Notes: generated by a model from the letters alone, not told the origin. A stretch of 64,000 nucleotides of DNA from an uncultured Gemmatimonadales bacterium (GCA_963698975.1 CAVOSV010000001.1:738514-802513), one strand, 5' to 3'. Shown: positions 1 through 64,000, counted from the first letter of the stretch. A program made the numbers and translations.

Positions 1-295
1 GTGGCGCGACCGGTTCTGGCGCAGGCGGCTCGTGAGCTGCTGCTGGCCCAGTCCTCGGACTGGCAGTTCATCATTTCCACCGGGGCCGCCGCCGATTATG
101 CCGAGCAGCGCATCCGGCAGCACTGCGCGGACGCCGAAGAGCTGATTGCGGCACTGGCTGTCGGGCAACGACTCTCAGCTGGAGAGTGCGCAGCGCCGAG
201 CGGAGGAGCTGGGACAGCGGGATCAATTGTTTCCCAATGTGATTCCGGCCATTGCCGCCGCCCTGGGCGGATCGCGTTCCCTCGTCGTCGGATAA
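1..295 (+). pseudogene. 3' end of a GH57-type glycogen branching enzyme-like gene (DUF1957-type C-terminal region); partial at window edge, one frame change
   Basis: Frame 1 reads RELLLAQSSDWQFIISTGAAADYAEQRIRQH, the SDW-F..TG block typical of GH57 branching enzymes. Between ~148 and ~190 the sensible reading moves to frame 2 (QLESAQRRAEELGQRDQLFPNVIPAIAAALGGSRSLVVG, TAA 293-295). Confidence 0.6.
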
Positions 296-297
296 TC

Positions 298-2269
298 ATG
301 CCTCCCATCCGTTTCGTTTTTGGTCTTCATCTGCATCAACCAGTTGGCAACTTCGATCATGTCTTCGAGCAACACGTGGCCGATGTGTACCGCCCGATCC
401 TGGAACGGCTGTCCGGCCGGGGATTTCTGCCGGCGGTGCTGCATCTCTCCGGACCGCTGCTGGAGTGGCTCGAAGCCAACAACACCGGATATCTCGATTT
501 CCTGGGCCGGCTGGTCAGCGATGGAAAGGTGGAGCTGCTCCTGGCCGGCTTCTACGAGCCGGTGCTCGCCTCGCTTCCCCGCCGCGACCGGGTGGAACAG
601 ATCCAGTGGATGCACGAGGCCATCCGCCGGCGGTTCGGCGTGGATGCGAGGGGCCTCTGGCTCACCGAGACGGGTGTGGGAGCCCGAGCTGGCCGCCGAT
701 CTGGCCAACGCCGGCGTTCGCTATGCTCTGGTGGACGACCGGCACTTTCTGGTCTCCGGGTTTGCCGCCGAGCAGCTCCACACGCCGTATTGGACCGAGA
801 GCGACGGCCGGAGGGTGGCTGTCTTTCCCATCGATGAGCGGCTCCGGTATCTGATTCCGTTTCGGCCTCCGGAGGAAACCGCGGACTACCTGCGCGAGCT
901 GCGCGGCGCCGGCCACCGCCTGGCGGTGCTGGCCGACGATGGCGAGAAATTCGGCGGCTGGCCCGGCACCAAGGAGTGGGTTTACGAACGGGGCTGGCTG
1001 GACCGATTCATGGACACGATGAGCGGGTTGATCGAGGGCGGAGAGGTTGAGCTCAGTACCCTGACGGCCGCGCTGGAGCACGTCCCCAGTGGCGGGATTG
1101 CATACCTCCCGAGCGCCTCATACCGGGAAATGGAGGGGTGGTCTCTCCCTCCCGATGCGGCGCTCCGGCTGATCCGGCTGGAGCGGGACCTGGGCGAAGC
1201 GCGCATATCGGGCCCTGATGGCCCCCTGATTCGCGGCGCGCATTGGCGAAACTTCCTGGTCAAGTATTCCGAGTCCAACCGGATGCACAAGAAGATGCAG
1301 GCGCTCTCGCTTCTGCTCCGCGACGCCGGCGACCCGCCGCTGGCACGCCGCGCCATCGGACGAGCCCAGTGCAACGATGCTTACTGGCATGGTGTATTCG
1401 GCGGGTTGTACCTGCCCCACCTGCGAGAAGCGATCTGGCGCAATCTCTCTCTGGCTGAACAGGAGCTGCGGAGGGGTCAGGGCTTGGAGGCCGAGGTATG
1501 GGACATCGACGGCGACGGCCACGAAGAAATCTGGGTGCATTCCGATCGGTTCTCAGCAATCGTGAGTCCCTGGCGCGGAGGAGCCCTCGAGGAGTACACC
1601 CTTTTCTCCACTGCAACCAATTATGCCAATACGCTGACCCGGCGACGGGAGGCGTATCACGATACCGCCCTGGAGCAGCGGGCTGAAACCGAAAGCCATG
1701 AAGGTGGGACACCCAGCATTCACGATATCGAAGAGGGGATTCGGCTCGACCAGCGTCCCCCGATCGACCCCGACGATCGCGCACTGTTCGTCGATCGAGT
1801 GCTCTCCAGCTCACTTGCAGCGGGAGCAGTTTGCCTCGGGAGATTACCGGCCGATCAAGTCGTGGGCTCGCTGCCGCTACATCGGCAGACGTCAGGCAGG
1901 AACCCGATGCAGTCGAGATCAGGCTGAATGGAGAAGGACCTGACGAAGCAGTTTCGGTTTTTGCCGGACGGAAGCGTTACGGTGAGCTACACCTGGGAGG
2001 GATCGGTCGGTCAGCCCAGCGACCTCTTCACCACCGAGCTCTCGCTCTTTGCTCCGCTTCCTCTCGTCACAGAGCCCGCGGCGGACATCTGGACCTTTCC
2101 CATCGAGACGGTGGCCAAGTCCGAACGGGGGCTGGACCGTACCCGTCAAGGCGAGTCGTTCACCCTCCGATGGCCGGTGGAGGTCGGTACGGCAACCATC
2201 GAGCTCCCGGCCACGCCGGCCCAGTCACTGGAACCCGCCATCGCCGCCAAGATCGCAGATCTGGGCTAA
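298..2269 (+). pseudogene. GH57 alpha-amylase / 4-alpha-glucanotransferase family protein, frame broken at least 4 times
   Basis: ATG 298 gives MPPIRFVFGLHLHQPVGNFDHVFE. The LWLTE|RVWEPELA junction is broken by an extra base near 669 (gag-a-cgg gtg tgg gag). DDGEKFGGWPGT and NDAYWHGVFGGLYLPHLR follow in frame 2. Further frame changes between ~1800 and ~1930 (frames 2>3>1>2; the 2>3 step at ~1803 is clear, the later steps less so) precede the C-terminal domain LTKQFRFLPDGSVTVSYTW, TAA 2267-2269. Confidence 0.8.
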
Positions 2270-2291
2270 CCTGATCAGCGGTGCTTCGCCA

Positions 2292-2684
2292 CTACGACGG
2301 CGGAATCAACACTCCGTCGGCGCAAGTCCTACAAATGCCATGTGTGGTATGGGCATTGTGCTGACGTTCCAGAAACTGCTCCATTGCCAGCCACTCGTCT
2401 CCAGCCCGAACCCGGCGACACCAGGCGCAGATCACCACCAGAGATTCGAGATATTCGATCCGCCGAAATGCCCGGTAGTTGATGGTGACGACCACCGCTC
2501 CCACCGCCAAGGCGAGCGCGGACTCGAGCAGGCCCTCGCCCGGCCGGAACGGTGTGGCCGGGGTACCAAACAGCAGTCGCGGCAGGTCCAGAATTTCGTC
2601 CAGCCATATGATCGCGATGATGAGGAGAAATCCTGCCGCTTCCAGTGCCAGCGTGTAGCGGAATACCGCGCCTCGGAGCGTCAC
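2292..2684 (-). CDS. Small two-TM membrane protein with a C-terminal CxxC...HGICxxC cysteine module
   Basis: GTG start. Two hydrophobic spans (LALEAAGFLLIIAIIWL; SALALAVGAVVVTINY), then VVICAWCRRVRAGDEWLAMEQFLERQHNAHTTHGICRTC. I recall this motif from the C-termini of PAS/sensor proteins. Confidence 0.6.
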   Translation of the reverse strand: MTLRGAVFRYTLALEAAGFLLIIAIIWLDEILDLPRLLFGTPATPFRPGEGLLESALALAVGAVVVTINYRAFRRIEYLESLVVICAWCRRVRAGDEWLAMEQFLERQHNAHTTHGICRTCADGVLIPPS

Positions 2685-2987
2685 GAGCCTTGGCCTAGAT
2701 GAGTGTTCGAATGACCGCCCGGTGAGCCAGGTGTTCTGACCCGATCTGAACAGATAATAGGATGCTCACTACCAGGCTCTAGTCTCCTCCAGTAGCAGAT
2801 GTAAGGCTCCCCTCGATGCACAGCGACATCACGCATCTGCAGATGAGCTGCAGGGCCAGAACGGTGCAAACTCTTGCGATGTGGGCCACGCGAGGATGGC
2901 TGATGGCGCGTGTCTTGCCCCCGCTGCCGCTATCCCCAACCCACGTGGGCCACAATGTTCAGCAACAGTTCCGTTCGACCTGTCCGA

Positions 2988-3599
2988 ATGCAATACGCGT
3001 TCGCGGTTTGCGGGTCGCTGCTGCTGGCGGCCTGCGCCTCCAAGTACTCCCAGGTTCCGGCTCGGCTCGACCTGGCCCCGTACGGCCGTATTGCCCTCGT
3101 CACGTTTGCGGCGGATCGGCCGAATGATCCCATGAGCACACTGGCAACCCAGCAATTTGCCGAGGCTCTGCTCGCGACCCAGAACGGTGTCGAGCTGCTC
3201 GAGCTGGGATCGACCGACTCTTCACTGAAAGCGCTTCCGCCTGCTAGCGATGCGGTGGCATTGGCTCAGGCGCTTGGTAAGCAGAAGAACGTCCCGGCCG
3301 TATTCGTCGGTACGCTGAAGTTGTCGCAGCTGAAGCCTCATGGTCATATCGGCGCGTCGGGCATGAACGTGCAGGCCGGCGTATCGGCCGAGCTCACCGT
3401 GAGGTTGTTGTCGACCAGCACCGGAGGCACCGTGTGGCGCTCAAGCTCGACGGCAAACGGCACGGTGGGACAGCTGAACATTTCGGACCGGCTGCCCTCG
3501 ATTGCGGTGCGGGACAAGGAAGAGGCGTACGGTGAGATCGTGCGTCAGTTGATCGTGGACGTTACTCGAGATCTTCGTCCTACCTGGGTCAAGCAGTAG
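2988..3599 (+). CDS. Lipoprotein of unknown function
   Basis: ATG 2988 gives MQYAFAVCGSLLLAACAS (lipobox LLAAC). The ORF-track start at 2910 adds a Cys/Arg-rich extension with no signal logic. Confidence 0.6.
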   Translation: MQYAFAVCGSLLLAACASKYSQVPARLDLAPYGRIALVTFAADRPNDPMSTLATQQFAEALLATQNGVELLELGSTDSSLKALPPASDAVALAQALGKQKNVPAVFVGTLKLSQLKPHGHIGASGMNVQAGVSAELTVRLLSTSTGGTVWRSSSTANGTVGQLNISDRLPSIAVRDKEEAYGEIVRQLIVDVTRDLRPTWVKQ

Positions 3600-4155
3600 C
3601 GCGCCTGACGGTCTCTTCGTCCAGACGAGCCCGAATGGCCGCCAATAAAGGGTCTGCCGCGGTATACTGCTGACCATAGGCGAGATTGAAAGCGTAATCG
3701 AAGTCGGGAGGGTTTTTCCCCTGGGTGTGTTGCAGAATGGTCTCCAGCTTGTCCAGCCCTTTGGCCAGCTTCGCTTCGGGAGAGCTGGCCGCCTCGTAGT
3801 CGTCCCACAGTTCGACAATCTCACGGCGCAAATCGGGCGGAAGCGGCTCACTGAGCTCCAGCAGATCTGCTCGTTCATGGCCGGCCTTTGGCGCTCCTGC
3901 TGACTGCAGCGGCGCCGGCACATCGCCTCCAAGGGCTTCGCCCAGATCGTGGATCAGACACATCTTGAGCAGCCGTGCCAGATCGATTCCGGGCGTGCGG
4001 CCGTAGAACAGCATTGCCATGAGTGCCAGGCGCCAGGTGTGCTCCGCCACGCTCTCCCGATCGCCGGCGGAAGTCCAGCCGCTGCGAGTGACGGTTTTCA
4101 GCCGCTCGGCAGCCCGAAGGAAGGTGAGGATGCCCTCGATGTCGGTGGGCTGCAT
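3589..4155 (-). CDS. HD-domain phosphohydrolase (YfbR-like 5'-deoxynucleotidase family)
   Basis: ESVAEHTWRLALMAM ... LIHDLGEALGGD (H..HD..D metal ligands). GGAG lies 6 nt upstream of ATG 4155. The alternative ATG 4182 would overlap the upstream gene. Confidence 0.75.
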   Translation of the reverse strand: MQPTDIEGILTFLRAAERLKTVTRSGWTSAGDRESVAEHTWRLALMAMLFYGRTPGIDLARLLKMCLIHDLGEALGGDVPAPLQSAGAPKAGHERADLLELSEPLPPDLRREIVELWDDYEAASSPEAKLAKGLDKLETILQHTQGKNPPDFDYAFNLAYGQQYTAADPLLAAIRARLDEETVRRATA

Positions 4156-4168
4156 CTCGACTCCGCTG

Positions 4169-4663
4169 CTAAGCCTTGGCATTTCTTCCCGGCGGCCATG
4201 CCCCTAACAACCGGCGCACCACCACCAGCTCACCAATATGGTAAGCGGCGTGGTCAGCAGCCAGCAAAATCTCTCGAAGGTAGGTCTGACCTTCACCGTG
4301 CGGGATCCGGGCTTCGAGTGTGATCGTTGGATCTCTGCTCAGGTCCTGCAGCGCCGTCCGATCTCGGAGGAAGTCCCGGACGCTCTTGTCCCAGGCAGCG
4401 GAATTCGGCGGTGAGCCAGAGAAGGGCCAATAATCGTCCGGCCACTTCAGCTCGCGGTACTTCGGATTGCGGCAGAAATCCAGAATATCCGCCTGAGTGA
4501 TCCGGAGATGCTCGACCAGCTGCCAGGGAGAGTAAGGCAGATGCGGAGGCGTGGTTCCCCGCAGATCGGCCGGCAAATCGGCCACGGCCGACTCGAAGCT
4601 GGTATGTGCGTCCTCCCATCCGAGCAGCTTCACGAGGTGTTCCCTGATGCTGGAATCGGCCAC
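4169..4663 (-). CDS. DinB-family protein (four-helix metal-binding bundle)
   Basis: 164 aa with WQLVEHLRITQADILDF and LLAADHAAYHIGELVVVRRLLG, the conserved His pattern of the DinB/YfiT-like family. Confidence 0.65.
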   Translation of the reverse strand: MADSSIREHLVKLLGWEDAHTSFESAVADLPADLRGTTPPHLPYSPWQLVEHLRITQADILDFCRNPKYRELKWPDDYWPFSGSPPNSAAWDKSVRDFLRDRTALQDLSRDPTITLEARIPHGEGQTYLREILLAADHAAYHIGELVVVRRLLGAWPPGRNAKA

Positions 4664-4666
4664 GGC

Positions 4667-5257
4667 TCACTCCTGATCGGATTCAGGGGCGTTCGGCATC
4701 GCTCTGCGCAGCGCTCGGAATGCCCGCGTCAGGTCGGGCAACTGGTGGTTCGCGTTCAAGCCGCTTGGGTTGGGCAGCACCCAGAGGCCGCTCTGGCTAA
4801 TCAGCTCCTGCTGGCGTCCCATCGCGGCCTTGGGCCTTTCAAACGCCGTACGATAGGCTCCGATCCCAACCACCGCCACCCAGCGTGGCCGATAACGCGC
4901 AACCTTTCGCTCCAGTCGCCTTCTGCCGGCCCGCAGCTCCTCCGGCGACAGCTCAGCCGCAGTCGCGGTTGCGCGGGCGACCAGATTGGTGATGCCCAGC
5001 CCCTCATCCAGCAGCAGATGCTCGTCCCAGGGACTTACCAGGAGGTGAGTAAATCCAGCAGCGTACAGTGCAGGCCAGAAGCGATTTCCCGGCCGCGCGA
5101 AGTGGTGGCGCGTGGCCCCGGAATAGAGTCCGGGATTGATGCCGCAGAACAACACCTTGAGATGGGGTCGGATCAGATCAGGGACCATGCGACCTACCGC
5201 AGCCGCAACCTGAGCCTTGGTGGGCCGGGTCCTGCTCGCCGCGGGACCATTGACCAT
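4667..5257 (-). CDS. mug: G/U mismatch-specific uracil-DNA glycosylase (Mug/TDG family)
   Basis: KVLFCGINPGLYSGATRHHFARPGNRFWPALYAAGFT and WVLPNPSGLNA are the Mug catalytic and wedge motifs. An internal start (MVPDLIRP) is possible. Confidence 0.8.
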   Translation of the reverse strand: MVNGPAASRTRPTKAQVAAAVGRMVPDLIRPHLKVLFCGINPGLYSGATRHHFARPGNRFWPALYAAGFTHLLVSPWDEHLLLDEGLGITNLVARATATAAELSPEELRAGRRRLERKVARYRPRWVAVVGIGAYRTAFERPKAAMGRQQELISQSGLWVLPNPSGLNANHQLPDLTRAFRALRRAMPNAPESDQE

Positions 5258-5259
5258 GT

Positions 5260-5388
5260 TCAGAGTAGGGTGAGCAGTATCGTCAGAACGAAAGCCGTGA
5301 TCCAGGATTTGAGGTAAACGCCGCGGGCCTGTCGTCTGATCGAAGAGAGCTCCTGAGGATCGGTGATCGGTTCGGAACCTTGGTCCAT
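5260..5388 (-). CDS. Possible 42-aa tail-anchored small membrane protein
   Basis: My own translation: MDQGSEPITDPQELSSIRRQARGVYLKSWITAFVLTILLTLL. It ends 2 nt before the mug start. No Shine-Dalgarno seen; below the ORF-track size cutoff. Confidence 0.3.
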   Translation of the reverse strand: MDQGSEPITDPQELSSIRRQARGVYLKSWITAFVLTILLTLL

Positions 5389-5643
5389 GTCGCGCTGACC
5401 GCGCGCGGCGAGCTTCACTCAGGTGCGTTCACGAGCCTGCAAGAAGCCTAGTGCCGCTGCCCACAGAGGAATGACCAGCAACATTCGCCAGCCACGCGCG
5501 ACATCGGCGTGGATGAGCATTGCCGCTAGAACCAGGCTGGCGCCGAGGAGCACGACTCCGAAGGTGAGCCGTTTGCGGCGCTCACGCGGCCCGATGTTGG
5601 CGGTACCAGCTGTCGTCAGATTCAGATCCCGATCCGGTCGGCA

Positions 5644-6117
5644 TTATCCTGCCGGCTTGGCCGGCCGGCCCGGAGTGATCCTCTTCTCTGCCCGACCCTT
5701 CACGTATCCGTAGACTGCCAGGATCTGGTCGGGGCTCAGTGTTCCCTTGAATGCGGGCATTCCCCGGTGGGGGCGCCCCTCGCTCACGATCTGGCTGAAT
5801 TTTTCCGGCGTGTCAATGGGCCCCCCGGGAGCCAGCGATACCAGCAGATTGGCAGCTACGGGATTGGGCAGCACGTCCTGACCATGGCACCGGGCGCAGT
5901 TCACGCTGTACTGCCGCCAGCCCTCGTACTCGGTCGGGCTCACCTTGGGTGCATTCTCCGGCTGATCAGTAGCCGGCTTTTGTGGCGCCGCGGGGGGAGT
6001 GTCGACCGCGGAAGACTGTGAGACCATTAGAAGAGGGGTAACAGAGGCCCGAGATCCTGGACCAGAGCCGGTCAGGATTACACCCGACAGCAAGGCCATG
6101 GAAATCGGCAACATCAT
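5644..6117 (-). CDS. Secreted mono-haem c-type cytochrome
   Basis: Signal peptide, then YEGWRQYSVNCARCHGQDV (CxxCH) and a distal RGMPAF Met ligand region. Paralogue of the upstream gene. Confidence 0.8.
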   Translation of the reverse strand: MMLPISMALLSGVILTGSGPGSRASVTPLLMVSQSSAVDTPPAAPQKPATDQPENAPKVSPTEYEGWRQYSVNCARCHGQDVLPNPVAANLLVSLAPGGPIDTPEKFSQIVSEGRPHRGMPAFKGTLSPDQILAVYGYVKGRAEKRITPGRPAKPAG

Positions 6118-6870
6118 CCGCCGGACTTCACTGCTGGACGTCCCGGATGGATCTTGGCATCACTCCGACCCTTCACGTACGAGTAGATCGCCTCGATGGT
6201 GGGCATCTCCATACCGAGCGCACACCAGGATGGCATGCCCTTGGCCGGGCGGCCGGCGCAGACTGTTTGAATGAAGAGTTCCTTGGTGTTGATGGGCCCG
6301 TCCGGCCTGAGCGACACGATGAGGTGAGGGGCGATGGTCGTTCCCTGCACATCTTCGCCGTGGCAGCGGGCGCAGTTCAGGTTGAACTGCTTCCAGCCGT
6401 CGTACACCTGCTGGGGGACGGTATCCAGGGGTGCGGTGTGATACGGATCCCGCAGAGGCGCACCGGCATCTGCTGTCTGGGAGGGCGCTGCTGAGCTCTC
6501 CGCCGGCTGCGTCGGCGTGGAGGTAGTGGTATCAGAATGCTGAGATCTGGTTTGCGCAGCGGGTTTGGGCTTGGCCGGCCGGGGAGCTGGCTTTGGCGGA
6601 GCCGGCTTGGTGGCGACCGCCTTGGCAGTATCGGCCCGGGCAGTGGTCGATTCGGGTCGGGTCATGCTCGAGGTGTCTCGCACCTGAGCGCTGGTGCCGC
6701 TCGATGTACCGGCTGCCGTGTCCGCACCGGAAGACGGGGTCGTGTCCCGCGATACCGCAGCGTGAACGCTGTTCGCCCCCGCAGCCCACGAGGCCGGCCA
6801 GCACGAGCACGCCTGTCAGCGAGGCCGTGCGTCCCCGCAGGGTCCAATGCTTCCGCCAAGCACCAATCAT
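6114..6870 (-). pseudogene. c-type cytochrome lipoprotein with a long S/T/P/A-rich linker; one +1 frame change
   Basis: ATG 6870 is preceded by GGAGAGGAGGGG. MIGAWRKHWTLRGRTASLTGVLVLAGLVGCGG (lipobox). The frame slips near the C/G run at 6772-6781 into ANSVHAAVSRDTTPSSGADTAAG...KPAPPKPAPRPAKPKP...YDGWKQFNLNCARCHGEDV. Confidence 0.75.
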
Positions 6871-7004
6871 TTGAGTCACCCCTCCTCTCCGGTGGTCATC
6901 GAGCGCGTCCTGTGATGATCAAGATCGTTTGACAGTCCAGGTTGCTAGGTGACGCAGGTCACGAGAACGGTGCATGAACTCAAATCCCAAATTATTATCC
7001 CGAC

Positions 7005-7889
7005 ATGACGCAGAATTCGAGTACTGTGACCTTGGGACTGGTGCAGATGCGGTGCACGCCGGAACCTTCCCGGAACATGACCGCGGCCGTTCAGGGTGTG
7101 CGAGATGCGGCAGCCCGCGGAGCCCAGATCGTCTGCCTTCAGGAGTTGTTCCGCAGTCAATACTTCTGCCAGACGGAGGATCACGGCTGCTTCAATTTGG
7201 CTGAGCCGGTGCCGGGGCCCTCGACCGAGGAGTTGGGCGCGCTCGCTGCGGAGCTCGGGGTGGTCATCGTGGCGTCACTGTTCGAGAAGCGAGCCCAGGG
7301 CATCTACCATAACACCGCCGCCATTCTAGACGCCGACGGACGGTACCTCGGGAAATACCGGAAGATGCACATACCGGACGACCCGCAGTACTACGAAAAG
7401 TTCTACTTTACCCCCGGCGACCTGGGCTTTCGCTCCTGGGATACTCGGTTCGGCCGCATCGGCGTGCTGGTGTGTTGGGATCAGTGGTATCCCGAAGCGG
7501 CCCGACTCACCGCGATGAGTGGCGCCCAGATTCTGTTTTACCCGACCGCCATCGGCTGGTTGCCGGCCGAGAAGCAAGAGCACGGTGCACAGCAACAGGC
7601 CGCCTGGGAAACCATCCAGCGAAGCCATGCCATCGCAAATGGGGTCTATGTCTGCTCAGTGAATCGGGTCGGCTTCGAGGGAGCGCCGGACGCCGGAATC
7701 GAGTTCTGGGGCGGCAGCTTTGTCTCGGATCCGGGCGGCCGGGTGATCGTGAAGGGCGGCACCGGAGAAGAGATCCTGATCGCTCGATGCGACCTCTCCA
7801 AGGTGGACGCGAGTCGCACCCACTGGCCATTCCTGCGGGATCGCCGGATAGACGCCTACGCCGACCTCACCAAGCGCTATCTCGACTGA
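7005..7889 (+). CDS. aguB: N-carbamoylputrescine amidase (nitrilase superfamily)
   Basis: LGLVQM..., IVCLQELF, YRKMHIPDDPQYYEKFYFTPGD, GVLVCWDQWYPEAAR (Glu-Lys-Cys triad context). Sits directly upstream of agmatine deiminase. Confidence 0.85.
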   Translation: MTQNSSTVTLGLVQMRCTPEPSRNMTAAVQGVRDAAARGAQIVCLQELFRSQYFCQTEDHGCFNLAEPVPGPSTEELGALAAELGVVIVASLFEKRAQGIYHNTAAILDADGRYLGKYRKMHIPDDPQYYEKFYFTPGDLGFRSWDTRFGRIGVLVCWDQWYPEAARLTAMSGAQILFYPTAIGWLPAEKQEHGAQQQAAWETIQRSHAIANGVYVCSVNRVGFEGAPDAGIEFWGGSFVSDPGGRVIVKGGTGEEILIARCDLSKVDASRTHWPFLRDRRIDAYADLTKRYLD

Positions 7890-7926
7890 AAGCACCATCT
7901 CCACTCCCACTCAGCTGGGTTACCGG

Positions 7927-8976
7927 ATGCCGGCCGAGTGGGAGCTCCACCGCGGCACCTGGCTGAGCTGGCCTCATAAAGAGGCCTCCTGGCCGGGAAA
8001 GTTCACTCCAGTTCCCCGGATCTTTGCCCGGATGGTCGGTCTCCTGGCCGACCACGAGGAAGTCCATATCAACGTGGCCGGGCCCGCAATGGAAGACGAG
8101 GTCAGGCGACTTCTGGCCGATTGCGGAACCGATACCGGAAACGTGCTCTTCCACTTTCACCCCACCAACGACGCCTGGTGTCGCGATCATGGACCGATCT
8201 TCGTTCAGCGGCCGGATCCGGAGCAGCCTCAAGCCATCATCGACTGGGGGTTCAACGCCTGGGGTGGGAAGTATCCGCCGTACGATCTGGACGACGTCAT
8301 ACCGACCCGGATCGCTGAAGAGCTGAGCCTTCCCGTGTTCCAGCCCGGTATCGTGCTGGAGGGTGGCTCCATCGATGTGAACGGACGGGGAACTCTGCTG
8401 ACCACCGAGTCCTGCCTGCTCAATCCCAACCGCAACCCTGAGCTGAGTCGCCGGGAAATCGAACAGTTTCTTCGGGCATACCTCGGCATGCGGCACATCC
8501 TGTGGTTGGGCGACGGTATTGTTGGCGATGATACCGACGGCCACATCGACGATCTCACCCGGTTCGTTGACGACCGGACGGTAGTCACCGTGGTGGAGGA
8601 CGATCCCTCCGACGAAAACTACGAGCCGCTTCAGAAGAATCTGGAGCGGCTCCAGGACATGACGGACCAGGACGGCTTGCCGCTGCGGGTGGTTACCTTG
8701 CCGATGCCGCGGGGCCTGTGGCACGACGGCCAGCGATTGCCGGCCAGCTATGCCAACTTCTACATCGCTAATGGGGTAGTGCTACTTCCGACCTACGATC
8801 CCGCCCGCGACGAAGAGGCGCGCGCGATACTGCAGGGGCTGTTTCCCTCCCGTGAAGTTGTGGGCATTGATTGCACTGATCTGGTCTGGGGACTCGGCGC
8901 CTTTCATTGCGTGACCCAGCAGTGGCCTGCTACAGCGGGGCAGATGGGCAGCGCGTCAGCGGGGCAGCAAGGCTAG
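7927..8976 (+). CDS. aguA: Agmatine deiminase
   Basis: MPAEWELH, WPHK, NDAWCRDHGPIF, WGFNAWGGKY, DDTDGHIDDLTRFV, GLGAFHCVTQQ (catalytic Cys). Confidence 0.85.
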   Translation: MPAEWELHRGTWLSWPHKEASWPGKFTPVPRIFARMVGLLADHEEVHINVAGPAMEDEVRRLLADCGTDTGNVLFHFHPTNDAWCRDHGPIFVQRPDPEQPQAIIDWGFNAWGGKYPPYDLDDVIPTRIAEELSLPVFQPGIVLEGGSIDVNGRGTLLTTESCLLNPNRNPELSRREIEQFLRAYLGMRHILWLGDGIVGDDTDGHIDDLTRFVDDRTVVTVVEDDPSDENYEPLQKNLERLQDMTDQDGLPLRVVTLPMPRGLWHDGQRLPASYANFYIANGVVLLPTYDPARDEEARAILQGLFPSREVVGIDCTDLVWGLGAFHCVTQQWPATAGQMGSASAGQQG

Positions 8977-9031
8977 GAATTCAGAACGTCTCCTGCTGCC
9001 CTGCCACTCCGCTGCCCCGCTGTCCTGCCAC

Positions 9032-9412
9032 CTACGACTTCTGCCAAGTTCCTACCAGCGCTGCACGCCGACCCCCGCAGGTATCCATGCCCAACCCGGC
9101 AATGTGAAGTTCGTCCTGATCCCGGCTCACCACGTAGCGAGCGTCTCCGGTCTGGCAGGCGCTGGCAGCGGTATCGGCCTTGAAGACCAGGGTGTCGCCA
9201 GTGAACCGGCCCCGGCCCTTCATGTCGACCGAATCGGGCCACCGGGGCGAAGGAAGCATCAGCTCCACGCCGCCGTTGGAGGCCAGCTTCATGTGGACCT
9301 CGCCTTCACCATAGAGATCGCGTTTCCAGGTGCCGGCGTATTTGCCACCATCTCCGCCGCAGGCGACGAGCGCCAGCAACGTCAGAATGACAAGAGACCG
9401 CATGCCAATCAT
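9032..9412 (-). CDS. Small lipoprotein (possibly lipocalin-like), third gene of the SusC/SusD unit
   Basis: MIGMRSLVILTLLALVACGG lipobox. GTW motifs near both ends (YAGTWKRD, LVGTWQKS). Starts 30 nt after the SusD stop on the same strand. Confidence 0.55.
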   Translation of the reverse strand: MIGMRSLVILTLLALVACGGDGGKYAGTWKRDLYGEGEVHMKLASNGGVELMLPSPRWPDSVDMKGRGRFTGDTLVFKADTAASACQTGDARYVVSRDQDELHIAGLGMDTCGGRRAALVGTWQKS

Positions 9413-9442
9413 CGGAACTCCTTCCTTGTGGAGGTTGGCCAA

Positions 9443-10801
9443 TCAGCTCCTTGGTTGCGTCTCTGCCGTCGGTATGGGCAGAGTCGGGAAAATCACATCG
9501 GGCGGAGGGCCCGCACGATCGATTGCCTGGAGATTGGCAGTCAAACCATAACGCCGGTAGTCGATCCAACTGTGGCCCCCTTCGTACATCAGGGAGTACC
9601 GCTTGTTGTAGAGCAGCTCGTTGATCAGTGATGGCTGATCGACCGGGCCGGCGTAGGGTGCCAGAAGCCCGGAGGTCTGCCGCACCACATTCAGATCGGT
9701 GACGGCAGGACCCAGCTGGCTCAAGTTGATGTTCGCCTCCGCCCGCAGCAGGATCAGCTCCTCGTTCTTGATGAGGGGGATCGGCGAACTAGGGCTGGGA
9801 TAGCGAATCCAGCCCAGGTCTGAGCTGAACGTCTGGATCGGAGTAGTGTTGGTTGTGCCACCGGACCGGGAAGGCCGCTTGACCAGCTTATTCAGGAAGC
9901 GCTGGTCCAAAGCTCCTCCCGGTTGCAGTTGTGCCTGGGTCTCCAGCGTAGGGTGCCCAAAGTTCTCGCTGGTCTGCGAGCTCACCGCAAGCGGATTCGT
10001 CACGTCCCCCGCACCGGTGCCGAAGTCCATGTAGACCCCAAGGTCCATCGGGGCCGCCGGGTCGAGGAACGACTCGCTGAGGAACGTGAGCGCCCCGGTG
10101 TAATCCCCTCGGTAGACAGCCGCCCGGGCACGCAGGGCGCGATTGAACTTGAGGAAGGTTGCCGGAGTGTCAAACCCCGCAAATCCCGTTGGCAGGGTAA
10201 ACGGAAATGCGTCTCCCACCAGCTCGGCAACACTCTGATCCAGCAGCGCGATAACATGGTTCCATGCCTCCGCGTTGCTCACGAAGGGAGCCGGAGGTGC
10301 GCTGGCATCACGCCCCACATCAATCGGGATCTGATCCTGGGTATGGGAATCCAGGATAATCATGAAGTTGTATGCCTGGAGGGTATGGGCAAAGCCGCTG
10401 GTGGCGCTCTGCTGCTCCGGCGTCAGCGAGCTGGCGGTGCTGATCACCGCAAGGAGGTCGTTGGCGCTGCGAATAGCCGAGTACTCCTCCAGCCAGTGAT
10501 CACCACCGAAGGCGCGGCTTCCCGGGTCGAGCGGGCCCTGCATCATCTCCTGGACGAATCGAGGGTCGGCCGGATCAATGCGAAACGCCTCTCGCCCCCA
10601 AATGGCGGCATCGAGCGCCCAGTCGGCCACATCCTGACGGGTGGCGATCAGGATGCCGTTGGCGGCCGCGCCGACCTGGGCGGCCGAGGGGTTTTCTCCG
10701 ATCACTGCGGGGCTGTTGGGATTGGCAACGTCAAAATCGCAGCCGGCGATTCCGACCAGCACGAGAACCGGCAACAGTCTGCTGAAAGTGGTCGGTGTCA
10801 T
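9443..10801 (-). CDS. SusD/RagB-family outer-membrane nutrient-binding lipoprotein
   Basis: Lipobox LVGIAGCD. Helical TPR-like N-terminal part, NEELILLRAEANI and YNKRYSLMYEGGHSWIDYRRYG blocks typical of SusD-like proteins. Starts 2 nt after the SusC stop. Confidence 0.8.
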   Translation of the reverse strand: MTPTTFSRLLPVLVLVGIAGCDFDVANPNSPAVIGENPSAAQVGAAANGILIATRQDVADWALDAAIWGREAFRIDPADPRFVQEMMQGPLDPGSRAFGGDHWLEEYSAIRSANDLLAVISTASSLTPEQQSATSGFAHTLQAYNFMIILDSHTQDQIPIDVGRDASAPPAPFVSNAEAWNHVIALLDQSVAELVGDAFPFTLPTGFAGFDTPATFLKFNRALRARAAVYRGDYTGALTFLSESFLDPAAPMDLGVYMDFGTGAGDVTNPLAVSSQTSENFGHPTLETQAQLQPGGALDQRFLNKLVKRPSRSGGTTNTTPIQTFSSDLGWIRYPSPSSPIPLIKNEELILLRAEANINLSQLGPAVTDLNVVRQTSGLLAPYAGPVDQPSLINELLYNKRYSLMYEGGHSWIDYRRYGLTANLQAIDRAGPPPDVIFPTLPIPTAETQPRS

Positions 10802-10803
10802 GG

Positions 10804-13779
10804 TCAGAACCCCAAGTCGATCGAGAAGAAGAAGCTGCGACTCGGCGGGAACGGTGCCACATCGATGTTCCGCACGATCGCCTGGTTGGCGAAGTTGCTC
10901 ACCTCCGGGTCCAGCCCGCGGTACGGAGTGAACCGCAGGAGGTTCCGACCGGTTACCGACACGCGGGCGTAACGCACACCTCCGCCAAACAACCGGCTGG
11001 TAAACGACTGGGGGATATTATAGGAGAGATTCAGCTCGCGCAGCTTCAGATACGATCCGTCCTGCACGTAAGGCTCGGTGAAACCGGCGCCGAAGCGATT
11101 GATTCGGTCCGCTCCGCCATCCGGCTCAGTGTAATCCTTGCTGTTTGCGGTGATGTCGTAGAGGAACTCGGTCAGGTTGATGATGTCACCGCCGTACTTC
11201 CAGTCGAACAGAAATCCCAGGGTAAACCGGTGGAAGTCGATGTCATTGGAGAAAGACATTTGAAAATCCGGATTGGCATCTCCCACCTTGCCTGCGATCG
11301 CATTCCCAGCCGCATCGGTGCCGATGGTGCCAAAGATCTGAGTCGGCGAGCTGTCCTGCTCGATCTGGAAAGTTCCCAGGGAAAGAGCAAAGCCGCCGGT
11401 CTGGAAGGGCGGCACGTTCAGCTCGGTGATTCTAGCTTTGTTGGCAAAGAACGTGGTGCGGAAGATCCAGTTGATGTCCCGGCTCTGTACCGGCTGCAGG
11501 GTGAGCGACGCCTCGACTCCCCGGTTCCTCATCCTGCCGCCGTTGCCAAAGATTCGGAGCTCCTGGCCCACCGAGGGCGCCACAGTTTGCTCCAGAATCA
11601 GATCACGGATGTTGCGCTGGTAGACGGTCAGGTTCAGCTCGGCCCGTCCCCGCGCGAACGTGGCATCGATTCCGCCCTCGAACTCGTCCTGCCGCTCAGG
11701 TTTAATGGTGGGATCTCCGGCTCGATTCCCGATGTACGTCCCGAACTGCCCACCGATGGTCCCGGTGGTGTCGGTAACAAACTTGGCGCCAAAGAGCGCC
11801 CGGTTGCCGGTCTGGCCGTAGGCTCCCCGGATCTTGAGCTCCTCTACGCCGCCAAAGGGTTGCACGAACCGGTAAGACGCGGCGGCCTTGGGATAAAGGA
11901 AGAACTTCTCGGTGTCGCCGTTGGCGCTGCTGCGATCGGCTCGAACGCCACCAGTTAGCAGTAAGCGGCGGTTGCTCAGCAACACCTCTTCTTGCGCGAA
12001 AACACCGAGGTCACGCACCGGCTCGATTCGGGACGAAACCGACTGGCTCGTGGTCTGCTGGACGTTCTCCTGACCCGAGAGCAGGGTGCGTCCGAGGACC
12101 TGCGTCGCATTCAACTTCCGGTCTTCGTACTGAATACCGCCGGAGGTGGTCCACTGATTGCCCTGGTCCGAGCCAGAGGAGTTGTAGATGTGACTCACGT
12201 TGAGGGCGGCGTTCAGATTCCGGTTGGACGACCTGCTGGTCACCACTGTTCCAGGTTGACCATCGGCATTCTCGTATTGGAGCTCGGGTGGCGACACCAG
12301 GTCGTTATCCTGCTGGAAGTAGTCCACCCCTCCAATGCCGATGAACTGCAGCGTGCTCTTGGCCGATTGCAACGGCGTCCACCGCAACGTGCTGGTTCCC
12401 AGGATCCGCCAGACATCCTCCTGATTGGTGAGTAGAGAGAAGGTCTGCAGGGGATTGCTGGCGCTGAAGGCGTTGACCGGAAAGTCGGCAGCCGTGATGT
12501 CGTTATGAATCCCACCGCTGGGCATCAGGTTCTGGAAGCTCGGCGTGGCCGAGAACGCTATGAACGGGCTGGTGCTGGAATTGTCATTGTTGGAGAGTCC
12601 CCGGTCGGATATGCTGTGGGTTCCATCCAGGTTGACCTGAAGCTGGAAGCCACTTCCCAGGACCTGGTCCAGATTGGAGCGAATTGACTGTTTCTTGTAG
12701 CCGGTGTTGATCGCAATGCCCTCGTCGTTCATGAACAAGCTGGACACATAGTACTTGGTGTTCTCGGTCCCGCCGCTCACACTGGCATTGGTCTCATAGG
12801 ACAGCGCGTGACGGCCGTACAGCTCGTCCTCGAAGTTGAAGGAGGTTCCCGGCTGGAATGCGGCGGTAACCGCAGCGGTGTCGCTAAAAACCGATAGCGC
12901 TTCATCCAGAGTGCCGAAAGTGCGGGATCCCAACTCATTGGCCCGGGTATGAGTTCCAAATTTCTGGGACAACGTGAACTGGGGTTTGCCGACCTGGCCC
13001 CTCTTGGTGGTAATCACGACGACTCCATTGGTGGCCTTTGACCCGTAGATCGCTGCCGCCGACCCGCCTTTCAGCACCTCGATTCGCTCGATGTCCTCGG
13101 GATTCAGGTCGGCAATCCGATTGACCGGGTTGTCCTGGTTCCGGGGATTGCCGCCGCACTGGGCGCAGCTGACCGCGTTCTGTCCATTGGGTATCGCGGC
13201 GTTGCTGACCACGATCCCATCCACCACGTACAAAGGGTCCACGCTGGCGTTGATCGTGGAAACGCCTCGGAGGTTGAGCTGATAGCCGCCGCCGGGCGCA
13301 CCGGAGTTCGCCTGGATGTAGGCCCCCGGAATTTTGCCCTGTAGCGCACTCTCGAGGGTGGGAGCCGGCGCCCGGTTCAGTTCACTGGAGGAGACGGTTG
13401 CCACGGCGTTGGGCAGGTTTTGACGCTCCTGGCCGGTGGCCTGCCCGGTGATGACGATCTCCTCTAGGTTGAACGCGTCAGGCTCCAGAGCGAAGTCCGC
13501 CGTCGGTTGTGATGCCGGCACGGCGATCTGTTGCCGCTTGTAGCCAATGGCCCGGACCACGAGGCTGACGTCGCCCGCCGGCGCATTGAGGACGTAGTTC
13601 CCCTGGTTGTTGGTCCCGGCCACGATACTGGTTCCGGTGACAGAGACCGTTGCCTCGGGGACTCCCCCTTGAGTTTGAGTATTGGTTACTCGCCCGCTGA
13701 TCTGGCGGACCTGTCCCACAGCGAGCTGAGCGCTGAGGAGCAAGAAAAGCACGGACGTGCCGCACACGCGCAATGCCAT
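10804..13779 (-). CDS. SusC/RagA-type TonB-dependent outer-membrane transporter
   Basis: 991 aa. Signal peptide, CarboxypepD_reg-like domain (GRVTNTQTQGGVPEATVSVTG..NNQGNYVL), plug (IEVLKGGSAAAIYGSKATNGVVVITTKRG), long barrel ending SFFFSIDLGF. Confidence 0.9.
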   Translation of the reverse strand: MALRVCGTSVLFLLLSAQLAVGQVRQISGRVTNTQTQGGVPEATVSVTGTSIVAGTNNQGNYVLNAPAGDVSLVVRAIGYKRQQIAVPASQPTADFALEPDAFNLEEIVITGQATGQERQNLPNAVATVSSSELNRAPAPTLESALQGKIPGAYIQANSGAPGGGYQLNLRGVSTINASVDPLYVVDGIVVSNAAIPNGQNAVSCAQCGGNPRNQDNPVNRIADLNPEDIERIEVLKGGSAAAIYGSKATNGVVVITTKRGQVGKPQFTLSQKFGTHTRANELGSRTFGTLDEALSVFSDTAAVTAAFQPGTSFNFEDELYGRHALSYETNASVSGGTENTKYYVSSLFMNDEGIAINTGYKKQSIRSNLDQVLGSGFQLQVNLDGTHSISDRGLSNNDNSSTSPFIAFSATPSFQNLMPSGGIHNDITAADFPVNAFSASNPLQTFSLLTNQEDVWRILGTSTLRWTPLQSAKSTLQFIGIGGVDYFQQDNDLVSPPELQYENADGQPGTVVTSRSSNRNLNAALNVSHIYNSSGSDQGNQWTTSGGIQYEDRKLNATQVLGRTLLSGQENVQQTTSQSVSSRIEPVRDLGVFAQEEVLLSNRRLLLTGGVRADRSSANGDTEKFFLYPKAAASYRFVQPFGGVEELKIRGAYGQTGNRALFGAKFVTDTTGTIGGQFGTYIGNRAGDPTIKPERQDEFEGGIDATFARGRAELNLTVYQRNIRDLILEQTVAPSVGQELRIFGNGGRMRNRGVEASLTLQPVQSRDINWIFRTTFFANKARITELNVPPFQTGGFALSLGTFQIEQDSSPTQIFGTIGTDAAGNAIAGKVGDANPDFQMSFSNDIDFHRFTLGFLFDWKYGGDIINLTEFLYDITANSKDYTEPDGGADRINRFGAGFTEPYVQDGSYLKLRELNLSYNIPQSFTSRLFGGGVRYARVSVTGRNLLRFTPYRGLDPEVSNFANQAIVRNIDVAPFPPSRSFFFSIDLGF

Positions 13780-13958
13780 GGCGCCTCCGAGGTGATGACC
13801 ACATCGAGTTATGAGAATGGGTACTACAGTGCACTAGGCCCCATCACCGCGCAAGCCGCCTGACCTCCCCCCGCTCGGCACAACCTCGTAACACCCGAAG
13901 TCACCCGTGGGGAGCTGGTCCAGGCGAGGATTCTTGCTGGCGACTGTCGGAAGCAATC

Positions 13959-15206
13959 TCAGGTAGGCTGAATCGCTCCATCGGTTGATGACCAGGAGAG
14001 AACACCGCCTACGCCGGTCATGACACAAGCGTTCGGCCTCAGATGATAGAGCCACTGGTCGAGATCCGGAGCATCCAGCACTGCGAAGTCGGCCTGTTTT
14101 CCAGGCTCCAGCGATCCGATGGCGTGCTGGAGCCCGACCGCTCGTGCGGCGTTGATGGTGGCACCCTTCAGCGCCTCCGCCGGTGTCATCCTCAGCAGCG
14201 TGCACGCGAGCGTCAACGCGAAGGGGAGGTGAAAGGAGGGAGCGGACCCCGGGTTGAAGTCCGTCGCGATTGCCACTGGAACGCCGGCTTCGATCAGCCT
14301 GCGGGCAGGAAGAGGAGACTGGTTCAGGTACAGTGAGGCCAGCGGCAAGCCCACCGCGACAACCCCTGACCCGGCGAGCGCGCGGATACCGCCATCGGAG
14401 ATGCACTCCAGGTGATCGGCCGAAACGGCACTTACCTCCGCCGCAAGCTCAGCGCCGCCTCCAGAGGTGAGCTGGTCGGCGTGGAGTTTGGCCCGGAGAC
14501 CTTGTGCAGCCGCAGCCCGGAAAATCTGCCTGGCTTCTTCCACGGTGTACGCCGAATCCTCGACAAACACGTCGCAGAAGGTGGCCAGCCGTTCGCCTGC
14601 CACTCGCGGGATCAGCCGCTGGATGAGAAGCTCGAGGTATTCCGCTCTCCGCTCCCGGAACTCAGGCGGGACGACGTGAGCACCCAGGAAGGTTGGCACC
14701 AGCCGAATCGGCTGCTCCGCGGCGAGCCTTCGGTAGACCCGGAGCAGCTTGAGCTCATTCTCCTCATCGAGGCCGTATCCGCTTTTGCACTCGACGGTGG
14801 TGATGCCCAACGCGAGCATCTCCTGGAGAAACCTCTTCGCACGGTTCGCCAGCTGGTCTTCGCCAGCGGCACGGGTGGCCCGTACGGTCGAGAGAATGCC
14901 GCCGACGGAGCTGGAGATCTCGAGATAGCTCCGGCCCAAGCTCCGTTGGACGAACTCGTCCGCCCTCCAGCCGGCAAAGGCCAGATGGGTGTGACAGTCG
15001 ATCAGACCGGGAACAACCAGCCGCCCACCGGCATCGATCCGTTCCGCGGTCGCGTAGACTTCCGGAAGGTCCTCTTGGGTGCCGAGCCAGGAGATCCGGC
15101 CGCTCGAGTCCCAAGCCATAGCAGCATCGGAGATGATATGCGCGTTACTCTGCCCGCCGTCGGCACGACAGGTGGCGAGCTGCCCGATGTTTGCGAGGAC
15201 CTTCAT
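13959..15206 (-). CDS. hutI: Imidazolonepropionase
   Basis: VVPGLIDCHTHLAFAGWRADEF, ITTVECKSGYGL, AKLHADQL, ATDFNPGS. Adjacent to hutU. Confidence 0.9.
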   Translation of the reverse strand: MKVLANIGQLATCRADGGQSNAHIISDAAMAWDSSGRISWLGTQEDLPEVYATAERIDAGGRLVVPGLIDCHTHLAFAGWRADEFVQRSLGRSYLEISSSVGGILSTVRATRAAGEDQLANRAKRFLQEMLALGITTVECKSGYGLDEENELKLLRVYRRLAAEQPIRLVPTFLGAHVVPPEFRERRAEYLELLIQRLIPRVAGERLATFCDVFVEDSAYTVEEARQIFRAAAAQGLRAKLHADQLTSGGGAELAAEVSAVSADHLECISDGGIRALAGSGVVAVGLPLASLYLNQSPLPARRLIEAGVPVAIATDFNPGSAPSFHLPFALTLACTLLRMTPAEALKGATINAARAVGLQHAIGSLEPGKQADFAVLDAPDLDQWLYHLRPNACVMTGVGGVLSWSSTDGAIQPT

Positions 15207-15219
15207 GGAGGAGCTTATG

Positions 15220-16899
15220 TCAACCGCTCAGGTCGTTCACCATAGGCAGGTCGACGCCCCGCTCCTTCGCCGTTTCAATGGCCAGGTCATATCCGGCATC
15301 GGCATGGCGCATCACTCCGGTACCAGGATCGGCGGTGAGGACCCGTCGCAGCCTACGGTCGGCTGCGTCGGTCCCATCGGCCACCGCCACCATGCCGGCA
15401 TGAATGGAATAGCCGATGCCGACGCCGCCGCCGTGATGAAGCGAGACCCAGCTGGCACCGCAGGCAGTGTTCAGCAGCGCATTCAGCAGCGGCCAATCGG
15501 CGATCGCATCGGAGCCATCCTTCATTCCCTCGGTTTCCCGATTGGGAGAGGCTACCGACCCGGTGTCCAGGTGATCTCGACCGATCACGATGGGAGCGCG
15601 CACCCGTCCGGTTTTGACCAGCCAGTTGAAACGCTCGCCCATTTCAGCGCGCTCGCCGTACTCCAGCCAGCAGATCCGGGCGGGCAATCCCTGGAATGCG
15701 ACCCGTTGCTGCGCCTGCCGAATCCAGCGTGCCAAATCTTCCTTCTCCGGGAAGGTGTCCAGCACAGCCTGGTCGGTGGCGGCGATGTCGGCGGGATCTC
15801 CCGAGAGCGCAACCCAGCGAAACGGGCCGGCACCTCGGCAGAAGAGCGGGCGGATGAACTCCGGCACAAAGCCCGGGATCTCGAAGGCCGACTGCATGCC
15901 CCGATGATCGGCCACCTGTCCCCGGAGGTTGTTGCCATAGTCGAACACAACGGCGCCGCGGCCTTGGAGATCGAGCATGGCCTGAACATGGACCGCCATT
16001 GAATCGAGGACCTTGGCCTCGTAGGTCTGTGGATCTCTCTCCCGAAGCTCTCCGGCCTGCTCCAGGTCGAGGCCGGCTGGGATGTACCCCAGCCTGAGAT
16101 CGTGCGCCGAGGTCTGGTCCGTCACCACATCGGGAACAACCCCGCGCCGAAGCAACTCCGGCAGCACCTCGGCGATATTCCCGACCAACCCGACCGAAAG
16201 CGCCTGTCCGCGCGACCGGGCTGACTCGACCTGCTGGAGGGCCGTGTCCAGGCTGGTCTCCAGGCGATCGCAATATCTCGTAGCGACCCGTCGGCGGATC
16301 CTTTCCTCGTCAACGTCTACTCCCAAGAAGGCCGCGCCATTCATGGTGGCCGCCAGCGGCTGCGCTCCACCCATACCGCCCAGTCCGCCGGTTACCACCA
16401 GACGATTCTTCAGGGTGCCACCAAAGTGCTGTCGGGCGCACTCGGCAAATGTCTCGTAGGTGCCCTGCAGAATCCCCTGAGTTCCGATGTAGATCCAGGA
16501 GCCGGCGGTCATCTGGCCATACATCGTGAGGCCCAGGGCTTCGAGTCGTCGGAACTCGTCCCAGGTGGCCCAGCGCGGCACCAGGTGAGCATTCGCGATT
16601 AATACCCGGGGCGCCTCCTCGTGCGTGGTGAACACGCCGACCGGCTTCCCGCTCTGTACCAGCAGCGTCTCGTCATTCCCCAGACGGCGGAGCGTAGCCA
16701 CAATGCGTTCGTAGCATTCCCAGTTGCGGGCCGCCTTCCCGCCACCGCCGTAAACGATCAACTCATCCGGCCGCTCTGCCACAGCAGGATCCAGGTTGTT
16801 CATGAGCATCCGAAGGGCGGCCTCCTGATGCCAACCGCGGCAGGACAGGGACGATCCTCTCGGGGCAGAGATCTGATGGGACTGCGTCAGCATTGACAT
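15220..16899 (-). CDS. hutU: Urocanate hydratase
   Basis: From ATG 16899: [42 protein letters not shown]...[12 protein letters not shown]...[13 protein letters not shown] (NAD site). The ORF-track start at 17259 is an unsupported 120-aa extension. Confidence 0.9.
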
Positions 16900-16989
16900 A
16901 GAGAGCTCAGGAGATGGCCGGATCAAGGCTAGCCTTTCCCAGAATGGCCTGCAACCTTTTGGGCCGCCGTACGATCCAATCCCCCCGCG

Positions 16990-17562
16990 ATGACCGAACT
17001 CGGCCTTGGAGTGGCAACTCTGGAGCACGAACCGACCGGCAGGACCGATCCGGATGCAGTGGACGCCACGCTCGCGGCCAGCGGAGATGCCAGCGCGTTC
17101 GAGCGGCTGTACCGGACCCACGTCCCCAAAGTGTACGGGTTGGTTCGCCGCATGCTCAGCGATGATGATGTGGATGAGGTCGCCCAGGACATCTTCGTGC
17201 GAGCGTGGCAGAAGCTCGGCACCTTTCGCGGCGAAGCGGCGTTTGGAACCTGGCTCCATCGACTGGCGGTAAACGTGATCCTGGCCCGGAGGGAGACGTT
17301 GGGGACCCGGCGCAAGCGATACGTGGAGGGCGACATGGCGTTGGAGACAGTTCCCAGCCGTCGAGCCACGCCCGAGATGTCCATGGATTTCGAGGCAGCC
17401 ATGGAACGGCTGCCGGAGGGAGCCCGGGAGGTGTTCGTGCTACACGATGTAGAGGGTTACCGCCATGAGGAAATTGCCCAGATGCTCGGTCTTGCGACCG
17501 GAACGTCGAAATCCCAGTTGCATCGGGCGCGAATGGCTCTGCGTCAGCATCTGGAGCGCTGA
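16990..17562 (+). CDS. ECF (group 4) sigma-70 family factor
   Basis: [20 protein letters not shown]...[29 protein letters not shown] (region 2), then [31 protein letters not shown] (region 4 HTH). Confidence 0.85.
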
Positions 17563-17571
17563 GGAGGAATC

Positions 17572-18270
17572 ATGATTCAAGACCCCTGGACCGACCGCCT
17601 GTCGGAATACGTCGACGGAGAGCTGCCCGAGTGGGAGCGCCACGCGCTCGAGTCGCACCTGGAGAGCTGTGCCGAATGCTCCCTGATCGTGTCCGATCTT
17701 CGGCGGGTGGTGCGCCGAGCGCGTACCCTCAAGAATCCTTCTCCGGCCACCGATCTCTGGCCTGGCATTGCCGCCCGGATCGGGGCAGGAACACCCCAGG
17801 CCCACGACGTGGTGGATATCAGCGCTCACCGTCGAGCTCGGCGCCGCTGGGCGTTCTCCTTGCCTCAGCTTGCTGCGGCTGCCATTGCGTTGATGACCGT
17901 GTCGGGCGGCAGTGTCTGGTTCTTGAGCGGGACTGCCCGGCAGTCCGTGGTGCTCGCTCCCGCCCCATCCAGCCCGACGGAGGGCGCTCCTGCTGTGAGC
18001 GTCTCAATGAGGCCCAACGTCTCTCAAAGCTATGCCGCTGCCGTGGCCGATCTGGAGCGAGTGTTGGCGGAGGGCCGCGGCAAGCTCGACACTACCACCG
18101 TCAAGATCATCGAGCAAAATCTGGCCGCCATCGATCGCGCCATTGCTGAGGCACAGCGTGCGCTCGACGCCGACTCCGGTAACCTGTACCTCAACACACA
18201 CCTGGCCGAAACGATGCGGCGTAAACTCGACCTGCTGCGACAGGCCGCCGCGCTCGTTCCGGTGAGCTGA
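17572..18270 (+). CDS. Anti-sigma factor (zf-HC2 type, single TM)
   Basis: GAGGAGGA lies upstream. LSEYVDGELPEWERHALESHLESCAECS (H-x3-C-x2-C). TM segment WAFSLPQLAAAAIALMTVSGG. Starts 9 nt after the sigma gene. Confidence 0.8.
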   Translation: MIQDPWTDRLSEYVDGELPEWERHALESHLESCAECSLIVSDLRRVVRRARTLKNPSPATDLWPGIAARIGAGTPQAHDVVDISAHRRARRRWAFSLPQLAAAAIALMTVSGGSVWFLSGTARQSVVLAPAPSSPTEGAPAVSVSMRPNVSQSYAAAVADLERVLAEGRGKLDTTTVKIIEQNLAAIDRAIAEAQRALDADSGNLYLNTHLAETMRRKLDLLRQAAALVPVS

Positions 18271-18281
18271 AAGGACCTCCC

Positions 18282-19184
18282 GTGCTGTTTGCCCTTCTGA
18301 CCGGTACCCTGGCGCTGGCACCCGCTGTCCAGGTGGATACCACGCTCAACGCGGTGCGGGGTCAGCGCCTTGCCATCAATGCCTACGCGGGCGATGTCAC
18401 GGTGCGCGCCTGGAACAGAAACGCGGTTCGGATCGAGGCCGACGGCGATCAGGATCAGCTCGAGATTTCGAGCAGCGCGACCGGTATCAGTATTCGGACC
18501 CAGGGGGGACGACACGGCCCGCCCGAGGAGATCACGCTTCGAATCAGTGCACCCGCCTGGATCGGTCTCAGTCTGGCCGGGGTGAATACCAACGCCAAAG
18601 TCGAAGGGATCCGGGCTCCTATATCGGTCGAGACGGTCGAGGGCGAAGTAGACGTCAGCGGTGGCGAGAGTCTGATCTCGCTGCGTTCGGTTCAGGGCTC
18701 GGTGAGGCTGCGCGGAGCCAGGGGCCGGATCAACGTGAACTCAGTGAATGACGACGTCCAAGTGGCCAACAGTTCCGGGGACATCGCGGCCCAAACCGTT
18801 AACGGAGAGATCCTGCTCCAGGGGGTGGATGCTTCGAGCCTCGACGCCAATACAGTCAATGGCGATATCTCCTACTCCGGTCCGATCCGGAGCAGCGGCC
18901 GCTATGCGTTGTCGACCCATAACGGAGATCTGACGCTGACCGTCCCGCTGGGAACCAGTGCCGGTGTGACGGTTTCCACCTTCAGTGGCGACTTCGAATC
19001 CGAGTTCCCGGTCCCGCTGCAGGGCACCCGTAAGGGCAAAGGCTTTAACTTCACTCTGGGCTCCGGGAGTGCACAGGTTACCCTCGAGTCGTTCCAGGGG
19101 ACCATTCGGCTGGTTCGTCCCGGCAGCGAAGAAGACCCCGCTCGCCAGAAGCGGGACCACGACCGGGATCATGACGAAGACTAG
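18282..19184 (+). CDS. DUF4097-like beta-helical 'putative adhesin' protein, third gene of the sigma unit
   Basis: Repetitive G(D/E)(I/V)xV units (VNGEILLQGV, VNGDISYSG, HNGDLTLTV, FSGDFESEF, GTIRLVR). Acidic His/Asp tail RDHDRDHDED. Confidence 0.65.
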   Translation: MLFALLTGTLALAPAVQVDTTLNAVRGQRLAINAYAGDVTVRAWNRNAVRIEADGDQDQLEISSSATGISIRTQGGRHGPPEEITLRISAPAWIGLSLAGVNTNAKVEGIRAPISVETVEGEVDVSGGESLISLRSVQGSVRLRGARGRINVNSVNDDVQVANSSGDIAAQTVNGEILLQGVDASSLDANTVNGDISYSGPIRSSGRYALSTHNGDLTLTVPLGTSAGVTVSTFSGDFESEFPVPLQGTRKGKGFNFTLGSGSAQVTLESFQGTIRLVRPGSEEDPARQKRDHDRDHDED

Positions 19185-19227
19185 TCCCTACCTGCACTAA
19201 ATCGTCGCAATTTGACGGGCTTTGCTC

Positions 19228-19253
19228 CGGGAGTGAGAACCGCCTCACTCCCG
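19228..19253 (+). terminator. Stem-loop downstream of the DUF4097 gene
   Basis: cGGGAGTGAG-aaccgc-CTCACTCCCg: 10-bp perfect stem 44 nt after the stop. No U-tract follows. Confidence 0.5.
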
Positions 19254-19595
19254 TCCAGAAACCAGGCAGATTTGTAACACCGACGATACAAAGCTTCTCA
19301 GCAGTGCGGGTTACGATCATGATTCAGGCTTAGCCGCCGGTGCCGTACCCCACTCCGGTTCTAGCCTAACAGATTATTTCTTCGACATTTAGCTCCTCGG
19401 GTTTTGCTTAGAATCTCCTGGCATCTGGGAATAAGTCCCGCTTGACAGGACCCGGGTGCAATCCCCGCCGCACCTCTCCGAAAGAGGGGGCGAGCGATAA
19501 AGAAGTCGCCGGCTGGTACGGTTCAAAGCCGGGCACGTGTCTTGTACTTCGGCGGATCGGTAGTCCCAGACCGAACCTCAGCCCGGAGTCGAGCA

Positions 19596-20153
19596 ATGCA
19601 TGCCCTGTTGAAGAATGCCCTTGTGGGTACAGCCGCGCTGGTGCTGGCCGGCTCCAGCACCGCGATGGCCCAGGCAAACCTGACCTCGAACGTTGCCACC
19701 GTTGCGCTTACCGCGACGAAGGCGGCAACCCTGACGGTCAGCACGAACGTCGGTACCGCGACCCTGGCCAACATCACGGACAACTCCACGGCCAACCAGT
19801 TCACCCCGGTGAGCCTGACCACCGACTGGAACCTCACCGGCGGCTCCTCCGTGCGGATGGTCGGCTGGTTTGCTACCCCGGCACAGGCGCTGGTGAACGG
19901 TACTGACCTGATCCCCTCCTCGAAGGTCGAGGGTCGGGTTAACTCCACGGCGTTTGCTGCCTTCTCCGGCGCTGGTGTGGGCGCCGTCGGTGTAGCCGGC
20001 GGAAGCCTGCAGCTCTTCAGCCAGGCAGTGGCCGCGGGCAGCTACTTTGGCACCCGCACCGACCAGCTGGATCTCCGGTTGAACCTGACCGGCACGACCA
20101 CTATGGCCGGCAACTATACCGGTACGCTCAACCTCCAGGCGATCGTTCAGTAA
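19596..20153 (+). CDS. Secreted fibre-subunit-like protein A (185 aa)
   Basis: GGAG 7 nt upstream of ATG 19596. Signal MHALLKNALVGTAALVLAGSSTAMA|Q. S/T/N/G-rich. C-terminal RTDQLDLRLNLTGTTTMAGNYTGTLNLQAIVQ. Paralogue of the next gene. Confidence 0.75.
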   Translation: MHALLKNALVGTAALVLAGSSTAMAQANLTSNVATVALTATKAATLTVSTNVGTATLANITDNSTANQFTPVSLTTDWNLTGGSSVRMVGWFATPAQALVNGTDLIPSSKVEGRVNSTAFAAFSGAGVGAVGVAGGSLQLFSQAVAAGSYFGTRTDQLDLRLNLTGTTTMAGNYTGTLNLQAIVQ

Positions 20154-20184
20154 GCGACGAACGAAACCACCTGGGCCTGATTGC

Positions 20185-20746
20185 ATGGGCAGACGTACGT
20201 TCGGTCTCTTCTTCGCCCTGAGCGCCTTTCTGGCGCTCGGGGCGAAGGAGCTTTTTGGGCAGGCTCGGATCATTTCCCTGGCAGCAACCTCTCCGGCCGA
20301 CCTCTCTCTCGTGGTCACCTCCGGCGCAATACAGACCATAGCCGGGGTAGCCGATAATGCGGTTAATAGCTTCCCGTCTCCGGTGGTCATTCAGACCACG
20401 TGGAGCGTCAGCCCGGGGCAGACCAACACGGTGAATCTGGTGGCCTATTTCCTGGTTCCGGCACAGGCGCTGGTTGGCGCCACGACGCAAATCCCCTCCA
20501 GCCGGGTGCTGGCGCGGATGTCCACCGGGCTCCCGACCGCGTTCACCCCAATTACGCAGAATGCCTTCGCCGGAGTGGGTACCGCCGGCGGGAGCTCTGC
20601 GACTCTACTCGGTGAACATCGGCGGCGGCAACAAAAACTCGACCCGTACCGACAACCTCGACCTGCAGCTGAATCTGGTAGGCTTCCCCACTCTGCCTGC
20701 CGGGTCGTATACCGGCGTGCTCAACCTCCGAGTGATTACCCAGTGA
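20185..20746 (+). pseudogene. Secreted fibre-subunit-like protein B (paralogue of A), one +1 frame change
   Basis: Signal MGRRTFGLFFALSAFLALGAKELFGQ. An extra t at ~20596 (ggg agc t ctg cga ctc) separates ...GVGTAGGS from LRLYSVNIGGGNKNSTRTDNLDLQLNLVGFPTLPAGSYTGVLNLRVITQ (TGA 20744-20746). Confidence 0.75.
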
Positions 20747-21501
20747 AGCCCGACAGTCGCGCAGCATGGCTGAGTCTCGTGGTCCTCTGCGGCGCCTCGC
20801 TGCCGGTCCGGCCAATCGTTGCGCAATCGATAAGCCCGCCCATCGCTGAGTATCAGGAACGAGCCCGCTCCAGCTTCCAACTCAGGAATGCGTCGATCTT
20901 CCCCCTCACCGTCGTGCTCGAACTCCGCGGCTTCCGCATCTCGGAAGCTGGCGACGTGATCGACGTTCCGCTGGATACCAGCCGGATCCAGGTGAAGCTT
21001 TCAGAGATGAGCTTTCGGCTCCCTCCGAAGGGAAGCCGGACGGTTTTTTATGAGGCCACGAGCGACAGTCTTCCCGCCTGGTTCACGATCCTGAGTGCAA
21101 TGACGGGAGCGCGTACGGAAAACGGGCTGAATGTCCGCATTCTTCTGCCGCACGTGGTCTATCTGAATCAGAAGCAACCGCTCCGAAAGGAAGAGGTTGC
21201 GATTCGCCGGTTCGAGCAGGATCCCGGCACGAATAAGGTCCGGGTCCTGCTAGAGAATCTGGGGCCTCACCTGGGCCGGGTTCATCAAGTGACTGTGAGT
21301 AATCAGGACAAGGTGGGACAACCGGGTGGCGGATTCCCCCTTATGCCTCACAGCCGCCGCTGGGCCGAGCTCGAGTGGGACAGTCCGGCCCAGCCGACCC
21401 ATCTGAGTATCCGCTTCTCCCGGTTTACCGTCGATACCGTCCTTACTCCTGTTGCGGCGTCCCTCGCCGCCGACTCAGGCGCGAGCGCTCTCCGGCCGTG
21501 A
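20743..21501 (+). CDS. Secreted 252-aa protein, candidate periplasmic chaperone-like component
   Basis: GTG 20743 overlaps the upstream TGA (GTGA). Signal VKPDSRAAWLSLVVLCGASLPVRPIVAQ|S. Beta-rich, e.g. SSFQLRNASIFPLTVVLELRGFRI, RTVFYEATSDSLPAWFTIL. I recognise no named family. Confidence 0.65.
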   Translation: MKPDSRAAWLSLVVLCGASLPVRPIVAQSISPPIAEYQERARSSFQLRNASIFPLTVVLELRGFRISEAGDVIDVPLDTSRIQVKLSEMSFRLPPKGSRTVFYEATSDSLPAWFTILSAMTGARTENGLNVRILLPHVVYLNQKQPLRKEEVAIRRFEQDPGTNKVRVLLENLGPHLGRVHQVTVSNQDKVGQPGGGFPLMPHSRRWAELEWDSPAQPTHLSIRFSRFTVDTVLTPVAASLAADSGASALRP

Positions 21502-23141
21502 CCCGCTCGGTCCGCCAATCACGGTTGGCGGGGAAGGTTATCCTTGCCGCGGTTCTGCTGTTCTTTCTTCCCCTCTCCGCTCGGGCCCAGACGGTAGTTG
21601 AGGTACAGGGTGGTGGCTCCTCGCTCTCGGGCGGATACGGAGCAACCGCCAACTTCTGGCGATCCGGAGTGGACGGCTGGGTGGGGTTGGGATATCTGGA
21701 CGGCTTCCGCGCGGGCGCTTTCCTGAGAAGGGCCGCCGGCCATGGGGACACCCTGGGTGTCGGCAACAGCGCCCTGGTCATGCGGCTGCCCACAGACATC
21801 TTCACTCCAGGATACAATCTGCTGGTCCAGGGACTCAGCTACGCCGGCGGAGACCGGCGGACCTCCTACCTGGTTTTCGGCGGTGCCAGCTCGGCGGGAC
21901 TCGGGGCACCGGCCTTTCAGCCGACCGACATCGAGGAGCCGATGGGCGCCGTGTTTCTACGACACTCCATCCAGCCCAACGTCTATTTCACCACCAGCGC
22001 CATCTTTGCTGGTCAGCAGACGGTCCTTCCTGGGGTCGAATGGCAGCCCTCTCGCGACCTGACCACCGGGTTCGTCATCGGGATGGGTTCCAATCACCCC
22101 TACGCCGCATCCAGTGTGTCCATGCGGGAGGGCCGGGTTGGGCTGCTGGCCTCATATGTATGGAGTTCGGATCAGTTCAGGAGAGCGCCGGTTCCGACCC
22201 CGAACCAGACCGAAGTAGACCGGGAGAACCTGACCTTTACCTACGATATCAGTCCCGAGTTCTCCGTCGGTTTCGCCCGGCAAAACTTCGTGCAGGACTC
22301 AGTTCCGGGGAATGCCCTGACTCCATTACGCGCCGTGGGAAACACCGTGTTCGGGGGAGGTCGCTGGCGTGAGCTGCGGCTGACGGCAGGTGTGTATCAC
22401 TCAGAGTCTCAGAATATCAGCAATCTCAGCTCGTACCTGGCAGTCGGACGCGAGCTGACGCGCTGGCTGGACGCCGAGATGTTCCTCCTGCAGAGTCGCC
22501 CGGAAGGACAGCCCACTCTTACTACTCCGCTGGCAAACCTGAGGTGGCGTTTGTCCCCTCACTTCGGGTTAAGCCAGCAGATCGTCTTCCACCATGGTGA
22601 GCCTACCGTGCTGTGCGGCGCCAGCGTCAGGACCAGCTTCGGTGAGTTTGGGCTGGACTATCAGATCGTGCATCAGCCGCTCCAGCCCTTGAGTCCTTTC
22701 CGCAGCGCCTTGAATCTGACCGCGCGGCTGCAGCTGGGGAGTTACTCGACCAATCTGGGCACCTACGTCCGGCCGGATGGAACAGTGGATTACTCCGCCT
22801 CGGGGAGCACGTTCCTGTACATGGGGAGTTTTGGAGGAGTCCAGCCGCAGCAGATTGGCGGGACCATCGCCCGATACGTGGTTCAGGGCACCGTTCGCGA
22901 TGAGTCAGGCAGTCCCGTCGAGGGTGCGGCGGTGAAGCTGAATGATGAGGTGGTGTATACCAACTCAGCCGGAGAGTTCTTTGTCCGGGTTAAGCACCCG
23001 GAACACTACACACTCGCGGTGGCGACCGAGGAATTTCTGCTGCCGGGGCGGTGGGAAGTGGTAAGCGCTCCCACGGCAGTGCTTGCAAGTAATGAGAAGC
23101 AGGTCACCCCTGTCGAGATCGTGCTTCGTCGCGCTCCCTGA
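21498..23141 (+). CDS. Predicted outer-membrane beta-barrel protein with a C-terminal carboxypeptidase-regulatory-like domain (547 aa)
   Basis: GTG 21498 overlaps the upstream TGA (GTGA). Signal ...KVILAAVLLFFLPLSARAQ|T. Alternating beta-strand pattern throughout. C-terminal YVVQGTVRDESGSPVEGAAVKLNDEVVYTNSAGEFFVRV. Confidence 0.65.
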   Translation: MTRSVRQSRLAGKVILAAVLLFFLPLSARAQTVVEVQGGGSSLSGGYGATANFWRSGVDGWVGLGYLDGFRAGAFLRRAAGHGDTLGVGNSALVMRLPTDIFTPGYNLLVQGLSYAGGDRRTSYLVFGGASSAGLGAPAFQPTDIEEPMGAVFLRHSIQPNVYFTTSAIFAGQQTVLPGVEWQPSRDLTTGFVIGMGSNHPYAASSVSMREGRVGLLASYVWSSDQFRRAPVPTPNQTEVDRENLTFTYDISPEFSVGFARQNFVQDSVPGNALTPLRAVGNTVFGGGRWRELRLTAGVYHSESQNISNLSSYLAVGRELTRWLDAEMFLLQSRPEGQPTLTTPLANLRWRLSPHFGLSQQIVFHHGEPTVLCGASVRTSFGEFGLDYQIVHQPLQPLSPFRSALNLTARLQLGSYSTNLGTYVRPDGTVDYSASGSTFLYMGSFGGVQPQQIGGTIARYVVQGTVRDESGSPVEGAAVKLNDEVVYTNSAGEFFVRVKHPEHYTLAVATEEFLLPGRWEVVSAPTAVLASNEKQVTPVEIVLRRAP

Positions 23142-23147
23142 CTCCCA

Positions 23148-23612
23148 TCACTTCACGTCCAACAGCTCGACGTCGAACACCAGCGTTGCCCCCGGCGGGA
23201 TGTCCGGAGGAGCTCCGGCGGTCCCATAACCAAGATCCGGCGGAATGACGAGCTTGCGACGTCCGCCAACCTTCATACCAGCTACGCCTTCGTCCCAGCC
23301 CGCGATCACCTGCCCAGCACCGAGGGTAAATCCGAAAGGCTGATTGCGGTCTCGGCTGCTGTCGAACTTCTCCCCGTTGGGCAGCCAGCCGGTGTAGTGC
23401 ACCGAGACGGTTTTCCCAGCCGTTGCTGTTGTACCGCTTCCAACTGCCACATCCTGGTACCGCAATCCCGAGGGTGTCCTGGTCATGACGGTGGTATCGA
23501 CGCCGAGAGCAGCACTGAAGCCACCAGCGGCAGGCGGACGCTCACGATCCGCTTTGCCGCCACAACCGCTCAGGGCAAGTAGCACCAGCACGGATACTGT
23601 GTTCAGGTTCAT
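23148..23612 (-). CDS. FKBP-type peptidyl-prolyl cis-trans isomerase lipoprotein
   Basis: Lipobox [74 protein letters not shown]. Confidence 0.9.
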
Positions 23613-23666
23613 TCGGAGTCCTGGCCCTCAATGCGCGAATGGCCGCCAGTTGAGCGGCCCTCCCAG

Positions 23667-23740
23667 TCGGGACGGCGGGATTTGAACCCGCGACCCCTGC
23701 AACCCCATTGCAGTGCGCTACCGGACTGCGCCACGTCCCG
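23667..23740 (-). tRNA. tRNA-Pro (anticodon GGG)
   Basis: Hand-folded cloverleaf: acceptor CGGGACG/CGTCCCG, anticodon stem CTGCA/TGCAG with loop AUGGGGU, T-arm GCGGG-TTCAAAT-CCCGC, discriminator A. CCA is not encoded. Confidence 0.9.
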
Positions 23741-24004
23741 AGACTGTTCGAAGAGGCGGAATTGTAGCCCGGGCACTTCGACCACGCTACCCCTCCCGGT
23801 GATGCTGAAATCGCTACGCAGGTGACAATCCCCACCTCCAAAGGAGCCTCTCTCTACAAAATTGACTTACGCGCCCCGGCCGGCCTGAGAGGCAGGCCCG
23901 CGACTTGCGATTATGGCCCGATACGCAAAAAACCGGGCTCCCCAGCCCGGCATTTCGGGGTAGGTGCCGCATGGTGCGGCGCCAAGCGGTAGCGGAGGAG
24001 CCCA

Positions 24005-24178
24005 ATGAGCCATCAGGACGAACGGCCGTGGGAAACCGGTGGAGATCTTCCCTGGGAGAGCTCCGAGGATGAGGATCAGACTGAGAACAATTGGCGGGGA
24101 GATCTTCATTTCGACGACTGGCCTGAGAATCTCGCTGGACCCGAGTACTGGCTGTACAAGAAACAACGCGATGAGTAG
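24005..24178 (+). CDS. 57-aa acidic Trp-rich small protein
   Basis: GGAGGA 7 nt upstream of ATG. MSHQDERPWETGGDLPWESSEDEDQTENNWRGDLHFDDWPENLAGPEYWLYKKQRDE. A strong hairpin follows directly. Below the ORF-track size cutoff. Confidence 0.5.
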   Translation: MSHQDERPWETGGDLPWESSEDEDQTENNWRGDLHFDDWPENLAGPEYWLYKKQRDE

Positions 24179-24195
24179 TCCGACTGCGTACCGGT

Positions 24196-24222
24196 GAGGG
24201 GCCGAGCGATGTTCGGCCCCTC
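24196..24222 (+). terminator. Stem-loop terminator after the small acidic ORF
   Basis: GAGGGGCCGA-gcgatgt-TCGGCCCCTC: 10-bp GC-rich stem, followed by tcggtttc. Confidence 0.65.
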
Positions 24223-24477
24223 TCGGTTTCAGCCCTTTCGATACAATAAAAATCCTCCCCCAATCCTCCCCATAACCCAAGCCGCCTGGTACCTTTCGGT
24301 AAATCTTTGGTATCATTGGACTTAGCCGGGCTTTTATCTGAGCTAAGTCATTGCTAATTTTCAGGTTACCTGGTGGAACCCAAGCAGGCCCGAGATGGTT
24401 TAACCCTCGTGTCGCGGCCAGGAATGAGACTCGGAGGGCTGGCCGAGCCGGCCCACTACAATGAATCGGAGATCGGA

Positions 24478-25518
24478 ATGTCGGACACGAAGGAGCAGGC
24501 TGAGGCTACCGCTCAGTCAAAAGCGTGGGACCCGTTTCAATTGATGGACCGGATGGATGAAGAAGCGCTCCGGCGGGAACTGGAAGGTGTCGCCAGCACC
24601 GACCTGGTCTATGTGGTCCGTGAGGGAGGCCAGGAAGTCGTTGGCCTTTCCAAAACCGGAGTAGACGAATGTTGCATGGCGCTGGTCTCGCAGGGTCAGG
24701 TCATTCGGGAGGAAGATCTCCAATACGAGCTGATCGGCGAAGGCGAGGCACGGGAGGCACTTTTCAAGGTCAAAGCCGCGCGGTTTGCGGTTTCTCCTTC
24801 TGGTCAGGACGTTCGTCTCGATCAGGTAATCGGGGTCAAGCGTCAGGCCCTATACTATGACGCCGTTCCGCTGGACCTAGACGCCAAGGTGCCCAGCAAG
24901 AAATATCGCGGGAAAACTTATCGCGACCTGCTGAGCAGCGACGAAGGCCGGGACTACCTGGGCTGGATGGCTGAGAACTTCAACGATCCCGAGATTCGGG
25001 AATTCGTCCGGAAGATTCTAGGCGGTGAGGACGTGGTGGCGCGCCGGGGACCACAGCTCAATCCGCACTGGTATGAGCACGGCGCCATGAAGGCCGCGCG
25101 GAATGCGCGTTTCCGTCTCATTCCGGGCAACGTGCGCGCGCAGGTCATGGCAACGGCACGGCAATCGGGACAGACCCGAGTCGTCGAGGCGCAGCCGGGT
25201 ACCATCCCCAGTACCGCCCGGGCATTTCCTCTGCCTGCAAGCGTGGCCGCTCGTAGCGAGGTGCCCACCCCCGCGGCTCGAACTAGCGAGCGAGCCGAGG
25301 CCGTAGGGCGGCCGGGACCTTATGCGCCCACTGAAAAACAGGTGGCGTTCTACCAGCGGCTGGCTGCCTCGCCGGTGTTCAGCGAGGAAGAGCGTCAGCG
25401 TGCGCTCGACTGGCTCGGCACCAAGGCCACTCGGCAGACGATCAAGGACCAGATCGACTGGCTCAAGCGTCAGGTGGAAACCCGCAAACCCAGAACGTCC
25501 GGCGAATCGGCAGCGTAG
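24478..25518 (+). CDS. Hypothetical protein (346 aa from ATG 24478), no family recognised
   Basis: MSDTKEQAEATAQSKAWDPFQLMDRMDEEALRRELEG...VVGLSKTGVDECCMAL... C-terminal helical YAPTEKQVAFYQRLAASPVFSEEERQRALDWLGTKATRQTIKDQIDWLKRQ. AT-rich upstream region. The ORF-track start at 24373 is also possible. Confidence 0.6.
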   Translation: MSDTKEQAEATAQSKAWDPFQLMDRMDEEALRRELEGVASTDLVYVVREGGQEVVGLSKTGVDECCMALVSQGQVIREEDLQYELIGEGEAREALFKVKAARFAVSPSGQDVRLDQVIGVKRQALYYDAVPLDLDAKVPSKKYRGKTYRDLLSSDEGRDYLGWMAENFNDPEIREFVRKILGGEDVVARRGPQLNPHWYEHGAMKAARNARFRLIPGNVRAQVMATARQSGQTRVVEAQPGTIPSTARAFPLPASVAARSEVPTPAARTSERAEAVGRPGPYAPTEKQVAFYQRLAASPVFSEEERQRALDWLGTKATRQTIKDQIDWLKRQVETRKPRTSGESAA

Positions 25519-25530
25519 AGATGCGGATGG

Positions 25531-25569
25531 AAGAGGAGGGTGAAAGATGGATCTTTTCACCCTCCTCTT
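25531..25569. terminator. Bidirectional hairpin between convergent genes
   Basis: AAGAGGAGGGTGAAAGA-tgga-TCTTTTCACCCTCCTCTT: ~17-bp stem with one bulge, exactly between the stops at 25518 (+) and 25574 (-). Confidence 0.75.
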
Positions 25570-25573
25570 TATC

Positions 25574-26497
25574 TCATGCCCTGAGGACTGCCAGCGCCAC
25601 ACCGGAAATGATCGCGCTTCCCCCCAAGGCTGTCTGCCATCCAATCGACTCGCCACCGAAGGCCACTCCTATCAGCACTGCAATCAGCGGAGTGACCAGG
25701 GGAATCATGAGCACGCCGGTAACCGCGGTATGGCGGATAAGCCAGTAATACATCAAGAAAGCGATTACTGAGCCCAGAATGGTGAGATAGGCCAGCGCTC
25801 CGAGCGCCACTGGAGTCCACCGAAAGTTGAGCGGGCTTCCCTCCAGCAGCATCCCGCCGATTAGGAGGGGTAAGCATCCCCCCAACATCTGGGTTCCCGC
25901 CAGCACCGCTGGCTCGATGTGGGTGCCCCGGGACTTGACCAGCACGCTGGCGTGAGCGGTGGCCAATGCCGCCGCGATGATGCCTACGCTGGCGGCCAAC
26001 GCGCGCGGACCTCCGGTGCCCAGCTCGCCGGAAAACACCACCGCCACCCCGAGTAAACCCAGTAGCACACCGACGATCTTTCGTCGGGTAAGTGGCTCCG
26101 CACTCAGATAACGGTGGGCCAGGGGAAGGCCGAAGAGCGGTACCGTAGCGCTCAGCAGCGCAGCCAGGCCAGAAGAGATGTACTGCTCGCCCCAGAAAAC
26201 CAGCGCATAATTAAGGGTGATGGTCAGGAATCCGGTGTAGGCCAGCAGCGCCCATTCCCCAGCTGAGCGCGGTAGCCGGATTCGTTGGATCACCACGATT
26301 GCGCCCAGCAACATCGCGGCAAGGGCAAATCGAATTCCCGCGAAGGTAAGGGGCGGCAGGTCTCGGAGTCCGAGCTTGATCGCCAGCCAGGTGGATCCCC
26401 AGATGCCAGCCAAGGCAACCCAGACGATGAGAGCGATTCGCCGACGAGGTCCAGGCGCCTTTAGGATTGAATGCCATGGTCTACTGATCGGCAGCAC
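25574..26497 (-). CDS. EamA/DMT-family transporter (10 TM)
   Basis: Two EamA-like halves. WGSTWLAIKLGL and FAGIRFALAAMLL in the first, SVIAFLMYYWLIRH in the second. Confidence 0.8.
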   Translation of the reverse strand: MLPISRPWHSILKAPGPRRRIALIVWVALAGIWGSTWLAIKLGLRDLPPLTFAGIRFALAAMLLGAIVVIQRIRLPRSAGEWALLAYTGFLTITLNYALVFWGEQYISSGLAALLSATVPLFGLPLAHRYLSAEPLTRRKIVGVLLGLLGVAVVFSGELGTGGPRALAASVGIIAAALATAHASVLVKSRGTHIEPAVLAGTQMLGGCLPLLIGGMLLEGSPLNFRWTPVALGALAYLTILGSVIAFLMYYWLIRHTAVTGVLMIPLVTPLIAVLIGVAFGGESIGWQTALGGSAIISGVALAVLRA

Positions 26498-27734
26498 GGA
26501 TCTCTCGCAGGCTTCGAAGCTCGGGCACCTTCAGCGCCGTCGTCGCCACTACCAGCAAGGTAGCCAACCCTCCGAATACGACCGAGGGGACCGTGCCTAT
26601 CAGCCGGGCCGCGGTGCCGGACTCAAAGGCGCCGAGCTCGTTCGAGCTACCGATGAAGATTGCATTCACCGAGGCCACCCGACCCAGCAGATGGTCGGGG
26701 GTCATCACCTGCAGCAAGGTTGATCGCACCACCACGCTGACGGTGTCGGCCATGCCGCTCAGGGCCAGGAGAGCCGTCGAAAGAAAGAAGTCGCGAGACA
26801 GACCGAACCCGATCATGGCCAGGCCGAACAGAGCCACGCTGACGAAGAGAGTTCGCCCAGCGCGTTGAAGCGGAGGCCGGTGAGCCAGCACCAACGACAT
26901 CAGTACTGCGCCTACAGCGGGTGCCGCTCGAAGGATACCCAGCCCCTCCGGACCGACATGGAGGATCTCCGCCGCAAATACCGGAAGCAGGGCGACGGCA
27001 CCGCCGAACAACACCGAGAACAAATCGAGGGTGAGAGCACCCAGGACCACCGGCTGGCCCCGGACAAACCGGATCCCCGTGGCCAGACTCTGAAGGAAAG
27101 ACTCATCCGCTCGTGCGCTGCGAACAGGGGCGTGCCGCAGCCGGGCCAGCGTCAGCAGCGCCACTCCCATCAGCGCGGTGTCCACACCGTAGGCAGCGCG
27201 AGCACTGCCGAATCCGTACACCAAACCCCCTATAGCCGGGCCGACCACCTCGGCCAACTGCCAGGTAGAGCTGCGCCAGGTGACCGCGTTAGGATAGAGG
27301 TCACGCGGTACCAGCTCCGCTCCCAGGGCAGAACGGGCCGGCTGCAGAAAACTCCGGGCGATTCCACTACAAAAGATGACGAGATAGATCGGCCAGACCC
27401 GGCCCGACCTGATGATGTCGGGCCGGAGCGTAAAGCCGAACAGGGTAAGCGAACACCCCAACAGGACCGCGAGAGCAATCAGCGAGATCCGCAGCCGCTC
27501 GATCCGGTCGGCCACGTGGCCGGCGAATAGGGCGAACCCGATAAACGGCACCGCCTCGGCCAATCCGATCAGACCCAATGAGAGCGGATCGTGGGTCAGC
27601 TCGTAGATCTGCCAGGACACCACCACCGCTTGAATCTGCGTGGCCACGGTCATCGCCAGCATGCTGTAGATGAACCAACGGAAGTTGAGGATGCGAAGCG
27701 CGGCGTAGGGATCGTGGCGGGTGGGTTGGCCCAT
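26481..27734 (-). CDS. MFS transporter (EntS/MFS_3-like)
   Basis: 417 aa, ~12 hydrophobic spans. LRILNFRWFIYSMLAMTVATQIQAVVVSWQIY and FAGHVADRIERLR are typical of this MFS subgroup. Confidence 0.8.
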   Translation of the reverse strand: MGQPTRHDPYAALRILNFRWFIYSMLAMTVATQIQAVVVSWQIYELTHDPLSLGLIGLAEAVPFIGFALFAGHVADRIERLRISLIALAVLLGCSLTLFGFTLRPDIIRSGRVWPIYLVIFCSGIARSFLQPARSALGAELVPRDLYPNAVTWRSSTWQLAEVVGPAIGGLVYGFGSARAAYGVDTALMGVALLTLARLRHAPVRSARADESFLQSLATGIRFVRGQPVVLGALTLDLFSVLFGGAVALLPVFAAEILHVGPEGLGILRAAPAVGAVLMSLVLAHRPPLQRAGRTLFVSVALFGLAMIGFGLSRDFFLSTALLALSGMADTVSVVVRSTLLQVMTPDHLLGRVASVNAIFIGSSNELGAFESGTAARLIGTVPSVVFGGLATLLVVATTALKVPELRSLREIRAADQ

Positions 27735-27925
27735 GCGCGGCGGAAAGTAGCTGCGTTTTGCCGACGCACAAAGAGTTTTGCCTGACCGCGGCTGCCTGCG
27801 GAAGGCTGCAGGTTTCTCTAAGTCATTATCTGCAAAGCCTTGTGGGATTCAAAGTTGTACGGCCCGTTTTGTGCAGCTAGCAGCCCCGCTCGGCAGTACA
27901 ACTCCCGCACTCAATCCTGGCAGGC

Positions 27926-29431
27926 ATGAAGCGTCTGATCCTCTGGACCAATCTTCTGGCCCTTGCCGCGTGCGCGCGTGCAATTCCGCCGGCCCCTCAC
28001 GGCATCTCTCCAGTCTCCGCCATTCCCGGAGTGCGCGTTCCATACCTGGAGCGGGCCGCCCCGCGCGAAATCGCTGCCGATTCGAGCGTCAACGACCTGG
28101 CTGACGCACAGCCGGATGCTGCAGGCGTTCCCGAGTTTCTCCCCGACGATGTCCGATGGGACATCGATGTCAGGAGCTTCGCCAATCATCCGCGCGTCCA
28201 GTACTACCTGAACTACTTCCAGGGAATCTCCCGCACTGGTCTCAGCGTGTTCCTCGCCCGGGGCGCCCGGTATGAGCCCATGATCCGCCGCCAATTCGAG
28301 GCGGAAGGGCTTCCAGGAGACCTGGGATATCTCGCATTGATCGAGAGCGGCTACTCCAACGAGGCCGTGAGCCGCTCCCATGCAGTGGGGATGTGGCAGT
28401 TCATGAAGGGAACAGCCCGCGGCTACGGCATGCGGGTAGATACCTGGGTGGACGAGCGCCGGGACCCGGTGAAAGCCACCGAGGCGGCAGCGCGGTATCT
28501 GCATCATCTGCGTGATCGCTTCGGCTCCTTGTACCTGGCCGCGGCGGCCTATAACGCCGGCGCGGGCAAGCTGTCGCGGAGCCTGGGCAAGCTTCAGTGG
28601 GAGGCCTCGGCCGACAGCAGCGACGGCGACGCCGAGGTGCTGGAGGAAGACGACTCTGAAGCGGAGGCTGCAGCCGACGAGGTAGAGAGCACGCTGGACA
28701 GCACCGATGTCACCAGCGATGCGGCCTTCTTCCGCCTGGCCAGCACCGACCTTCTGACCACCGAGACGCAGGACTACGTCCCGAAACTGATCGCCGCTGC
28801 GGTTGTCGCCAAGCAGCCGGAGCGTTACGGCATTACTGCATCTGAAGTGCCTCCGTTCACCTACGACTCGGTGGTGGTGAACGGCGTGACTGGTTTGGAC
28901 GTGATTGCCCGCCTTGCCGAGGCAAGCCCGGAGGAGATCCGGGACCTCAACCCGCAGTACCTCAGATTCGCCACCCCTCCCCACACTCACTCGGTGGTTC
29001 GGGTGCCGCTTGGCACTGGGGAGACGGTTGCCGATGACTACGAGAAACTGCCGGCATCGAAGCGGGTCCATTTTCTGACCCACGTGGTCCGCCCGGGCGA
29101 ACGGCTGAGCACCATCGCCGGGCGGTATCACCTTCCCGCGACTGAGATTCGGGATGCAAACCCGAGGGCACGAACCTCCCGGCTGAAGAGCGGCACCCGG
29201 CTGGTGATCCCCACGGTTGCCGTACCGTCGGCCCTGGCCATGCGCGCGGTGAACGGCACCGCCTTCAGCCGGCATCAAGCTCGTATGGCCACCCATCAGG
29301 TCCGCTCGGGCGAGACCCTGATCGGGATTGCCCGGCGATATCGAGTTTCACTTCGCGCGCTCCGCCGGATGAATGCCCTGCCCGTAGAGTACACGCTGCG
29401 GGCCGGGAAGCGGCTGCGGATTCCCAGCTAA
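27926..29431 (+). CDS. Lytic transglycosylase lipoprotein with two LysM domains (MltD-like)
   Basis: Lipobox LLALAAC. SLT core LALIESGYSNEAVSRSHAVGMWQFM...AAAAYNAGAGK. LysM repeats HVVRPGERLSTIAGRYHL... and HQVRSGETLIGIARRYRV... Confidence 0.85.
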   Translation: MKRLILWTNLLALAACARAIPPAPHGISPVSAIPGVRVPYLERAAPREIAADSSVNDLADAQPDAAGVPEFLPDDVRWDIDVRSFANHPRVQYYLNYFQGISRTGLSVFLARGARYEPMIRRQFEAEGLPGDLGYLALIESGYSNEAVSRSHAVGMWQFMKGTARGYGMRVDTWVDERRDPVKATEAAARYLHHLRDRFGSLYLAAAAYNAGAGKLSRSLGKLQWEASADSSDGDAEVLEEDDSEAEAAADEVESTLDSTDVTSDAAFFRLASTDLLTTETQDYVPKLIAAAVVAKQPERYGITASEVPPFTYDSVVVNGVTGLDVIARLAEASPEEIRDLNPQYLRFATPPHTHSVVRVPLGTGETVADDYEKLPASKRVHFLTHVVRPGERLSTIAGRYHLPATEIRDANPRARTSRLKSGTRLVIPTVAVPSALAMRAVNGTAFSRHQARMATHQVRSGETLIGIARRYRVSLRALRRMNALPVEYTLRAGKRLRIPS

Positions 29432-29462
29432 CCCACCCCCACCTCAGACTCCGGAAGTCACC

Positions 29463-29666
29463 GTGTCTGCCGAAACCTCGACCCCAGGCGCCTCCATCTC
29501 CGTGCCGAATCCGAACGGATTCGCTCGGACAGCCATGGCGATTTTTGTCACCATGGTTCTCCTCATCGTTGCCCTTACCGGGATTTTGGTGGAGACCACG
29601 TGGCGTGAGCCTTCCAGCTCCATCGAGGTGGCCCCACCCGATCCGGGGAGCGTCGCCCGCCGTTGA
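29463..29666 (+). CDS. Small single-TM protein
   Basis: GTG start. FARTAMAIFVTMVLLIVALTGILV. Its stop overlaps the TTG start of the next gene (TTGA at 29663-29666). Confidence 0.4.
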   Translation: MSAETSTPGASISVPNPNGFARTAMAIFVTMVLLIVALTGILVETTWREPSSSIEVAPPDPGSVARR

Positions 29667-30706
29667 GTGGAGCTCTTCGAGGCACCTGGCTGTTGGCCCT
29701 CGGACTCGGGTCTTCTCTAGCGCCTGCTCTCGCAACGGCACAGCTCCGCAACCGGGGCGCAGGATACGCCCTACCCTCTGCTGCATCCGATACCACCAGG
29801 GCAAGGTCGAACGGCGACTCTGCATCCCCCGGCGGAGTGGCAGCAGGCACTGTGGTCCAGGGCTATCTCTCCTCCTGGGGACTGCCACCTCTTCCCGGCA
29901 ATTTCAGCCTATCAGACAGTGGTCTCGTCTTCCGCTCGACCAGCGGAAGCCTCTCGGCCAGAGCCGCTACGGTATCGTTGGCTTATGTAGACGATGGGAA
30001 CGGCCGGGCCCATTACATCTTCCGGATAGACAGCGGTGTTTTTGAAACCGAGACGCCGGGAGCTCTGCTTGAGGTGGCCACACATCCGCGTTGGCTCGAG
30101 CGGCGGGTATCGAGCGATGGGACTACAGCCGGCAGATCGGCGAGTGCTGAGCCGGGTGTTCTCCTGCAGGCCGCCCGCGATATCGGAAGCACCGCATATG
30201 CCGATTCATTGTATCAGCTGTTCGGTCAACCTCGCGCCGTCATCGGACTGATTGGCCGGCGGGGGCGCGCAGCTGGGCGGCTCGGCGAATACATCGCTTC
30301 GCGGGATTCCCTGGCACTCGACCCGGGACACATGACTGGCGTGGCGCAGCTTCGTCATGCGCTGGCGCATGAGCTCGGCCACCGCTGGCAGGTCAAGGCA
30401 AAGGCCCAGCTCGCGGCACTTTGGGCGGGGGTTCCAGCGATTCGCGACCCGAAGCGGTATGGCTATGATGACCGCTCAGAGCATCAGGCAGAGGCCATTG
30501 CCTTTGCCGTCAACTTTCTGCAGACCACGGCCACGACCCGCCCGGCCGTGGCGGCGAGCTCACTCTCCCTGCTCGATCATTACGAGCTCCTCGTGCCGGG
30601 AACCACCACGATAGCCCGTTACCTCCTGCTGCAACCAGTGTATCGCCGCCATCCACTGCGACCCTTTCTCGCCAGCGGCAGACTCACCTACGCTCTAGAG
30701 AAGTAG
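29663..30706 (+). CDS. Secreted protein with an HExxH motif (putative zinc metalloprotease)
   Basis: Signal MSGALRGTWLLALGLGSSLAPALATAQ. LRHALAHELGHRWQ...EHQAEAIAFAV. I recognise no named family. Confidence 0.6.
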   Translation: MSGALRGTWLLALGLGSSLAPALATAQLRNRGAGYALPSAASDTTRARSNGDSASPGGVAAGTVVQGYLSSWGLPPLPGNFSLSDSGLVFRSTSGSLSARAATVSLAYVDDGNGRAHYIFRIDSGVFETETPGALLEVATHPRWLERRVSSDGTTAGRSASAEPGVLLQAARDIGSTAYADSLYQLFGQPRAVIGLIGRRGRAAGRLGEYIASRDSLALDPGHMTGVAQLRHALAHELGHRWQVKAKAQLAALWAGVPAIRDPKRYGYDDRSEHQAEAIAFAVNFLQTTATTRPAVAASSLSLLDHYELLVPGTTTIARYLLLQPVYRRHPLRPFLASGRLTYALEK

Positions 30707-32603
30707 CCTCCGCCGCTTCCAGAACCCGCTGTCGTTGTCCCGGCGTCAGCATCTCCCGGGCAATAACCTTTTTCACCAGTCGGGCCACGAAGCTGTATCC
30801 CCGAGGGTCGTACACCATCCATCGGTGCCACTCCAGCTCATCGAGTGCCTCCGCCACCTTGTTTTCCGGAAGGTCCAGCACTCGAGCCAGCAGATCGAGA
30901 GCCACCCGATCACTCAGGACCGACGCGGCCGCCAAGGCCCGTTGCGCGCCAGGACTCAGACGGCGAAAACCCACGCGAATAGCCGCGAGCACGGTGTCGG
31001 GAAGATCCCCAGGCATGGTCTGGTCCAGCGTCTTATACGGCTCGGGCCAGGCCCCCGCGGTTCCCCGAAGATCCAGCCCCAGGGCTACGGCCCGTAGCAG
31101 CTCGACGGCCAGGAGCGGGAGGCCGGCGGAGTCGGTGGCCACCCGGCGGACTACCCGTTCGATCTCGACATCGCTGAACCCCGGCAGCATTCGGCGGGCA
31201 AGCGTGCGCAGGTCGGAGGATCCGAGGGAGCCCAACCGAACGGCAACGCCGCTCACGGTATTCCCCAGCCGGGTACGGAGGGCATCCAGCTCGGCTCGGG
31301 GCGGATGAGAGTCGGTGGCGAACAGGACGATGAGCGGCGCTGATTCGAGGTCGCGCAGAACTGCCCGGAGTGCCTGCATGGAGGCATTATCCAGCCACTG
31401 GGCGTCATCTATCGCGACCGCGATGGGCTGCTCTTCGCTAGCCGCACGAAGGATCTCGCTCAATGCCCGCCCCCAGGAAAGCGGCTCGCCATCACTGGGG
31501 AGGTGGGGGAATCGGTCGGCCCACTCCGGGAGCGCGTCGGCGAATACGGCCAGAGCCCGGGCGGGTGCCGCCGCCAATCCCTGGGCCTCGAGCAGACCGC
31601 CCCGGGCGAGCCCGCGAATGCCGCTCCACTCCTCTTCGTGATCTCCTTCGACCGCACGCACCGCGGCTACGGCGACACCATCCAGTCGGAGTCTCCCGAG
31701 CAGCTCCTCCATCAGCCGGGTCTTCCCCACTCCGCTTTCCCCTTCGAGGATCAGGGCGCACGCACGTCGCTCCGCCCGAGCGGAGGCGGCAGCATCGGCG
31801 AGGCGTGACAGCTCGGGTTCCCGCCCCACCAACGGCAGGCGTGGCTCTCCCTCTGCAGGCTCTCCGGAGCGACCCGGTGCGGGTGGCCGGATGGTGCGCT
31901 CGTGCCGGACCCGATCTGCCAGCGCCTGCGTCTCCGGATCGGGCTGTGTCCCAATTTCCTGGTGCAATCTCTGAGTGAACTCTTCGTAGCGTTCCAGGGC
32001 ACCCGCCCGGTCTCCCGCGAGAACCAGGCTTCGCATGATGATCCGGACAGCGTGCTCCGAGCCGGGGTCCAAGGAGAGTGCCCGTGCGGCCACAGCGGAC
32101 GCTTCCTGTGCCTGGCCGGCGCGGAGCAGGTCTTCGGCGTAATGGGCGAGAACTTCGATGCAGCGAAGCCGGATGGCCGATCGCTCGCTGGCGAGCCAGT
32201 TCTCAAAGTCTGACGCCCCGGCGATTGAAAAGCCTTCGAGAAACTCACCGGCAATGAGTCCAGATGCCGCCTCCCATTCTCCGGCGGCTGCGTACTCCTC
32301 CAACCGATCGATATCCAGCGTGAGCGATCCCGCTGCCAGCCGAATCTGCCCCACGCTGGTGTCCACGTTTCCCTCACCCAGGTAACGGCGGAGCACCCGA
32401 ATGGCCTCGTTCAGCGAATGACGGGCAGCTGCTTCAGGCTTTTCTCCCCATAGCAGTCCGATCAGGTGCTCCCGGGCCCTCCCCCGGGGAGAGCGGGCGA
32501 GGTATACCAGGAGTCCCAGATGCTTGCGCCAGAGCAGCTCAGAGGGCGCCGGAGCACCGTCCACACTCAGTCCAACAGGGCCCAGGGTCTGACAGGAGAT
32601 CAT
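30684..32603 (-). CDS. SARP/AfsR-type regulator: winged-helix + BTAD + AAA/STAND ATPase
   Basis: From ATG 32603: wHTH-like LLWRKHLGLLVYLARSP...LIGLLWGE. BTAD region AHYAEDLLRAGQAQEASAVAARALSLDPGSEHAVRIIMRSLVLAGDRAGALERYEEF. Walker A LEGESGVGKTRL. Walker B IAVAIDDAQWLD. Confidence 0.8.
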   Translation of the reverse strand: MISCQTLGPVGLSVDGAPAPSELLWRKHLGLLVYLARSPRGRAREHLIGLLWGEKPEAAARHSLNEAIRVLRRYLGEGNVDTSVGQIRLAAGSLTLDIDRLEEYAAAGEWEAASGLIAGEFLEGFSIAGASDFENWLASERSAIRLRCIEVLAHYAEDLLRAGQAQEASAVAARALSLDPGSEHAVRIIMRSLVLAGDRAGALERYEEFTQRLHQEIGTQPDPETQALADRVRHERTIRPPAPGRSGEPAEGEPRLPLVGREPELSRLADAAASARAERRACALILEGESGVGKTRLMEELLGRLRLDGVAVAAVRAVEGDHEEEWSGIRGLARGGLLEAQGLAAAPARALAVFADALPEWADRFPHLPSDGEPLSWGRALSEILRAASEEQPIAVAIDDAQWLDNASMQALRAVLRDLESAPLIVLFATDSHPPRAELDALRTRLGNTVSGVAVRLGSLGSSDLRTLARRMLPGFSDVEIERVVRRVATDSAGLPLLAVELLRAVALGLDLRGTAGAWPEPYKTLDQTMPGDLPDTVLAAIRVGFRRLSPGAQRALAAASVLSDRVALDLLARVLDLPENKVAEALDELEWHRWMVYDPRGYSFVARLVKKVIAREMLTPGQRQRVLEAAEATSLERR

Positions 32604-32727
32604 GCTAGATATTGCGCTTCGAAACCCTGGTTGAGAAGTGTGAGCCCAAATGAACGGGCAATGTGCTGCCGAACACGGCAGCGAATCCATACCCGTGCAA
32701 TCCTAAGGCGGCCTCCACCAGGAGAGC

Positions 32728-32871
32728 ATGGTGACCGTAGTGCTGCATTGTTTGAACTGCGGATTCAGCTTCACTGTAACCTATCCCTCGGTGGAACCGC
32801 CGCTGGATAAGAGCCGCCCGGTGGTCTGCGGCCACTGCAGGTCAACCCACTGGTCGTCGCAGACCTTTTAG
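32728..32871 (+). CDS. Possible 47-aa zinc-ribbon protein
   Basis: MVTVVLHCLNCGFSFTVTYPSVEPPLDKSRPVVCGHCRSTHWSSQTF (CxxC-22-CxxC). The AGGAGA is only 2 nt from the ATG, so spacing is poor. Confidence 0.3.
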   Translation: MVTVVLHCLNCGFSFTVTYPSVEPPLDKSRPVVCGHCRSTHWSSQTF

Positions 32872-32948
32872 CACGCGCCCACATCGCAGCTTTCTCCGAG
32901 CTGCGTTTCTTACTTCGGCTGCTCATAGCGGCAGTTCTGGCTGGCGTT

Positions 32949-33329
32949 TTGGGTTGGGAACGAGAGTCTGCCCATAAGCCGGCCGGTTTACGAACTCACA
33001 TGGTAGTGGGCATAGCTTCCGCCCTCTTTACCGCGCTGGGGGAGTTGGCGCTTCAGGACCAAGCCGCTGCTGCGGTGGCTGGCGCACGGGGTGACCCGGT
33101 CCGTGTCATACAGGCTGTCGCGCTAGGGATTGGATTCCTGGGCTCGGGGGTCATCTTCGTCGTCAAGGAAGGCGACCGGGTCCGTGGCCTCACGACAGCC
33201 GCCTCAATCTGGGCAACCGCCGGTGTTGGGATTGCGGCCGGCGCCGGCCGGTTCCTGCTGGCAGTCGGGTGTACCCTCCTGCTGATGCTCGTCTTACGGG
33301 GTATGGCGCGATTCGATCGGGATGCCTGA
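32949..33329 (+). CDS. MgtC/SapB-family membrane protein (5' end unresolved)
   Basis: GWERESAHKPAGLRTHMVVGIASALFT...GIGFLGSGVIF...GLTTAASIWATAGVGIAAGAG. Family-like sequence (DLLARAHIAAFSELRFLLRLLIAAVLAGVL) continues upstream to ~32860 in frame with no ATG/GTG/TTG. Confidence 0.7.
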   Translation: MGWERESAHKPAGLRTHMVVGIASALFTALGELALQDQAAAAVAGARGDPVRVIQAVALGIGFLGSGVIFVVKEGDRVRGLTTAASIWATAGVGIAAGAGRFLLAVGCTLLLMLVLRGMARFDRDA

Positions 33330-33399
33330 CATTCCGCACTTGATTCGGCTTGACCCACTCCTGAGACCGTTCCGGCAAGGCAGTACAGCGGAGGAGGTC

Positions 33400-33984
33400 A
33401 TGAATCCAACCCCGCTCAGCTTCCTGGGTTCCCTCGGAGGCAAGCGGATGCTGATATGCGGGATCGGAATTGAAGCAGTGGCCTTTACGCTCGCCGGTGC
33501 CGACGTTTACGGCTTCGACGGTTCGGTCAGCCAAGTGGAAGCGGTCAAGGACCTTGCTCGCGGTCTCGCTCTTCGAGACCGGATCCATCTCCAAACCGGG
33601 GCAATGGATCAGCTGGCCTATCCAGATCGCTTCTTTGATTTGGCCTTCGGAAAGACGGTTGCGGAGAATGCTGATCTCGAATCGGGCGTGAGAGAGTTGG
33701 TGCGCGTGCTGAAGCCAGGAGCGCGGGCAGCGTTCGTGCTCCGGGACGACGGCCTGCTGCAGGAAACGATACGCCGCGCTTTTGGTTCGGCGGTACTGGG
33801 AGAGTGCTGGATCGGAGTGGTGAAGAGTTGGGACGAGGACCGCGAGAGCCACTGGTCGGATTCGAACCGACGACCGCTCGATTACGAATCGAGAGCTCTA
33901 CCCCTGAGCTACAGTGGCGGCACGTCGGATGCCCTGGCGCGGATTCGAACCGCGACGCCTTTCGGCACTACCCCCTCAAGATAG
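33400..33984 (+). CDS. Class I SAM-dependent methyltransferase (3' end doubtful)
   Basis: GGAGGAGG upstream of ATG 33400. RMLICGIGIEAVAFTLAGADVYGFD (motif I), FDLAFGKTV, LVRVLKPGARAAFVL. The open frame then runs antisense through two tRNA genes. A +1 shift near 33780 would instead stop at 33819-33821. Confidence 0.65.
   Translation: MNPTPLSFLGSLGGKRMLICGIGIEAVAFTLAGADVYGFDGSVSQVEAVKDLARGLALRDRIHLQTGAMDQLAYPDRFFDLAFGKTVAENADLESGVRELVRVLKPGARAAFVLRDDGLLQETIRRAFGSAVLGECWIGVVKSWDEDRESHWSDSNRRPLDYESRALPLSYSGGTSDALARIRTATPFGTTPSR
33847..33918 (-). tRNA. tRNA-Thr (anticodon CGT)
   Basis: Acceptor GCCACTG/CAGTGGC, D-arm GCTC-AGGGGTA-GAGC, anticodon stem CTCGA/TCGAG with loop UUCGUAA, T-arm GTCGG-TTCGAAT-CCGAC. 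Confidence 0.9.
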
Positions 33985-34011
33985 CGTGTCTACCAGTTTC
34001 ACCACCAGGGC
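33930..34011 (-). tRNA. tRNA-Leu (anticodon GAG), long variable arm
   Basis: Acceptor GCCCTGG/CCAGGGC plus discriminator A, anticodon loop UUGAGGG, variable arm TGCCGAAAGGCG, T-arm GCGGTTCGAATCCGC. Confidence 0.9.
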
Positions 34012-34107
34012 GGAACGGCGCAGCAAGATAGCCGCAACAATAAAGTGGGTCAACCCTGACCGTGCGAGCTAAGTGATTAGCTGGCCACGACTAAGGAGAC
34101 CGCTTAC

Positions 34108-35772
34108 TTATCGATCGTAGGGACTTCCTGCCAGAGGAGTCCCGTTTAACTGGATATCCAGTCGGACGCCCTTCGTGGTCACCAGTACAAATGCGTCCGT
34201 GTAGGTACCATCCTGATTGTCATTACAGCGCGGAGGATTCTGCCCCCGACCATTTACGACACAGGTGCGAGGTTGACTCCCATTCACACTGATTTGTACC
34301 TGGTCTCCGCCACGCCCGACCAAGTTGCCTTGGCCATCCCGGACAGTAACAGCCACGTCGATAGCAGCGAAAACGCCGATCTGCCTGCGCTTCACTTCGG
34401 CAGTGCTAGTCGATGGGTCGGCTGGTCCTGGCGCCACTGTGGTGGCAGCTCTTACATCCGGCAGTGGCTCCCCTCGGAATTCGACGGTGATGTCATCTTT
34501 TCCGGTGTGCACCGGCACGTAAGAGGCGGTGTACGACCCGCCGCTGATCTCGGTAACCGGTATGTCCTCGCTGGGATTTGCCCCACTGATCCGGATCGAC
34601 AGGTCGGCTGACGCCCCGGGAATGTCGTTGTTGAAATCGTCCTTAAGCCGCAGCGACATGGTCGTCTTCTGCCCCGCTTCGCCGCCGGAAACCGAGAGCG
34701 AGCTTCGCTTGCCCGACGGTTTGCCCGGACGAACCGCAATTTCAGGCGAAGTGACGGGAGTAAATCCCGCCGCTGAGAAGATCAGCGTCCGGGTTCCGGT
34801 CCCTGCCCGGAACTCGAGGTCGGTGAAGGTGACTCTGCCATTTTCATCACTGGTTCTGCTGGTGTTCCCTCCAAGTGATCCCCCAACGCCCACGTCTACA
34901 GTGACCTTGACGTCCTTGCTGGGAAGTGGAGCGCCGGTCGGGTCCTGGAGCTGGATCTCAGGTTGCTGCTCCAGCGCTACTCCGGCAACCGCAATTGGAG
35001 AGGGCGGCGTCACGAGGGCCAGCACCGGTTTCGGGGCAGGCACCGCGGTAGCGATGAACGCTATGGGCGGACCCTCCAGCGCCTGGGCTTTGGCAACTGC
35101 TCCGTAAGATCCGGGACTGTTCCCAAGAATGTGGGCGACTGCGGCACGCCCATCGGCCCCGGTTGTGTCGGTTTGGGGACTCACCTCACCGCCGCCGGTC
35201 GACTGCCATATCACCTCGACTCCAGGCACTCCATTGCCGAATCGATCCACCGCCCTCACTGCCAGGGATTCCGGCAGCATGGTGCTCACCTGGGCGGTTT
35301 GACCATTCCCCCCAGCCATCGCCAGAGACTCGGGGCTTTCCGGCTGCGCGGCCACGTGAAAGCTGGTGAGACCATTAGTGTCGGGTACTATCGCAGAGGC
35401 GCGGGCCTCCACCACCTGCTCTCCCGCCGTGGTGCTCAAGACATAGTGAACAGCCGCCTGGCCCAAGGCATTCGTGGTGACCGGTTCGGTGGGCTGGATC
35501 GAGGCCCCGTCTGGTGGTACAAAGGTCACCTCGACACCCTGCACCGGCCGGCCGGCTGGATCGGTTACTTCGGCGACGAGCGAGTCGGCCAGGGGCTGGC
35601 CCACAGTGGCGGTCAGATTTTCTGGGTTGACGGCCGTGATCCTGGCGGGCTCCCCGTCGCGAGGCAGAAGGAGGTCGTCTCCACCGCAGGCAGCGAGGAG
35701 AAGCAGGGTGAACAGAGAAACAGCTGGAAGGAGCAGAAGGCCCCGGGCAGGATCAGTCCTCGCCATGCCCAT
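34108..35772 (-). CDS. Ig-like (Big-type) repeat lipoprotein, ~555 aa
   Basis: MGMARTDPARGLLLLPAVSLFTLLLLAACGGDDLLLPRDGEPARI lipobox, then repeated modules such as VTDPAGRPVQGVEVTF, AVDRFGNGVPGVEVIW. Start chosen among ATGs 35781/35772/35766. Confidence 0.75.
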   Translation of the reverse strand: MGMARTDPARGLLLLPAVSLFTLLLLAACGGDDLLLPRDGEPARITAVNPENLTATVGQPLADSLVAEVTDPAGRPVQGVEVTFVPPDGASIQPTEPVTTNALGQAAVHYVLSTTAGEQVVEARASAIVPDTNGLTSFHVAAQPESPESLAMAGGNGQTAQVSTMLPESLAVRAVDRFGNGVPGVEVIWQSTGGGEVSPQTDTTGADGRAAVAHILGNSPGSYGAVAKAQALEGPPIAFIATAVPAPKPVLALVTPPSPIAVAGVALEQQPEIQLQDPTGAPLPSKDVKVTVDVGVGGSLGGNTSRTSDENGRVTFTDLEFRAGTGTRTLIFSAAGFTPVTSPEIAVRPGKPSGKRSSLSVSGGEAGQKTTMSLRLKDDFNNDIPGASADLSIRISGANPSEDIPVTEISGGSYTASYVPVHTGKDDITVEFRGEPLPDVRAATTVAPGPADPSTSTAEVKRRQIGVFAAIDVAVTVRDGQGNLVGRGGDQVQISVNGSQPRTCVVNGRGQNPPRCNDNQDGTYTDAFVLVTTKGVRLDIQLNGTPLAGSPYDR

Positions 35773-37132
35773 CGCGTTCATGGATTTCGAAGACGTCGCT
35801 GTCGACGCTGGGTAAGCCATCTGAGCTGGCACGCAGCTGATACTGACCTTCCTTGTCCACGTTGAGATCATTGAAGATGGCAACGCCAGAGCGAGTCTTC
35901 TCCCGCTCGTGGCCTTTGAGCTTTCCACCATTGTCTCCGAGTAGCTCAAGCTTAATCTCGAACTCGCCCTGAGTCACCACTTGGCCGTTCTGATCCAGCA
36001 CGGCAACCTGGACTGCCGGATCTACCGTCTTGCCCTTCTCCGCGTCACTGGGCTGAACCCGGAACTCGAGCCGGGCGGGGCCGGTATTGCCTCCACCGCC
36101 ACCGCCGTCGCCACCTGCAGGCCTGCTTGCCACAGCCCGGAAGCTCACGAACCCGACTCCAGAGACCACAGCGTTCAGCGTGTTGACCCCGGGATTGGCG
36201 CCGAGGGTCCAGCGCACCCGCGCTTCACCATTGTCATCGGTAGAGCTGGTGGTGGCGCTCACGCTCCCCCCGCCCGAGCCAATAACCCAAGTCACGGGCC
36301 GGTTGGGGACACCGTTTCCGTTCTGATCCTCGAGCCGGACAACTAATGGTTGGCTCAGCTCCTGGTTCGGCGCGGCGGATTGATTGTTCCCCGAGACCAG
36401 AATCAGCCGACGAGGACCTCCTGAAGCAGCGATGGCTGTAAAGGAGACCGGAGAGCCCTCCAGACCATCGCTGGAGGCGGTGGCGGTCTGATTGCCGACC
36501 GATGAGGCCAGGGTCCAAACAGTCGCCGCCTTGCCGTCGGGACCGGTGGTTGTGGTGGCCGGATCTACGCTGCCGTCTTCCGCGGTCCAGTCCACCGGAA
36601 CACCCTCGACCGGATTACCGAACTGGTCGGTGATCAGCACCTCGAGCGGATCCGCGAGCTCCGATCCTGCCGGGCCCTCCTGTTGGTTGCCGCCCGCTTC
36701 CTCGATTCGACTCGCATCTGCCGGGTGGGCCGCCGCCTGAAAGGTGACCGAGAGCTCTTCGTTTCCGTCAACGCTGGCAGTGAGAGATTGCCCACCAGCC
36801 GCGGGTCCCAGCACCCATTCAGCCTGGGCCACGCCATCTGAATTGGTGGTTGCGGCTTCCGGACGGACGAGAGCACCCTGAGCGTCCTGCCCGGGGGTGA
36901 AGGCGACCCGCTGTCCGGCGACGGGAGTGCCCCGCTGGTCTACGATCCGGACGGCAACTGAATCCGTGAGAGCGGCTCCCGCGGCTCCTGTTTGCTCATC
37001 GCCCCTGATCTTGGTGATCGTGGCGGGGCGGGACTCGCTCGGCAGCAGGAGGTCCGATCCACCACAGTTCGCTAGTAACGCAAGAACGCCGATAACGGCG
37101 CCGGTTCTTCCGAGACGGACGAGCTGGTGCAT
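35753..37132 (-). CDS. Ig-like (Big-type) repeat lipoprotein, 459 aa
   Basis: MHQLVRLGRTGAVIGVLALLANCGGSDLLLPSESRPATI, then repeats IVDQRGTPVAGQRVAF, ITDQFGNPVEGVPVDW, LEDQNGNGVPNRPVTW. A G-rich linker (GGDGGGGGG) precedes the last domain. Confidence 0.8.
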   Translation of the reverse strand: MHQLVRLGRTGAVIGVLALLANCGGSDLLLPSESRPATITKIRGDEQTGAAGAALTDSVAVRIVDQRGTPVAGQRVAFTPGQDAQGALVRPEAATTNSDGVAQAEWVLGPAAGGQSLTASVDGNEELSVTFQAAAHPADASRIEEAGGNQQEGPAGSELADPLEVLITDQFGNPVEGVPVDWTAEDGSVDPATTTTGPDGKAATVWTLASSVGNQTATASSDGLEGSPVSFTAIAASGGPRRLILVSGNNQSAAPNQELSQPLVVRLEDQNGNGVPNRPVTWVIGSGGGSVSATTSSTDDNGEARVRWTLGANPGVNTLNAVVSGVGFVSFRAVASRPAGGDGGGGGGNTGPARLEFRVQPSDAEKGKTVDPAVQVAVLDQNGQVVTQGEFEIKLELLGDNGGKLKGHEREKTRSGVAIFNDLNVDKEGQYQLRASSDGLPSVDSDVFEIHERDGHGED

Positions 37133-37155
37133 GAATGCCTGAGGTAAATGCTAAG

Positions 37156-37185
37156 GCCGCGCGATAGACTAGCTTATCGCGCGGC
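37156..37185 (-). terminator. Intergenic stem-loop between two Ig-like lipoprotein genes
   Basis: GCCGCGCGATA-gactagct-TATCGCGCGGC: 11-bp perfect stem 43 nt after the stop at 37228. Confidence 0.55.
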
Positions 37186-37227
37186 GGGCCCGACAGATAT
37201 GAGGTGGATCACACGAGGAAATCGTGA

Positions 37228-39151
37228 TTACTGCACCAGAACGCCCTGAGTAGTGGTATTAGTGGCGCCTTGATCATCTTTGACCGTCAAAGTTACGACG
37301 TACGGGAAAATACTCGCATTAAAAGTATGGCTGGGGTTCTGCTCTGTTGAGACGGGGGTGCCGTCGCCGAAATTCCAGCTCCGTTCGACAATCGTAGCAG
37401 GGCCTTGGGGGTCCGTGCTGGTATCGGTGAATTGACAAGGCGTACCTCCAACGCAATCTGCGTGGGTAAAGGCAGCCGTCGGCGCGTCGTTCGGTGGCGG
37501 GGGCGGCGGGTTCACCGTGTGCGAGGTCGTCGCCGAACTGGATGCGAAGGTGTCGCTGCCTTTATAGGTCGCCGTGATATCGCCCGATGCCGTAGGTGAG
37601 ACCTGGCAGCTGCCCTGCGGCGCGGCAACCGTGCACGAAGGCGAGCCACTCACCGAGATCTCCACCTGGCCACTCGGCGTTCCGCCGGGCGACGAGACAG
37701 TGACGCTCACCGTTACCGGATCACCCGAATTCGAAGGATCGGGATCGTCACCGGTAATTGTGATCGTCGTCGCGACCTTCTCCACCTCGATCTTGCTCGA
37801 GGTCGCCGAGCGGAAGCCGTCGGCGGCGAAGATCAGCTTGTGCGTACCACTGCCGCCGCTGATGCTCAGATCGGTAAACTGAGCCCGGCCGTTTCCGTCG
37901 GTTACAACAGTTTTCGTTCCGTTCAGCTGGCCGTTGCCTTGGGAGAGCCCCACGGTGATCTCCACTCCGGCAACCGCGACGTCGTGTCCCTGACCATCTC
38001 TGACCTGAATTACCGGAGCCGGACTCAGCGTTGCACCTACCGTAACTGACGAGGGCGGCTGGGTGGTCACTGCAAGAGTAGACGGCGTCCCGGTCCCGCT
38101 CCCCGTTGCATGAAACGCGGCAGGAGTAAGGCCGGACACCACTGCATTAAGCGTGTTGGTCCCTGGATTGGGTCCCAGCGTCCATTCGGTGCTGGCCTTG
38201 CCAGTCGCGTCGGTGTTGCTGGTTTCGGGATTGGCGGTTCCACCGCCACCACCCACAACCCAGCTCACCGGTTGATTAGGAATAGGATTTCCGCCCTGAT
38301 CCAGAAGCTGAACCACCAGGGGCTGCGGTAACCTCGATCCCGCAGGCGCATCCTGATTGTTTCCGGAGACAATGTTTACCGCGTTGGCGTTGCCAGCGGT
38401 GGCGTGGTGCGTGAAGGTCACCGGCGACCCCACTAACTGTCCGGCTGTCGCAACGGTCTGCTGATCACCCGCGGTCGGTCCCAGGGTGCGGGTGACGGAC
38501 GTCTGGCCGTTGTCTCCCGTGACGGTGGATTCCTCACTTACACTGCCCCCACCCTGGGCTGACCAGGTCACGGTGACACCGGAGATCGGATTGCCAAAAC
38601 CATCGGTTACCGCCACCACGAGAGGCTGCGGCAACGCCGATTCCCACCGGGGCGGATTGATCGTCGCCGGACACCAGGGCGAGCCCATTCGCGTCGGCCG
38701 CGAGAGCGGTGGCCGAAAATTCCTCCGCGATCGGTGTACTCCCCTCATTCTGATGGACCCGGGCTTCGCCGGTCAGGGTACCGACTTGGGGACCCAAGGT
38801 GATGCTGGTAGCCGTGAGCCCTTCACCGTCGGTGACTCCGCTCGCCGGGGACAGGGAGCCGCCCTTGTCTTCCACCAGCACGAAATCAACGGTCACTCCC
38901 GCCACCGGCCGTCCCTGGCTGTCACTCACCTTCACAATGAGCGAATCCAGCGGAGAGCTTACCCGGGCTTGCTGTCCATTTCCGCTCACGATTTCGATGC
39001 GTGCCGGCGCACCCTCACTGGGCAACGTGAGGTTGTCGTCGCTGCACGCGAAGATCAGCGGAAGTCCGGCGACCATGAGGGCCGAGAGCTTAAAGGCGTT
39101 CACTACCCGTCCTTGAGCAGGTTCGAGTTTCCAACGCCGCAATGGCGCCAT
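37228..39151 (-). pseudogene. Ig-like repeat lipoprotein with a C-terminal PKD domain; one +1 frame change
   Basis: N-terminus FKLSALMVAGLPLIFACSDDNLTLPSEGAPARI. An extra a near 38644 (ccg gtg gga a tcg gcg ttg) splits SGDDQSAPVG|SALPQPLVVAVTDGFGNPISGVTVTW. C-terminal WNFGDGTPVSTEQNPSHTFNASIFPYVVTLTVKDDQGA (PKD). Confidence 0.8.
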
Positions 39152-39377
39152 GCAAGTGCGAGGGGGCAGTCTATTTCCGCAGCCCCTCAGAAAAAAGGGC
39201 CTGGCTCACACCTGGCTTCTAAGTTCTGTAATCTAGGGAACCTGCGGATGGGGCAAGCAGCTTACATGCCCAGCCCAGCGGGTGGGACCGACATCTAAGT
39301 CTCTATCTCAGGCGGGGTTGAAACGGGTGAGCCAGAGGTTGTAGCGGCAGCGCCACGCCACCTCGACCCCAGCCGCC

Positions 39378-40103
39378 TCAGAAGAGGACGTTGGCCTTGA
39401 AGGTTACCCCGCCGGCCACACCCTCGACCGTGGCGGTGAGCTTGTGGATGCCGATCCGGTCGCCCAGAGTCCATACGGTGGTGGCCTTACCGTCCGCATC
39501 CGTTTCAGAGATTGCCGGGCTGGCATTGCCCTCACCCGCAATCACCTGCCAGGTAATGGGCTTTCCCGGCACGGGGTTGCCGTAGCGGTCAGTCACCTGG
39601 ACCACCGGGGCGGTCTGGACCACCTGTTCACGCCGGCCAGGCTGGTCCAATGGGGTTTGCGCCGCCAGAGCTACCGGGGCGCCCGCTCCCGCCACAGCAT
39701 GAAATTCGGCGACCTTGTCGGCACCCTCCACCCCGCTCAGTCCGGCTACGACGGTGTACGGGCCGGGAACCGTTCCCAGAGTCCAGCTCGAGACCGCCTC
39801 ACCGGCGGAGTTGGTGGTGGCCGATGCCGGATCTACTGTACCTCCGGCCGGATCTGCGAGAGCGAAGGTAACCGTGAGGCCGCTCACTCCCTGCTGCTCC
39901 TGATTGAGAACCCGAACAATGAGTGGATCCAGCCTTTCCCCCACTGTACCGTGCTGTTCGTCCCCGTTCACCTTGGTCAGTGCAATGCTTTCAGCCGCAC
40001 TGCCTGGAGAATCGGGCAGGACCAGATCACTTCCACATCCAAGCAGACTGAGCGACAGAAGGACAAGACTCGGTCGCACGATTATTGAGGTCGTGTGGAA
40101 CAT
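39378..40103 (-). CDS. Ig-like (Big-type) repeat lipoprotein, 241 aa
   Basis: ATG 40103 gives MFHTTSIIVRPSLVLLSLSLLGCGSDLVLPDS. Two modules (VLNQEQQGVSGLTVTF; VTDRYGNPVPGKPITW). The ORF-track start at 40268 is an unsupported extension. Confidence 0.8.
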   Translation of the reverse strand: MFHTTSIIVRPSLVLLSLSLLGCGSDLVLPDSPGSAAESIALTKVNGDEQHGTVGERLDPLIVRVLNQEQQGVSGLTVTFALADPAGGTVDPASATTNSAGEAVSSWTLGTVPGPYTVVAGLSGVEGADKVAEFHAVAGAGAPVALAAQTPLDQPGRREQVVQTAPVVQVTDRYGNPVPGKPITWQVIAGEGNASPAISETDADGKATTVWTLGDRIGIHKLTATVEGVAGGVTFKANVLF

Positions 40104-40297
40104 AGGCTCACACTGTCTGGATGTACGCCGACCCGGCTGAAGTCGGTCAAAAGGGGGGTGTAACAGAATAGTCCCCTGAGAACCAATTCGGTAGTGTCTC
40201 CGCGACGCTTCTTTGCTGCCATCACCCACCCTCTGAGCATCATTAGGTTTGGAAAGCCGCTGCCGCACTTCCTCTTCGCAAGGGCCGGACCACTTTC

Positions 40298-41009
40298 ATG
40301 GCGCTGCGCTCCCGCTCTGTCCTGGTGGCCGGATTTCTCCTGGTGGCAGCGGTGTGCGCCCGGCTTGGAATCTGGCAGGTTCACCGGCTGCAAGAGAGGC
40401 GAGCGGCCAACGCTCTCGCTCAGGCGGGTAGAGCTGCGCCAGCGGTGCAGGTGGATAGCTTCGGCCTGGACAGCAGCCTGATCGATCGCCGGGTGGTGGT
40501 GCGTGGCAGATATGATCATGAGCATGACATTGTACTTCGCGGCCGGGGATACAGCGGGGTTCCCGGGGTGGAGATCGTGTCTCCCTTGCTGCAGCAGTCC
40601 GGCGTGGCGGTGTTGGTCAACCGGGGCTTCGTACCCACTCCAGATGCGGTTACGGTTGACCGGAGCACGCTCGAGGAGCTCGGCCCTGTGACCGTGAAGG
40701 GCATTGCCCTTCCATTCGACTCGGCCGGCGGGGCTCCGCTCCGACGGGGCCACGAAACGACCTGGGCGCGGCTCGATCGCAGAGCCATTTCCCAGCTGGC
40801 TTCCCTACCGAATCGAGCCGCTTTACGTCCGGCAGACACCCGACAGCACCCTACCCCGTTTCCCCCGAAGGCTCGATCCGCCGCCGCTGGACGATGGCCC
40901 GCACCTGAGCTACGCCATTCAGTGGTTCGCGTTTTCGATCATCGCCCTGGTCTTCGCGGTGATCATGGCCGTCAGGCCTTGGGGCGAACACCATCCAGCT
41001 CCTCGATAG
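40298..41009 (+). pseudogene. SURF1-family protein (cytochrome oxidase assembly); one +1 frame change
   Basis: MALRSRSVLVAGFLLVAAVCARLGIWQVHRLQERR. The frame slips near 40797-40803. The C-terminal part LPYRIEPLYVRQ...GPHLSYAIQWFAFSIIALVF is in the next frame (stop 41007-41009). Confidence 0.8.
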
Positions 41010-42300
41010 TCTTGGTGGACGGCTGCCGGGTTTTCCGCAGGCGTGCGGCGGTCGCTTCAGCCCCGCGCAAGGCGCGAAGCAGGTTCCCACCGGCGAGCTT
41101 TTTGAGATCGGCATCGCTCCAGCCCCGCCGAATGAGCTCGGCAAAGAGCTGAGGGAACTTGGATACGTCTTCCAGTCCTTCGGGCACAGTGTCGATCCCG
41201 TCGAAGTCACTGCCGATCCCCACATGGTCCACACCCGCCACCTGCCGCACATGCTCGATGTGGTCGGCCACCTGCTTGAGGGTGGCCCGGGGCTGAGGAT
41301 GCGCGCTCTTCCATTCATCGGCCAGCCGGCGCTGCTCGCTGGTATCGCTCACTGTCGCCTTCCAGCCGGTCCCATTCCCGCTGGTACTCGGTATCCCAGG
41401 CCGCCGCTTCCGGAGAGACGAACGCAGGAACGAAGGTGACCATCACGACCCCACCGTTCTTGGGCAGTCGAGCCAGAATGGAGTCCGGTACGTTACGCGG
41501 ATGCTCGGTGAGCGCTCGGGCCGCCGAGTGGGAGAAGATGACTGGGGCCTCACTCACGTTCAGCGCATCGCTCATGACTGAAGGCGCGACATGCGAGAGA
41601 TCTACCAGCATGCCGAGACGGTTCATCTCCCGTACCACTTCCTTGCCGAACTCCGTGAGCCCGTCGTGCCGGGCGGTATCCAGGGCCGCATCGGCCCAAT
41701 CCAGCGTGACATTGTGGGTGAGCGTCATGTAGCGCGCCCCCAGCTCGTAGTACGATCGCAGCGCACCCAGGGAGTTCTCGATGGCGTGGCCGCCTTCCAT
41801 GCCCAGCAGGGAGGCAAGGCGGCCCCGTTTGAAGTCGCGCTCGATATCGTCGGCCGTGAGGGCCAGCGCCAGCCGATCGGGATAACGGGCGATCATCCGT
41901 CGGGCGATGTCGAACTGCTCCAGCTGCACCCGCGCGTAGCCGCTGTCCTTGATCTCACCCGGGGATGTAGATCGACCAGAACTGCGCCGCGACCTTTCCC
42001 TCCTTGAGCCGCGGCAGGTCGGTCTGCTTCGGCGCCGGACGGCCGAATGTCGTAGGCCGCCACATCGCGGGGAGCATCTTTCGATTCCCGGATTTCCCAG
42101 GGCAGGTCGTTGTGGCCATCGATCAATGGGGCCGAACCGAGAAGCTTCCGGGCATGCTCGAGGGCAGGATCTGAGGACTGGGCGGCCACGGAGGAAGCCA
42201 TGGTTAAAAGGAAAACGTGAGCGGGAGCTGCCGACAGCGTGAGGGGAAAAGCGTGAGCGGGAACTGCCGAACAGCGTGAGCGGTGAGCGGGAGTGCGCAT
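40972..42300 (-). pseudogene. Membrane dipeptidase (peptidase M19); three +1 frame changes
   Basis: PLIDGHNDLPWEIR, then TDLPRLKEGKVAAQFWSIYIPG, MEGGHAIENSLGALRSYYELGARYMTLTHN, VDLSHVAPS, PVIFSHSAAR, HVGIGSDFDG read in successive frames. Breaks near 42027-42031, 41958-41964 and 41353. Start is ATG 42300 or 42201; the first 33 codons are encoded by the GTGAGCGG repeat array. Confidence 0.8.
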
Positions 42301-42406
42301 TGACGATCTGGGTGAGAGTTGGAATATCAATCTAGTCAACAAGGTAATGTCGAGTACTTTCTCGCCTCCGAAGCAGCCCCGCTCACAGCTCACCGCTCAC
42401 GTTTTC
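42212..42406. repeat. Array of GTGAGCGG / CCGCTCAC octamers flanking an AT-richer core
   Basis: Direct copies at 42217, 42239 (GTGAGGGG variant), 42253, 42276, 42283. Inverted copies at 42379 and 42393. A 26-28-nt unit AAAA(G)CGTGAGCGGGA(G/A)CTGCCGA(A)CAG occurs twice (42212, 42247), with a partial reverse-complement copy at 42387-42406. Confidence 0.8.
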
Positions 42407-42754
42407 TCTTCCCGTTTTTAGAGTCACCAGCTCCGGGCGGATGACGAACTCGGGACAGATCGTTCGATCGTACTCGTAGGGCCCGCCAGTCTCCGCATCG
42501 ATCCAGGGGAATCCGCGACATACGGCGGGGTAGTACGACTGAGCGTGGATGGTGCACACGTTGTCCTTGAGAAACACGCAGCGGCCTCGCCGCACCCGGG
42601 TACGCCACTCACCCCAGCGGGTACGATAGATCAGGTCCGGACCATGCAGCTCCGCAATTGCCGCGGCCTCCTCCTCGCTCAAAGTGACGCCGTAGGCACA
42701 ACACGAGGACTGATGAGGACAGGGGAAGCACGGTAAGGCTGGCAAGTCATGCAT
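42383..42754 (-). CDS. YkgJ-type CxxCxxCC cysteine-cluster protein (UPF0153-like)
   Basis: ATG 42754 gives MHDLPALPCFPCPHQSSCCAYGVTLSEEE...GRCVFLKDNVCTIHAQSYYPAVCRGFP. The last ~10 codons run into the repeat array. Confidence 0.65.
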   Translation of the reverse strand: MHDLPALPCFPCPHQSSCCAYGVTLSEEEAAAIAELHGPDLIYRTRWGEWRTRVRRGRCVFLKDNVCTIHAQSYYPAVCRGFPWIDAETGGPYEYDRTICPEFVIRPELVTLKTGRENVSGEL

Positions 42755-42762
42755 GAGCAAAA

Positions 42763-45437
42763 TTAGTCCGGTTGGGCCAGCGTTACCACGATGGTGACGA
42801 TCTCGTGCGGCGCCGCGTGAAAGGGAACACTGTGACTGCCTTCGCCCAATCTGATCTCGTGCAGTGGGTGCTCGTCGGCCCGGGAACGTTGCGCGGTGGA
42901 GAGCGGGGCGGACATATGCCAGACCCCGGCAGCCGGCTGCGGCCTGGCATTGAAACAGCGGAGTACCAGCCCAGCTCCCTGCTCCGCGGGCTTGATGGCG
43001 GAAAAGATCGAGTCCCTCGCCCTCGAGCCGGATTTCGATCGGCGGCCGGGCTGAGCGGAGATGCCTGACGAAGCCATTGGGCGCGGATCGGGAGAAAGGC
43101 GTCTTCCCAGAGCTGCGGCAAGCTGGTTCCCTGCTCCACTTCGGCCTGCGTTACCGGCGCGAGCGCGAGCTGTACGCGGTCTTGGCCGAGGCACTGCGCT
43201 TCCGGCGTCGGCGTGGGCCAGCCGGCGTGGCCCGGCCGAGTCGGCAGGTCTCCCCGAGAGAGCTGGCCCACCGAGCGCAGCAGCGTCATCAGCAGATCAC
43301 CGTCTCCGGGTGCAGCTCGTACTCGAAAAAACCGGGAGTCAGCAGCGCCAACCCCCGGTTCCTTGACGAGCAAGCGACAAATCGATGTGCCGGGGCCGTG
43401 GCCACCGGTGTCTCCCGCCGATAGCGGCCGGCCCGAAGGCTGACCGGGGGCCGGGCGACAATCCCGAATTGCGCACCCGCCGTGGCACTCGCTCCGGGAA
43501 GACCGGTTCGCACTCGCGCGCGCAGCCGATGATCTCGCGCCTGATTATCCAGCTCCAGTGTACACCGAAGCAGAGGACTTCCTGCGTGGAGCGATAGCGT
43601 CACCCGCGCTTCAACTCGCTCGCGGGTTTTTCCTCTGCCGGGTTCGCGGCTGAGGGCCCAGCGCAGCTCAAACGCCGCGACCAGCGGGCCCATGAGCCAG
43701 AGGTCTGACCGCCAATTTGCCCCGGGCCCGAACGGTTCGGTCCGGAAGCGGGGGTGCATAGGTGTAGGTGTCTCCCACGTCGCCACTGGACTTCCAGGCT
43801 CAACACGTCCCGGTACAGCTGGCCGCGTACGACGGTCGATCAGAGTAATTGCACCCCCACTGCCGATCCGGATCTCCAGTAGCTCATTCCCCATGGAACG
43901 GCCCCGAAGCCAGGCGCCGCCTTCTACCGATTTCGCCCCGGGCCCACATCCGTAGACATCGAAGCCCATTCCCTTGACGACCTGAGGCTGAAACGCCACC
44001 CGGGTACAGTCGACCTCATCCTGGTCGGGATAGTGCCGCGCCGCATCGAGTCGCTCGTAGCTGCGTTTCCGCCCCAGCCACTGGACCCGGAGCGGAGCGT
44101 CACTACCCACGAAGATGAAAAGGACGGGCTCCCGGGCCGGTTCGGGGAACATTGTCTCCAGGTGGTCCAACCAGCACATCCCGCTCGAACCAGGTGAGAT
44201 CGGCAATGACAACGCCTGATCGGGGGCGAGGGACCGGATTCCAGAGCACCAGCTGGGGTTCGGCCAGCTCGGGCTGGTCTCGTACCCGGTCGGGATCGTT
44301 GCCGACCAGCTCGTTCAGGCTGGTGCGGGCTATCTCGGCCGCGAGGTTCCCGGCATCCTGCAGCCGAAGGCCCACCTGTCGCGCCACCTGATCGCTGGTG
44401 CAGCCACCGATCGAGTCGTGGAACTCGCTCTGAAGCAGCAGCCGCCAGGCATGATTCAAGAGCGGCCGCCGGTCACTACCGCGATAGGTCTCCGGCCAAC
44501 GCGGCCAGCGGATCGGCGTTTCCGCTCAAGGCGAGCTCGGCCAGCGCAGTGCAGTCGCTTGAGCGGCGCGCGGGTGCCGTGGACACCCTGAAGCGTCCAG
44601 GTGTAGCCGTAGGACCAACGCAGCTCGCCCGCAATGCACCGGCACGGCGGCCGACTCCGCCGCAGCGGCAGCAAGGAAGTACTCGTGGAGTCGCGAGACT
44701 CGAAACTGGCTTCCCGGCTCAAGCTCGCCAAGCAGACGCTGCAGCTTCAGGATCTCAGGGTGCGCGGCATGATGGTCGGCGCCGACGAAGACGGCGACCT
44801 GATGGCTGGCCGCGCGCTCGACCAGAGTGGAGCGGATGCGAGACCACACCCGGGGCAGCCGCTCTGCGTCTGCGGGTAGCGCGGCACCGATCTCATAGCC
44901 ATCGGGCGGCAGATGATAAAGCAGCACCTCGCGTCCGTCCGGACCGCGCCAGCGATACAGATCGTGCTCCTGGCCGGGCTCGCCGCCCAGCCCGCGCCAG
45001 AGTACTCCAAACCGGATGCCGAACTCGCCGGCCAGCTGGGGCCAGACTGCCGGGTGCCCGAACGCGTCGGGCGAGTAGAGCACATCACTGCGACCACCGA
45101 ACCGGGCGGCGTCCGCCTGTCCGGCGAGCAGATTTCGAATCAGCGATTCTCCCGAGGGGATCAACTCGTCGGCCAGAACGTACCAGGGACCTACCTGAAG
45201 CCGTCCGGAGCGCACCAGCTCCACGACGGCAGCTTCGCGCTCGGGCCGGACAGCGAGATAGTCCTCGAGGAGAACGGTCTGTCCGTCGAGCAGGAAGGTG
45301 GATCCGGACTCCGAGGCGAGCCGGTCGAGGAGATCATCGAGAGCGGGAACCAGGCGGGCAAGAAAGATGGATTGCGGGAGGTACCACTCCCGGTCCCAAT
45401 GGGTATGCGGGATGAGATGGAAGGTGTACCCGGCCAT
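42763..45437 (-). pseudogene. GH38 alpha-mannosidase, heavily frame-disrupted (at least 10 changes)
   Basis: MAGYTFHLIPHTHWDREWY...SPDAFGH (GH38 N-domain), GELRWSYGYTWTLQG, LLQSEFHDSIGGC, GDVGDTYTYAPP, LLMTLLRSVG, PPIEIRLEGEG and LVLRCFNARPQ are recovered only by hopping frames near 44640, 44560, 44495, 44200, 43810, 43785, 43690, 43330, 43060 and 43010. Confidence 0.85.
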
Positions 45438-45504
45438 TGCCGGGAAAGCTAACCAGCCTCAGTCGTAGCCGGAGAAGGGCTCGGTCTCGAAGCGAGTGCC
45501 TTTG

Positions 45505-45757
45505 CTACGAGTCTTCGAAGACGTGGGTGATTCGGACGGTCGACGGGAGCCGCTCGACCCGGCTCTCGATCAGCTTCAGATTCGGGATTGTCGCCCAGGC
45601 CAAGGGCATTCAGCCGTTCCGCCTCGGCTCGGGCTACATCACCTGGTGTGGGGCGGCTGGCTGGATACGCATCCTCGTGGTGACGGATCAGGGCCTGCCA
45701 ATACTGGTCACCCGCGCGTTCGATCGACTCTCGGATCTGTTCCCGGGTGAATGCCAT
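45505..45757 (-). pseudogene. Small hypothetical protein, one +1 frame change
   Basis: MAFTREQIRESIERAGDQYWQALIRHHEDAYPASRPTPGDVARAEAERLNALGLGDN, then from ~45590 the protein-like reading is IPNLKLIESRVERLPSTVRITHVFEDS (TAG 45505-45507). The uninterrupted frame gives P/R/A-rich junk. It may instead be the C-terminal part of the upstream membrane protein. Confidence 0.4.
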
Positions 45758-45935
45758 TGTTTTCAGCCTGCTCCGGGGCAAGCTCGATCAGGAAGACGGC
45801 CGACAAGATCAGAAATCCGCCCGCCAGCGGCCCAAAGCGGATGTTTCCGAAGTAGTAGCCCAGTAGAACGAACACGGCCACCATGCCGAGACAACACCAC
45901 CCCGCCACCCGGCGGACCATTTCGCTGATGCCCAT
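45708..45935 (-). CDS. Small two-TM membrane protein (3' end uncertain)
   Basis: MGISEMVRRVAGWCCLGMVAVFVLLGYYFGNIRFGPLAGGFLILSAVFLIELAPEQAE. Beyond ~45760 the frame overlaps the next ORF, which lies one +1 step away. Confidence 0.45.
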   Translation of the reverse strand: MGISEMVRRVAGWCCLGMVAVFVLLGYYFGNIRFGPLAGGFLILSAVFLIELAPEQAENNGIHPGTDPRVDRTRG

Positions 45936-45960
45936 ACTCGTCTCCGAAGAGGGGACGAGT
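45936..45960 (-). other. Stem-loop abutting the start codon of the small membrane protein
   Basis: ACTCGTCTCC-gaaga-GGGGACGAGT: 10-bp stem with one G-T pair, immediately upstream (minus sense) of ATG 45935. Confidence 0.4.
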
Positions 45961-45969
45961 CTAACATGT

Positions 45970-45996
45970 CATACAGCCGGAACCTTCGGCTGTATG
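45970..45996 (-). terminator. Stem-loop terminating the long minus-strand operon
   Basis: CATACAGCCG-gaacctt-CGGCTGTATG: 10-bp perfect stem 16 nt downstream of the stop at 46012. Confidence 0.6.
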
Positions 45997-46011
45997 TCAC
46001 GTCACCGGGCC

Positions 46012-47194
46012 TCAGTGACCGCCAGCAGCCGAGCGGCGGCTGCGAAAGCGTTCCTGGTTCAGCAGAAAGCCGGCCGAACTGGTTGGCACCTGCATCCGGC
46101 CCTGGGAATCCATCGTGAGCGGGATGACATCCGCGTCGGGCCCGAACCACCGCGTGCTGGGCTCCACATCCGAGGGGTAGACGAAGCCCGGCAAGGCCGC
46201 GGCCGCAATAGCGGCCTGGGATCCTATGCCGGATTCGGGCATGGTACCGGCCCACAGCTTGGCGCCGTAGGAGATGGCGAGGGGGTAAATCCGGCAGACC
46301 TCGGTAAGCCCACCCACCCGATGCACCTTGATGTTCCAGACCCGGGGTCCATCCAGCTCAATGATCTGTCGAGCGGCCCGGGCGTCGTGCAGCGTCTCGT
46401 CCACGCATACCGGGGTGCGCAGCTCGTGAGAGAGGCGGGCGTGGCCCACGAGCTCGTCAGGCGGGAGAGGCTGCTCGATGTAAAGCAGATCATTCTGGTC
46501 GAGAGCCCTGCAGGGCGTCTCTCTGCTCGGGCCACTGGTAGGCTCCGTTGGCATCCACCGTCAGGGGCAAACCGGAACCGGCCATGGTTTCCGCTGCAGC
46601 TTTGATCGGGGCAGCATCCCATCCTGGCGCGATCTTGATCTTGACCCGCCGGTATCCTCGAGGGATTGCCTGCTCGATCCACCGCCGGAGGGTTTGGAGC
46701 GATCGGTCCGCCGGAATGCCCAGGGCCACACCGCAGTCGATGGCCGGAGAGCACTCGACGCCGAGCCTGTCAGCGAGAACCTGAGCCAGTCCGGTACCCC
46801 GCCGAGCTGCTTCGAGGTCCCATAGCGCAGTGTCCACTGCGGCGCGGGCAAACCGGTTCCCTCGAATACCATCGTGCAAGACAAAGTCGGCCGCCTGGGA
46901 TGAGCCGGGCTGCGCCTGCAACAGGCGGGGAATCAACACCTGCTCCAGCAGATGGCGGGCGCCCGCCAGCGTTTCCTCGGAGTAAAAGGGCAGCTCGAAG
47001 GGAGGCGACTCGCCCAAACCACGGTTGCCCCGGTCGTCGTACACAATCACGACGAGAGACCGCCGGTGGGTCATGGTGCCGCCAGATATGATGAACGGCT
47101 CCAGCAGCGGCAGAGTCAGCTCATAGAGCTCGACGCGCTCGAGTCGGAAGCCGGTGGAGCTGGCAGCTGCGGAGCTGGTGCTCAGCGAGCTCAT
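46012..47194 (-). pseudogene. Enolase-superfamily enzyme (o-succinylbenzoate synthase / N-acylamino-acid racemase-like); one +1 frame change
   Basis: ATG 47194 gives MSSLSTSS...FRLERVELYELTLPLLEPFIISGG...RRVKIKIAPGWD...LTVDANGAYQW. An extra c near 46515, then LDQNDLLYIEQPLPPDEL...VCVDETL...WNIKVHRVGGLTE...GTMPESGIG. Confidence 0.8.
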
Positions 47195-48339
47195 ACCCGG
47201 CGTGAGGTTCTGCAGATCGAGGAACTTGAGCTCTCCGTCCCGCCGCTCGAGCTGGCCTTCTGCCTCGAGATCGAGCATCCCAGCTACCAGTCCCTCTTTA
47301 GGGTCAAAGATCAGAGCATGCAGGGCACGCTGGGGACGAGACCCGCCGGTGGCAGGGTACTCCGAGAGCGGGAGCTGGAAACAGGTATGCAGCTGGACAC
47401 TTTCGCAGCCGGCCCGGGCGTAGTCGAGGAGAATCCGGCCGCTACACACGTTGCCGCTGCCTACCAGGGGCGGCAACGAGAGGTCGCTCCGGGAAGCCAG
47501 CTCGAGCACCCGGATATTGCGCTCGCTCAGATCGTAGCCGCCATACGCTACGCCTTGCGCCGCGTCCCAGAGCCGGTTGAATACCACCAGCGCGTCGGCC
47601 GAACTGGAGGCGCGCAGCATTTCCAGCTGGAAGCTGTCGTCGAAACGGGCGTTCATCAGCTTCAGCGCGAGGCGGACGGGTCGGCCAGTGCCTCGACGAA
47701 TCTGATCGGGAACCTCTCGTAGCCACCGCAAGTATCTGGTTGCGCTCATCGGCCAGGGCATCTCCCGCCAGCGTGGGAGAGAAATCCTTCTCCAGCGACA
47801 GAGTCTCGTTGCCCCACGCTGCCGCTATGCGCTCGGTGGTATGGCGGTACTCGGCGGACCGAAACGGCTCGTTCAGCCGGGGCAGGTGATACTTGACTGA
47901 GGGCACCGCGACGATCTCTCCCGAGCGGGTGAGATCGCCGGCCGAGCGAACCAGGGAGAGATAGTCTTCGAAGGAGCGGTCCCAGCCTCGGCCCTTTCCA
48001 GGTGACTGTCCACCCCTCTCGTCCGGTTTGAGACTGGCGCCGCTCCACTTTCATCCGCGTTTCGTGGATCGCCCACGCTGCCATGGCGCGCTCCCCAGCC
48101 GGATCCTCCGCGATCACCGTCTTCAGAACGACGAAGGCGAGGCCCGCTGTCCGATCGGTCTCCAGCTGCTCGAGATTGAGCGAGAGTTGACCTGAACCCT
48201 TGCCGATCGGGTGCGGAAGCGGGTGACCCAGGTACCGGGCGCTGAGATCTATCCGGTAGGTATCCCGGACGTAGTTCGGGAAGTCGCGCGGTAGCTCGCG
48301 CTTGAACCGCTCGAAATCACGCTCGAGTCGCTCGCGCAT
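47195..48339 (-). pseudogene. Dihydroorotate-dehydrogenase-like TIM-barrel protein; two +1 frame changes and no in-frame stop
   Basis: IDLSARYLGHPLPHPIGKGSGQLSLNLEQL...FVVLKTVIAEDP. Breaks near 47992 and 47735. VPSVKYHLPRLNEPF...VRLALKLMNARFDD...PPLVGSGNVCSGRILLDYARAGCESVQLHT. It runs in frame into the next gene. An ATGA at 47191-47194 would give a stop in the +1 frame. Confidence 0.65.
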
Positions 48340-49212
48340 CGCGGACTATGCGCTCGACTGCCGCGCGTTCACCGGCTGGAAGTGGAGGTCCCCACGGATC
48401 GTCGCAGGCCTCTGGAGGGAGAGCACCCTCGGCTGCGGCCGCCCAGAGCATACGGCGGATGTAACCCTCCATGGGATCGATGAAGGTAGTCTGGCTGAAT
48501 CGGTCGCACTGCTCGGATAAGGCGACAAAGCGAGGCCAATCTTCGGCCATCCGAGCGCGAAGCAGATCGGCCTGGAGGTCCGGCAGAGCAGAACCCATTC
48601 CGATCAATGCTGCGCGGGCGCCCAGCAGAAGCGAATAGCCCAGAAAACGATCTTCGCCGGTGATGAGCAGCTTGTCGGGATGCTCCCGCAGAGCCGACCG
48701 CGATTCGCTGGAAGGTGATCACAGAATCGAGCGTAGCCACCTTGATCCCAACCACGTTGGGCAGGTCGAGAATCGCGTGCAAGGTGCGGTCGTCGTAGTC
48801 CACCCCGCCGGCAGCCTGATACAAATAGAACGCGATGACCGGCAGCTCCCGGCCGAGCCGCTGGTGATGTCCAACGGGATCATTGGACTGGGGGAAGGCC
48901 AGCAGAGCGTCGGCCTTTCCCCGGCGAGCTTCGATGGCCATGGTAATGTCGCGGGCACCGGCAACCAGCACGCGATCCGGCAGCGCCTCGCGCCAGGTAT
49001 CGAGCACCAGCCTGCGCTGCTCCGAGCTGAGGTGAGGGCCTCGTCCGGTGTGAGCCCAGACCGCCACCCCGCCCACCGGCTGCCCTGCCATCCAGCCGGC
49101 ATACGAGCGCTGCGCAGCCGAATCGAGATCTCCGCCGCGAAACGGGAACCGGTACCGCCGGGATCAGTGCGCCATCGAGACGCTGGATCAATGAGCTGAT
49201 GTCTGCGGTCAC
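48317..49212 (-). pseudogene. DapA/N-acetylneuraminate-lyase-family (class I aldolase-like) protein; two +1 frame changes
   Basis: GTG 49212 overlaps the upstream TGA. IPAVPVPF|RGGDLDSAAQRSYAGWMAGQPVGGVAVWAHTGRG...VVGIKVATLD...|LREHPDKLLITGEDRFLGYSLLLGARAALIGMGSALP. Breaks near 49133 and 48696. Confidence 0.65.
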
Positions 49213-50017
49213 GCCTTCACCCGGCGAGTCTTGCTCTTGAGCGAGCTCCGGCAAAGCGCCAACGCGTTCTCCGCCTCTATGGCCGAGCGGTGCTCGGAAC
49301 TGAGGTTAAGAAGGTCCAGCTTGGCGACGCTGTTCTCCGGCAGCCGAAGCGGCTGACCGGTCCCAAAGACAAAGCGGTCCACTCCAACCGTGCCCAGCAG
49401 GGTCTCCAGGTGATCCTCCGGCGGACCCCATATCCAGCAGATGTCCCACCAGATTCGGGCGGACTCCTCAGGGGTGGACCCGAAGTGCACCTCCTCCACG
49501 AAGCTCCGGTCAGCGTGGGTGATGAGCAGACCGCAGGGCGGGATCGGCGCGCAGCAGTGTTCTGACTGCCGCTGCCGTCAGCTCCGGGAGCGCGGTCGTT
49601 AGGGTGGCGCTGCCGAGCGTCTTCGAGACGCACTGCCATGATCAGCGCCATGTTCTCACCGGCACAGGCCTGCACCAGTGATCGCATGTCGGGTCCGGTC
49701 GGTTCGAGCCCGTAGTAGTTCGGATCACATCTCACCGCCGGCGCGCCGCGAGATCGAGCCTCCCGGATGCCTTGCTCCCAACCCTTGAGCCCGGGATGAA
49801 TCGCGGGAACCGGACGCAGTTGCTCGCTGCTGTCAGTGATCTGGTATAGCCACGGGTTTCCCTCTGCCGGGTCTCGCCAGAACACACTGGGCAGGTGGCT
49901 GATCCACGCCTGATCCACGCCAATCCGGTCCATGGATTGGAGCACCGCCTCTACCGAGGTCCCGGGCACTCGCCGGAAGGGATAGGCCCCCACGAAGCTA
50001 TTGACGTCGAGGCGCAT
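49209..50017 (-). pseudogene. Amidohydrolase-2-type TIM-barrel metal hydrolase; two +1 frame changes
   Basis: MRLDVNSFVGAYPFRR...WISHLPSVFWRDP...MAVRLEDARQRHPNDRAP|ELTAAAVRTLLRADPALR|LLITHADRSFVEEVHFG...DRFVFGTGQPL. Breaks near 49587 and 49530. Confidence 0.7.
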
Positions 50018-50817
50018 CAATCGGTGGGGAACGCGTTAGGTGGAAAGATCCGGGCAGCATTGCGCCACCGAATCAGCTCGAGCTGGGCAGGGGAAAGCAG
50101 ATGTTCCAGGTAGCGCAGCTTGGCCCAGCCGGTATCGATAGTGAGATCACAGCCCCAGACCAGCCGCTCCACACCCACGGCCTGGATACAAGCCTCCAGC
50201 ATTCCACCGTCCACGCCGCTGCCGGACAGGTCAACGTACACGTTGGCAAGCGACCGAATGGCCGCCAGCGAGTGGATCCAGTCACCCCCGCCGCCGATGT
50301 GGGCCAGCAGGAAGTTGACGCGGGGATGACGGGCGGCCAGCGCTCCCAGCTCGATCGCGTCGCTCGCCTCTTGTCCCGGGTAATCCCGCCGCCGGTGTTG
50401 CCAGATGTGGTGGAGTACGGGGACACCGCGCTCATCCGCTACCCGACAGATCGGGTCCAGCAGAGGATCGTCCGCCCTGCGGCTCGCCGCCAACTTGATT
50501 CCAACCATGCCGGCGTCCAGGCAGCGAGCCAGCTCCCTTAGCGCGTGCCCCTGAAAGTTCGGATTGACGACGGCGTAGCCGCGGATTCCCGCGGCATGCT
50601 GCCGCTGGAGGGCCAGGAGGAAGTTGTTGCCGTACTCGATGTCAGTGGGAGAGGGGAAGTAGATGGGAGAGGTGGCGCCCCAGCTGCCGAGAATCGAGGC
50701 GACGTGGACCGTAATACCGACGCGCTCCCCGGCTCGCAACCGGCTGGCATTGCGTTCTCGCCAGTCGGAGCGGGGGGAGCGATCGTGCAGGAAATGGGCG
50801 TGAACGTCGATGAGCAC
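50017..50817 (-). CDS. Amidohydrolase-family TIM-barrel metal hydrolase (intact)
   Basis: GTG start with GAGGAAG upstream. LIDVHAHFLHD (HxH), GIKLAA, PVLHHIW, FLLAHIGGGGDW, RLVWGCDL (terminal Asp). Confidence 0.8.
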   Translation of the reverse strand: MLIDVHAHFLHDRSPRSDWRERNASRLRAGERVGITVHVASILGSWGATSPIYFPSPTDIEYGNNFLLALQRQHAAGIRGYAVVNPNFQGHALRELARCLDAGMVGIKLAASRRADDPLLDPICRVADERGVPVLHHIWQHRRRDYPGQEASDAIELGALAARHPRVNFLLAHIGGGGDWIHSLAAIRSLANVYVDLSGSGVDGGMLEACIQAVGVERLVWGCDLTIDTGWAKLRYLEHLLSPAQLELIRWRNAARIFPPNAFPTD

Positions 50818-50829
50818 CCGTTGCTTCCT

Positions 50830-50997
50830 CTATTCCTCCTCTTCGGGCAGATTCTGAGGCAGCCCTCCCAGACCCGCCTCACTCTCATCGGTCACTGTCA
50901 ACTTCAGATCAGCGTTGCTTGCGACCTCTTCTTCCAGCGTGCCGTCTTCATCGTCCACATCGTCGAGATCATCGACGGTAGGTTTGCGCGGTGACAT
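50830..50997 (-). CDS. 55-aa highly acidic small protein inside the operon
   Basis: AGGAGGA 4-5 nt upstream of ATG 50997. MSPRKPTVDDLDDVDDEDGTLEEEVASNADLKLTVTDESEAGLGGLPQNLPEEEE. Its stop lies within the SD of the next gene. Below the ORF-track cutoff. Confidence 0.55.
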   Translation of the reverse strand: MSPRKPTVDDLDDVDDEDGTLEEEVASNADLKLTVTDESEAGLGGLPQNLPEEEE

Positions 50998-51036
50998 GTC
51001 TCCTCCTGTGCGGTAAAAAACAGACTACCCCACAAT

Positions 51037-52296
51037 TTAGGCAGGTTTGGCCACGGTCGAGAGGGCCTCGGCCAGTACGGCGAGCGAGCGATCGACCGTG
51101 GCTCGATCGTGAGCCAGGGAGACGAAGTTGTAGGCCGAACGCTTGAACAGCAGGCCCGCGTGGGCGCAGGCTGCCGTTACCGAACGGGATACGGTGTCGT
51201 CCGCGTAATGGAGAAAGCACATCTCCGGAATACCGCCGATGCCAGTCACAAGGTCGGGATGGTCGCGCTGCAACCGATGCAAGCCCTCCAGCAGCCCGCC
51301 GCCGACTTGCTGAAGATGAGCCGGTACCCGCCTGGACACCATGACCTGGAGAGTGGCAAGGGCAGCTGCCAGGGAGACGAACTCGGTGGCCAAGGTGGAG
51401 GAGATCCAGGTGCGCATGGCACCCGCCATTACCTCCCGGCGGCCGCCCACTGCCGCCAACGGAAAGCCGTTGGCCAGAGCCTTGCCCATAACAGTGAGAT
51501 CGGCCCGGATACCATAGCGTTCGCCGGCGCCTCCAACTGCGAGCCGGCAGATGGTCTTGATCTCATCCACGATGAGAACGGCCCCTGACCGAGTGGTCTC
51601 TTCCCGCAGTACCTCGAGCCAGGCGGCTTCGGGCTCGGCGACAATCACCGGCTCGAACACCACGGCGGCGAGCCGGTCTCCCGCTGAACGGATCAGCTCC
51701 CTCGCGCGATCGGCATCGTTGAAGGGGAGCTCAGAGTACAAGGCGCGGGTGGCTGAAGGAACGCCGGCAGCACCCTGAGACCAGTCGAGCCAGCCGTGAT
51801 AGCCGCAGCCCAGCACGTGGTCCCGGCCGGTGAACACTCGAGCCAGGCGAACCGCCGCAGCCATGGCCTCTGCACCGGTTTTCAGAAACCGAACCTGCTC
51901 GATCCAGGGGATCAGGCGGCAGATTTCGCCGGCAACCTCCTCTTCCAGCACGGGAGCAAGCGGACCGACCACACCGTTGCTCGCCGCGAGAGTGACCGCC
52001 CGCGTCACCTCGGGGTGGGCATAGCCCAGGGCCACCGACCCCAGGCCCATGATGTAGTCGATGTATTCGCGGCCCTGCTCGTCCCACACACGATAGCCGG
52101 ACGAGCGAGTCATCCGGCTGGGCAGATCGGGTTCAGGGGAACCGAAGAACGTGTCGGGACGCTTGCTGCCGGTAGAGGTAAATCCCGGGATGTGTTCCGT
52201 CACGGTACCTCGCGCGCTGAAGTCAGCCGAGCTCGAGCGTTCCAAGCCGCGCAGGATCTTGCCGGTCGCCTCGGAGCCAAACCCATCCTCCCCCAC
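51037..52296 (-). CDS. Class III (PLP) aminotransferase, glutamate-1-semialdehyde aminomutase-like
   Basis: GYRVWDEQGREYIDYIMGLGSVALGYAHPEV, FLKTGAEAMAAAVRLAR, LIVDEIKTICRLAVGGAGERYGIRADLTVMGKALANGFPLAA (PLP Lys). Confidence 0.85.
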   Translation of the reverse strand: MGEDGFGSEATGKILRGLERSSSADFSARGTVTEHIPGFTSTGSKRPDTFFGSPEPDLPSRMTRSSGYRVWDEQGREYIDYIMGLGSVALGYAHPEVTRAVTLAASNGVVGPLAPVLEEEVAGEICRLIPWIEQVRFLKTGAEAMAAAVRLARVFTGRDHVLGCGYHGWLDWSQGAAGVPSATRALYSELPFNDADRARELIRSAGDRLAAVVFEPVIVAEPEAAWLEVLREETTRSGAVLIVDEIKTICRLAVGGAGERYGIRADLTVMGKALANGFPLAAVGGRREVMAGAMRTWISSTLATEFVSLAAALATLQVMVSRRVPAHLQQVGGGLLEGLHRLQRDHPDLVTGIGGIPEMCFLHYADDTVSRSVTAACAHAGLLFKRSAYNFVSLAHDRATVDRSLAVLAEALSTVAKPA

Positions 52297-54957
52297 CGCT
52301 CCAGACCAGCTGGCCGGCTCGGCGAAGCCGATCGGGGAGCATCTGATTGATCAGGAGGTCGAAACCGATCTCCTCCCCCGGCCGGAATTCACCCCAACCC
52401 GGCGGAGCCATGGTGACAGTGAGAAGGTACCCCGCTTCTGTGGCAGACCAGCCCCCGGTGACCTGATCGGGCGCGCCCGCAGTTCCTTCCACTCCCCGAA
52501 CGATAAGCTCTCCGGTTTTGGAGGGAACGATCAGGACCCCGGAGCCAACCTCCTCCTCGGGAAGCCTGACGTACAGCTGAATTCCGTCGGCGTGAATCTC
52601 GTCCGGCTCGTTGTCCAGCCGGAGCGGCGCCGCCGCGGGATCGCGGAGGACGAGCTCCGGTTTGGTCACTTCTACCGCCACATGCAAACCGGCATCCCTC
52701 CAGTTCACGTACGCGCGGGCAGAAAATTCGTCGGGGCCTCCATATGGCTCTTCACTGCGACGGTACTGGTCTTCGTGATCGAGCTCGAGCGGCTCGCTGG
52801 TGTCGAACCCATCCAGGCTCCCGTCCAGTGCAGGTGCTTCGGCGACTTGAGGCGCGACTCCACGGGCGACCAGAGGACGATTCTGCATCAGCGGCTGGAA
52901 GGGAGCCGCCGCCTTCCGGCTCCCTCGAAGCCGGATCGTCTCCCGTTCGGACCGAACCTCCCAGCCTTCGACCGTCGAGACATGCCGTTCGACGCCCGAT
53001 CCGGATTGCACCTCGACTCCGCTCTCGGTAACCCGCAGCTCCGTTACCGCCGGGGTGGTCCCCGGCTCGAGCAGTGTCGCGATGCGAAGTTTTCGGCCGG
53101 TGGAGCGCAGCAGATAAAACGGCATTGTTTCACCCGTGCCCGGTATGCCCGGTCCTGTGGCCCGAATCAGATCACCCGGAAGGTCGATCACTGCGCTGAT
53201 TCTGGCGCCCGCTTTGCCGGAGGAGCTGAGACGGAACGGCCCCGGCGAATCGGGGACGAAACGTTGTGCGTCGGCGACGAATTCGTCGCTCAGCTCGGCT
53301 GGGCATCCAGTGGCCCGGTACGGTCACCTCGCTATGTCCGCTCAGGTGCAGAGGAAGCTCGAGCAGCTGATCGGAGGCCGAGGAGAGATCGAGGATGTCC
53401 AGCAGGTAATTGGGTCCGGAGACCAGAGTCCGGGTGAGATCACCGAACCTGCCCCGGGCCCAGCCCCACTCTCCCTGCTGGTCGAAGTTGTCGCACAGCG
53501 CATCACCCGGCCGCTGCGACACGCCGTCCAGACGGGGAGCGTTGTGGGCCAGCGTCGAACGGTACCAGAAGAGGTCCCGTGCGACGTACGAGCCGGTGCC
53601 AAGGTCCGGTAGCCAGTACTCCCCATCGGCGTGGAGCACGAGATTCAGGCGGTCGGGGTGTCCGTGTCCTCCACCATGGGCCCCGCATTCCAGACTGGCG
53701 TAGCGGTTGCCGTGGCGCAGAATGGCGAGCCCCTGTCCCTCGAAAAACACGCTTCCCGGGGACCAGGCCCCAGTGCCCTCAGGAAGACTGGGCAGCATCT
53801 CCAGCAGAGACCACCAGGAGAGATCGGCACGAGTCCGGGGCGCGGTAGGCGGAGCTTCGCCGGCCTCGTGCAGATAGGAGTCGAAAGTCTGAGCCGGGGG
53901 CGCGGGTGTCTCGGTACAGAAGACGGAGCCAGTCCCATAATTCCGGTTGCGGAATGCCGGCTCGCTCCAGGCGCGCCAAACCAACTTCCCAAAGCTCGAG
54001 GTACATCGGCTGCGCCAGAGACACTCCGAACCGCGAGTCCTTGCGCGCGGGGAAGGTACCATCGGGCAGGGCGGTCAGAGCCGGTGCCCGCAGTGCGGCA
54101 CTCATTCGTTCGGCGAGCTGTGAGTCAGCCAGCAGGTCGACGCCGGCCTGGCGAGCCCAACCCATGGCTACCAACTGGCCCCGCAGGGCAAACAGGTGGT
54201 AGTTATCGCCCTCGAACCACATCCCGTCGGGCCCAAATCCCTGGAGCAGATGGGTCAGGATGCCGCTAGGTCCCTCGAGCATCCGGGTGGCCAGTTCCTC
54301 GTCCTCGAACCACACAGCAACCGCGGCAAGCGCGGCGTTGTGCCAGGTTTGCCGGTTCGACAGACCCTCATCGAACTCGCCAATCAGATTGGCGGCCTCA
54401 TCCGCAACGGCGGCCACGACCTCCGCCGTTTCCGCCTGCAGCAGCCCTCCATCGCGAAGCAGCGTGGCGGCCGCCAGGTAGTTCGTCAGCCAGATAGACT
54501 CGAGATAGGTGGAGAAGAAGAGTCTGCTGGGCCCCAGCACGTTGTCGCGGTTGGGATACGCAGGGTAGTTCTGATATGCTTGGAGGACGCTATTGGCCCG
54601 GGTAGCGGCGTCTTCACGACCGCCCAGAGACGCCAGCGTGGCCAGATGAGCGGCTCGCTCCGCCACCCACAGATGTTGATAATGGGCCCAGGCCCTGTCG
54701 TGCCGCTCGCCAGTGAAACGGCGCCCACATCGGGGACAACGGTGCTCGGTGGGACTCCAGGGATCGAACTCGAGCCGGCCACCGTGTTCGGGACAGACTC
54801 CGCCATCCGCGGTCAACAAGGCCTTTGCATGATGAACCAGCGGCGTGCGCTGTAACACTGGTGCCGCTCGCTGTGCCAGCCGCTCCAGCAGTGCAGCCAA
54901 TTCTGGAGACCCAACGATCTCCTGCTGCCGCGTTTCCAGCTCCTCTGCCGTTAACAC
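52223..54957 (-). pseudogene. Heparinase II/III-like protein with a CBM9-like C-terminal module; two +1 frame changes
   Basis: N-terminal alpha/alpha region with CPEHGGRLEFDPWSPTEHRCPRCGRRF. Break near 53913-53916. HGGGHGHPDRLNLVLHADGEYWLPDLGTGSY...WYRSTLAHNAP. Break near 53299-53303. C-terminal DNEPDEIHADGIQLYV...GFDLLINQM. Confidence 0.75.
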
Positions 54958-55964
54958 AGGTAGACCCCTCTCATCGCCCAGGATACTGGGAGGACGCGGG
55001 CACCCAGATTTTGAGCGGCCGCCATCATCGCTGACGGGTCATCGGGACCCAGAAAGAACATGCACCCCCCCGCGCCCGAACCCGCCGCCTTTCCGCCGAG
55101 TGAGCCCGCGCTCGCCATAGCCCGCTCGAGGTCGACCATTTCTGAAGTCGACATTCGGGCGTCCAACGCGAGCTGGTGGCGCCAGTTCTGGCTGAGCAGC
55201 TGTCCAACACGGGAGAAGTCCGCGGCGACGAGCGCGCCGGCCATGGCATCCGCAACATCCCGAAGTCCATGGAGTGCGTCATGTACGCTGGGATCGCCGT
55301 GCTCGTACGCGCGCATCACCCGCTCGATGGTGGTGCCGGAGAAGCGGGAGGCCCCGGTGTAGCACAGTACGAGGCGCCGAGCCAGCTGCGCCATGAATTC
55401 CGGATCCAGCTTGAGCCGCTCAACCTCAGCCTGAGGATCACGAAAGGACAACCGAAGAAAGCCACCATACGAGGAGGCGAACTGGTCCTGTCGTCCGCCC
55501 CGCACTGCCGCCTCCACCGCTTCCAAATGACAGGCGGTCTCGGCGATTTCGAATGGATCGCGGGTCTCGCCTCGAGCGGAGCTCAAGGCGGCGACCAGGG
55601 CCACATCGAGGGCTCCGGAGCTGCCCAGTCCGGAGCCGGGCGGCGCATCGGTGCGGGTCAGCAGCGTGCATCCACCGACCGGCAGCATTCGAAGCCCGGC
55701 CTTCTGCAGGTCCAGTCTTCCGTTGCGAACCAGACCGGAGGAATCGCTGACCTCCAGCTGGTCGTGGAGATCTTCGGCAATGAGACGGAAGCCGGTGCCT
55801 CCCACCCGCACCTCGGCGCGGGCGAAGAGCCGGATGGCGGCGGTTACCACGACGCCTCCTTCTCGAGCGGAGAAGGGCGGAACGTCGGTCCAGCCTCCAG
55901 CGAGATCCAGACGCACCGGTGCCGTGGCCGCGAAGGCGGGCTCGCTCACCGGCTCACCCACCAC
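54951..55964 (-). CDS. GHMP-family sugar kinase (HddA/fucokinase-like)
   Basis: APVRLDLAGGWTDVPPF, TDAPPGSGLGSSGALDVALV (GHMP motif II), GGKAAGSGAGGCMFF (motif III). An alternative GTG at 55949 forms a GTGA overlap with the upstream stop. Confidence 0.8.
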   Translation of the reverse strand: MVGEPVSEPAFAATAPVRLDLAGGWTDVPPFSAREGGVVVTAAIRLFARAEVRVGGTGFRLIAEDLHDQLEVSDSSGLVRNGRLDLQKAGLRMLPVGGCTLLTRTDAPPGSGLGSSGALDVALVAALSSARGETRDPFEIAETACHLEAVEAAVRGGRQDQFASSYGGFLRLSFRDPQAEVERLKLDPEFMAQLARRLVLCYTGASRFSGTTIERVMRAYEHGDPSVHDALHGLRDVADAMAGALVAADFSRVGQLLSQNWRHQLALDARMSTSEMVDLERAMASAGSLGGKAAGSGAGGCMFFLGPDDPSAMMAAAQNLGARVLPVSWAMRGVYLC

Positions 55965-57397
55965 CGCTGCACCGTAGGTAGCTCTCCACGCAGGTCCATC
56001 GTCACCCCGTGGACCCGGCGGTTCATACCCTGTAGACCTCGGGGATGATAGAGAAAAGCCGCAGGCACGGAATCAGCAATCAGCTGTTGGGCCAGCCCGG
56101 GATCGGACGGAACCCGGATGCCGGCGAGAGAAGCGAGCGGACCGAGGTATCCCAGCGCAAGGTCGCCCGGGATGCCCAGTACGGCAGCCTGAAAATCGTG
56201 CGACCGGCCATAGACCCGGGCCAGAAAGGCTGAGAGCTCGAGCTGGCGCAGCGTGACGTCAAAGCCGGCGCTCTTCAGCCGAGCCTGGAGCATCTGCTCC
56301 AGGGCGGCCTCTCCACTCCCTACCGTCAGTAGCTCGAACGCCGTGCGGGAGCCGTTCGACGCCGGAACCGGGCCTACTGCGGACACACGCACAGGAACAT
56401 AGCCTGGAGCCGTCGGGGGAACCGGGCCCTCGGCGGGTGTCCCAAATCCGTAGATGTAACCGTCCACCAGCTCCTTACGATCGATTGCGGAGCTGACCGC
56501 CCGACGCAAGCTCAGCTGGTCGAACGGTGGGCGGCGAGTGTTGAACAGCACTGCGTCGGTCCACAGAAGCGGATAGGTGAGAACCGCAAGCTCGGGGTTA
56601 TGGCGGACAAACTCAGCGTGTGCCGGCTGGATGCCGGCGAAGTCGAGCTCGCCCGAGGTAAGCGCCGCCAGCTTGGTAGTGGGTTCATTCACCACTACCA
56701 CGATGAAGCGGTCCAGCCGGGGTGGTCCACCCAGGGCGGCCGGAAATGAGCGGTTGGCGCTGAAGACCCATCGCCGGTTCGCCTCATGGGAAACGAACCT
56801 GAACGGTCCGTTGCCAACCGGCGAGCTGTTCCAACCCGCCTGCCGCAGATCAGCCGGTTTCACTCCCAGAAAGAGATGGGCCGGGAGAATGGCGAGGTCT
56901 GTCAGCAGATCGGGGAAAGTGCGCTGGGCCTCTCGAAAACGCACGACCACGCTCGAATCGTCCGGAGCCGAAACGGTGTCGAACGCGATCATCTCGTTCT
57001 GCCGGGGATAGCCTGTGGCGGGATCGCGCGCGGTGTTGAGGGTCCAGACCACGTCCCGCGCCGTGGTGGGAAGACCATCATGCCAGTACACGCCGGTCTG
57101 AAGGTCGAGAGTGAGTGTTCGATGATCCTGCGACCAGCGCCAGGATCGCGCCAGATAGGGCTGCGCCGTCATGCTACTGTCGTAGCGCGCTAGTGTGGTG
57201 AGCAGCACGTAGCGCTGGACCTGCCGGGCCAGCGGGTGGACCGTGAGCAGTGGATTGATGCTTTGCAGGTCGGCGCCCGAGGCAAACAGCACGGTAGCGC
57301 CGCGGCGCTCCGCGCTCGAGCCGCAGGCGACGACACCAATAGCCAGGAGAGGAATCGAGAGGTGGCGCCCGAGCACGGCGTATTTTAGCGGCAACAC
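55946..57397 (-). CDS. ABC transporter substrate-binding lipoprotein, family 5 (peptide/opine/nickel type)
   Basis: Lipobox LLAIGVVACGSS. GATVLFASGADLQSINPL, YWHDGLPTTARDVVWTL, typical family-5 length (483 aa). Confidence 0.8.
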   Translation of the reverse strand: MLPLKYAVLGRHLSIPLLAIGVVACGSSAERRGATVLFASGADLQSINPLLTVHPLARQVQRYVLLTTLARYDSSMTAQPYLARSWRWSQDHRTLTLDLQTGVYWHDGLPTTARDVVWTLNTARDPATGYPRQNEMIAFDTVSAPDDSSVVVRFREAQRTFPDLLTDLAILPAHLFLGVKPADLRQAGWNSSPVGNGPFRFVSHEANRRWVFSANRSFPAALGGPPRLDRFIVVVVNEPTTKLAALTSGELDFAGIQPAHAEFVRHNPELAVLTYPLLWTDAVLFNTRRPPFDQLSLRRAVSSAIDRKELVDGYIYGFGTPAEGPVPPTAPGYVPVRVSAVGPVPASNGSRTAFELLTVGSGEAALEQMLQARLKSAGFDVTLRQLELSAFLARVYGRSHDFQAAVLGIPGDLALGYLGPLASLAGIRVPSDPGLAQQLIADSVPAAFLYHPRGLQGMNRRVHGVTMDLRGELPTVQRWWVSR

Positions 57398-57412
57398 TGT
57401 CTACATTGAACC

Positions 57413-58391
57413 ATGGTGAGAGCACTCTTGCGCCGCGCCTTCACCGGCCTCGCCGTGGTTCTGGGCGTGGTCACTCTCATGTTTTTTCTCATCCGGCTCG
57501 CGCCCGGCGACCCCGCCCTCCTCCTCGTTGGACCCACGGCTTCAGAGGAACAATTGGCTGCTCAGCGGAAAAGCCTCGGGCTGGACCGGCCCCTGCCGCA
57601 GCAGTACGTCAGCTGGCTGGCTCGATTTACCCGGGGGGACTGGGGCACCAGCATTGCAACCGGCCGCCCCGTAAGTGCGATGATCTCCGAAGCGTGGCCT
57701 GCCACCGTTCGTCTGGTAGGGCTCTCGCTGCTCTTGAGCTATGTCCTGGGGCTCGGCGTTGGTGCGATCCAGGCCGCCAGCGGCGGCCGCGTGGACACCT
57801 CGTTGTCGGTGGTTACCGTGACGCTATTTGCTCTGCCCGGCTATTGGCTGGGCCTCATGCTGGTGATGGTTTTCACCTACTGGGCCAGGGCTCTGCCTGC
57901 GTTCGGCGCAGCAGGCTTCGACGCCGACTTTCTGACCGGCTGGAGCCGGATGGCAGATCGGCTCCGCCACCTGGCCTTGCCCCTGACCACCCTGACGCTC
58001 ATCGGTGTCGGTGGCGTCGCGCGGTACGTGAGAGGGGCAATGCTCGATGTGCGCAACGCGCCCCACGTCGCGGTGGCACGGGCCAAGGGACTTTCACCCG
58101 CGGAGGTGAATCTTCGGCACGTGCTGCGGCAACGCCCTCATCCCGGTGGTAACCCTGTTGGGTCTTTCGTTGCCTGCCCTCTTTTCGGGCGCGGTGTTCA
58201 TCGAGTCCATCTTTGCCTGGCCGGGTGTCGGCCGCATCATGGTCGAAGCGGTAGGAGCGCGGGACTACCCGGTTATCATGGCGGCGACCGCCGTGAGCGC
58301 AGCCCTGGTGGTAGCGGGCAACCTGGTGGCCGAGCTCCTGACCGCATGGGTTGATCCGAGGGTACGTACCGCACCCGCGGGCGCCCAGTGA
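57413..58391 (+). pseudogene. ABC transporter permease (DppB/OppB-like); one +1 frame change
   Basis: LGVVTLMFFLIRLAPGDP...VARAKGLSPAEVNLRHVLR. An extra c at ~58130, then NALIPVVTLLGLSLPALFSGAVFIESIFAWPGVGR (TGA 58389-58391). Confidence 0.85.
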
Positions 58392-59249
58392 TGTTCCCGT
58401 CGCACTCCCTGCTCCAGGACCGGCGGGCGCAGTTCGGGCTGGCGGTGATCCTGTTGGCCATTGCGGTGGCATTGGCGGCTCCACTCCTGGCCGGCGATCC
58501 GGTGGTGCAACGGGACATCGTCGCCACCCGCTTCCTGCCACCACTTCAGTACCGATGTGCACGGCGCTTTTCACGCCCTGGGCACCGACCGCTTCGGACG
58601 CGACGTATGGGCTCGTCTGGCCTATGGCGCCCGGATCTCCCTCGGAGTCGGGGTGCTCGCTGTGCTGCTCTCGGTGACAATCGGGGTCCTGATCGGAGCT
58701 GCTTCAGGCTTCTGGCCTGGCGCGATAGGCACCCTGCTGCTGGGGCTGACCGACTTCGCATTGGCGCTTCCACGAGTGGTGCTCCTGCTGCTGCTCGCCT
58801 CGCTGTGGCAGCCGAGTGCCGCTCTGGTGGTCGCTGTGCTGGGCTTGACCGGTTGGATGACGGTGGCGCGCCTGGTGCATGGAGAGGTTCGGGCTCTTTC
58901 CGCGCGCCCTTTCGTGGAGAGTGCTGTTGCCCTTGGGGTCAGAGGCCCGCGAGTACTGGTGCGACACATCCTGCCCAACGCCATGACTCCGGTGATCGTC
59001 ACTGCGGCGCTCGGTGTCGGCAACGCCATCATGCTGGAGGCCGGGCTCTCGTTTCTGGGACTGGGAGTACAGCCTCCGACCCCGTCCTGGGGCAACCTGA
59101 TCGCCTCGGGCCGAGATACCCTGGTCAATGCCCCGTGGGTAGCGACTGCGCCCGGAGTAGCGCTGGTACTGGTGGTGGTTGCGGCAACGCTACTGGGAGA
59201 TGCGCTGCGGGATCGGATGGATCCGGCTCAGCGCCGGGAAGTGAACTGA
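58388..59249 (+). pseudogene. ABC transporter permease (DppC/OppC-like); one +1 frame change
   Basis: GTGATG at 58388 overlaps the upstream stop. The break near 58547 separates ...VATRFLPPL from STDVHGAFHALGTDRFGRDVWARLAYGARISL...FVESAVALGVRGPRVLVRHILPNA. Confidence 0.85.
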
Positions 59250-59250
59250 T

Positions 59251-59754
59251 TCAGCGGCCGGTCCACTGCGTCGAGCCGAGGACCTCGTCGATCCGCCGCT
59301 CCAAGACCACCAGGGCTCCTGGAGCAGCGCCACAGCCGTAGTCGTGCTCCACCCGTTTGGTGCGGCCCTGAAAACTGATGGAGGTGATGGCAGAAGGAGA
59401 GTCGGCGGCGTACCGGCCGCAGACCGGCTCGGCAGCGGCGTATCGGCTGGCAAAGGAGAAGTAGCCGGCCCGCTCCAGCTCGGAGAGCAGAGCCTGAACT
59501 TTCTCGGGCGGTATCCGGGAGGATGCCTTGCCCAGCTGTCGGACCTGGGCTTCTCCCTCGTAGCTCACGACCCCGTCAGAGGTGACTGCCAGGCGATAGA
59601 CCGGGCAGCCGCCGAAGCAGGCCGTGCGCTCCAGGGTAATGACCGGAGCGGGTACAGAATCGACCGCCATGCCTCCGGTTGAACCAGAGCTCGGGTTACG
59701 GGAGGCGCAGGCGATGGACCACAGCACTAGAGCCAGGGCACCGTACTGCCTCAC
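59251..59754 (-). CDS. DUF6438-like lipoprotein
   Basis: GTG 59754 forms a GTGA overlap with the upstream stop. Lipobox LVLWSIACAS. ITLERTACFGGCPVYRLAVTSDGVVSYEG. Confidence 0.65.
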   Translation of the reverse strand: MRQYGALALVLWSIACASRNPSSGSTGGMAVDSVPAPVITLERTACFGGCPVYRLAVTSDGVVSYEGEAQVRQLGKASSRIPPEKVQALLSELERAGYFSFASRYAAAEPVCGRYAADSPSAITSISFQGRTKRVEHDYGCGAAPGALVVLERRIDEVLGSTQWTGR

Positions 59755-61976
59755 TGGACCGGCATCCGCCGCAACTGGCTACGCACCCCCGACGACAGCA
59801 GCAGGTCGACCTGAGCCTTCCGGGTAGCCAGCTCCACCTCGCCGCCGCGAGCAAAGGAGAGTACCTCTCCGCTCTCCGGATCGCGCACCATCACCATTGG
59901 ATGCGTCGTGCTATCCCACCGCAGAGACACGCGGTCCCCGGCGATGCGCCGTACCACGATGTCCGCAGGCGCTGCTCCAGGCCCCTGAGCGATCGTTCCG
60001 CCCGAATCCGCCAGCGCCGCCTGGCGCCCCTGACCGGTCACCTGGATTCGGGCGAGCCGGGCTGCACCAACGGTCGAGAGAGGTATGGCAAAGACGAAAT
60101 TCTGCTGCGCCGCCGGAGCGTCGACCACAACGTTGGGACTGAATGACATCGAGAAAATCGATTTGCCGGTGGCGTCCTGACCGTCGAGCAGGTAGGGACC
60201 GCGACGGCCGGGAAGCGTGGGCCGGGTAGAGACCTGGAAGGCAGGCTCGAGAACGATTTCATCGTTGACGATGTGCCCCCAGACCAGAAGGCACGGCTGG
60301 ATGTCTGCGCTGCTCACCGACGAAAGGATGGGCGGGCTGGGCGACCGAAGGTAGCTCATTACCCCACGGTAGGTGTAATCGCTGATCCATTTTGGATCAC
60401 AGTAGCCCATGATATCGGCCAGACTAGACGCCTCCAGCGTCTTGGCCACAACGTCCATCCCGTATGCACCGGTGCTGCCGTCCGCTCTGGGGTATTGAGG
60501 ATCGATGCCGGCGGGTCCGCCGCAGGGCGCATGGTTGCGGCCCCAGTTGTGTCCCAGCTCGTGTGCCGCGACGACGCTCCCCGAGGGCAAATAGTCCCAG
60601 CCCAGAGCGGCGCGCTGCCCGCTTCCGGCAGTCGTGCCGGGGATACTGACGTATGCCACACCGGCAACCCCGCTCGTGTAGGGGACCCGGGCAACGCCGT
60701 AGTAATAGCGGGGGCTGTGTTCCGTGACCCGCAGGGCATCGATCTCGCCCAGGATGGTCCCCCAGGCCCCATTGCTGTTGTTGGCCTGGAGCGTGAGGCT
60801 TGTCTTCGTCGAATACGCAGCGTGGAGCACGGTGCTGAAAGTATCGATCGGATGCATGCGCTGGGTGCTGACCAGGAAGCTGTCCTTGTTCGTCGCTGAC
60901 ACTCGGCCCAGCAGATGATTCCCGGACTGCAGCACCGGCACCAGCGTCACGTCGAGCGGGGGCACGGCCTGCACGTTCAGCAGTGCTGGTCCGGTGGCAG
61001 GGTAAACGTTATCGGTGGTGCTGATCTCCGGGATCTGGGTTGCCCCGGCGGGATTGACCTCGGCCTCGACAGCCAGCCCGGGCTGAATAAGTGCGCCTGA
61101 TAGCGTGGTGTCCCAGGAATAGGCCAGGGAGCTTTCATCTACCGCCGTGGGTACCGAGAGACCTGAGGGCGGGATGTTGATGGTCGAGAACAGCCCTCCG
61201 CCGTTGAACAGACGGACCTGCACAGTGGGAGCCGCGGTGTTCGCCCGGTCGGCCACCACAAAAACCCGCAAGTACCCATCGCGTCCCTGAACCAGCGGCA
61301 CCGATCCGCCGGCATCCTGCACGCTCTGCGTAACGTACACCCCGGCTATGCAGAGATTCACGCTGCCGTCGCTGGGAGGAGGATTGTAGTTCACCGTGGC
61401 TACGGTGGTACTCCGGGCGACGATGCTCACATCCTGACTGTCCGGGCTGGCGGTGTGAGTGGCGCATCCGATCGAGGCGGCGGCGGCGGCCTTCACGGTG
61501 TAGACGCCGGGATCGAGACCTGACAGCGTCGTGGTACCATCGACCGGCTGGTTGTATCCCCCGGGTCCAGTAACCGTAATCGCCGCGCTGCGACTGGTGC
61601 CGAGACCATTCACGTCCACGGTGAGGGTACCGGCGGCCTGGGAATAGAACACCGAGGCAGTGGACTGAGTGCTGGTAGCGGCGACCGTTACCGTCTGCGA
61701 AAGTGGGCTCGGATCATAAGTGGAGTTACTGGCGGCCACCGCCGTAGCACTGATGGTGTAGACTCCGGGAGTCACCTGACTGAAGGTCTGAGTGGCCGAA
61801 ACCGCCTGATTGAAGTTGTCGGGGCCGGTAACGGTGACTGCGGCTGCCGTTCCGTTCGGGAGTCCGAGGATGGTGACGCGAAGGCTTCCGGCGCTCGGAC
61901 CACTGGGGCCGCCATCACAACCCAATAACAGCAATAGAAGAAGCCAGGCCGGGCCTCTATGGGCTGCGAAACTCAT
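59751..61976 (-). CDS. Metzincin-type zinc metalloprotease lipoprotein with N-terminal Ig-like repeats
   Basis: GAGGAG upstream of ATG 61976. Lipobox LLLLLLGCDGG. Three repeats ending (P)GVYT(I/V). AAHELGHNWGRNHAP (HExxHxxGxxH) and ADIMGYC (Met-turn region). The ORF-track start at 62069 is an extension. Confidence 0.8.
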   Translation of the reverse strand: MSFAAHRGPAWLLLLLLLGCDGGPSGPSAGSLRVTILGLPNGTAAAVTVTGPDNFNQAVSATQTFSQVTPGVYTISATAVAASNSTYDPSPLSQTVTVAATSTQSTASVFYSQAAGTLTVDVNGLGTSRSAAITVTGPGGYNQPVDGTTTLSGLDPGVYTVKAAAAASIGCATHTASPDSQDVSIVARSTTVATVNYNPPPSDGSVNLCIAGVYVTQSVQDAGGSVPLVQGRDGYLRVFVVADRANTAAPTVQVRLFNGGGLFSTINIPPSGLSVPTAVDESSLAYSWDTTLSGALIQPGLAVEAEVNPAGATQIPEISTTDNVYPATGPALLNVQAVPPLDVTLVPVLQSGNHLLGRVSATNKDSFLVSTQRMHPIDTFSTVLHAAYSTKTSLTLQANNSNGAWGTILGEIDALRVTEHSPRYYYGVARVPYTSGVAGVAYVSIPGTTAGSGQRAALGWDYLPSGSVVAAHELGHNWGRNHAPCGGPAGIDPQYPRADGSTGAYGMDVVAKTLEASSLADIMGYCDPKWISDYTYRGVMSYLRSPSPPILSSVSSADIQPCLLVWGHIVNDEIVLEPAFQVSTRPTLPGRRGPYLLDGQDATGKSIFSMSFSPNVVVDAPAAQQNFVFAIPLSTVGAARLARIQVTGQGRQAALADSGGTIAQGPGAAPADIVVRRIAGDRVSLRWDSTTHPMVMVRDPESGEVLSFARGGEVELATRKAQVDLLLSSGVRSQLRRMPVQ

Positions 61977-62328
61977 CGTGGCTCCTCGGCCATGCTCAAT
62001 CCTCAGGGTGAACGAACTGCGGGAAGAACCATTGCGTTCTGCACCGGCATGCGCTGCAAATACTCGCACCGTCCGCTGCCGCCGGGCGCGGTAGAACGCC
62101 TGGGGCTGTGCCGTCTAACGTAAGTTCCAGTGTCGTGTTAGCTCGTAGGAGCCGAACGAATAATTGGCTGAGATCCGCCGGTATGAATGGGCTGCACCCT
62201 CAAACCGGTGACAACTGTGAGCCAGAGCGTTTCAACGAGGGAAGGTTCGGCAATACCCGCGCCAATGGCGGGGCCGGAGAGATAAGGACTAAACGAAAGG
62301 TTGGGAGTGAAGCGGAGCCTGCTGGTGC

Positions 62329-62766
62329 CTACGCGGCGCTGGAACCTCCGCCACGGCTGCGCACACAGCGGTGGACCTCGGCCAGGAGTCGCTCGGCTGG
62401 AAACGGCTTGGGGAGAATGCTGCAGGGCGTGGCTATGCCGAGCTCGGAGAGCGCCGCGGTGGCGTAGCCGGACATGAGCACCACCGGCACATGGGGGTGG
62501 GACTCGGCTACGGACTGCATCAGCTCCACCCCATTCACGCGGGGCATCACAATATCAGAGACGATCAGGTCGACAACTACCTGTCCTGCCCGGAGCATTT
62601 CGAGTGCTTCGTGCCCATCAGCGGCTTCGAGGACCTCGTAACCGTCTCGCTGCAGTACCCGCACAGCAAACCGACGTACCGCGGTCTCGTCGTCCACCAC
62701 CAGCACGCTTAAACCAGAGCCGGCGCGGGTCGGCGAGGAGTGGGAGAACTCGTCGAGGGTCTGCAT
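62329..62766 (-). CDS. Stand-alone response-regulator receiver (CheY-like)
   Basis: ATG 62766. SVLVVDDETAVRRF...DLIVSDIVMPRVNG...VVLMSGY...LPKPF. No output domain. The 300-aa ORF-track version adds a P/R-rich extension. Confidence 0.8.
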   Translation of the reverse strand: MQTLDEFSHSSPTRAGSGLSVLVVDDETAVRRFAVRVLQRDGYEVLEAADGHEALEMLRAGQVVVDLIVSDIVMPRVNGVELMQSVAESHPHVPVVLMSGYATAALSELGIATPCSILPKPFPAERLLAEVHRCVRSRGGGSSAA

Positions 62767-62864
62767 ATCTGATCTTGTTGAGGGACGGGACCAATGTAAT
62801 GTGGGCGGAGATTCGTCACCACCCCATGATCCCGGAGCAGTTTGGTCTGGCCGGGGCTCCTGGT

Positions 62865-63617
62865 CTATTCCGGGCGCCGCCCGACGCGCAGGGTCAGGGG
62901 CCAGCGGACCAGGCGGGAATCGCGGGTATCGCCCCACAGGCGCCGCAGCTCGCTTCCCAGCTCGGGTATCGGGTCGGATCCCGTTGCCTCCCGACAAAGC
63001 TGGGTGGCGGACCAGGTTCCGATGTAGCCCAGCAGCTCGTCCAGAGTCCAGTGCCGCTGCATCTGAAACTCCGGGTGATCGAGCTCGGGATAAGGAAAGC
63101 TGAGGGTGGTGTACCCGGCTTCCACGTGACACCGCTCGGGAGGCCAGTACGGACCCACCACTTCGTGGTAGAACCGGGTTAGGACGGAGTCTACGGCCCG
63201 GTCTTCGAGCACCTGGTTGCCATAGGTCCAAACTCCGAGTATCCCGGCTGGTTTGAGAACCCGGCTCACCTCGGCGTAGAAACGTTCCGGCTCCAACCAG
63301 TGCAACGCCTGAGCGACGGTCACCAGATCCGCGCTCGCGGGCTCGAGCCCACTTTCATAGGCGCTGCCCTGACGGTACTCCACAGATGGGTGTACGGGCG
63401 CCTGGGCCAGCATGGCACTGCTGATATCGGTTGCAACCACCCGTCGGAAATGCCGGGCGAGCGGGACGCTGGCCTGCCCACTTCCCGCGGCGCAGTCCCA
63501 CGCCAAATCATGTCCGCTGGCTGCGCCGGCCAGGAAGGCGAACAACTCATCCGGGTAAGCCGGCCGCCGCAGCGCATAGGCATCTGCAACCACCGAGAAG
63601 TGGTCGGAGGCTTTCAA
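62865..63617 (-). CDS. Class I SAM-dependent methyltransferase
   Basis: Proposed TTG 63617 (MKASDHFSVVADAYALRRPAYP). LAWDCAAGSGQASVPLARHFRRVVATDIS (motif I), DLVTVAQALHW, VLKPAGILGVWTY. No ATG/GTG is available. In frame with the upstream gene. Confidence 0.7.
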   Translation of the reverse strand: MKASDHFSVVADAYALRRPAYPDELFAFLAGAASGHDLAWDCAAGSGQASVPLARHFRRVVATDISSAMLAQAPVHPSVEYRQGSAYESGLEPASADLVTVAQALHWLEPERFYAEVSRVLKPAGILGVWTYGNQVLEDRAVDSVLTRFYHEVVGPYWPPERCHVEAGYTTLSFPYPELDHPEFQMQRHWTLDELLGYIGTWSATQLCREATGSDPIPELGSELRRLWGDTRDSRLVRWPLTLRVGRRPE

Positions 63618-64000
63618 GGCGAAGCTGAAGCTACCGGGTAGAGCCCCACGAGCGCGGAGCAGCCGCATGACTTCCGGCACCGGCAGGGCTTCAACCGTTC
63701 CTCGGTTCGATGACACGGTCGTTGCCATAAAGAGAGAGTTGTAGATCGCCTCTTCGGTGGCCTCGGCTGCGGCCTGGAACAACCCCGACATAGCGTCGTT
63801 GCCCAACTCGGGCGTGCTCCGCCGGAGCTCACCCATTCGGCGCCGGACCTCCGGGCTGGTCGAGAAGGCGATCACGTAATCACCTGATCCGTTGTCCATG
63901 GAGGAGCCGGTTCGGCCTACCCCGATGAGGGCCCGAGTACCGAGCCGGCGAAGATTCCGGTCCGAGAGCGGCGCGTCGGTGGCCACCACGATCATGATCG
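63618..64000 (-). CDS. 3' part of a DmpA/S58-family aminopeptidase-like gene (continues beyond the window)
   Basis: IVVATDAPLSDRNLRRLGTRALIGVGRTGSSMDNGSGDYVIAFST...AIYNSLFMATTV...VEALPVPEVMRLL. There is no in-frame stop before the methyltransferase. A +1-frame TGA at 63614-63616 overlaps the TTG. Confidence 0.6.

What the first reader, a model, noticed from the sequence alone, without database searches (positions are those of the whole stretch)
1..64000. More than 30 reading-frame breaks, almost all +1 (one extra base)
Conserved proteins can only be reconstructed by changing frame at about 669, 1803, 6776, 20596, 38644, 40800, 41353, 41960, 42029, 46515, 47735, 47992, 48696, 49133, 49530, 49587, 53301, 53915, 58130 and 58547, plus at least 10 sites in the GH38 gene. 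At every junction I could resolve at nucleotide level, the downstream frame starts one base later. This is equivalent to a single inserted nucleotide, for example gag-a-cgg at 669, agc-t-ctg at 20596 and gga-a-tcg at 38644. The two apparent -1 transitions (about 43330 and about 43010-43060) can also be read as two closely spaced +1 events. The sites are not restricted to homopolymers. Natural pseudogenisation would give a mix of insertions and deletions plus nonsense changes. A one-directional bias points instead to insertion-type consensus error, as in an unpolished long-read assembly, or to some other systematic process.
Basis: seen in the sequence. Interest (0 to 1): 0.65.

Follow-up and report, generated by a model that had tools for sequence, protein, structure and literature searches.

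The report
Strain-SNP insertion errors in long-read MAG
The 30-plus "+1 frameshifts" are really in the sequence, but they are almost certainly consensus errors of a long-read-only (probably Nanopore) metagenome assembly: single extra bases, most of them sitting beside strain SNPs and repeating the alternative allele. The genes are not broken in the organism.

Summary
Observation confirmed. The window is part of a 3-contig Gemmatimonadales soil MAG. It carries about 36 frame-breaking insertions in coding DNA. Within genes defined by an intact relative there are 31 single extra bases against 1 doubtful missing base (p~1.5e-8). Non-coding DNA shows an ordinary 21:20 mix.

The interpretation as an insertion-type long-read consensus error is supported and sharpened:
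- Contigs of independent metagenome runs, at least one of them Illumina and some near-identical, lack the extra base at every site checked.
- Two other long-read MAGs of the same genus (MFD catalogue: Flye plus one Medaka round) carry 57 and 55 private insertions at other positions in the same stretch. Two fragmented short-read-type MAGs carry 4 and 0.
- Read in the orthologue's frame, the broken genes show dN/dS of 0.03-0.24 and no true nonsense codon.
- Insertion sites flank polymorphic columns in 77-88% of cases (33% expected). The inserted base equals the alternative allele in 81-90% of those (43% expected).
- There is no homopolymer link and no sequence motif.

Most likely two co-assembled strains were collapsed and both alleles of a SNP were written in tandem. 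Genome-wide there are roughly several hundred such errors, clustered in blocks. This is not a biological feature. Its value is as a quality warning for databases.

The parts
346..2271 (+). GH57 alpha-amylase/4-alpha-glucanotransferase gene, broken by single extra bases at 669, 1814, 1882 and 1939 and by a 5-b insertion at 2246. An extra T at 161 probably lies in its N-terminal part.
   Evidence: Alignment to G011. Pfam PF03065, PF09094 and PF09095 on the intact G011 orthologue. dN/dS 0.10.
6756..6763 (.). Net +1 insertion (4 b against G011; a private T at 6763 in the multi-way alignment). The gene context was not resolved.
20200..20743 (+). 181-aa gene with an extra T at 20596.
   Evidence: The frame tracker places a +1 junction at 20596.
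37228..39151 (-). Big_1/PKD surface-protein gene, broken by one extra base at 38636-38640. The long-read MAG G032 has the same extra base; G031 and the metagenome-run contigs lack it.
   Evidence: 'left out 1' at full depth in X1, X2 and X7, with SNPs at 38638 and 38640 in those runs. Pfam.
40298..40970 (+). Unnamed plus-strand gene with an extra C at 40796.
   Evidence: 'Left out 1' at 40796 in X2 and X7.
40975..42165 (-). M19 membrane dipeptidase gene with extra bases at 41365, 41961 and 42043.
   Evidence: dN/dS 0.043. Pfam PF01244. 'Left out 1' at 41365 in four runs and at 42043 in three.
42766..45437 (-). GH38 alpha-mannosidase gene with 10 frame-breaking insertions: 43010, 43043, 43308-9 (GG), 43686, 43792, 43821, 44111, 44494, 44547 and 44635. 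It also has an in-frame CCG at 44657. The extra bases at 44547 and 44635 are shared with the long-read MAG G031.
   Evidence: dN/dS 0.096 and no in-frame stop in 886 codons; window-G031 dN/dS 0.125. Pfam PF01074, PF09261, PF07748 and PF17677. Contigs lack the base at 43686, 43792, 43823 and 44547.
45462..45757 (-). 98-aa gene with extra bases at 45510 (shared with G032) and 45583 (shared with G031).
   Evidence: 'Left out 1' at both sites in X1, X2 and X7.
46011..47155 (-). Enolase-superfamily (MR/MLE) gene with extra bases at 46045 and 46509. An extra base at 45959 lies just outside the gene.
   Evidence: dN/dS 0.07. Pfam PF13378 and PF02746; a 249-b X2 contig with 3 mismatches lacks the T at 46509.
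47194..48339 (-). Gene of about 380 aa with no Pfam match, with extra bases at 47733 and 47992 and another at 47201 near its 3' end. The only 'in-frame stop' (about 48348) lies upstream of the probable ATG at 48339.
48650..50017 (-). Two adjacent genes (203 and 268 aa) with extra bases at 48697 and 49144, and at 49529 and 49584.
   Evidence: 'Left out 1' at all four sites in X1 and X2.
52226..54717 (-). Two genes (462 and 361 aa) with extra bases at 53300 and 53912.
57437..59244 (+). Two ABC-transporter permease genes with extra bases at 58130 and 58545.
   Evidence: Pfam PF00528 on the first of the two.

Best explanation
The extra bases are consensus artefacts of a long-read-only metagenome assembly. 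They are not features of the organism's DNA.

The genome is a 3-contig, 3.93-Mb Gemmatimonadales MAG. It behaves exactly like two sister MAGs of the Microflora Danica long-read catalogue, which were made with Nanopore R10.4.1 reads, metaFlye and one round of Medaka, without short-read polishing.

Proposed mechanism:
1. Where reads of two closely related co-occurring strains were collapsed into one contig, a site at which the strains differ by a substitution was written with both alleles in tandem. This adds one base.
2. Every such event lengthens the sequence by one, so all breaks are +1.
3. SNPs occur anywhere, so homopolymers play no part.
4. Strain co-assembly varies along the genome, so the errors come in blocks.
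5. A minority of sites, about a quarter, show no allele match and may be ordinary low-coverage insertion noise.

Shown here: the extra bases are private to each long-read assembly, they are absent from independent metagenome contigs (at least one run is Illumina), and they are statistically tied to polymorphic sites and to the alternative allele.

Inferred: that the window's own assembly came from that pipeline, that a second strain was present in the sample, and which program (Flye's polisher or Medaka) writes the doubled allele.
For: 1. Independent data lack the base.
- Contigs of runs X1, X2, X5 and X7 show 'left out 1' at the window's sites, mostly at full depth. A Nextera adaptor in a loose end of X1 shows that run is Illumina.
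- 11 of the 12 indels listed are 'left out 1', all 12, and both single-base indels at the target site (38638/38640), where a 3-b and a minor 1-b 'put in' were also listed elsewhere.
- Some of these contigs are near-identical to the window: 3 mismatches in 249 b at 46509.

2. The pattern is specific to long-read assemblies. Private single-base insertions over the window-wide alignments:
- window 35
- G031 (MFD09018.bin.2.1) 57
- G032 (MFD05176.bin.2.210) 55
- G011 (440 contigs) 4
- G035 (MEGAHIT k141 contigs) 0
The positions differ between genomes. In 20-40 kb the window has 2, while G031 and G032 have 22 each.

3. The insertions are tied to SNPs.
- A flanking column is polymorphic at 27/35 (window), 50/57 (G031) and 30/55 (G032) sites, against a null of 0.33.
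- Given a polymorphic flank, the inserted base equals the alternative allele at 22/27, 45/50 and 19/30 sites, against a conditional null of 0.43 (p = 4.7e-5, 5e-12 and 0.016).
- In the best-sampled block the match is 17/17 (p = 1e-14).

4. The genes look functional once read in the orthologue's frame.
- dN/dS is 0.03-0.24 whether or not a gene is broken.
- Window-G031 dN/dS for GH38 is 0.125.
- There is no genuine nonsense codon in 13,838 codons.

5. The bias is confined to coding DNA in the way expected. Coding DNA has 31 extra against 1 missing; non-coding DNA has 21 against 20.

6. There is no motif or positional base bias at the 33 sites.

7. Genome-wide, a reference-free frame tracker gives a +1/-1 junction ratio of 0.65. 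The isolate-like control G019 gives 0.28 and another MFD MAG, G004, gives 0.45. The excess lies in blocks of 50-300 kb.

8. The pipeline of the MFD MAGs is Flye plus one round of Medaka 1.8.0. Its authors screened for errors only through coding density (PMC12313526).
Against: - The original reads could not be inspected. No indexed run holds more than 0.25 of the window's sampled words and no Nanopore run is served. Absence of read support for the extra bases is therefore inferred and was not seen directly.
- The window's own record name is withheld, so its platform and pipeline are inferred from contiguity and from the shared error signature.
- If the doubled sites were typical synonymous strain SNPs, the insertion slots should touch third codon positions more often than chance. 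They do not: 14 of 21 unambiguous sites do so, exactly the 2/3 null.
- About a fifth to a third of sites show no allele match, and in G032 the match is weaker (19/30).
- Five sites are shared between independent long-read MAGs (44547, 44635 and 45583 with G031; 45510 and 38636 with G032). A shared polymorphism explains this, but so could an unidentified context-specific error.
- I found no published description of this error mode in the papers I read.
Confidence: 0.9

Rival explanations
1. The insertions are plain low-coverage long-read noise. Random insertion errors of individual reads survive consensus because the MAG, or parts of it, has low depth. Strain polymorphism plays no part.
For: Nanopore-only bins below about 40x are reported to keep indel errors (PMC9262707). 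The sites are not in homopolymers and have no motif. About a quarter of sites have no allele match. The codon-position test is at the null.
Against: Random noise does not predict that 77-88% of sites flank polymorphic columns (33% expected). It does not predict that the inserted base equals the alternative allele in 81-90% of those (43% expected). It does not predict identical extra bases at the same site in independent assemblies. It also predicts deletions as well, and only 1 doubtful coding deletion was seen.
Confidence: 0.07
2. The insertions are systematic, context-specific basecalling or polishing errors, for example at methylated motifs. They would recur wherever the same sequence context occurs.
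For: Five extra bases are shared between independently assembled long-read MAGs: 44547, 44635 and 45583 with G031; 45510 and 38636 with G032.
Against: There is no positional base bias from -8 to +8 and no enriched 4- or 5-mer at the 33 sites. Most insertions are private even though the surrounding sequence is conserved in the sister long-read MAGs. The allele-match signal is not predicted by this model.
Confidence: 0.02
3. The insertions are genuine, insertion-biased gene decay or a biological recoding system (programmed +1 frameshifting or transcript editing) in this lineage.
For: The extra bases are in the deposited sequence. A few are shared by two related assemblies.
Against: Independent contigs of near-identical strains lack them. 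Fragmented short-read-type MAGs of the genus are intact, while each long-read MAG has its own set. dN/dS is 0.03-0.24 and there are no nonsense codons. The sites have no shared sequence context, which recoding would need. Ten breaks in one 886-codon gene would leave almost no product even if each site were bypassed efficiently (inference).
Confidence: 0.01

Closest known systems
Residual indel errors in Nanopore-only metagenome-assembled genomes (Flye plus Medaka; PMC9262707, PMC12313526)
   Same: Single-base length errors in long-read-only MAGs fragment gene calls. They are absent from short-read assemblies of relatives. The sister MAGs with the same signature come from the pipeline described in PMC12313526.
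   Different: The published descriptions stress homopolymers and overall coverage, and count insertions and deletions together. Here the errors are almost only insertions, are not homopolymer-linked (19 of 31 have no identical neighbour), cluster in blocks, and are tied to polymorphic sites and their alternative alleles.
Collapsed-strain consensus in strain-oblivious long-read assemblers (Strainberry paper, PMC8302730)
   Same: Flye merges strains of about 98.6% identity into one consensus contig. SNV-dense contigs mark collapsed haplotypes, and indels then cause frameshifts and missing marker genes.
   Different: As far as I read it, that work does not report that substitutions between the strains are turned into tandem both-allele insertions, and it does not report an insertion-only bias.
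Genuine mass pseudogenisation in decaying genomes, for example Mycobacterium leprae or recent endosymbionts (own knowledge)
   Same: Many genes are interrupted by frameshifts while still recognisable.
   Different: Real decay gives a mix of insertions, deletions and nonsense codons, relaxed dN/dS, and defects shared by close relatives. None of these was found here.
Programmed +1 ribosomal frameshifting, for example prfB or Euplotes (own knowledge)
   Same: The downstream frame is +1.
   Different: Programmed sites have a conserved sequence context and are conserved in orthologues. Here there is no common context and the orthologues are uninterrupted.

Membership tests
Long-read consensus insertion artefact | The extra base is absent from independent sequence data of the same or near-identical strains. 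| tested here: met
   'Left out 1' at the window's sites in runs X1, X2, X5 and X7, mostly at full depth. This includes contigs with about 1% mismatch. X1 carries a Nextera adaptor, so it is Illumina.
Long-read consensus insertion artefact | Other assemblies of the same technology or pipeline show the same kind of error at different positions, and short-read assemblies do not. | tested here: met
   Private 1-b insertions: window 35, G031 57, G032 55, G011 4, G035 0. G004, another MFD MAG, also has a raised +1 class.
Long-read consensus insertion artefact | Read in the orthologue's frame, the genes behave as functional genes. | tested here: met
   dN/dS 0.03-0.24 and no genuine nonsense codon in 13,838 codons.
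Long-read consensus insertion artefact | The original reads do not carry the extra base as a majority state. | not testable with these tools
   No run holding the strain is served: best word share 0.25, and no Nanopore run is listed.
Strain-SNP 'both alleles in tandem' sub-type (proposed here) | Insertion sites lie next to polymorphic positions, and the inserted base equals the alternative allele. | tested here: met
   Polymorphic flank in 77-88% of sites in the window and G031 (55% in G032), against 33%. Allele match in 81-90% of those in the window and G031, against 43%. G032 gives 63%, p = 0.016.
Strain-SNP 'both alleles in tandem' sub-type (proposed here) | The sites concentrate at third codon positions, as synonymous strain SNPs do. 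| tested here: not met
   14 of 21 unambiguous slots touch position 3, which equals the 2/3 null. Post hoc, sites with an allele match do so in 12 of 14 cases.
Natural pseudogenes / gene decay | A mixture of insertions, deletions and nonsense mutations. | tested here: not met
   31 single insertions against 1 doubtful deletion in coding DNA. The only in-frame stop lies upstream of the start codon.
Natural pseudogenes / gene decay | Relaxed selection (dN/dS approaching 1) in the broken genes. | tested here: not met
   Broken genes have dN/dS 0.04-0.16, the same as unbroken neighbours.
Programmed +1 frameshifting / recoding | A conserved site and sequence context, shared by orthologues. | tested here: not met
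   No motif or base bias at the 33 sites. The G011 orthologues have single open frames, and G035 has no private insertions in the aligned stretches.

The most novel reading that the evidence does not exclude
The extra bases are real in the cells' DNA. In that case this Gemmatimonadales lineage, and its relatives sampled by long reads, would tolerate hundreds of +1 interruptions through some unknown correction at the transcript or ribosome level, or would have an insertion-only mutational process acting at polymorphic or recombining sites. Short-read assemblies would then be missing the bases because they sample other strains.
Probability: 0.01. Interest if true: 0.9.

Novelty: not a real feature. 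Interest (0 to 1): 0.2.

Why it matters
Biologically it does not matter: the genes are almost certainly intact in the organism.

Practically it matters for anyone who uses such genomes.
- This MAG stands as a species representative in public taxonomies.
- By my rough estimate it carries several hundred spurious frameshifts.
- Two sister MAGs from a catalogue of about 15,600 species-level MAGs show the same density of errors in the same stretch.
- Such errors create false pseudogenes, truncated proteins and split domains. They also generate false leads about recoding.

The signature found here could guide error detection that does not need the reads, and strain-aware polishing. That signature is: insertion-only, not in homopolymers, next to SNPs, and repeating the alternative allele. 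The coding-density check reported for the catalogue (PMC12313526) would not flag this genome, because the frame tracker still% of it coding.

Tried and rejected
- Finding the reads of origin. Three run searches, one of them restricted to Nanopore libraries, gave at best 0.25 of the sampled words, meaning related strains only.
- First version of the frame tracker. It called no shifts because leaving and re-entering coding was cheaper than a direct shift. This was fixed. The tracker still finds only 12 of 32 true sites in the window and also reports natural gene junctions, so I used it only against control genomes.
- Codon-position test of the SNP model. It was not significant: 14/21 against a null of 2/3.
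- Motif search around the sites, looking for methylation or recoding signals. Nothing was found.
- Homopolymer explanation. Rejected.
- Old shared pseudogene as the explanation for the extra bases shared with G031. Rejected, because window-G031 dN/dS in GH38 is 0.125 with no stops.
- The single in-frame stop (about 48348). It turned out to lie upstream of the probable start codon.
- Literature search for a prior description of SNP-linked insertions in Flye/Medaka consensus. None was found in the papers I read. This is not proof that none exists.

Full report
**What the window is.**
The window is C1:738514-802513 of a 3.93-Mb assembly in 3 contigs with 63.6% G+C. Estimated completeness is 95% and contamination 3.6%. 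A TonB-dependent receptor encoded in the window finds its relatives only among soil and rhizosphere Gemmatimonadales MAGs. Many of them are named "MFDxxxxx.bin" and have contigs of 0.1-3 Mb. These belong to the Microflora Danica long-read catalogue. That catalogue was made from Nanopore reads assembled with Flye, polished with one round of Medaka 1.8.0, and not polished with short reads (PMC12313526). The window's own record name is withheld. That it is a MAG of this kind is an inference from its contiguity and from the error signature described below.

**Check of the observation.**
I aligned the window to orthologous DNA of the closest species representative, G011 (88-91% identity, 440 contigs).
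- Over 8.1 kb (40546-48662) the window has 24 single extra bases and lacks 3.
- Over all alignable parts of the window it has 52 extra and 21 missing.
- The two apparent -1 transitions are two +1 events 33 b apart (43010, 43043) and a 2-b insertion (43308).
- Inside genes defined by the intact G011 orthologues there are 31 single extra bases against 1 missing base, which lies near a gene's 5' end (p = 1.5e-8).
- Outside those genes the counts are 21 and 20, as expected for ordinary indel variation.
- 19 of the 31 extra bases have no identical neighbour. 39% match a neighbour against 46.5% expected by chance. No run exceeds 4 bases.

**Are the genes decaying?**
I read the window in the frame of the G011 orthologues.
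- The broken genes have dN/dS of 0.04-0.16, the same as the unbroken neighbours (0.03-0.24).
- GH38, with ten breaks, has dN/dS 0.096 and no stop in 886 codons.
- The single in-frame stop among 13,838 codons lies 9 nt upstream of the probable ATG of its gene.
- Some extra bases are shared with the long-read MAG G031. Window-G031 dN/dS is nevertheless 0.03-0.16 in these genes (0.125 in GH38). That excludes old shared frameshifts in genes that have since drifted.
- The affected genes are ordinary: a GH57 amylase/glucanotransferase, an M19 dipeptidase, a GH38 mannosidase, an enolase-superfamily enzyme, ABC permeases and a Big/PKD surface protein.

**Independent sequence data.**
No public run holds this strain. 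The best share of sampled words is 0.25, and no Nanopore run is listed. Several soil and rhizosphere metagenomes do hold related and partly near-identical strains.
- I laid their contigs on three stretches of the window.
- Of the listed indels, 11 of 12 and 12 of 12 are "left out 1", and so are both entries at the target site. One search also listed a 3-b and a minor 1-b "put in" elsewhere in the stretch.
- The "left out 1" entries coincide with the window's extra-base sites, mostly at full depth and in up to four runs.
- A 249-b contig with only 3 mismatches lacks the T at 46509.
- A loose end in run X1 reads as a Nextera adaptor, so at least that run is an Illumina library.

**The signature is specific to long-read assemblies.**
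I made multi-genome alignments of the window with two long-read MAGs and two fragmented MAGs. The long-read MAGs are G031 (MFD09018.bin.2.1, 92-93% identity) and G032 (MFD05176.bin.2.210, 86-90%). The fragmented MAGs are G011 and G035, the latter with MEGAHIT k141 contig names.

| Genome | Type | Private 1-b insertions |
|---|---|---|
| Window | long-read (inferred) | 35 |
| G031 | long-read | 57 |
| G032 | long-read | 55 |
| G011 | fragmented, short-read type | 4 |
| G035 | short-read (MEGAHIT) | 0 |

Each long-read MAG has its own private insertions at different positions. Dense and clean blocks differ between genomes. In 20-40 kb the window has 2, while G031 and G032 have 22 each. A biological trait of the lineage would not track the sequencing technology in this way.

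**A more specific cause.**
In the alignments the extra base nearly always equals a base that some relative carries at the adjacent column. For example, at 44111 the window reads C-G-A, where G035 and G032 have G and G011 and G031 have A. I tested this against a null of random bases inserted at random aligned positions.
- In the best-sampled block, 17 of 17 window sites meet the criterion, against 15% expected (p = 1e-14).
- Insertions might simply prefer variable DNA, so I split the test into two parts.
- Part one: a flanking column is polymorphic at 27/35, 50/57 and 30/55 sites (window, G031, G032), against 33% expected.
- Part two: given a polymorphic flank, the inserted base equals the alternative allele at 22/27, 45/50 and 19/30 sites, against 43% expected (p = 4.7e-5, 5e-12 and 0.016).
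- The four private insertions of G011 show neither property.
- At 38636-40, the metagenome runs that lack the extra base also show SNPs at exactly 38638 and 38640.

My reading is that reads from two co-occurring strains were collapsed into one contig, and that at some substitution sites the consensus kept both alleles side by side. Strain collapse by Flye is documented (PMC8302730). This reading explains several things:
- the pure +1 direction;
- the indifference to homopolymers;
- the absence of any motif;
- the block-wise distribution;
- the occasional identical extra base in independent long-read MAGs, at 44547, 44635, 45583, 45510 and 38636, as a consequence of shared polymorphisms.

**Limits of that reading.**
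- The expected enrichment of third codon positions was not seen: 14 of 21 unambiguous slots, exactly the 2/3 null.
- Post hoc, sites with an allele match touch position 3 in 12 of 14 cases. The non-matching sites mostly do not. This suggests a minority class of ordinary insertion noise, but the split was made after seeing the data.
- I cannot tell whether Flye's polisher or Medaka writes the doubled allele.
- I did not find this error mode described in the papers I read. Those papers attribute residual Nanopore errors to homopolymers and to coverage below about 40x.

**Genome-wide picture.**
I wrote a reference-free frame tracker. It is a seven-state Viterbi path over codon-usage scores, and it classifies same-strand frame junctions.
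- Natural gene junctions such as ATGA overlaps fall in the "-1" class.
- The +1/-1 ratio is 0.28 in 400 kb of an isolate-like genome of the same order (G019). It is 0.45 in another MFD MAG (G004). It is 0.65 in this genome, from 496 and 759 junctions.
- The excess sits in blocks. Some 50-kb bins have 10-23 +1 junctions, against a baseline of 2-6. These include C1 750-900 kb, where the window lies, C1 0-300 kb and C3 0-400 kb.
- The tracker finds 12 of 32 verified sites in the window. The excess of roughly 220-280 junctions therefore suggests several hundred insertions in the genome. This is a rough figure.
- Earlier notes of this scan on the same genome agree: a dnaX extra base was judged an assembly error, and a "frameshift hotspot" was noted about 600 kb upstream, in one of the tracker's dense bins.

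**Verdict.**
- Confidence that the extra bases are not in the organism's DNA is about 0.9. This is limited mainly by the lack of the original reads.
- Confidence that collapsed strain polymorphism causes most of them is about 0.75.
- There is no biological novelty.
- The practical point is that long-read-only MAGs used as species representatives can carry hundreds of SNP-linked insertion errors that coding-density checks do not reveal.

Noticed in passing
window 42166-42440: The intergenic region between the M19 dipeptidase and GH38 genes holds short tandem repeats of a GTGAGCGG-type unit on the left and their complement (CCGCTCAC) on the right. They flank an AT-richer core of about 90 nt. Repeat copy number differs from G011: 35 b extra at 42207 and 20 b missing at 42390. 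A ~45-nt piece (42247-42293) recurs at 81-93% identity in many genomes of the genus and elsewhere in this genome, for example at C3:424501.
   Followed up: partly
window 9433-13957: A 4.5-kb block is absent from G011, where the flanks are almost contiguous on one contig (C7:1050 to 1141). The block encodes a 991-aa TonB-dependent receptor with a CarboxypepD_reg N-domain, and a 452-aa partner with no Pfam match. This is a presence/absence polymorphism of a SusC-like uptake pair.
   Followed up: partly
G031 (L080, L124, L128, L133-134) and G032 (L079, L125, L130, L135-136), aligned to the whole window: Both Microflora Danica long-read MAGs carry 55-57 private single-base insertions in the stretch orthologous to this window, with the same SNP-allele signature. 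G004 (MFD01275.bin.1.56) also shows a raised +1 junction class. The error mode therefore seems to be general to the catalogue and is not peculiar to this genome.
   Followed up: partly
genome G000, 50-kb bins (C1 0-300 kb and 750-900 kb; C2 100-200 kb; C3 0-400 kb): The frame-break density is strongly regional. Dense blocks of 50-400 kb alternate with long stretches at the natural baseline. Several dense blocks lie towards contig ends. Whether they mark regions where a second strain was co-assembled, or regions of lower depth, could not be tested without reads.
   Followed up: partly
window 15220-17259 (minus strand): The listed urocanase ORF of 679 aa starts about 125 codons upstream of the Pfam Urocanase_N domain. 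The G011 comparison covers only 535 codons, and there is a single-base length difference at 16920, just upstream. The long ORF is probably an over-extension in this high-GC sequence.
   Followed up: no

What the first reader, a model, noticed from the sequence alone, without database searches (positions are those of the whole stretch)
19596..23141. Subunit-subunit-chaperone-like-barrel operon: candidate uncharacterised surface-fibre assembly system
Four co-directional genes; the last three are joined by GTGA start/stop overlaps (20743-20746, 21498-21501). Genes A and B are ~185-aa paralogues. Both have Sec signals, S/T/N/G/A-rich beta-type composition and a shared C-terminal block RTD(Q/N)LDL(R/Q)LNL.G....AG(N/S)YTG(T/V)LNL..I.Q. 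This block is reminiscent of the G-x-Y-containing terminal strand of chaperone-usher and Csu/spore-coat-U-type pilins. Gene C (252 aa, signal peptide, beta-rich) has the size expected of a periplasmic Ig-fold chaperone, but I recognise no family motif. Gene D (547 aa, signal peptide, barrel-like strand pattern, C-terminal carboxypeptidase-regulatory-like sandwich) is much shorter than a canonical ~800-aa usher. The gene order matches a pilus operon, but the two assembly components do not look canonical.
Basis: partly seen in the sequence, partly recalled or inferred. Interest (0 to 1): 0.8.

Follow-up and report, generated by a model that had tools for sequence, protein, structure and literature searches.

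The report
Orphan chaperone-usher-like pilus operon
A four-gene operon in a soil Gemmatimonadales bacterium probably builds a surface fibre the way chaperone-usher pili are built, but its proteins match no known pilus family by sequence and its outer-membrane pore is a stripped-down version of the usual "usher".

Summary
The four co-directional genes and both GTGA overlaps are real. One thing was missed: gene B carries a one-base insertion near 20594, so in this window it is split over two frames. A 98%-identical relative has B intact at 186 aa.

None of A, B, C or the barrel of D matches a Pfam or NCBIfam pilin, chaperone or usher model.
- C is confidently predicted (pLDDT 92) as two beta-sandwich domains. 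Nearly all of its 50 best PDB matches are pilus chaperones of every class (FimC, CfaA, CsuC, Caf1M, EcpB).
- D is predicted less confidently (pLDDT 65) as a barrel of about 25 strands plus one C-terminal sandwich. Its eight best PDB matches are the ushers FimD and PapC. It has no N-terminal domain and no plug.

The order subunit x2-3, chaperone, barrel holds in 71 Gemmatimonadales loci, an Acidobacteriaceae MAG and one unplaced contig. The subunits keep a C-terminal G-x-Y-x-G-x-L-x-L strand like that of CsuA/B.

I also found a conserved sigma-54-like promoter before A and a covarying RNA hairpin just after A.

The subunit fold and donor-strand complementation were not tested. Verdict: a chaperone-usher-like fibre system with a minimal usher, a new variant of a known kind.

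The parts
19532..19546 (+). Sigma-54-like (-24/-12) promoter element GGCACGTGTCTTGTA, 50 nt upstream of the start of A
   Evidence: It is the only match to GGCAYG-N4-TTGYW in the 64-kb window (0.23 expected). The motif occurs once per locus, on the + strand, just upstream of the first subunit gene. That holds in 30 loci with the strict pattern and in about 55 of 66 loci with a relaxed one. The spacing equals the RpoN consensus TGGCACG-N4-TTGCW (my own knowledge), but the -12 element reads GT, not GC.
19585..19588 (+). Shine-Dalgarno GGAG for gene A
   Evidence: It is conserved as cGGAG 8-11 nt before the ATG in the alignment of 34 upstream regions.
19596..20153 (+). Gene A: 185-aa secreted subunit, the likely major subunit. 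It has a signal peptide ending A-M-A|Q and a C-terminal strand AGNYTGTLNLQAIVQ.
   Evidence: A has 580 homologues, all unnamed, at 75-91% identity across Gemmatimonadales. No Pfam, NCBIfam or PDB sequence match was found. W78, F92, A98 and G172-x-Y174-x-G176-x-L178 are invariant over 32 diverse A/B-family members.
20185..20746 (+). Gene B: paralogous subunit (37% identical to A), broken in this window by a 1-nt insertion at about 20594. Intact it would be 186 aa.
   Evidence: B is intact in L001 (98% identical DNA) and uninterrupted in L002-L004.
20208..20250 (+). Conserved RNA hairpin (19-bp stem, -39.6 kcal/mol, followed by CUUUUUGGG) inside the signal-peptide codons of B, 55 nt after the stop of A. 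It is a candidate intra-operon attenuator or 3' stabiliser of the A transcript.
   Evidence: The hairpin is at the same place in 25 loci, with 96.3% of cells paired against 92.1% in shuffles (0 of 500 reach it). There are 21 compensatory cells against 6.5 expected. Slid controls give 31-60% pairing.
20743..21501 (+). Gene C: 252-aa periplasmic chaperone-like protein with two Ig-like beta-sandwich domains (residues 29-142 and 152-233) and a disordered tail (234-252)
   Evidence: AF2 gives pLDDT 92.1 and pTM 0.83. Nearly all of the top 50 Foldseek PDB matches are chaperone-usher chaperones, including FimC (TMt 0.63), CfaA, CsuC, Caf1M, CupB2, EcpB, SafB, DraB and FaeE, with E 5e-8 to 5e-6. No PapD_N/PapD_C hit was found in 80 diverse members.
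21498..23141 (+). Gene D: 547-aa outer-membrane usher-like protein. It has a signal peptide (1-30), about 25 beta-strands (33-432; nt 21594-22793), a flexible linker (433-460) and a C-terminal CarboxypepD_reg beta-sandwich (461-545; nt 22878-23132).
   Evidence: AF2 gives pLDDT 65.5 and pTM 0.54. The eight best Foldseek PDB matches are FimD and PapC (E 2e-10 to 1.5e-6, TMq about 0.4). LptD and porins follow at E >= 2e-5. Pfam gives CarboxypepD_reg at E 3e-8. Recurrent sub-threshold CooC_C hits all fall on the C-terminal domain.

Best explanation
**Proposal.** A-B-C-D is a chaperone-usher-type fibre assembly operon from a lineage that known family models do not capture.

**Proposed working**
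1. A sigma-54-type promoter at 19532-19546 drives the operon.
2. A hairpin just inside B (20208-20250) ends or stabilises part of the transcripts after A. This would make A the abundant major subunit and leave B, C and D at lower levels.
3. A and B are exported by Sec and cleaved before an invariant Gln.
4. In the periplasm the two-domain chaperone C binds each subunit. It would do so by inserting its last domain-1 strand (VRILLPHVVYL, residues 131-141) next to the subunit's C-terminal G-x-Y-x-G-x-L-x-L strand (donor-strand complementation).
5. D is a barrel of about 24-26 strands with a single tethered C-terminal beta-sandwich. It would act as a minimal usher: it receives chaperone-subunit complexes, and the N-terminal stretch of the incoming subunit (..NVATVALTAT..) replaces the chaperone strand. 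The growing thin fibre is threaded to the surface.
6. Because D has no plug and no N-terminal domain, its C-terminal domain presumably does both the docking and the gating.

**Shown here:** gene structure, conserved synteny, the fold of C, the approximate fold of D, the conserved subunit C-terminal strand, and the promoter-like and hairpin motifs.

**Inferred:** the subunit fold, donor-strand complementation and exchange, fibre formation, the roles of the D domains, and the effect of the hairpin.
For: - **Fold of C.** The AF2 model has pLDDT 92 and pTM 0.83 with two sandwich domains. Nearly all of its top 50 PDB matches are pilus chaperones of the classical, alternative and archaic classes, aligned over about 227 columns spanning both domains.
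- **Fold of D.** The model is a barrel plus a C-terminal sandwich. Its top 8 PDB matches are ushers, with E-values 4-5 orders of magnitude better than LptD or porins. CooC_C, the usher C-terminal domain model, recurs below threshold on D's C-terminal domain in 5 of 7 homologues.
- **Synteny.** The order 2-3 paralogous subunit genes, then C, then D holds in all 71 Gemmatimonadales loci (43 loci with two subunit genes, 20 with three). It also holds in Acidobacteriaceae loci L073/L074 and in distant locus L075.
- **Subunit motif.** The invariant C-terminal motif G-x-Y-x-G-x-L is kept in the distant subunits. It parallels the CsuA/B end QGDYKDTLLVTVNF, and hhalign places the two motifs on each other.
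- **Coupling.** The GTGA overlaps B/C and C/D indicate translational coupling.
- **Hairpin.** It is conserved and covaries directly after the first subunit gene. The E. coli record annotates a small RNA (fimR2) directly after fimA. From my own knowledge, stem-loops follow papA and fimA.
- **Composition.** A and B are rich in T, A, G, S and N, nearly free of charged residues, and have no Cys.
Against: - The subunit fold was not predicted, so an incomplete Ig-like fold and a donor-strand groove are assumed, not shown.
- No sequence-level homology to any chaperone-usher component could be demonstrated. Pfam and NCBIfam give nothing for A, B, C or the D barrel. PDB sequence profiles give nothing. 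Profile-profile P-values against E. coli chaperones, ushers and pilins are only about 0.01-0.02.
- The D model is of moderate quality (pLDDT 65, TMq about 0.4 to ushers). Its strand count and barrel closure are uncertain.
- D lacks the plug and N-terminal domain that known ushers need for gating and recruitment.
- No two-domain tip adhesin is encoded.
- The -12 element of the promoter reads GT rather than the canonical GC. No rpoN or activator gene lies in the window.
- B is frameshifted in this particular sequence.
Confidence: 0.65

Rival explanations
1. The same machinery exports A and B as non-fibrous surface material, such as monomers, short oligomers, a capsule-like coat or an outer-membrane-anchored layer. 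C would act as a holding chaperone and D as a dedicated secretion pore, and no pilus would form.
For: No tip adhesin or clear terminator subunit is encoded. D has no plug or N-terminal domain, so it may not catalyse ordered polymerisation. A is unusually conserved for a pilin, at 75-91% identity across the order. From my own knowledge, the Caf1 system shows that chaperone-usher machines can make capsule-like material.
Against: Two or three paralogous subunits with a shared terminal strand are typical of heteropolymeric fibres. Even Caf1 is a donor-strand-linked polymer. The hairpin after A suggests stoichiometric control of a major against minor subunits.
Confidence: 0.15
2. The resemblance is only of fold. 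C would be a generic two-Ig-domain periplasmic protein and D a large porin or transporter with a transthyretin-like tail. A and B would be unrelated beta-rich envelope proteins, and the cluster would serve some other envelope function linked to the adjacent ECF sigma / anti-sigma / DUF4097 stress module.
For: No sequence homology to chaperone-usher families was found. The C model also matches non-chaperone Ig tandems such as WxLIP and RbmA at similar E-values but lower TM. D also matches LptD and porins. The ECF module is syntenic in most Gemmatimonadales loci.
Against: The best and most numerous matches of both C and D are specifically the two partners of one known machine. The matches cover both domains of C, with TMt up to 0.63. 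The ECF module is absent from the distant loci that keep the A-C-D order. The conserved promoter motif is of the sigma-54 type, not the ECF type.
Confidence: 0.12
3. In this particular genome the operon is decaying. The insertion at about 20594 is real, B is a pseudogene, and translation from the B start runs on in frame into C, giving a 438-aa fusion.
For: The frame of 20185 stays open to 21501. The insertion is not in a homopolymer run.
Against: B is intact in the 98%-identical L001 and uninterrupted in L002-L004. Frame-breaking single-base indels also hit DUF4097 in the window and EamA in L001 within 13.5 kb. Several other MAG loci show split hits in conserved genes or a subunit gene read through a frameshift. 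This is the pattern of assembly error. A, C and D are undamaged.
Confidence: 0.25

Closest known systems
Archaic (sigma) chaperone-usher pili: Acinetobacter Csu (CsuA/B, CsuC, CsuD) and Pseudomonas CupE
   Same: - The operon logic is the same: small secreted subunits, then a periplasmic chaperone, then an outer-membrane pore.
- The C model matches CsuC (6fqa, 5d6h; E about 1e-7, TMt 0.53-0.55).
- The subunit C-terminal strand AGNYTGTLNLQAIVQ resembles CsuA/B QGDYKDTLLVTVNF.
- The archaic class has the widest known phyletic spread of the CU classes (PMC4654587).
   Different: - No SCPU, PapD or Usher model is matched.
- hhalign of the A family against CsuA/B is not significant, P 0.32.
- D is 547 aa with no N-terminal domain and no plug. 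Canonical ushers are about 800-880 aa (FimD 878 aa).
- There is no two-domain tip adhesin like CsuE.
- It is found in Gemmatimonadota and Acidobacteriota, phyla not listed for any CU class (PMC4654587).
Classical chaperone-usher pili: type 1 (FimA/FimC/FimD) and P pili (PapD/PapC)
   Same: - The best TM-scores of C are to FimC (TMt 0.63, rmsd about 5 A over 227 columns).
- The best matches of D are FimD and PapC.
- A transcript-level element follows the major subunit gene: fimR2 is annotated after fimA, and a hairpin follows A here.
   Different: - Sequence profiles are not significantly related: P about 0.02 for C against six E. coli chaperones and 0.09 for D against five ushers.
- D has one C-terminal domain instead of two, no plug and no N-terminal domain.
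- Equivalents of the classical cleft residues Arg8 and Lys112 could not be identified.
Alternative chaperone-usher pili: CFA/I, CS1 (CooC usher) and ECP
   Same: - CfaA is the second-best match of C.
- The CS1 usher C-terminal domain model CooC_C recurs below threshold on D's C-terminal sandwich (E 6e-4 to 0.2).
- D residues 438-497 align to EcpC 732-787 with P 0.014.
   Different: All of these signals are below significance. CooC_C resembles the CarboxypepD_reg fold, so the hits may reflect only the fold.
FGL-type polyadhesins such as Yersinia Caf1 (Caf1, Caf1M, Caf1A)
   Same: The operon is minimal, with one or two subunits and no specialised tip adhesin. Caf1M is among the matches of C.
   Different: From my own knowledge, Caf1A is a full-length usher. 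C has a short loop before its last domain-1 strand (residues 122-131), not a long F1-G1 loop.

Membership tests
PapD-like pilus chaperones (Pfam PF00345 PapD_N / PF02753 PapD_C) | Match to the family sequence models | tested here: not met
   The window protein has no hit at E <= 1. None of 80 diverse family members hits PapD_N or PapD_C. The profile against PDB sequences finds nothing. hhalign against six E. coli chaperones gives P 0.022, colinear over 166 columns, which is marginal.
PapD-like pilus chaperones | Two Ig-like domains in the chaperone arrangement | tested here: met
   The AF2 model has pLDDT 92 and domains at 29-142 and 152-233. Foldseek aligns both domains to FimC, CfaA, CsuC, Caf1M, EcpB and others, with TMt 0.5-0.63.
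PapD-like pilus chaperones | Invariant proline kinking strand D1; basic/Tyr residues in the cleft that anchor the subunit C-terminal carboxylate; donor strand G1 with alternating hydrophobic residues (PMC4654587) | tested here: inconclusive
   P76 lies between two short strands (72-76, 82-86) and is kept in 52 of 80 members. R179 (78/80), R206 (73/80), Y103 (71/80) and Y140 (75/80) are conserved. The last domain-1 strand reads VRILLPHVVYL.
Fimbrial ushers (Pfam PF00577 Usher, PF13954 PapC_N, PF13953 PapC_C) | Match to the family sequence models | tested here: not met
   Only CarboxypepD_reg is matched, plus sub-threshold CooC_C on the C-terminal domain. There is no Usher, PapC_N or PapC_C hit in the window protein or in six distant homologues. 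hhalign against five E. coli ushers gives P 0.09.
Fimbrial ushers | Large (24-strand) outer-membrane barrel followed by periplasmic C-terminal beta-sandwich domain(s) | tested here: met
   The model has about 25 strands at 33-432 and one sandwich at 461-545. The top 8 PDB matches are FimD and PapC. Confidence is moderate (pLDDT 65) and the strand count is uncertain by about two.
Fimbrial ushers | Plug domain inserted in the barrel, and N-terminal periplasmic domain that recruits chaperone-subunit complexes | tested here: not met
   The first strand starts at residue 33, directly after the signal peptide. The longest inter-strand gaps are 16 residues (132-147 and 223-238), too short for a plug of about 80 residues. 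Total length is 547 aa against 826-878 aa for E. coli ushers.
Chaperone-usher pilins (Pfam Fimbrial PF00419, SCPU PF05229, DUF4402 PF14352) | Match to the family sequence models | tested here: not met
   There is no hit at E <= 1 for A, B or 32 diverse family members. The profile against PDB sequences finds no pilin. hhalign against 14 E. coli pilins, EcpA and CsuA/B is not significant.
Chaperone-usher pilins | Ig-like fold lacking the last strand, completed by a donor strand from chaperone or neighbour | not tested
Chaperone-usher pilins | Conserved C-terminal beta-strand with Gly and an aromatic residue; N-terminal stretch of alternating hydrophobic residues | tested here: met
   G172-x-Y174-x-G176-x-L178 is invariant in 32 diverse members and is kept as G-x-[YFW]-x-G in the Acidobacteriaceae and L075 subunits. 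The mature N-terminus reads Q-x-G-x-x-S-x-x-x-x-V-x-L-x-A-T-K. This rests on inspection of the sequences only.

The most novel reading that the evidence does not exclude
This is a previously unclassified lineage of the chaperone-usher pathway, outside the alpha, beta, gamma, kappa, pi and sigma clades. It is widespread in the soil phyla Gemmatimonadota and Acidobacteriota. Its usher is reduced to a barrel plus one tethered beta-sandwich that serves as plug, docking site and exchange catalyst. If so, the N-terminal and plug domains are not essential to the chaperone-usher mechanism, and the system may be close to the ancestral minimal machine.
Probability: 0.45. Interest if true: 0.75.

Novelty: new variant of a known kind. 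Interest (0 to 1): 0.62.

Why it matters
**Phyletic range.** Chaperone-usher pili are described only from Proteobacteria, Cyanobacteria and Deinococcus-Thermus (PMC4654587). Their classification rests on homology of full-length ushers. A system that keeps the chaperone fold and the barrel-plus-sandwich core, but drops the plug and the N-terminal recruitment domain, would extend the pathway to abundant and poorly studied soil phyla.

**Mechanism.** It would give a natural minimal usher on which to test which domains are needed for gating, recruitment and donor-strand exchange.

**Annotation.** The work also gives provisional functions to several hundred protein clusters now labelled hypothetical. 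The counts are 404 representative clusters for C, at least 451 homologues of D and 580 of A.

Tried and rejected
- **Family and PDB sequence searches.** Pfam and NCBIfam scans of all four proteins, of 80 C relatives, 32 A/B relatives and 6 distant D relatives found no pilus family. The only signal was sub-threshold CooC_C. Profile searches of C, D and A/B against PDB sequences gave only chance-level hits.
- **Profile-profile comparison.** I compared the three families with E. coli K-12 chaperones, ushers and pilins taken from six fimbrial operons. A/B was also compared with CsuA/B. The results were marginal or not significant, so homology cannot be claimed from sequence.
- **Coevolution.** Mean-field DCA on 270 subunit sequences was run to look for a contact ladder between the N-terminal and C-terminal strands. 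Gap artefacts dominated and I discarded it.
- **Programmed frameshift in B.** Rejected. There is no slippery motif at 20590-20597, and B is in one frame in L001, with uninterrupted hits in the other close relatives.
- **Control by the adjacent ECF sigma factor.** Not supported. The conserved upstream motif is of the sigma-54 type, and the ECF module is missing from distant loci that keep the operon.
- **Cyanobacterial tubular pilus (PMC12397347).** A different pilin fold and gene set.
- **Odd hits in the representative search.** P0453 (3501 aa, 19 matched stretches) is an unrelated tandem-repeat protein. P0369 and P0390 are frameshifted C-D fusions.
- **Rfam scan of 18.5-24.5 kb.** Only a tRNA was found.
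- **Literature.** No paper links chaperone-usher systems to Gemmatimonadota or Acidobacteriota.
- **Related-locus scan.** The scan with the diverse C alignment failed for lack of a conserved stretch, so I repeated it with the close alignment.

Full report
**1. What is in the sequence**

Four co-directional genes lie on the + strand of a 62-64% G+C window.
- A: 19596-20153, 185 aa.
- B: 20185-20746.
- C: 20743-21501, 252 aa, GTG start.
- D: 21498-23141, 547 aa, GTG start.

The GTGA overlaps at 20743-20746 and 21498-21501 are exactly as stated.

One point was missed. B spans 562 nt. Its first 136 codons and its last 50 codons are in different frames. The ORF list therefore shows a 438-aa B-front/C fusion ORF and a 90-aa ORF.

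L001 is a contig 98% identical over 13.5 kb and carries B as an intact 186-aa gene. The window has one extra G at about 20594. B is also uninterrupted in the 90%-identical loci L002-L004.

The two assemblies differ by other single-base indels that break conserved genes. DUF4097 is broken in the window at 19183, and EamA is broken in L001. Several other MAG loci show split hits in conserved genes or a frameshifted subunit gene. I read the shift in B as an assembly error or a very recent lesion, not a programmed event. There is no slippery site, and L001 encodes B in one frame.

**2. Sequence-level identity of the proteins**

Homologues are plentiful but all unnamed, and all named ones come from Gemmatimonadales MAGs. 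Counts are at least 451 for D, 977 for C and 580 for A.

Family and PDB sequence searches gave the following.
- Pfam and NCBIfam give nothing for A, B or C.
- For D they give only a CarboxypepD_reg domain at 462-513, plus a weak hit to CooC_C, the C-terminal domain of the CS1 pilus usher.
- A profile search of C against 1.84 billion representative proteins found 404 clusters.
- None of 80 diverse C-family members hits PapD_N or PapD_C.
- None of 32 diverse A/B-family members hits the Fimbrial, SCPU or DUF4402 models.
- Profiles against PDB sequences find nothing.

Profile-profile comparison with E. coli K-12 chaperones, ushers and pilins gives only marginal P-values.
- C against six chaperones: P 0.022, colinear over 166 columns.
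- D residues 438-497 against EcpC 732-787: P 0.014.
- A residues 137-188 against EcpA: P 0.015.

Membership in the known families therefore cannot be claimed from sequence.

**3. Folds**

C was folded with an alignment of 80 diverse relatives. The model has pLDDT 92.1 and pTM 0.83, with two beta-sandwich domains at 29-142 and 152-233 and a disordered tail.

Against the PDB, nearly all of the 50 best matches are pilus chaperones of every class. They include CfaA, FimC (TMt 0.63), CsuC, Caf1M, CupB2, EcpB, SafB, DraB, FaeE and YadV. They are aligned over both domains at 8-15% identity.

D was folded with 76 close relatives. The model has pLDDT 65.5 and pTM 0.54. It shows a signal helix, about 25 long strands from 33 to 432, a disordered linker at 433-459 and a C-terminal sandwich at 461-545.

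The eight best PDB matches of D are FimD and PapC (E 2e-10 to 1.5e-6). LptD and porins follow at E 2e-5 or worse. TM-scores are modest, about 0.4, as expected for a medium-quality model of a protein 300 residues shorter than its matches.

There is no room for an N-terminal domain or a plug. The barrel begins right after the signal peptide, and the longest inter-strand gaps are 16 residues. In distant D homologues the CooC_C model recurs below threshold on the same C-terminal domain, in 5 of 7 proteins including the window's own, with E from 6e-4 to 0.2.

**4. Subunits**

Across 32 diverse members the family keeps the following features.
- A signal peptide ending A-x-A before an invariant Gln.
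- A mature N-terminus with alternating hydrophobic residues (..V-x-L-x-A-T-K..).
- Invariant W78, F92 and A98.
- An invariant C-terminal G172-x-Y174-x-G176-x-L178.

The same terminal strand appears in subunits of the Acidobacteriaceae locus (..GIFQGSLNIHVDTF..GTWAGYVYVRAQAY) and of L075 (..GRYQGVLMLQAQERQ).

It parallels the end of CsuA/B, QGDYKDTLLVTVNF. I confirmed that sequence against PDB 7zl4. hhalign aligns exactly these motifs, but without statistical weight.

A coevolution analysis was uninformative.

**5. Conservation of the operon**

A genome scan returned 71 loci, all from Gemmatimonadales or Gemmatimonadaceae MAGs. In nearly all of them the order is urocanase (-), ECF sigma, zf-HC2 anti-sigma, DUF4097, A, B (and sometimes a third paralogue), C, D, FKBP (-). 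Forty-three loci have two subunit genes and twenty have three.

The most divergent loci (L064-L071, with C at 44-52% identity) keep C and D, with two subunit genes detected upstream in most, but show no ECF module.

Distant C relatives keep the same architecture.
- An Acidobacteriaceae MAG has a 230-aa protein, C (276 aa), a 555-aa CarboxypepD_reg protein and a 172-aa protein. A sigma-54 activator lies alongside.
- Contig L075 has proteins of 176 aa, 167 aa, C (231 aa) and 581 aa.

**6. Regulation**

Upstream of A there is a motif conserved in sequence and position: (T)GGCA(C/T)(G/A)-N3-CTTGTA. In the window it is 19532-19546.
- It is the only match in 64 kb.
- It occurs once per locus, in front of the first subunit gene, in 30 loci with the strict pattern and about 55 of 66 loci with a relaxed one.
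- Its spacing equals the RpoN -24/-12 consensus, although the -12 dinucleotide is GT.
- L075 has TGGCGAG-N4-TTGCT in the same place.
- No rpoN or activator gene is in the window.

Fifty-five nt after the stop of A, inside the signal-peptide codons of B, lies a 19-bp hairpin (20208-20250, -39.6 kcal/mol) followed by CUUUUUGGG.
- It is at the same place in 25 loci.
- There are 15 pairs, and 96.3% of cells are paired against 92.1% in shuffles (0 of 500 reach it).
- There are 21 compensatory cells against 6.5 expected.
- Slid controls give 31-60% pairing.

I read it as an attenuator or 3' stabiliser that raises A over B, C and D. This is an inference.

**7. Interpretation**

The chaperone fold of C, the usher-like barrel-plus-sandwich of D, the two or three small secreted paralogues with a pilin-like terminal strand, the translational coupling and the conserved order together point to a chaperone-usher-type fibre pathway.

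It fails every sequence-model membership test, and it fails two structural ones for ushers (plug and N-terminal domain). I therefore do not file it in the classical, alternative or archaic families. It works like them, as far as the evidence goes, but with a minimal usher.

The known classes are reported from Proteobacteria, Cyanobacteria and Deinococcus-Thermus only (PMC4654587). I found no paper linking such systems to Gemmatimonadota or Acidobacteriota.

The main gap is the untested subunit fold and donor-strand complementation. Rival readings are non-fibrous export, fold resemblance only, and decay in this genome. None is excluded, but each is less likely.

Noticed in passing
window 19183 (gene 18282-19184): A one-base deletion relative to L001 truncates the DUF4097 gene to 300 aa, against 350 aa in L001. 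Together with the insertion in B and a reciprocal indel in the EamA gene of L001 (window 26027), this suggests indel errors in one or both assemblies.
   Followed up: partly
window 16990-19184: An ECF sigma factor, a zf-HC2 anti-sigma factor and a DUF4097 protein lie directly upstream in the same orientation. They are syntenic with the operon in most Gemmatimonadales loci but absent from the most divergent loci and from the Acidobacteriaceae and L075 loci. No ECF-type promoter motif was seen before A.
   Followed up: partly
window 19596-20153 (protein A): A carries 8 N-x-S/T sequons in 160 mature residues (2.9 expected from composition, P about 0.002). Those at N79 and N101 are kept in about 80% of 187 orthologues. 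B has only one. This may reflect N-glycosylation or just beta-strand composition.
   Followed up: partly
window 23148-23612 (-): A convergent FKBP-type peptidyl-prolyl isomerase gene with a lipoprotein-like signal (LALSGC) ends 6 nt after the stop of D. It stays next to D in most Gemmatimonadales loci. A folding role for the pilus proteins is possible but untested.
   Followed up: no
window 21442-21498 (C residues 234-252): The disordered C-terminal tail of C carries a conserved motif (..AASLAADS..RP) in the close family. Because D lacks an N-terminal docking domain, this tail could be the contact with D. That is pure speculation.
   Followed up: no
window 23667-23740 (-): A tRNA gene (Rfam RF00005, 63.6 bits) lies just beyond the FKBP gene.
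   Followed up: no
L067 about 5220-5268; L064 about 5365-5414: In more distant loci the hairpin inside gene B is absent. Other strong hairpins (-40 and -30 kcal/mol) follow the first subunit gene, so the principle of a stem-loop after gene 1 may be wider than the one conserved sequence.
   Followed up: no
L073 8752-10254 (-), L074 6062-7564 (-): A sigma-54-dependent response regulator (Response_reg, Sigma54_activat, HTH_8) sits next to the Acidobacteriaceae version of the operon. This fits the sigma-54-like promoter motif seen in the Gemmatimonadales loci.
   Followed up: no

What the first reader, a model, noticed from the sequence alone, without database searches (positions are those of the whole stretch)
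46012..57397. Ten-gene, ~11-kb minus-strand operon with an enzyme mix I cannot map to a known pathway
Transcription order, with overlapping or near-abutting stops and starts throughout: family-5 solute-binding lipoprotein, GHMP sugar kinase, heparinase II/III-like protein, class III aminotransferase, 55-aa acidic protein, two amidohydrolase-type TIM barrels, DapA-like aldolase, DHOD-like flavin TIM barrel, enolase-superfamily racemase/OSBS-like enzyme, then a terminator hairpin at 45970-45996. Two ABC permease genes are divergent from it. The set combines peptide/opine-type uptake with lyase-like, kinase, transaminase, hydrolase, aldolase and racemase chemistry. This suggests uptake and stepwise breakdown or remodelling of an amino-sugar-acid or peptide-conjugated compound, but that is speculation.
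Basis: partly seen in the sequence, partly recalled or inferred. Interest (0 to 1): 0.65.

Follow-up and report, generated by a model that had tools for sequence, protein, structure and literature searches.

The report
Conserved Gemmatimonadales acidic-sugar uptake and breakdown operon
This is a real gene cluster, shared by many soil Gemmatimonadales, that most likely imports and dismantles an unidentified acidic sugar compound using several unstudied enzyme families; in this assembly half of its genes look broken only because of one-base assembly errors.

Summary
The ten genes are there, in the stated order. However, five of them (the heparinase-like gene, the second amidohydrolase, and the DapA-like, DHOD-like and enolase genes) are frame-broken in the window. 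Eight independent metagenome runs lack exactly one base at each of 11 sites, and removing those bases restores all ten ORFs. The breaks are therefore assembly errors, not decay.

The cluster is syntenic and intact in about 80 Gemmatimonadales genomes, and it is modular. The core is SBP, two permeases, a PL17-like lyase, a class-III aminotransferase and an amidohydrolase pair. The GHMP kinase, the acidic ORF and the DapA-like/DHOD-like/enolase triad are later additions.

A GH38 alpha-mannosidase is a constant neighbour. In some lineages it is translationally coupled to the cluster.

The same lyase, aminotransferase, GH38 and triad recur in a distant 6.4-Mb genome behind a sugar-type ABC transporter. 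The DapA-like/DHOD-like pair also sits beside heparinase II/III genes in cultured Paenibacillus. This argues for one sugar-directed pathway rather than chance adjacency.

The substrate and most of the chemistry remain unknown. The best guess is an imported acidic, mannose-linked and possibly amino-sugar oligosaccharide that is cleaved in the cytoplasm by a uronate lyase.

The parts
55946..57397 (-). Family-5 solute-binding lipoprotein (483 aa, lipobox VVAC)
   Evidence: Pfam SBP_bac_5, 219 bits. 72% identical to intact relatives.
54951..55964 (-). GHMP sugar kinase of the HddA/WcbL/Fkp clade (anomeric C1 kinases)
   Evidence: Pfam GHMP_kinases_N and _C. NCBIfam best match HddA, 124 bits, far below the 600-bit cut-off. 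Nearest solved structures are the WcbL and HddA heptose kinases, then fucokinase. The gene is absent from the deep-branching versions of the cluster.
52223..54957 (-). About 913-aa cytoplasmic PL17-like lyase-fold protein with an N-terminal Cys3His insert and a CBM9-like tail. It is broken by one-base insertions at 53299 and 53912.
   Evidence: Pfam Alginate_lyase plus Hepar_II_III_C, and a weak CBM9 match. The AF2 model has pLDDT 88.6. The best folds are PL17 oligoalginate lyases (E 1e-24, TMt 0.70-0.73), and the tail matches CBM9. Catalytic and zinc residues of Alg17c are kept.
51037..52203 (-). Class III (GSA-aminomutase-like) aminotransferase. The likely start is GTG 52203, not 52296.
   Evidence: Pfam Aminotran_3, 148.6 bits. 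NCBIfam PRK06209, 219 bits, below cut-off. The start was placed by homology of the N-terminus in relatives. It is linked to the lyase-like gene in every lineage examined in which a contig extended far enough to show the adjacent genes.
50830..50997 (-). 55-aa acidic ORF with the conserved N-terminal motif MSPRKPT(I/V)DDLDD(I/V)DDEDG
   Evidence: The peptide is conserved in the genus and close relatives but absent where AT and AH1 abut. No family match.
50017..50817 (-). AH1, an Amidohydro_2 protein with an intact HxH metal motif
   Evidence: Pfam Amidohydro_2, 93.6 bits. A profile search gives only distant ACMSD-type decarboxylases. HxH is present in 53 of 58 homologues.
49209..50020 (-). AH2, a degenerate Amidohydro_2 paralogue lacking HxH (it has D-V-N-x-F instead). 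It is broken at 49529 and 49586.
   Evidence: It always follows AH1.
48317..49203 (-). DHDPS/NAL-family (DapA-like) protein that keeps the GIK Schiff-base lysine. It is broken at 48697 and 49143.
   Evidence: Pfam DHDPS, 26.8 bits. PDB DHDPS E 1e-8. Orthologues are 44-50% identical in Paenibacillus, Terriglobia and G041.
47190..48339 (-). DHOD/DPD-like FMN TIM barrel. It is broken at 47728 and 47992, and fused in frame to the next gene by the insertion at 47199.
   Evidence: No Pfam hit. The AF2 model has pLDDT 88.1 and matches the DPD FMN domain and DHODs (E 3e-14, TM about 0.6). Orthologues are 46-50% identical in several phyla.
46002..47194 (-). NSAR/OSBS-subfamily enolase-superfamily enzyme. 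It is broken at 46509 and 46044.
   Evidence: TIGR01928, 223 bits against a cut-off of 200.65. PDB 3mwc 285 bits; Thermus and Deinococcus N-acylamino acid racemases about 210-220 bits.
45925..46011 (-).
57413..59243 (+). Two divergent Opp/Dpp-type ABC permease genes. The first is frame-broken near 58131-58144.
   Evidence: No ATPase is encoded at the locus. The genome's only OppD/F-type pair lies on another contig.
42781..45437 (-). GH38 alpha-mannosidase, co-directional and downstream, with several frame breaks. It is a functional partner of the cluster.
   Evidence: Present next to the cluster in 46 loci. It is coupled to the AH2 stop in L064 and L096. Pfam GH38 domains.
45584..45920 (-). 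Two conserved small ORFs between the enolase gene and GH38: a roughly 55-aa two-helix membrane protein and a roughly 100-aa protein beginning M(P/A)FTREQIRES. The second is frame-broken here.

Best explanation
This is an accessory catabolic locus of the order Gemmatimonadales. It takes up an acidic (uronate-containing), mannose-linked and possibly amino-sugar oligosaccharide or glycoconjugate, and dismantles it in the cytoplasm.

Shown:
- The genes are intact in the population; the window carries 11 one-base insertion errors.
- The cluster is syntenic across the order.
- The lyase-like protein has a PL17 fold with the PL17 catalytic Tyr/Tyr/Asn and the zinc site.
- GH38 is a constant partner.
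- The same enzyme set recurs in unrelated genomes behind sugar-type ABC importers.

Inferred steps:
1. The lipoprotein SBP and two permeases import the compound, powered by the genome's single OppD/F pair encoded elsewhere.
2. The signal-peptide-less lyase-fold protein cleaves a 4-linked uronate by beta-elimination, with its CBM9-like tail holding a sugar end.
3. GH38 removes alpha-mannose.
4. The HddA/Fkp-type GHMP kinase phosphorylates a released (manno-type) sugar at C1.
5. The GSA-aminomutase-like transaminase handles an amino or aldehyde group.
6. The AH1/AH2 pair (one catalytic subunit, one degenerate) performs a hydrolytic or decarboxylating step.
7. The DHDPS-like, DHOD-like and NSAR-like triad converts the resulting keto-deoxy (N-acyl-amino) sugar acid into central metabolites.
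For: Assembly errors:
- Eight runs lack one base at each break, and removing those bases restores all ORFs.

Synteny:
- Intact copies exist in same-genus genomes and in 80 Gemmatimonadales loci.
- The lyase-like gene is present in 59 of 121 sampled genomes of the phylum, in 33 of 74 genera.

Lyase:
- A profile alignment to Alg17c keeps N201, Y258, H413, H415, D433, Y450 and H464.
- These residues are invariant across 24 homologues down to 24% identity.
- Foldseek's top hits are PL17 enzymes, and the tail matches CBM9.

GH38:
- It is a neighbour in 46 loci and overlaps the AH2 stop in two lineages.

Cross-lineage recurrence:
- G041 has CUT1 SBP, permeases, AT, GFO/IDH/MocA, the lyase-like gene, GH38, DHDPS-like, DHOD-like and enolase genes together.
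- Paenibacillus fonticola and Paenibacillus sp. alder61 have heparinase II/III, CUT1 transporter, GFO/IDH/MocA, AP_endonuc_2, M20, DHOD-like and DHDPS-like genes together.
- A third G041 copy of the triad lies beside a DUF4962/heparinase protein.

Other points:
- The genome has no KduI and no GH88/GH105, so it lacks those two canonical enzymes for unsaturated uronates.
- The enolase is not MenC: there is no MenB over cut-off, and the futalosine-pathway family MqnA/MqnD is present.
Against: - No substrate, transcript or enzyme activity has been observed.
- The SBP belongs to the peptide/nickel/opine family, not a classical sugar family.
- The cluster is modular. Family f3 and many f1 genomes lack the triad. 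Deep lineages lack the kinase and carry a SpoU-type methyltransferase between the lyase and the aminotransferase. So not every gene need act on the same molecule.
- In Terriglobia the triad sits with a GNAT and an MFS transporter and no lyase. This points to an N-acyl-amino-acid-like small molecule.
- The closest fold neighbours of the lyase also include a C5-epimerase, dermatan sulfate epimerase 1.
- His202 of Alg17c is Arg here.
Confidence: 0.55

Rival explanations
1. Three independent units lie side by side and serve different substrates: (A) importer, lyase-like protein and aminotransferase; (B) the amidohydrolase pair; (C) the DHDPS-like/DHOD-like/enolase triad. The triad would be a free-standing route for an N-acyl amino acid or similar small acid.
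For: - Modules are present or absent independently.
- In Terriglobia the triad occurs with a GNAT and an MFS transporter and without a lyase.
- G041 lacks an AH1 orthologue.
- A DHOD-like gene stands alone in L116.
Against: - The triad, or its DHDPS-like/DHOD-like pair, sits beside heparinase-fold genes in Gemmatimonadales, in G041 (twice) and in Paenibacillus.
- Stops and starts overlap across module borders in intact relatives.
- GH38 is found on either side of the cluster.
Confidence: 0.2
2. It is a peptide, opine or N-acyl-D-amino-acid salvage system. A family-5 SBP imports a peptide-like compound. The NSAR-like racemase, amidohydrolases, transaminase and (in some lineages) a DAO-type oxidase process the amino-acid part.
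For: - The SBP family.
- NSAR/OSBS membership with the K-x-K, K263 and R266 motifs (direct reading, PMC12006748).
- DAO genes are inserted in some loci.
- M20 or GNAT neighbours of the triad occur elsewhere.
Against: - The N-succinyltransferase and M20 desuccinylase of the known NSAR pathway are absent from this locus.
- The core partners are a PL17-fold protein with a CBM9 tail, GH38 and a sugar 1-kinase.
- Distant versions use sugar-type CUT1 transporters, GFO/IDH/MocA and AP_endonuc_2 enzymes.
Confidence: 0.1
3. The heparinase-like protein is a uronate C5-epimerase or another non-degradative enzyme. On this reading the locus remodels or salvages a sugar, for example into a nucleotide-sugar pool through the C1 kinase, rather than burning it.
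For: - Dermatan sulfate epimerase 1 is the best non-PL17 fold neighbour.
- The GHMP kinase belongs to a biosynthetic or salvage clade (HddA, Fkp).
Against: - No nucleotidyltransferase is in the locus.
- The Tyr/Tyr/Asn set and zinc site of exolytic PL17 enzymes are kept.
- An importer plus aldolase-type and amidohydrolase-type enzymes fits catabolism better.
Confidence: 0.1
4. The operon is decaying in this organism: the frameshifts are real and five genes are pseudogenes.
For: The window as deposited has 11 frame breaks in 11.4 kb, plus more in the neighbouring GH38 and permease genes.
Against: - All 11 differences are one-base insertions in the window.
- No premature stop lies in the restored frames.
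- Contigs 99% or more identical to the window, from several independent studies, lack the extra base.
- The genome is a 3-contig MAG, and broken genes occur elsewhere in it, for example an MqnA/D-family gene split over three frames.
Confidence: 0.03

Closest known systems
ABC-importer-coupled cytoplasmic exolytic uronate lyases (PL17 Alg17c of Saccharophagus degradans; PL15 Atu3025 of Agrobacterium)
   Same: - (alpha/alpha) toroid plus beta-sandwich fold.
- PL17 enzymes are the best structural match.
- Catalytic Tyr258 and Tyr450, Asn201 and the His/Asp/His zinc site are kept.
- No signal peptide.
- Encoded next to an ABC importer.
   Different: - Only about 15% identity.
- It scores 25.7 bits against the oligoalginate-lyase equivalog, whose cut-off is 1400 bits.
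- His202 is replaced by Arg.
- It has an extra Cys3His insert and a CBM9-like C-terminal domain.
- The downstream genes are not the DEH reductase, KdgK and KdgA set.
Oxidative uronate pathway of Agrobacterium tumefaciens (Udh, Gli, Gci, KdgD, KGSADH)
   Same: It uses the same three superfamilies after the sugar-acid stage: an amidohydrolase-superfamily enzyme, an enolase-superfamily enzyme and a DHDPS-family enzyme (from my own knowledge of that pathway).
   Different: - There is no uronate dehydrogenase and no aldehyde dehydrogenase in the locus.
- The enolase is NSAR/OSBS-type, not Gci.
- The DHDPS-like protein matches no KdgD model.
- A DHOD-like flavoprotein and a class III transaminase have no counterpart in that pathway.
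N-succinylamino acid racemase (NSAR/OSBS subfamily) pathways of Geobacillus, Thermus and Deinococcus
   Same: - The enolase passes the TIGR01928 cut-off.
- It is 210-285 bits to solved NAAAR/NSAR-type proteins.
- It has the K163/K263 lysines and R266 (direct reading; PMC12006748).
- The organism uses the futalosine route, so OSBS is not needed.
   Different: - The partner N-succinyltransferase and M20 desuccinylase are absent.
- The gene context is glycan-directed.
- The triad's enolase in G041 is only 27% identical to this one.
Xanthan oligosaccharide breakdown in Bacillus sp. GL1 (lyase plus GH38 alpha-mannosidase)
   Same: A uronate lyase is combined with an intracellular GH38 alpha-mannosidase for a mannose-glucuronate glycan (from my own knowledge).
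   Different: - A different lyase family is used (PL8).
- That route uses a GH88 unsaturated glucuronyl hydrolase, which this genome lacks.
- It has no aminotransferase, amidohydrolase or triad.

Membership tests
PL17 oligoalginate lyase | (alpha/alpha)6 toroid plus antiparallel beta-sandwich fold | tested here: met
   The AF2 model has pLDDT 88.6. The Foldseek top ten are all PL17 (E 1e-24 to 1e-22, TMt 0.69-0.73).
PL17 oligoalginate lyase | Catalytic Tyr258 and Tyr450, Asn201/His202, and the zinc site His415/Asp433/His464 (Alg17c numbering, recalled from the Alg17c structure paper) | tested here: inconclusive
   The profile alignment keeps N201, Y258 (Y253 here), H413/H415 (H431/H433), D433 (D451), Y450 (Y457) and H464 (H471). 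H202 is Arg202. All are invariant in 24 homologues.
PL17 oligoalginate lyase | Sequence membership (NCBIfam equivalog NF042990) | tested here: not met
   25.7 bits against a cut-off of 1400.
PL17 oligoalginate lyase | Beta-elimination activity on oligo-uronates | not testable with these tools
   Needs an enzyme assay.
NSAR/OSBS subfamily (enolase superfamily, MLE subgroup) | Family model score | tested here: met
   TIGR01928, 223.1 bits against a cut-off of 200.65.
NSAR/OSBS subfamily (enolase superfamily, MLE subgroup) | K-x-K, Asp/Glu/Asp metal ligands, second catalytic Lys, and Arg three residues after it (R266) | tested here: met
   Direct reading of the intact orthologue: RVKIKV, VDANG, IEQP, LDES, NIKVHR. 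The roles of K163, K263 and R266 are taken from PMC12006748.
NSAR/OSBS subfamily (enolase superfamily, MLE subgroup) | Biological role as MenC in menaquinone synthesis | tested here: not met
   No MenB over cut-off in 40 of 41 relatives, including this genome. The MqnA/MqnD family is present in 37 of 41.
NSAR/OSBS subfamily (enolase superfamily, MLE subgroup) | Operon partners of the known NSAR route (GNAT succinyltransferase, M20 desuccinylase) | tested here: not met
   Neither is in the window cluster.
Dihydroorotate / dihydropyrimidine dehydrogenase FMN domain | FMN-binding TIM-barrel fold | tested here: met
   Foldseek matches the DPD FMN domain at E 3e-14 and DHODs at E 1e-11, with TM about 0.6.
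Dihydroorotate / dihydropyrimidine dehydrogenase FMN domain | Pfam DHO_dh membership | tested here: not met
   No Pfam hit. NCBIfam PRK07565 gives 30 bits against a cut-off of 303. PF01180 is precomputed for only some homologues.
Dihydroorotate / dihydropyrimidine dehydrogenase FMN domain | Catalytic Ser/Cys on the flexible loop after beta-4, and FMN phosphate motif | tested here: inconclusive
   The invariant motif F-S186-P-T follows strand 179-185 and precedes a low-confidence loop. The motif GTGNIxSG is present. The correspondence is by reading, not by superposition.
DHDPS / N-acetylneuraminate lyase family | Schiff-base Lys in the GIK motif, and family model | tested here: met
   Pfam DHDPS, 26.8 bits against a cut-off of 22.1. 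VIGIKVAT is read.
DHDPS / N-acetylneuraminate lyase family | Equivalence to DapA, KdgD, NanA or KDG aldolase | tested here: not met
   All NCBIfam scores are 19-25 bits, against cut-offs of 206-390 bits for the three models that matched.
Opp/Dpp-type ABC importer | Family-5 SBP, two permeases and two ATPases | tested here: inconclusive
   The SBP and both permeases are present. No ATPase is at the locus. One OppD/F-type pair lies elsewhere in the genome.
Agrobacterium oxidative uronate pathway | Udh, Gli, Gci, KdgD and KGSADH all present | tested here: not met
   Only superfamily-level analogues of three of the five are present.

The most novel reading that the evidence does not exclude
The DHDPS-like plus DHOD-like pair, usually with an MLE-type enolase, is an undescribed cross-phylum route for the products of heparinase-II/III-fold lyases. 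It would replace KduI/KduD and the GH88/GH105 hydrolases. In this route the orphan DHOD-like flavoenzyme acts on the C4=C5 bond next to the carboxylate and ring oxygen of a 4,5-unsaturated (amino)uronate. This is the same O/N-C(COOH)=C arrangement that DHOD handles in orotate. Alternatively, it desaturates the N-acyl-alpha-amino-acid form of an oxidised 2-acylamido sugar. The NSAR-like enzyme would epimerise at C2, and the NAL-like enzyme would cleave the sialic-acid-like 2-keto-3-deoxy-4-hydroxy-5-acylamido acid.
Probability: 0.2. Interest if true: 0.85.

Novelty: new variant of a known kind. Interest (0 to 1): 0.6.

Why it matters
Gemmatimonadales are abundant in soils and rhizospheres, yet what they eat is poorly known. 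This locus is present in about half of the sampled genomes of the phylum. It contains at least four enzyme families with no characterised member:
- a PL17-like lyase with a CBM9 tail;
- an AH1/AH2 amidohydrolase pair;
- an orphan DHOD-like flavoprotein;
- a divergent DHDPS-like enzyme.

The DHDPS-like/DHOD-like pair is 44-50% identical across Gemmatimonadota, Bacillota and Acidobacteriota, and it repeatedly sits next to heparinase-fold genes. Working it out could reveal a new way of metabolising lyase-derived sugar acids. It could also add a polysaccharide-lyase family to the catalogue. Cultured Paenibacillus strains carry a version, so the question can be tested at the bench.

Tried and rejected
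- **MenC role for the enolase.** Rejected: no MenB, and the futalosine pathway is present.
- **Real pseudogenisation.** Rejected.
- **Internal terminator between the aminotransferase and the acidic ORF (51025-51044).** The T-run is not conserved in relatives, and such sites are not above chance.
- **Reductive pyrimidine catabolism (DPD, dihydropyrimidinase, beta-alanine transaminase).** I considered this because of the DPD-like fold plus amidohydrolases and a class III transaminase. I rejected it as the main reading. The amidohydrolases are Amidohydro_2 (ACMSD-like), there is no ureidopropionase and no Fe-S partner, and the conserved partners are lyase-fold and GH38 proteins.
- **Single-sequence PDB searches** for AH1, AH2 and the DHOD-like protein found nothing.
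- **RNA evidence.** Only one run of unknown type holds the sequence, and its contigs are too short to span junctions.
- **Literature searches** for this gene combination found nothing relevant.
- **The genome-contig scan** returned only Gemmatimonadales loci plus one, labelled Acidimicrobiia, with the same gene order. Distant contexts had to come from the 50%-identity representatives instead.
- **The context of the 38%-identical GHMP kinase in family f2** (next to an M20 peptidase and RNase H) was uninformative.

Full report
**Observation.**
The window is part of a 3.93-Mb, 3-contig metagenome-assembled genome. Protein names of close homologues place it in the Gemmatimonadales. The run labels are rhizosphere and soil metagenomes.
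- SBP_bac_5
- GHMP kinase
- Alginate_lyase plus Hepar_II_III_C with a weak CBM9 tail
- Aminotran_3
- a 55-aa acidic ORF with no family
- two Amidohydro_2 proteins
- a weak DHDPS match
- a protein with no Pfam match
- an MR_MLE enolase-superfamily protein

The two divergent permease genes are there, and so is the hairpin at 45970-45996.

**Frame breaks.**
As deposited, only five of the ten genes are open. tblastn with intact orthologues shows that the lyase-like, AH2, DapA-like, DHOD-like and enolase genes are each spread over two or three frames.

I laid contigs of eight public runs from several studies on the stretch. At 46044, 46509, 47199, 47728, 47992, 48697, 49143, 49529, 49586, 53299 and 53912 they lack exactly one base of the window. 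This includes contigs with one to three other differences in about 300-430 bases. No run has an extra base. Deleting these 11 bases restores ten uninterrupted ORFs of the lengths seen in relatives.

The site at 47199 also explains the apparent in-frame fusion of the DHOD-like and enolase genes. Other genes of this assembly are broken in the same way (permease, GH38, and an MqnA/D-family gene). I conclude that these are consensus errors of the assembly, not pseudogenes.

**Conservation and anatomy.**
Same-genus genomes carry the whole cluster intact and tightly packed, with overlapping stops and starts. A scan of one genome per species returned 80 loci. All are labelled Gemmatimonadales/Gemmatimonadota apart from one labelled only 'uncultured bacterium' and one labelled Acidimicrobiia, and all have the same order.

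The cluster is modular:
- The permeases, SBP, lyase-like gene, aminotransferase and AH1-AH2 are present in nearly all loci long enough to show them, though a subset of loci lacks AH1-AH2.
- The DapA-like/DHOD-like/enolase triad is present in about 33 loci.
- A SpoU-type methyltransferase sits between the lyase and the aminotransferase in 32 loci.
- A DAO-type oxidase is inserted in a few loci.
- The acidic ORF, which has a conserved N-terminal motif, occurs only in this genus and its close relatives.

More divergent versions (27-38% identical lyase-like protein) read GH38 | permeases | SBP-lyase-SpoU-AT-AH1-AH2 | alternative complex III, with no kinase. The lyase-like gene is found in 59 of 121 sampled genomes of the phylum. 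That fits an accessory trait, not a housekeeping one.

**GH38.**
A GH38 alpha-mannosidase is next to the cluster in 46 loci. It lies either beyond the permeases or after the enolase gene, as in this window (42781-45437). In two triad-less lineages its start overlaps the AH2 stop. Two small conserved ORFs lie between the enolase gene and GH38.

**The proteins.**
- *Lyase-like protein.* It has no signal peptide. Its AF2 model (pLDDT 88.6) is closest to PL17 oligoalginate lyases, and its last 200 residues or so match CBM9. In a profile alignment to Alg17c the catalytic Tyr258 and Tyr450, Asn201, His413 and the zinc ligands are kept, while His202 is Arg. These residues, and a Cys3His insert, are invariant or nearly so over 24 homologues down to 24% identity. 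It is far below the oligoalginate-lyase model cut-off. I read it as a new PL17-like family, not as a PL17 member.
- *Kinase.* It belongs with the HddA/WcbL heptose kinases and with fucokinase, which are anomeric C1 kinases.
- *Aminotransferase.* It is glutamate-1-semialdehyde-aminomutase-like. Its true start is probably GTG 52203.
- *AH1 and AH2.* AH1 keeps the HxH metal motif. AH2 never has it. This suggests a catalytic/non-catalytic pair.
- *DapA-like protein.* It keeps the Schiff-base lysine but matches no named subfamily.
- *DHOD-like protein.* It has no Pfam match, but its model (pLDDT 88.1) matches the FMN domain of dihydropyrimidine dehydrogenase and DHODs.
- *Enolase.* It passes the OSBS/NSAR model cut-off and has the subfamily's lysines and Arg266. 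The genus uses the futalosine route and has no MenB, so this enzyme is not MenC.

**One pathway or neighbours?**
The decisive evidence comes from distant genomes. In a 6.4-Mb, 67% GC genome (G041) a single gene string holds the following: a CUT1 sugar-type SBP and permeases, a class III aminotransferase (39% identical), a GFO/IDH/MocA oxidoreductase, the lyase-like protein with CBM9 (33%), GH38 (31%), the DapA-like (50%) and DHOD-like (50%) proteins, and an MLE-type enolase. Its DHOD-like protein is 70% identical to a Symbiobacteriaceae MAG protein.

That genome has three copies of the triad, one of them beside a DUF4962/heparinase protein.

In cultured Paenibacillus fonticola and Paenibacillus sp. 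alder61 the DHOD-like/DapA-like pair (44-48% identical) follows a heparinase II/III gene, a CUT1 transporter, GFO/IDH/MocA, AP_endonuc_2 and an M20 peptidase.

In a Terriglobia MAG the triad sits with a GNAT and an MFS transporter and no lyase.

So the link between heparinase-fold proteins and the DapA-like/DHOD-like pair is repeated across phyla with different transporters. This argues against chance adjacency and for a sugar substrate. The GNAT, M20 and NSAR associations suggest that the intermediate handled by the triad looks like an N-acyl amino acid.

The window's genome has no KduI and no GH88/GH105. If the lyase makes unsaturated uronates, something else must process them.

**Mechanism.**
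Everything from here on is inference. An acidic oligosaccharide is imported. The only OppD/F ATPase pair is encoded on another contig. The oligosaccharide is cleaved by beta-elimination at a 4-linked uronate and trimmed by GH38. A released sugar is phosphorylated at C1. The uronate-derived keto-deoxy acid, possibly 2-acylamido-substituted, is processed by the transaminase, AH1/AH2 and the triad.

A chemically attractive but untested idea concerns the DHOD-like enzyme. It may act on the C=C bond adjacent to the carboxylate and ring heteroatom of the unsaturated uronate. This is the same arrangement as in orotate.

**Comparison and novelty.**
The closest known kind is an ABC-importer-coupled cytoplasmic exolyase system (Alg17c, Atu3025). 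The downstream enzymes resemble the Agrobacterium oxidative uronate route only at superfamily level. No paper in the searchable library describes this gene combination.

Earlier notes of this scan on sister genomes reached similar readings. I treated them as leads. I re-derived independently the frame-break explanation, the GH38 link and the cross-phylum triad.

**Verdict.**
This is a real, conserved but uncharacterised catabolic locus. In this window it is marred by assembly errors. It is a new variant of a known kind, and its triad may hide new chemistry.

Noticed in passing
window 46044-53912 (11 sites); also 58131-58144 and 42781-45437: There is a local hot spot of one-base insertion errors in this 3-contig MAG. 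Every site is an extra base relative to independent contigs. An MqnA/D-family gene on contig 3 of the same genome is also split over three frames.
   Followed up: yes
window 57397-57413: The start codons of the SBP gene (GTG 57397, minus strand) and the first permease gene (ATG 57413, plus strand) are only 15 nt apart. Both promoters must therefore lie inside the opposite coding region, or the transcripts start elsewhere.
   Followed up: no
window 45756-45920 and 45584-45757 (minus strand): Two small ORFs between the enolase gene and GH38 are conserved across relatives. One is a roughly 55-aa protein with two hydrophobic helices (...GYYFGNIRF.PLAGGF...). The other is a roughly 100-aa protein starting M(P/A)FTREQIRES, which is frame-broken in the window.
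   Followed up: partly
window 45925-46011: A strong double hairpin (-43.7 kcal/mol, z -4.9) without a U-tract follows the enolase stop. It is unique in the window and absent at the same place in two relatives.
   Followed up: partly
L044 12736-13542; L036 12921-13670; L099-L101, L103: A SpoU-family (SPOUT) methyltransferase gene sits between the lyase-like gene and the aminotransferase in 32 Gemmatimonadales loci and in all four divergent versions whose contig reaches that position. It is absent from this window's lineage. An RNA-type methyltransferase conserved inside a sugar operon is unexplained.
   Followed up: partly
L011 9850-9982; L012 (same junction): In two relatives the conserved N-terminus of the aminotransferase (…TEHIAGFTSTGSKRP…) has no ATG, GTG or TTG upstream in frame. 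This suggests a non-canonical start codon, possibly CTG.
   Followed up: no
G000 contig 2, 2040273-2041422: The genome has only one pair of OppD/OppF-type ATPase genes, far from this locus. This pair presumably serves every family-5 importer of the cell.
   Followed up: partly
L105 13366-15658 and L110 6274-8593: In the distant genome G041 a pair of proteins with no family match (about 196 aa and about 555-562 aa) recurs next to both a lyase-containing cluster and a triad-containing cluster.
   Followed up: no
L108 (G041:C22:210086-211267): One of the three DHOD-like paralogues of G041 is reported with an in-frame TGA.
   Followed up: no
L015 and L101, downstream of AH2: In several lineages the cluster is followed by lgt and/or the alternative complex III operon. 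This flank is conserved and helps trace the ancestral arrangement.
   Followed up: partly
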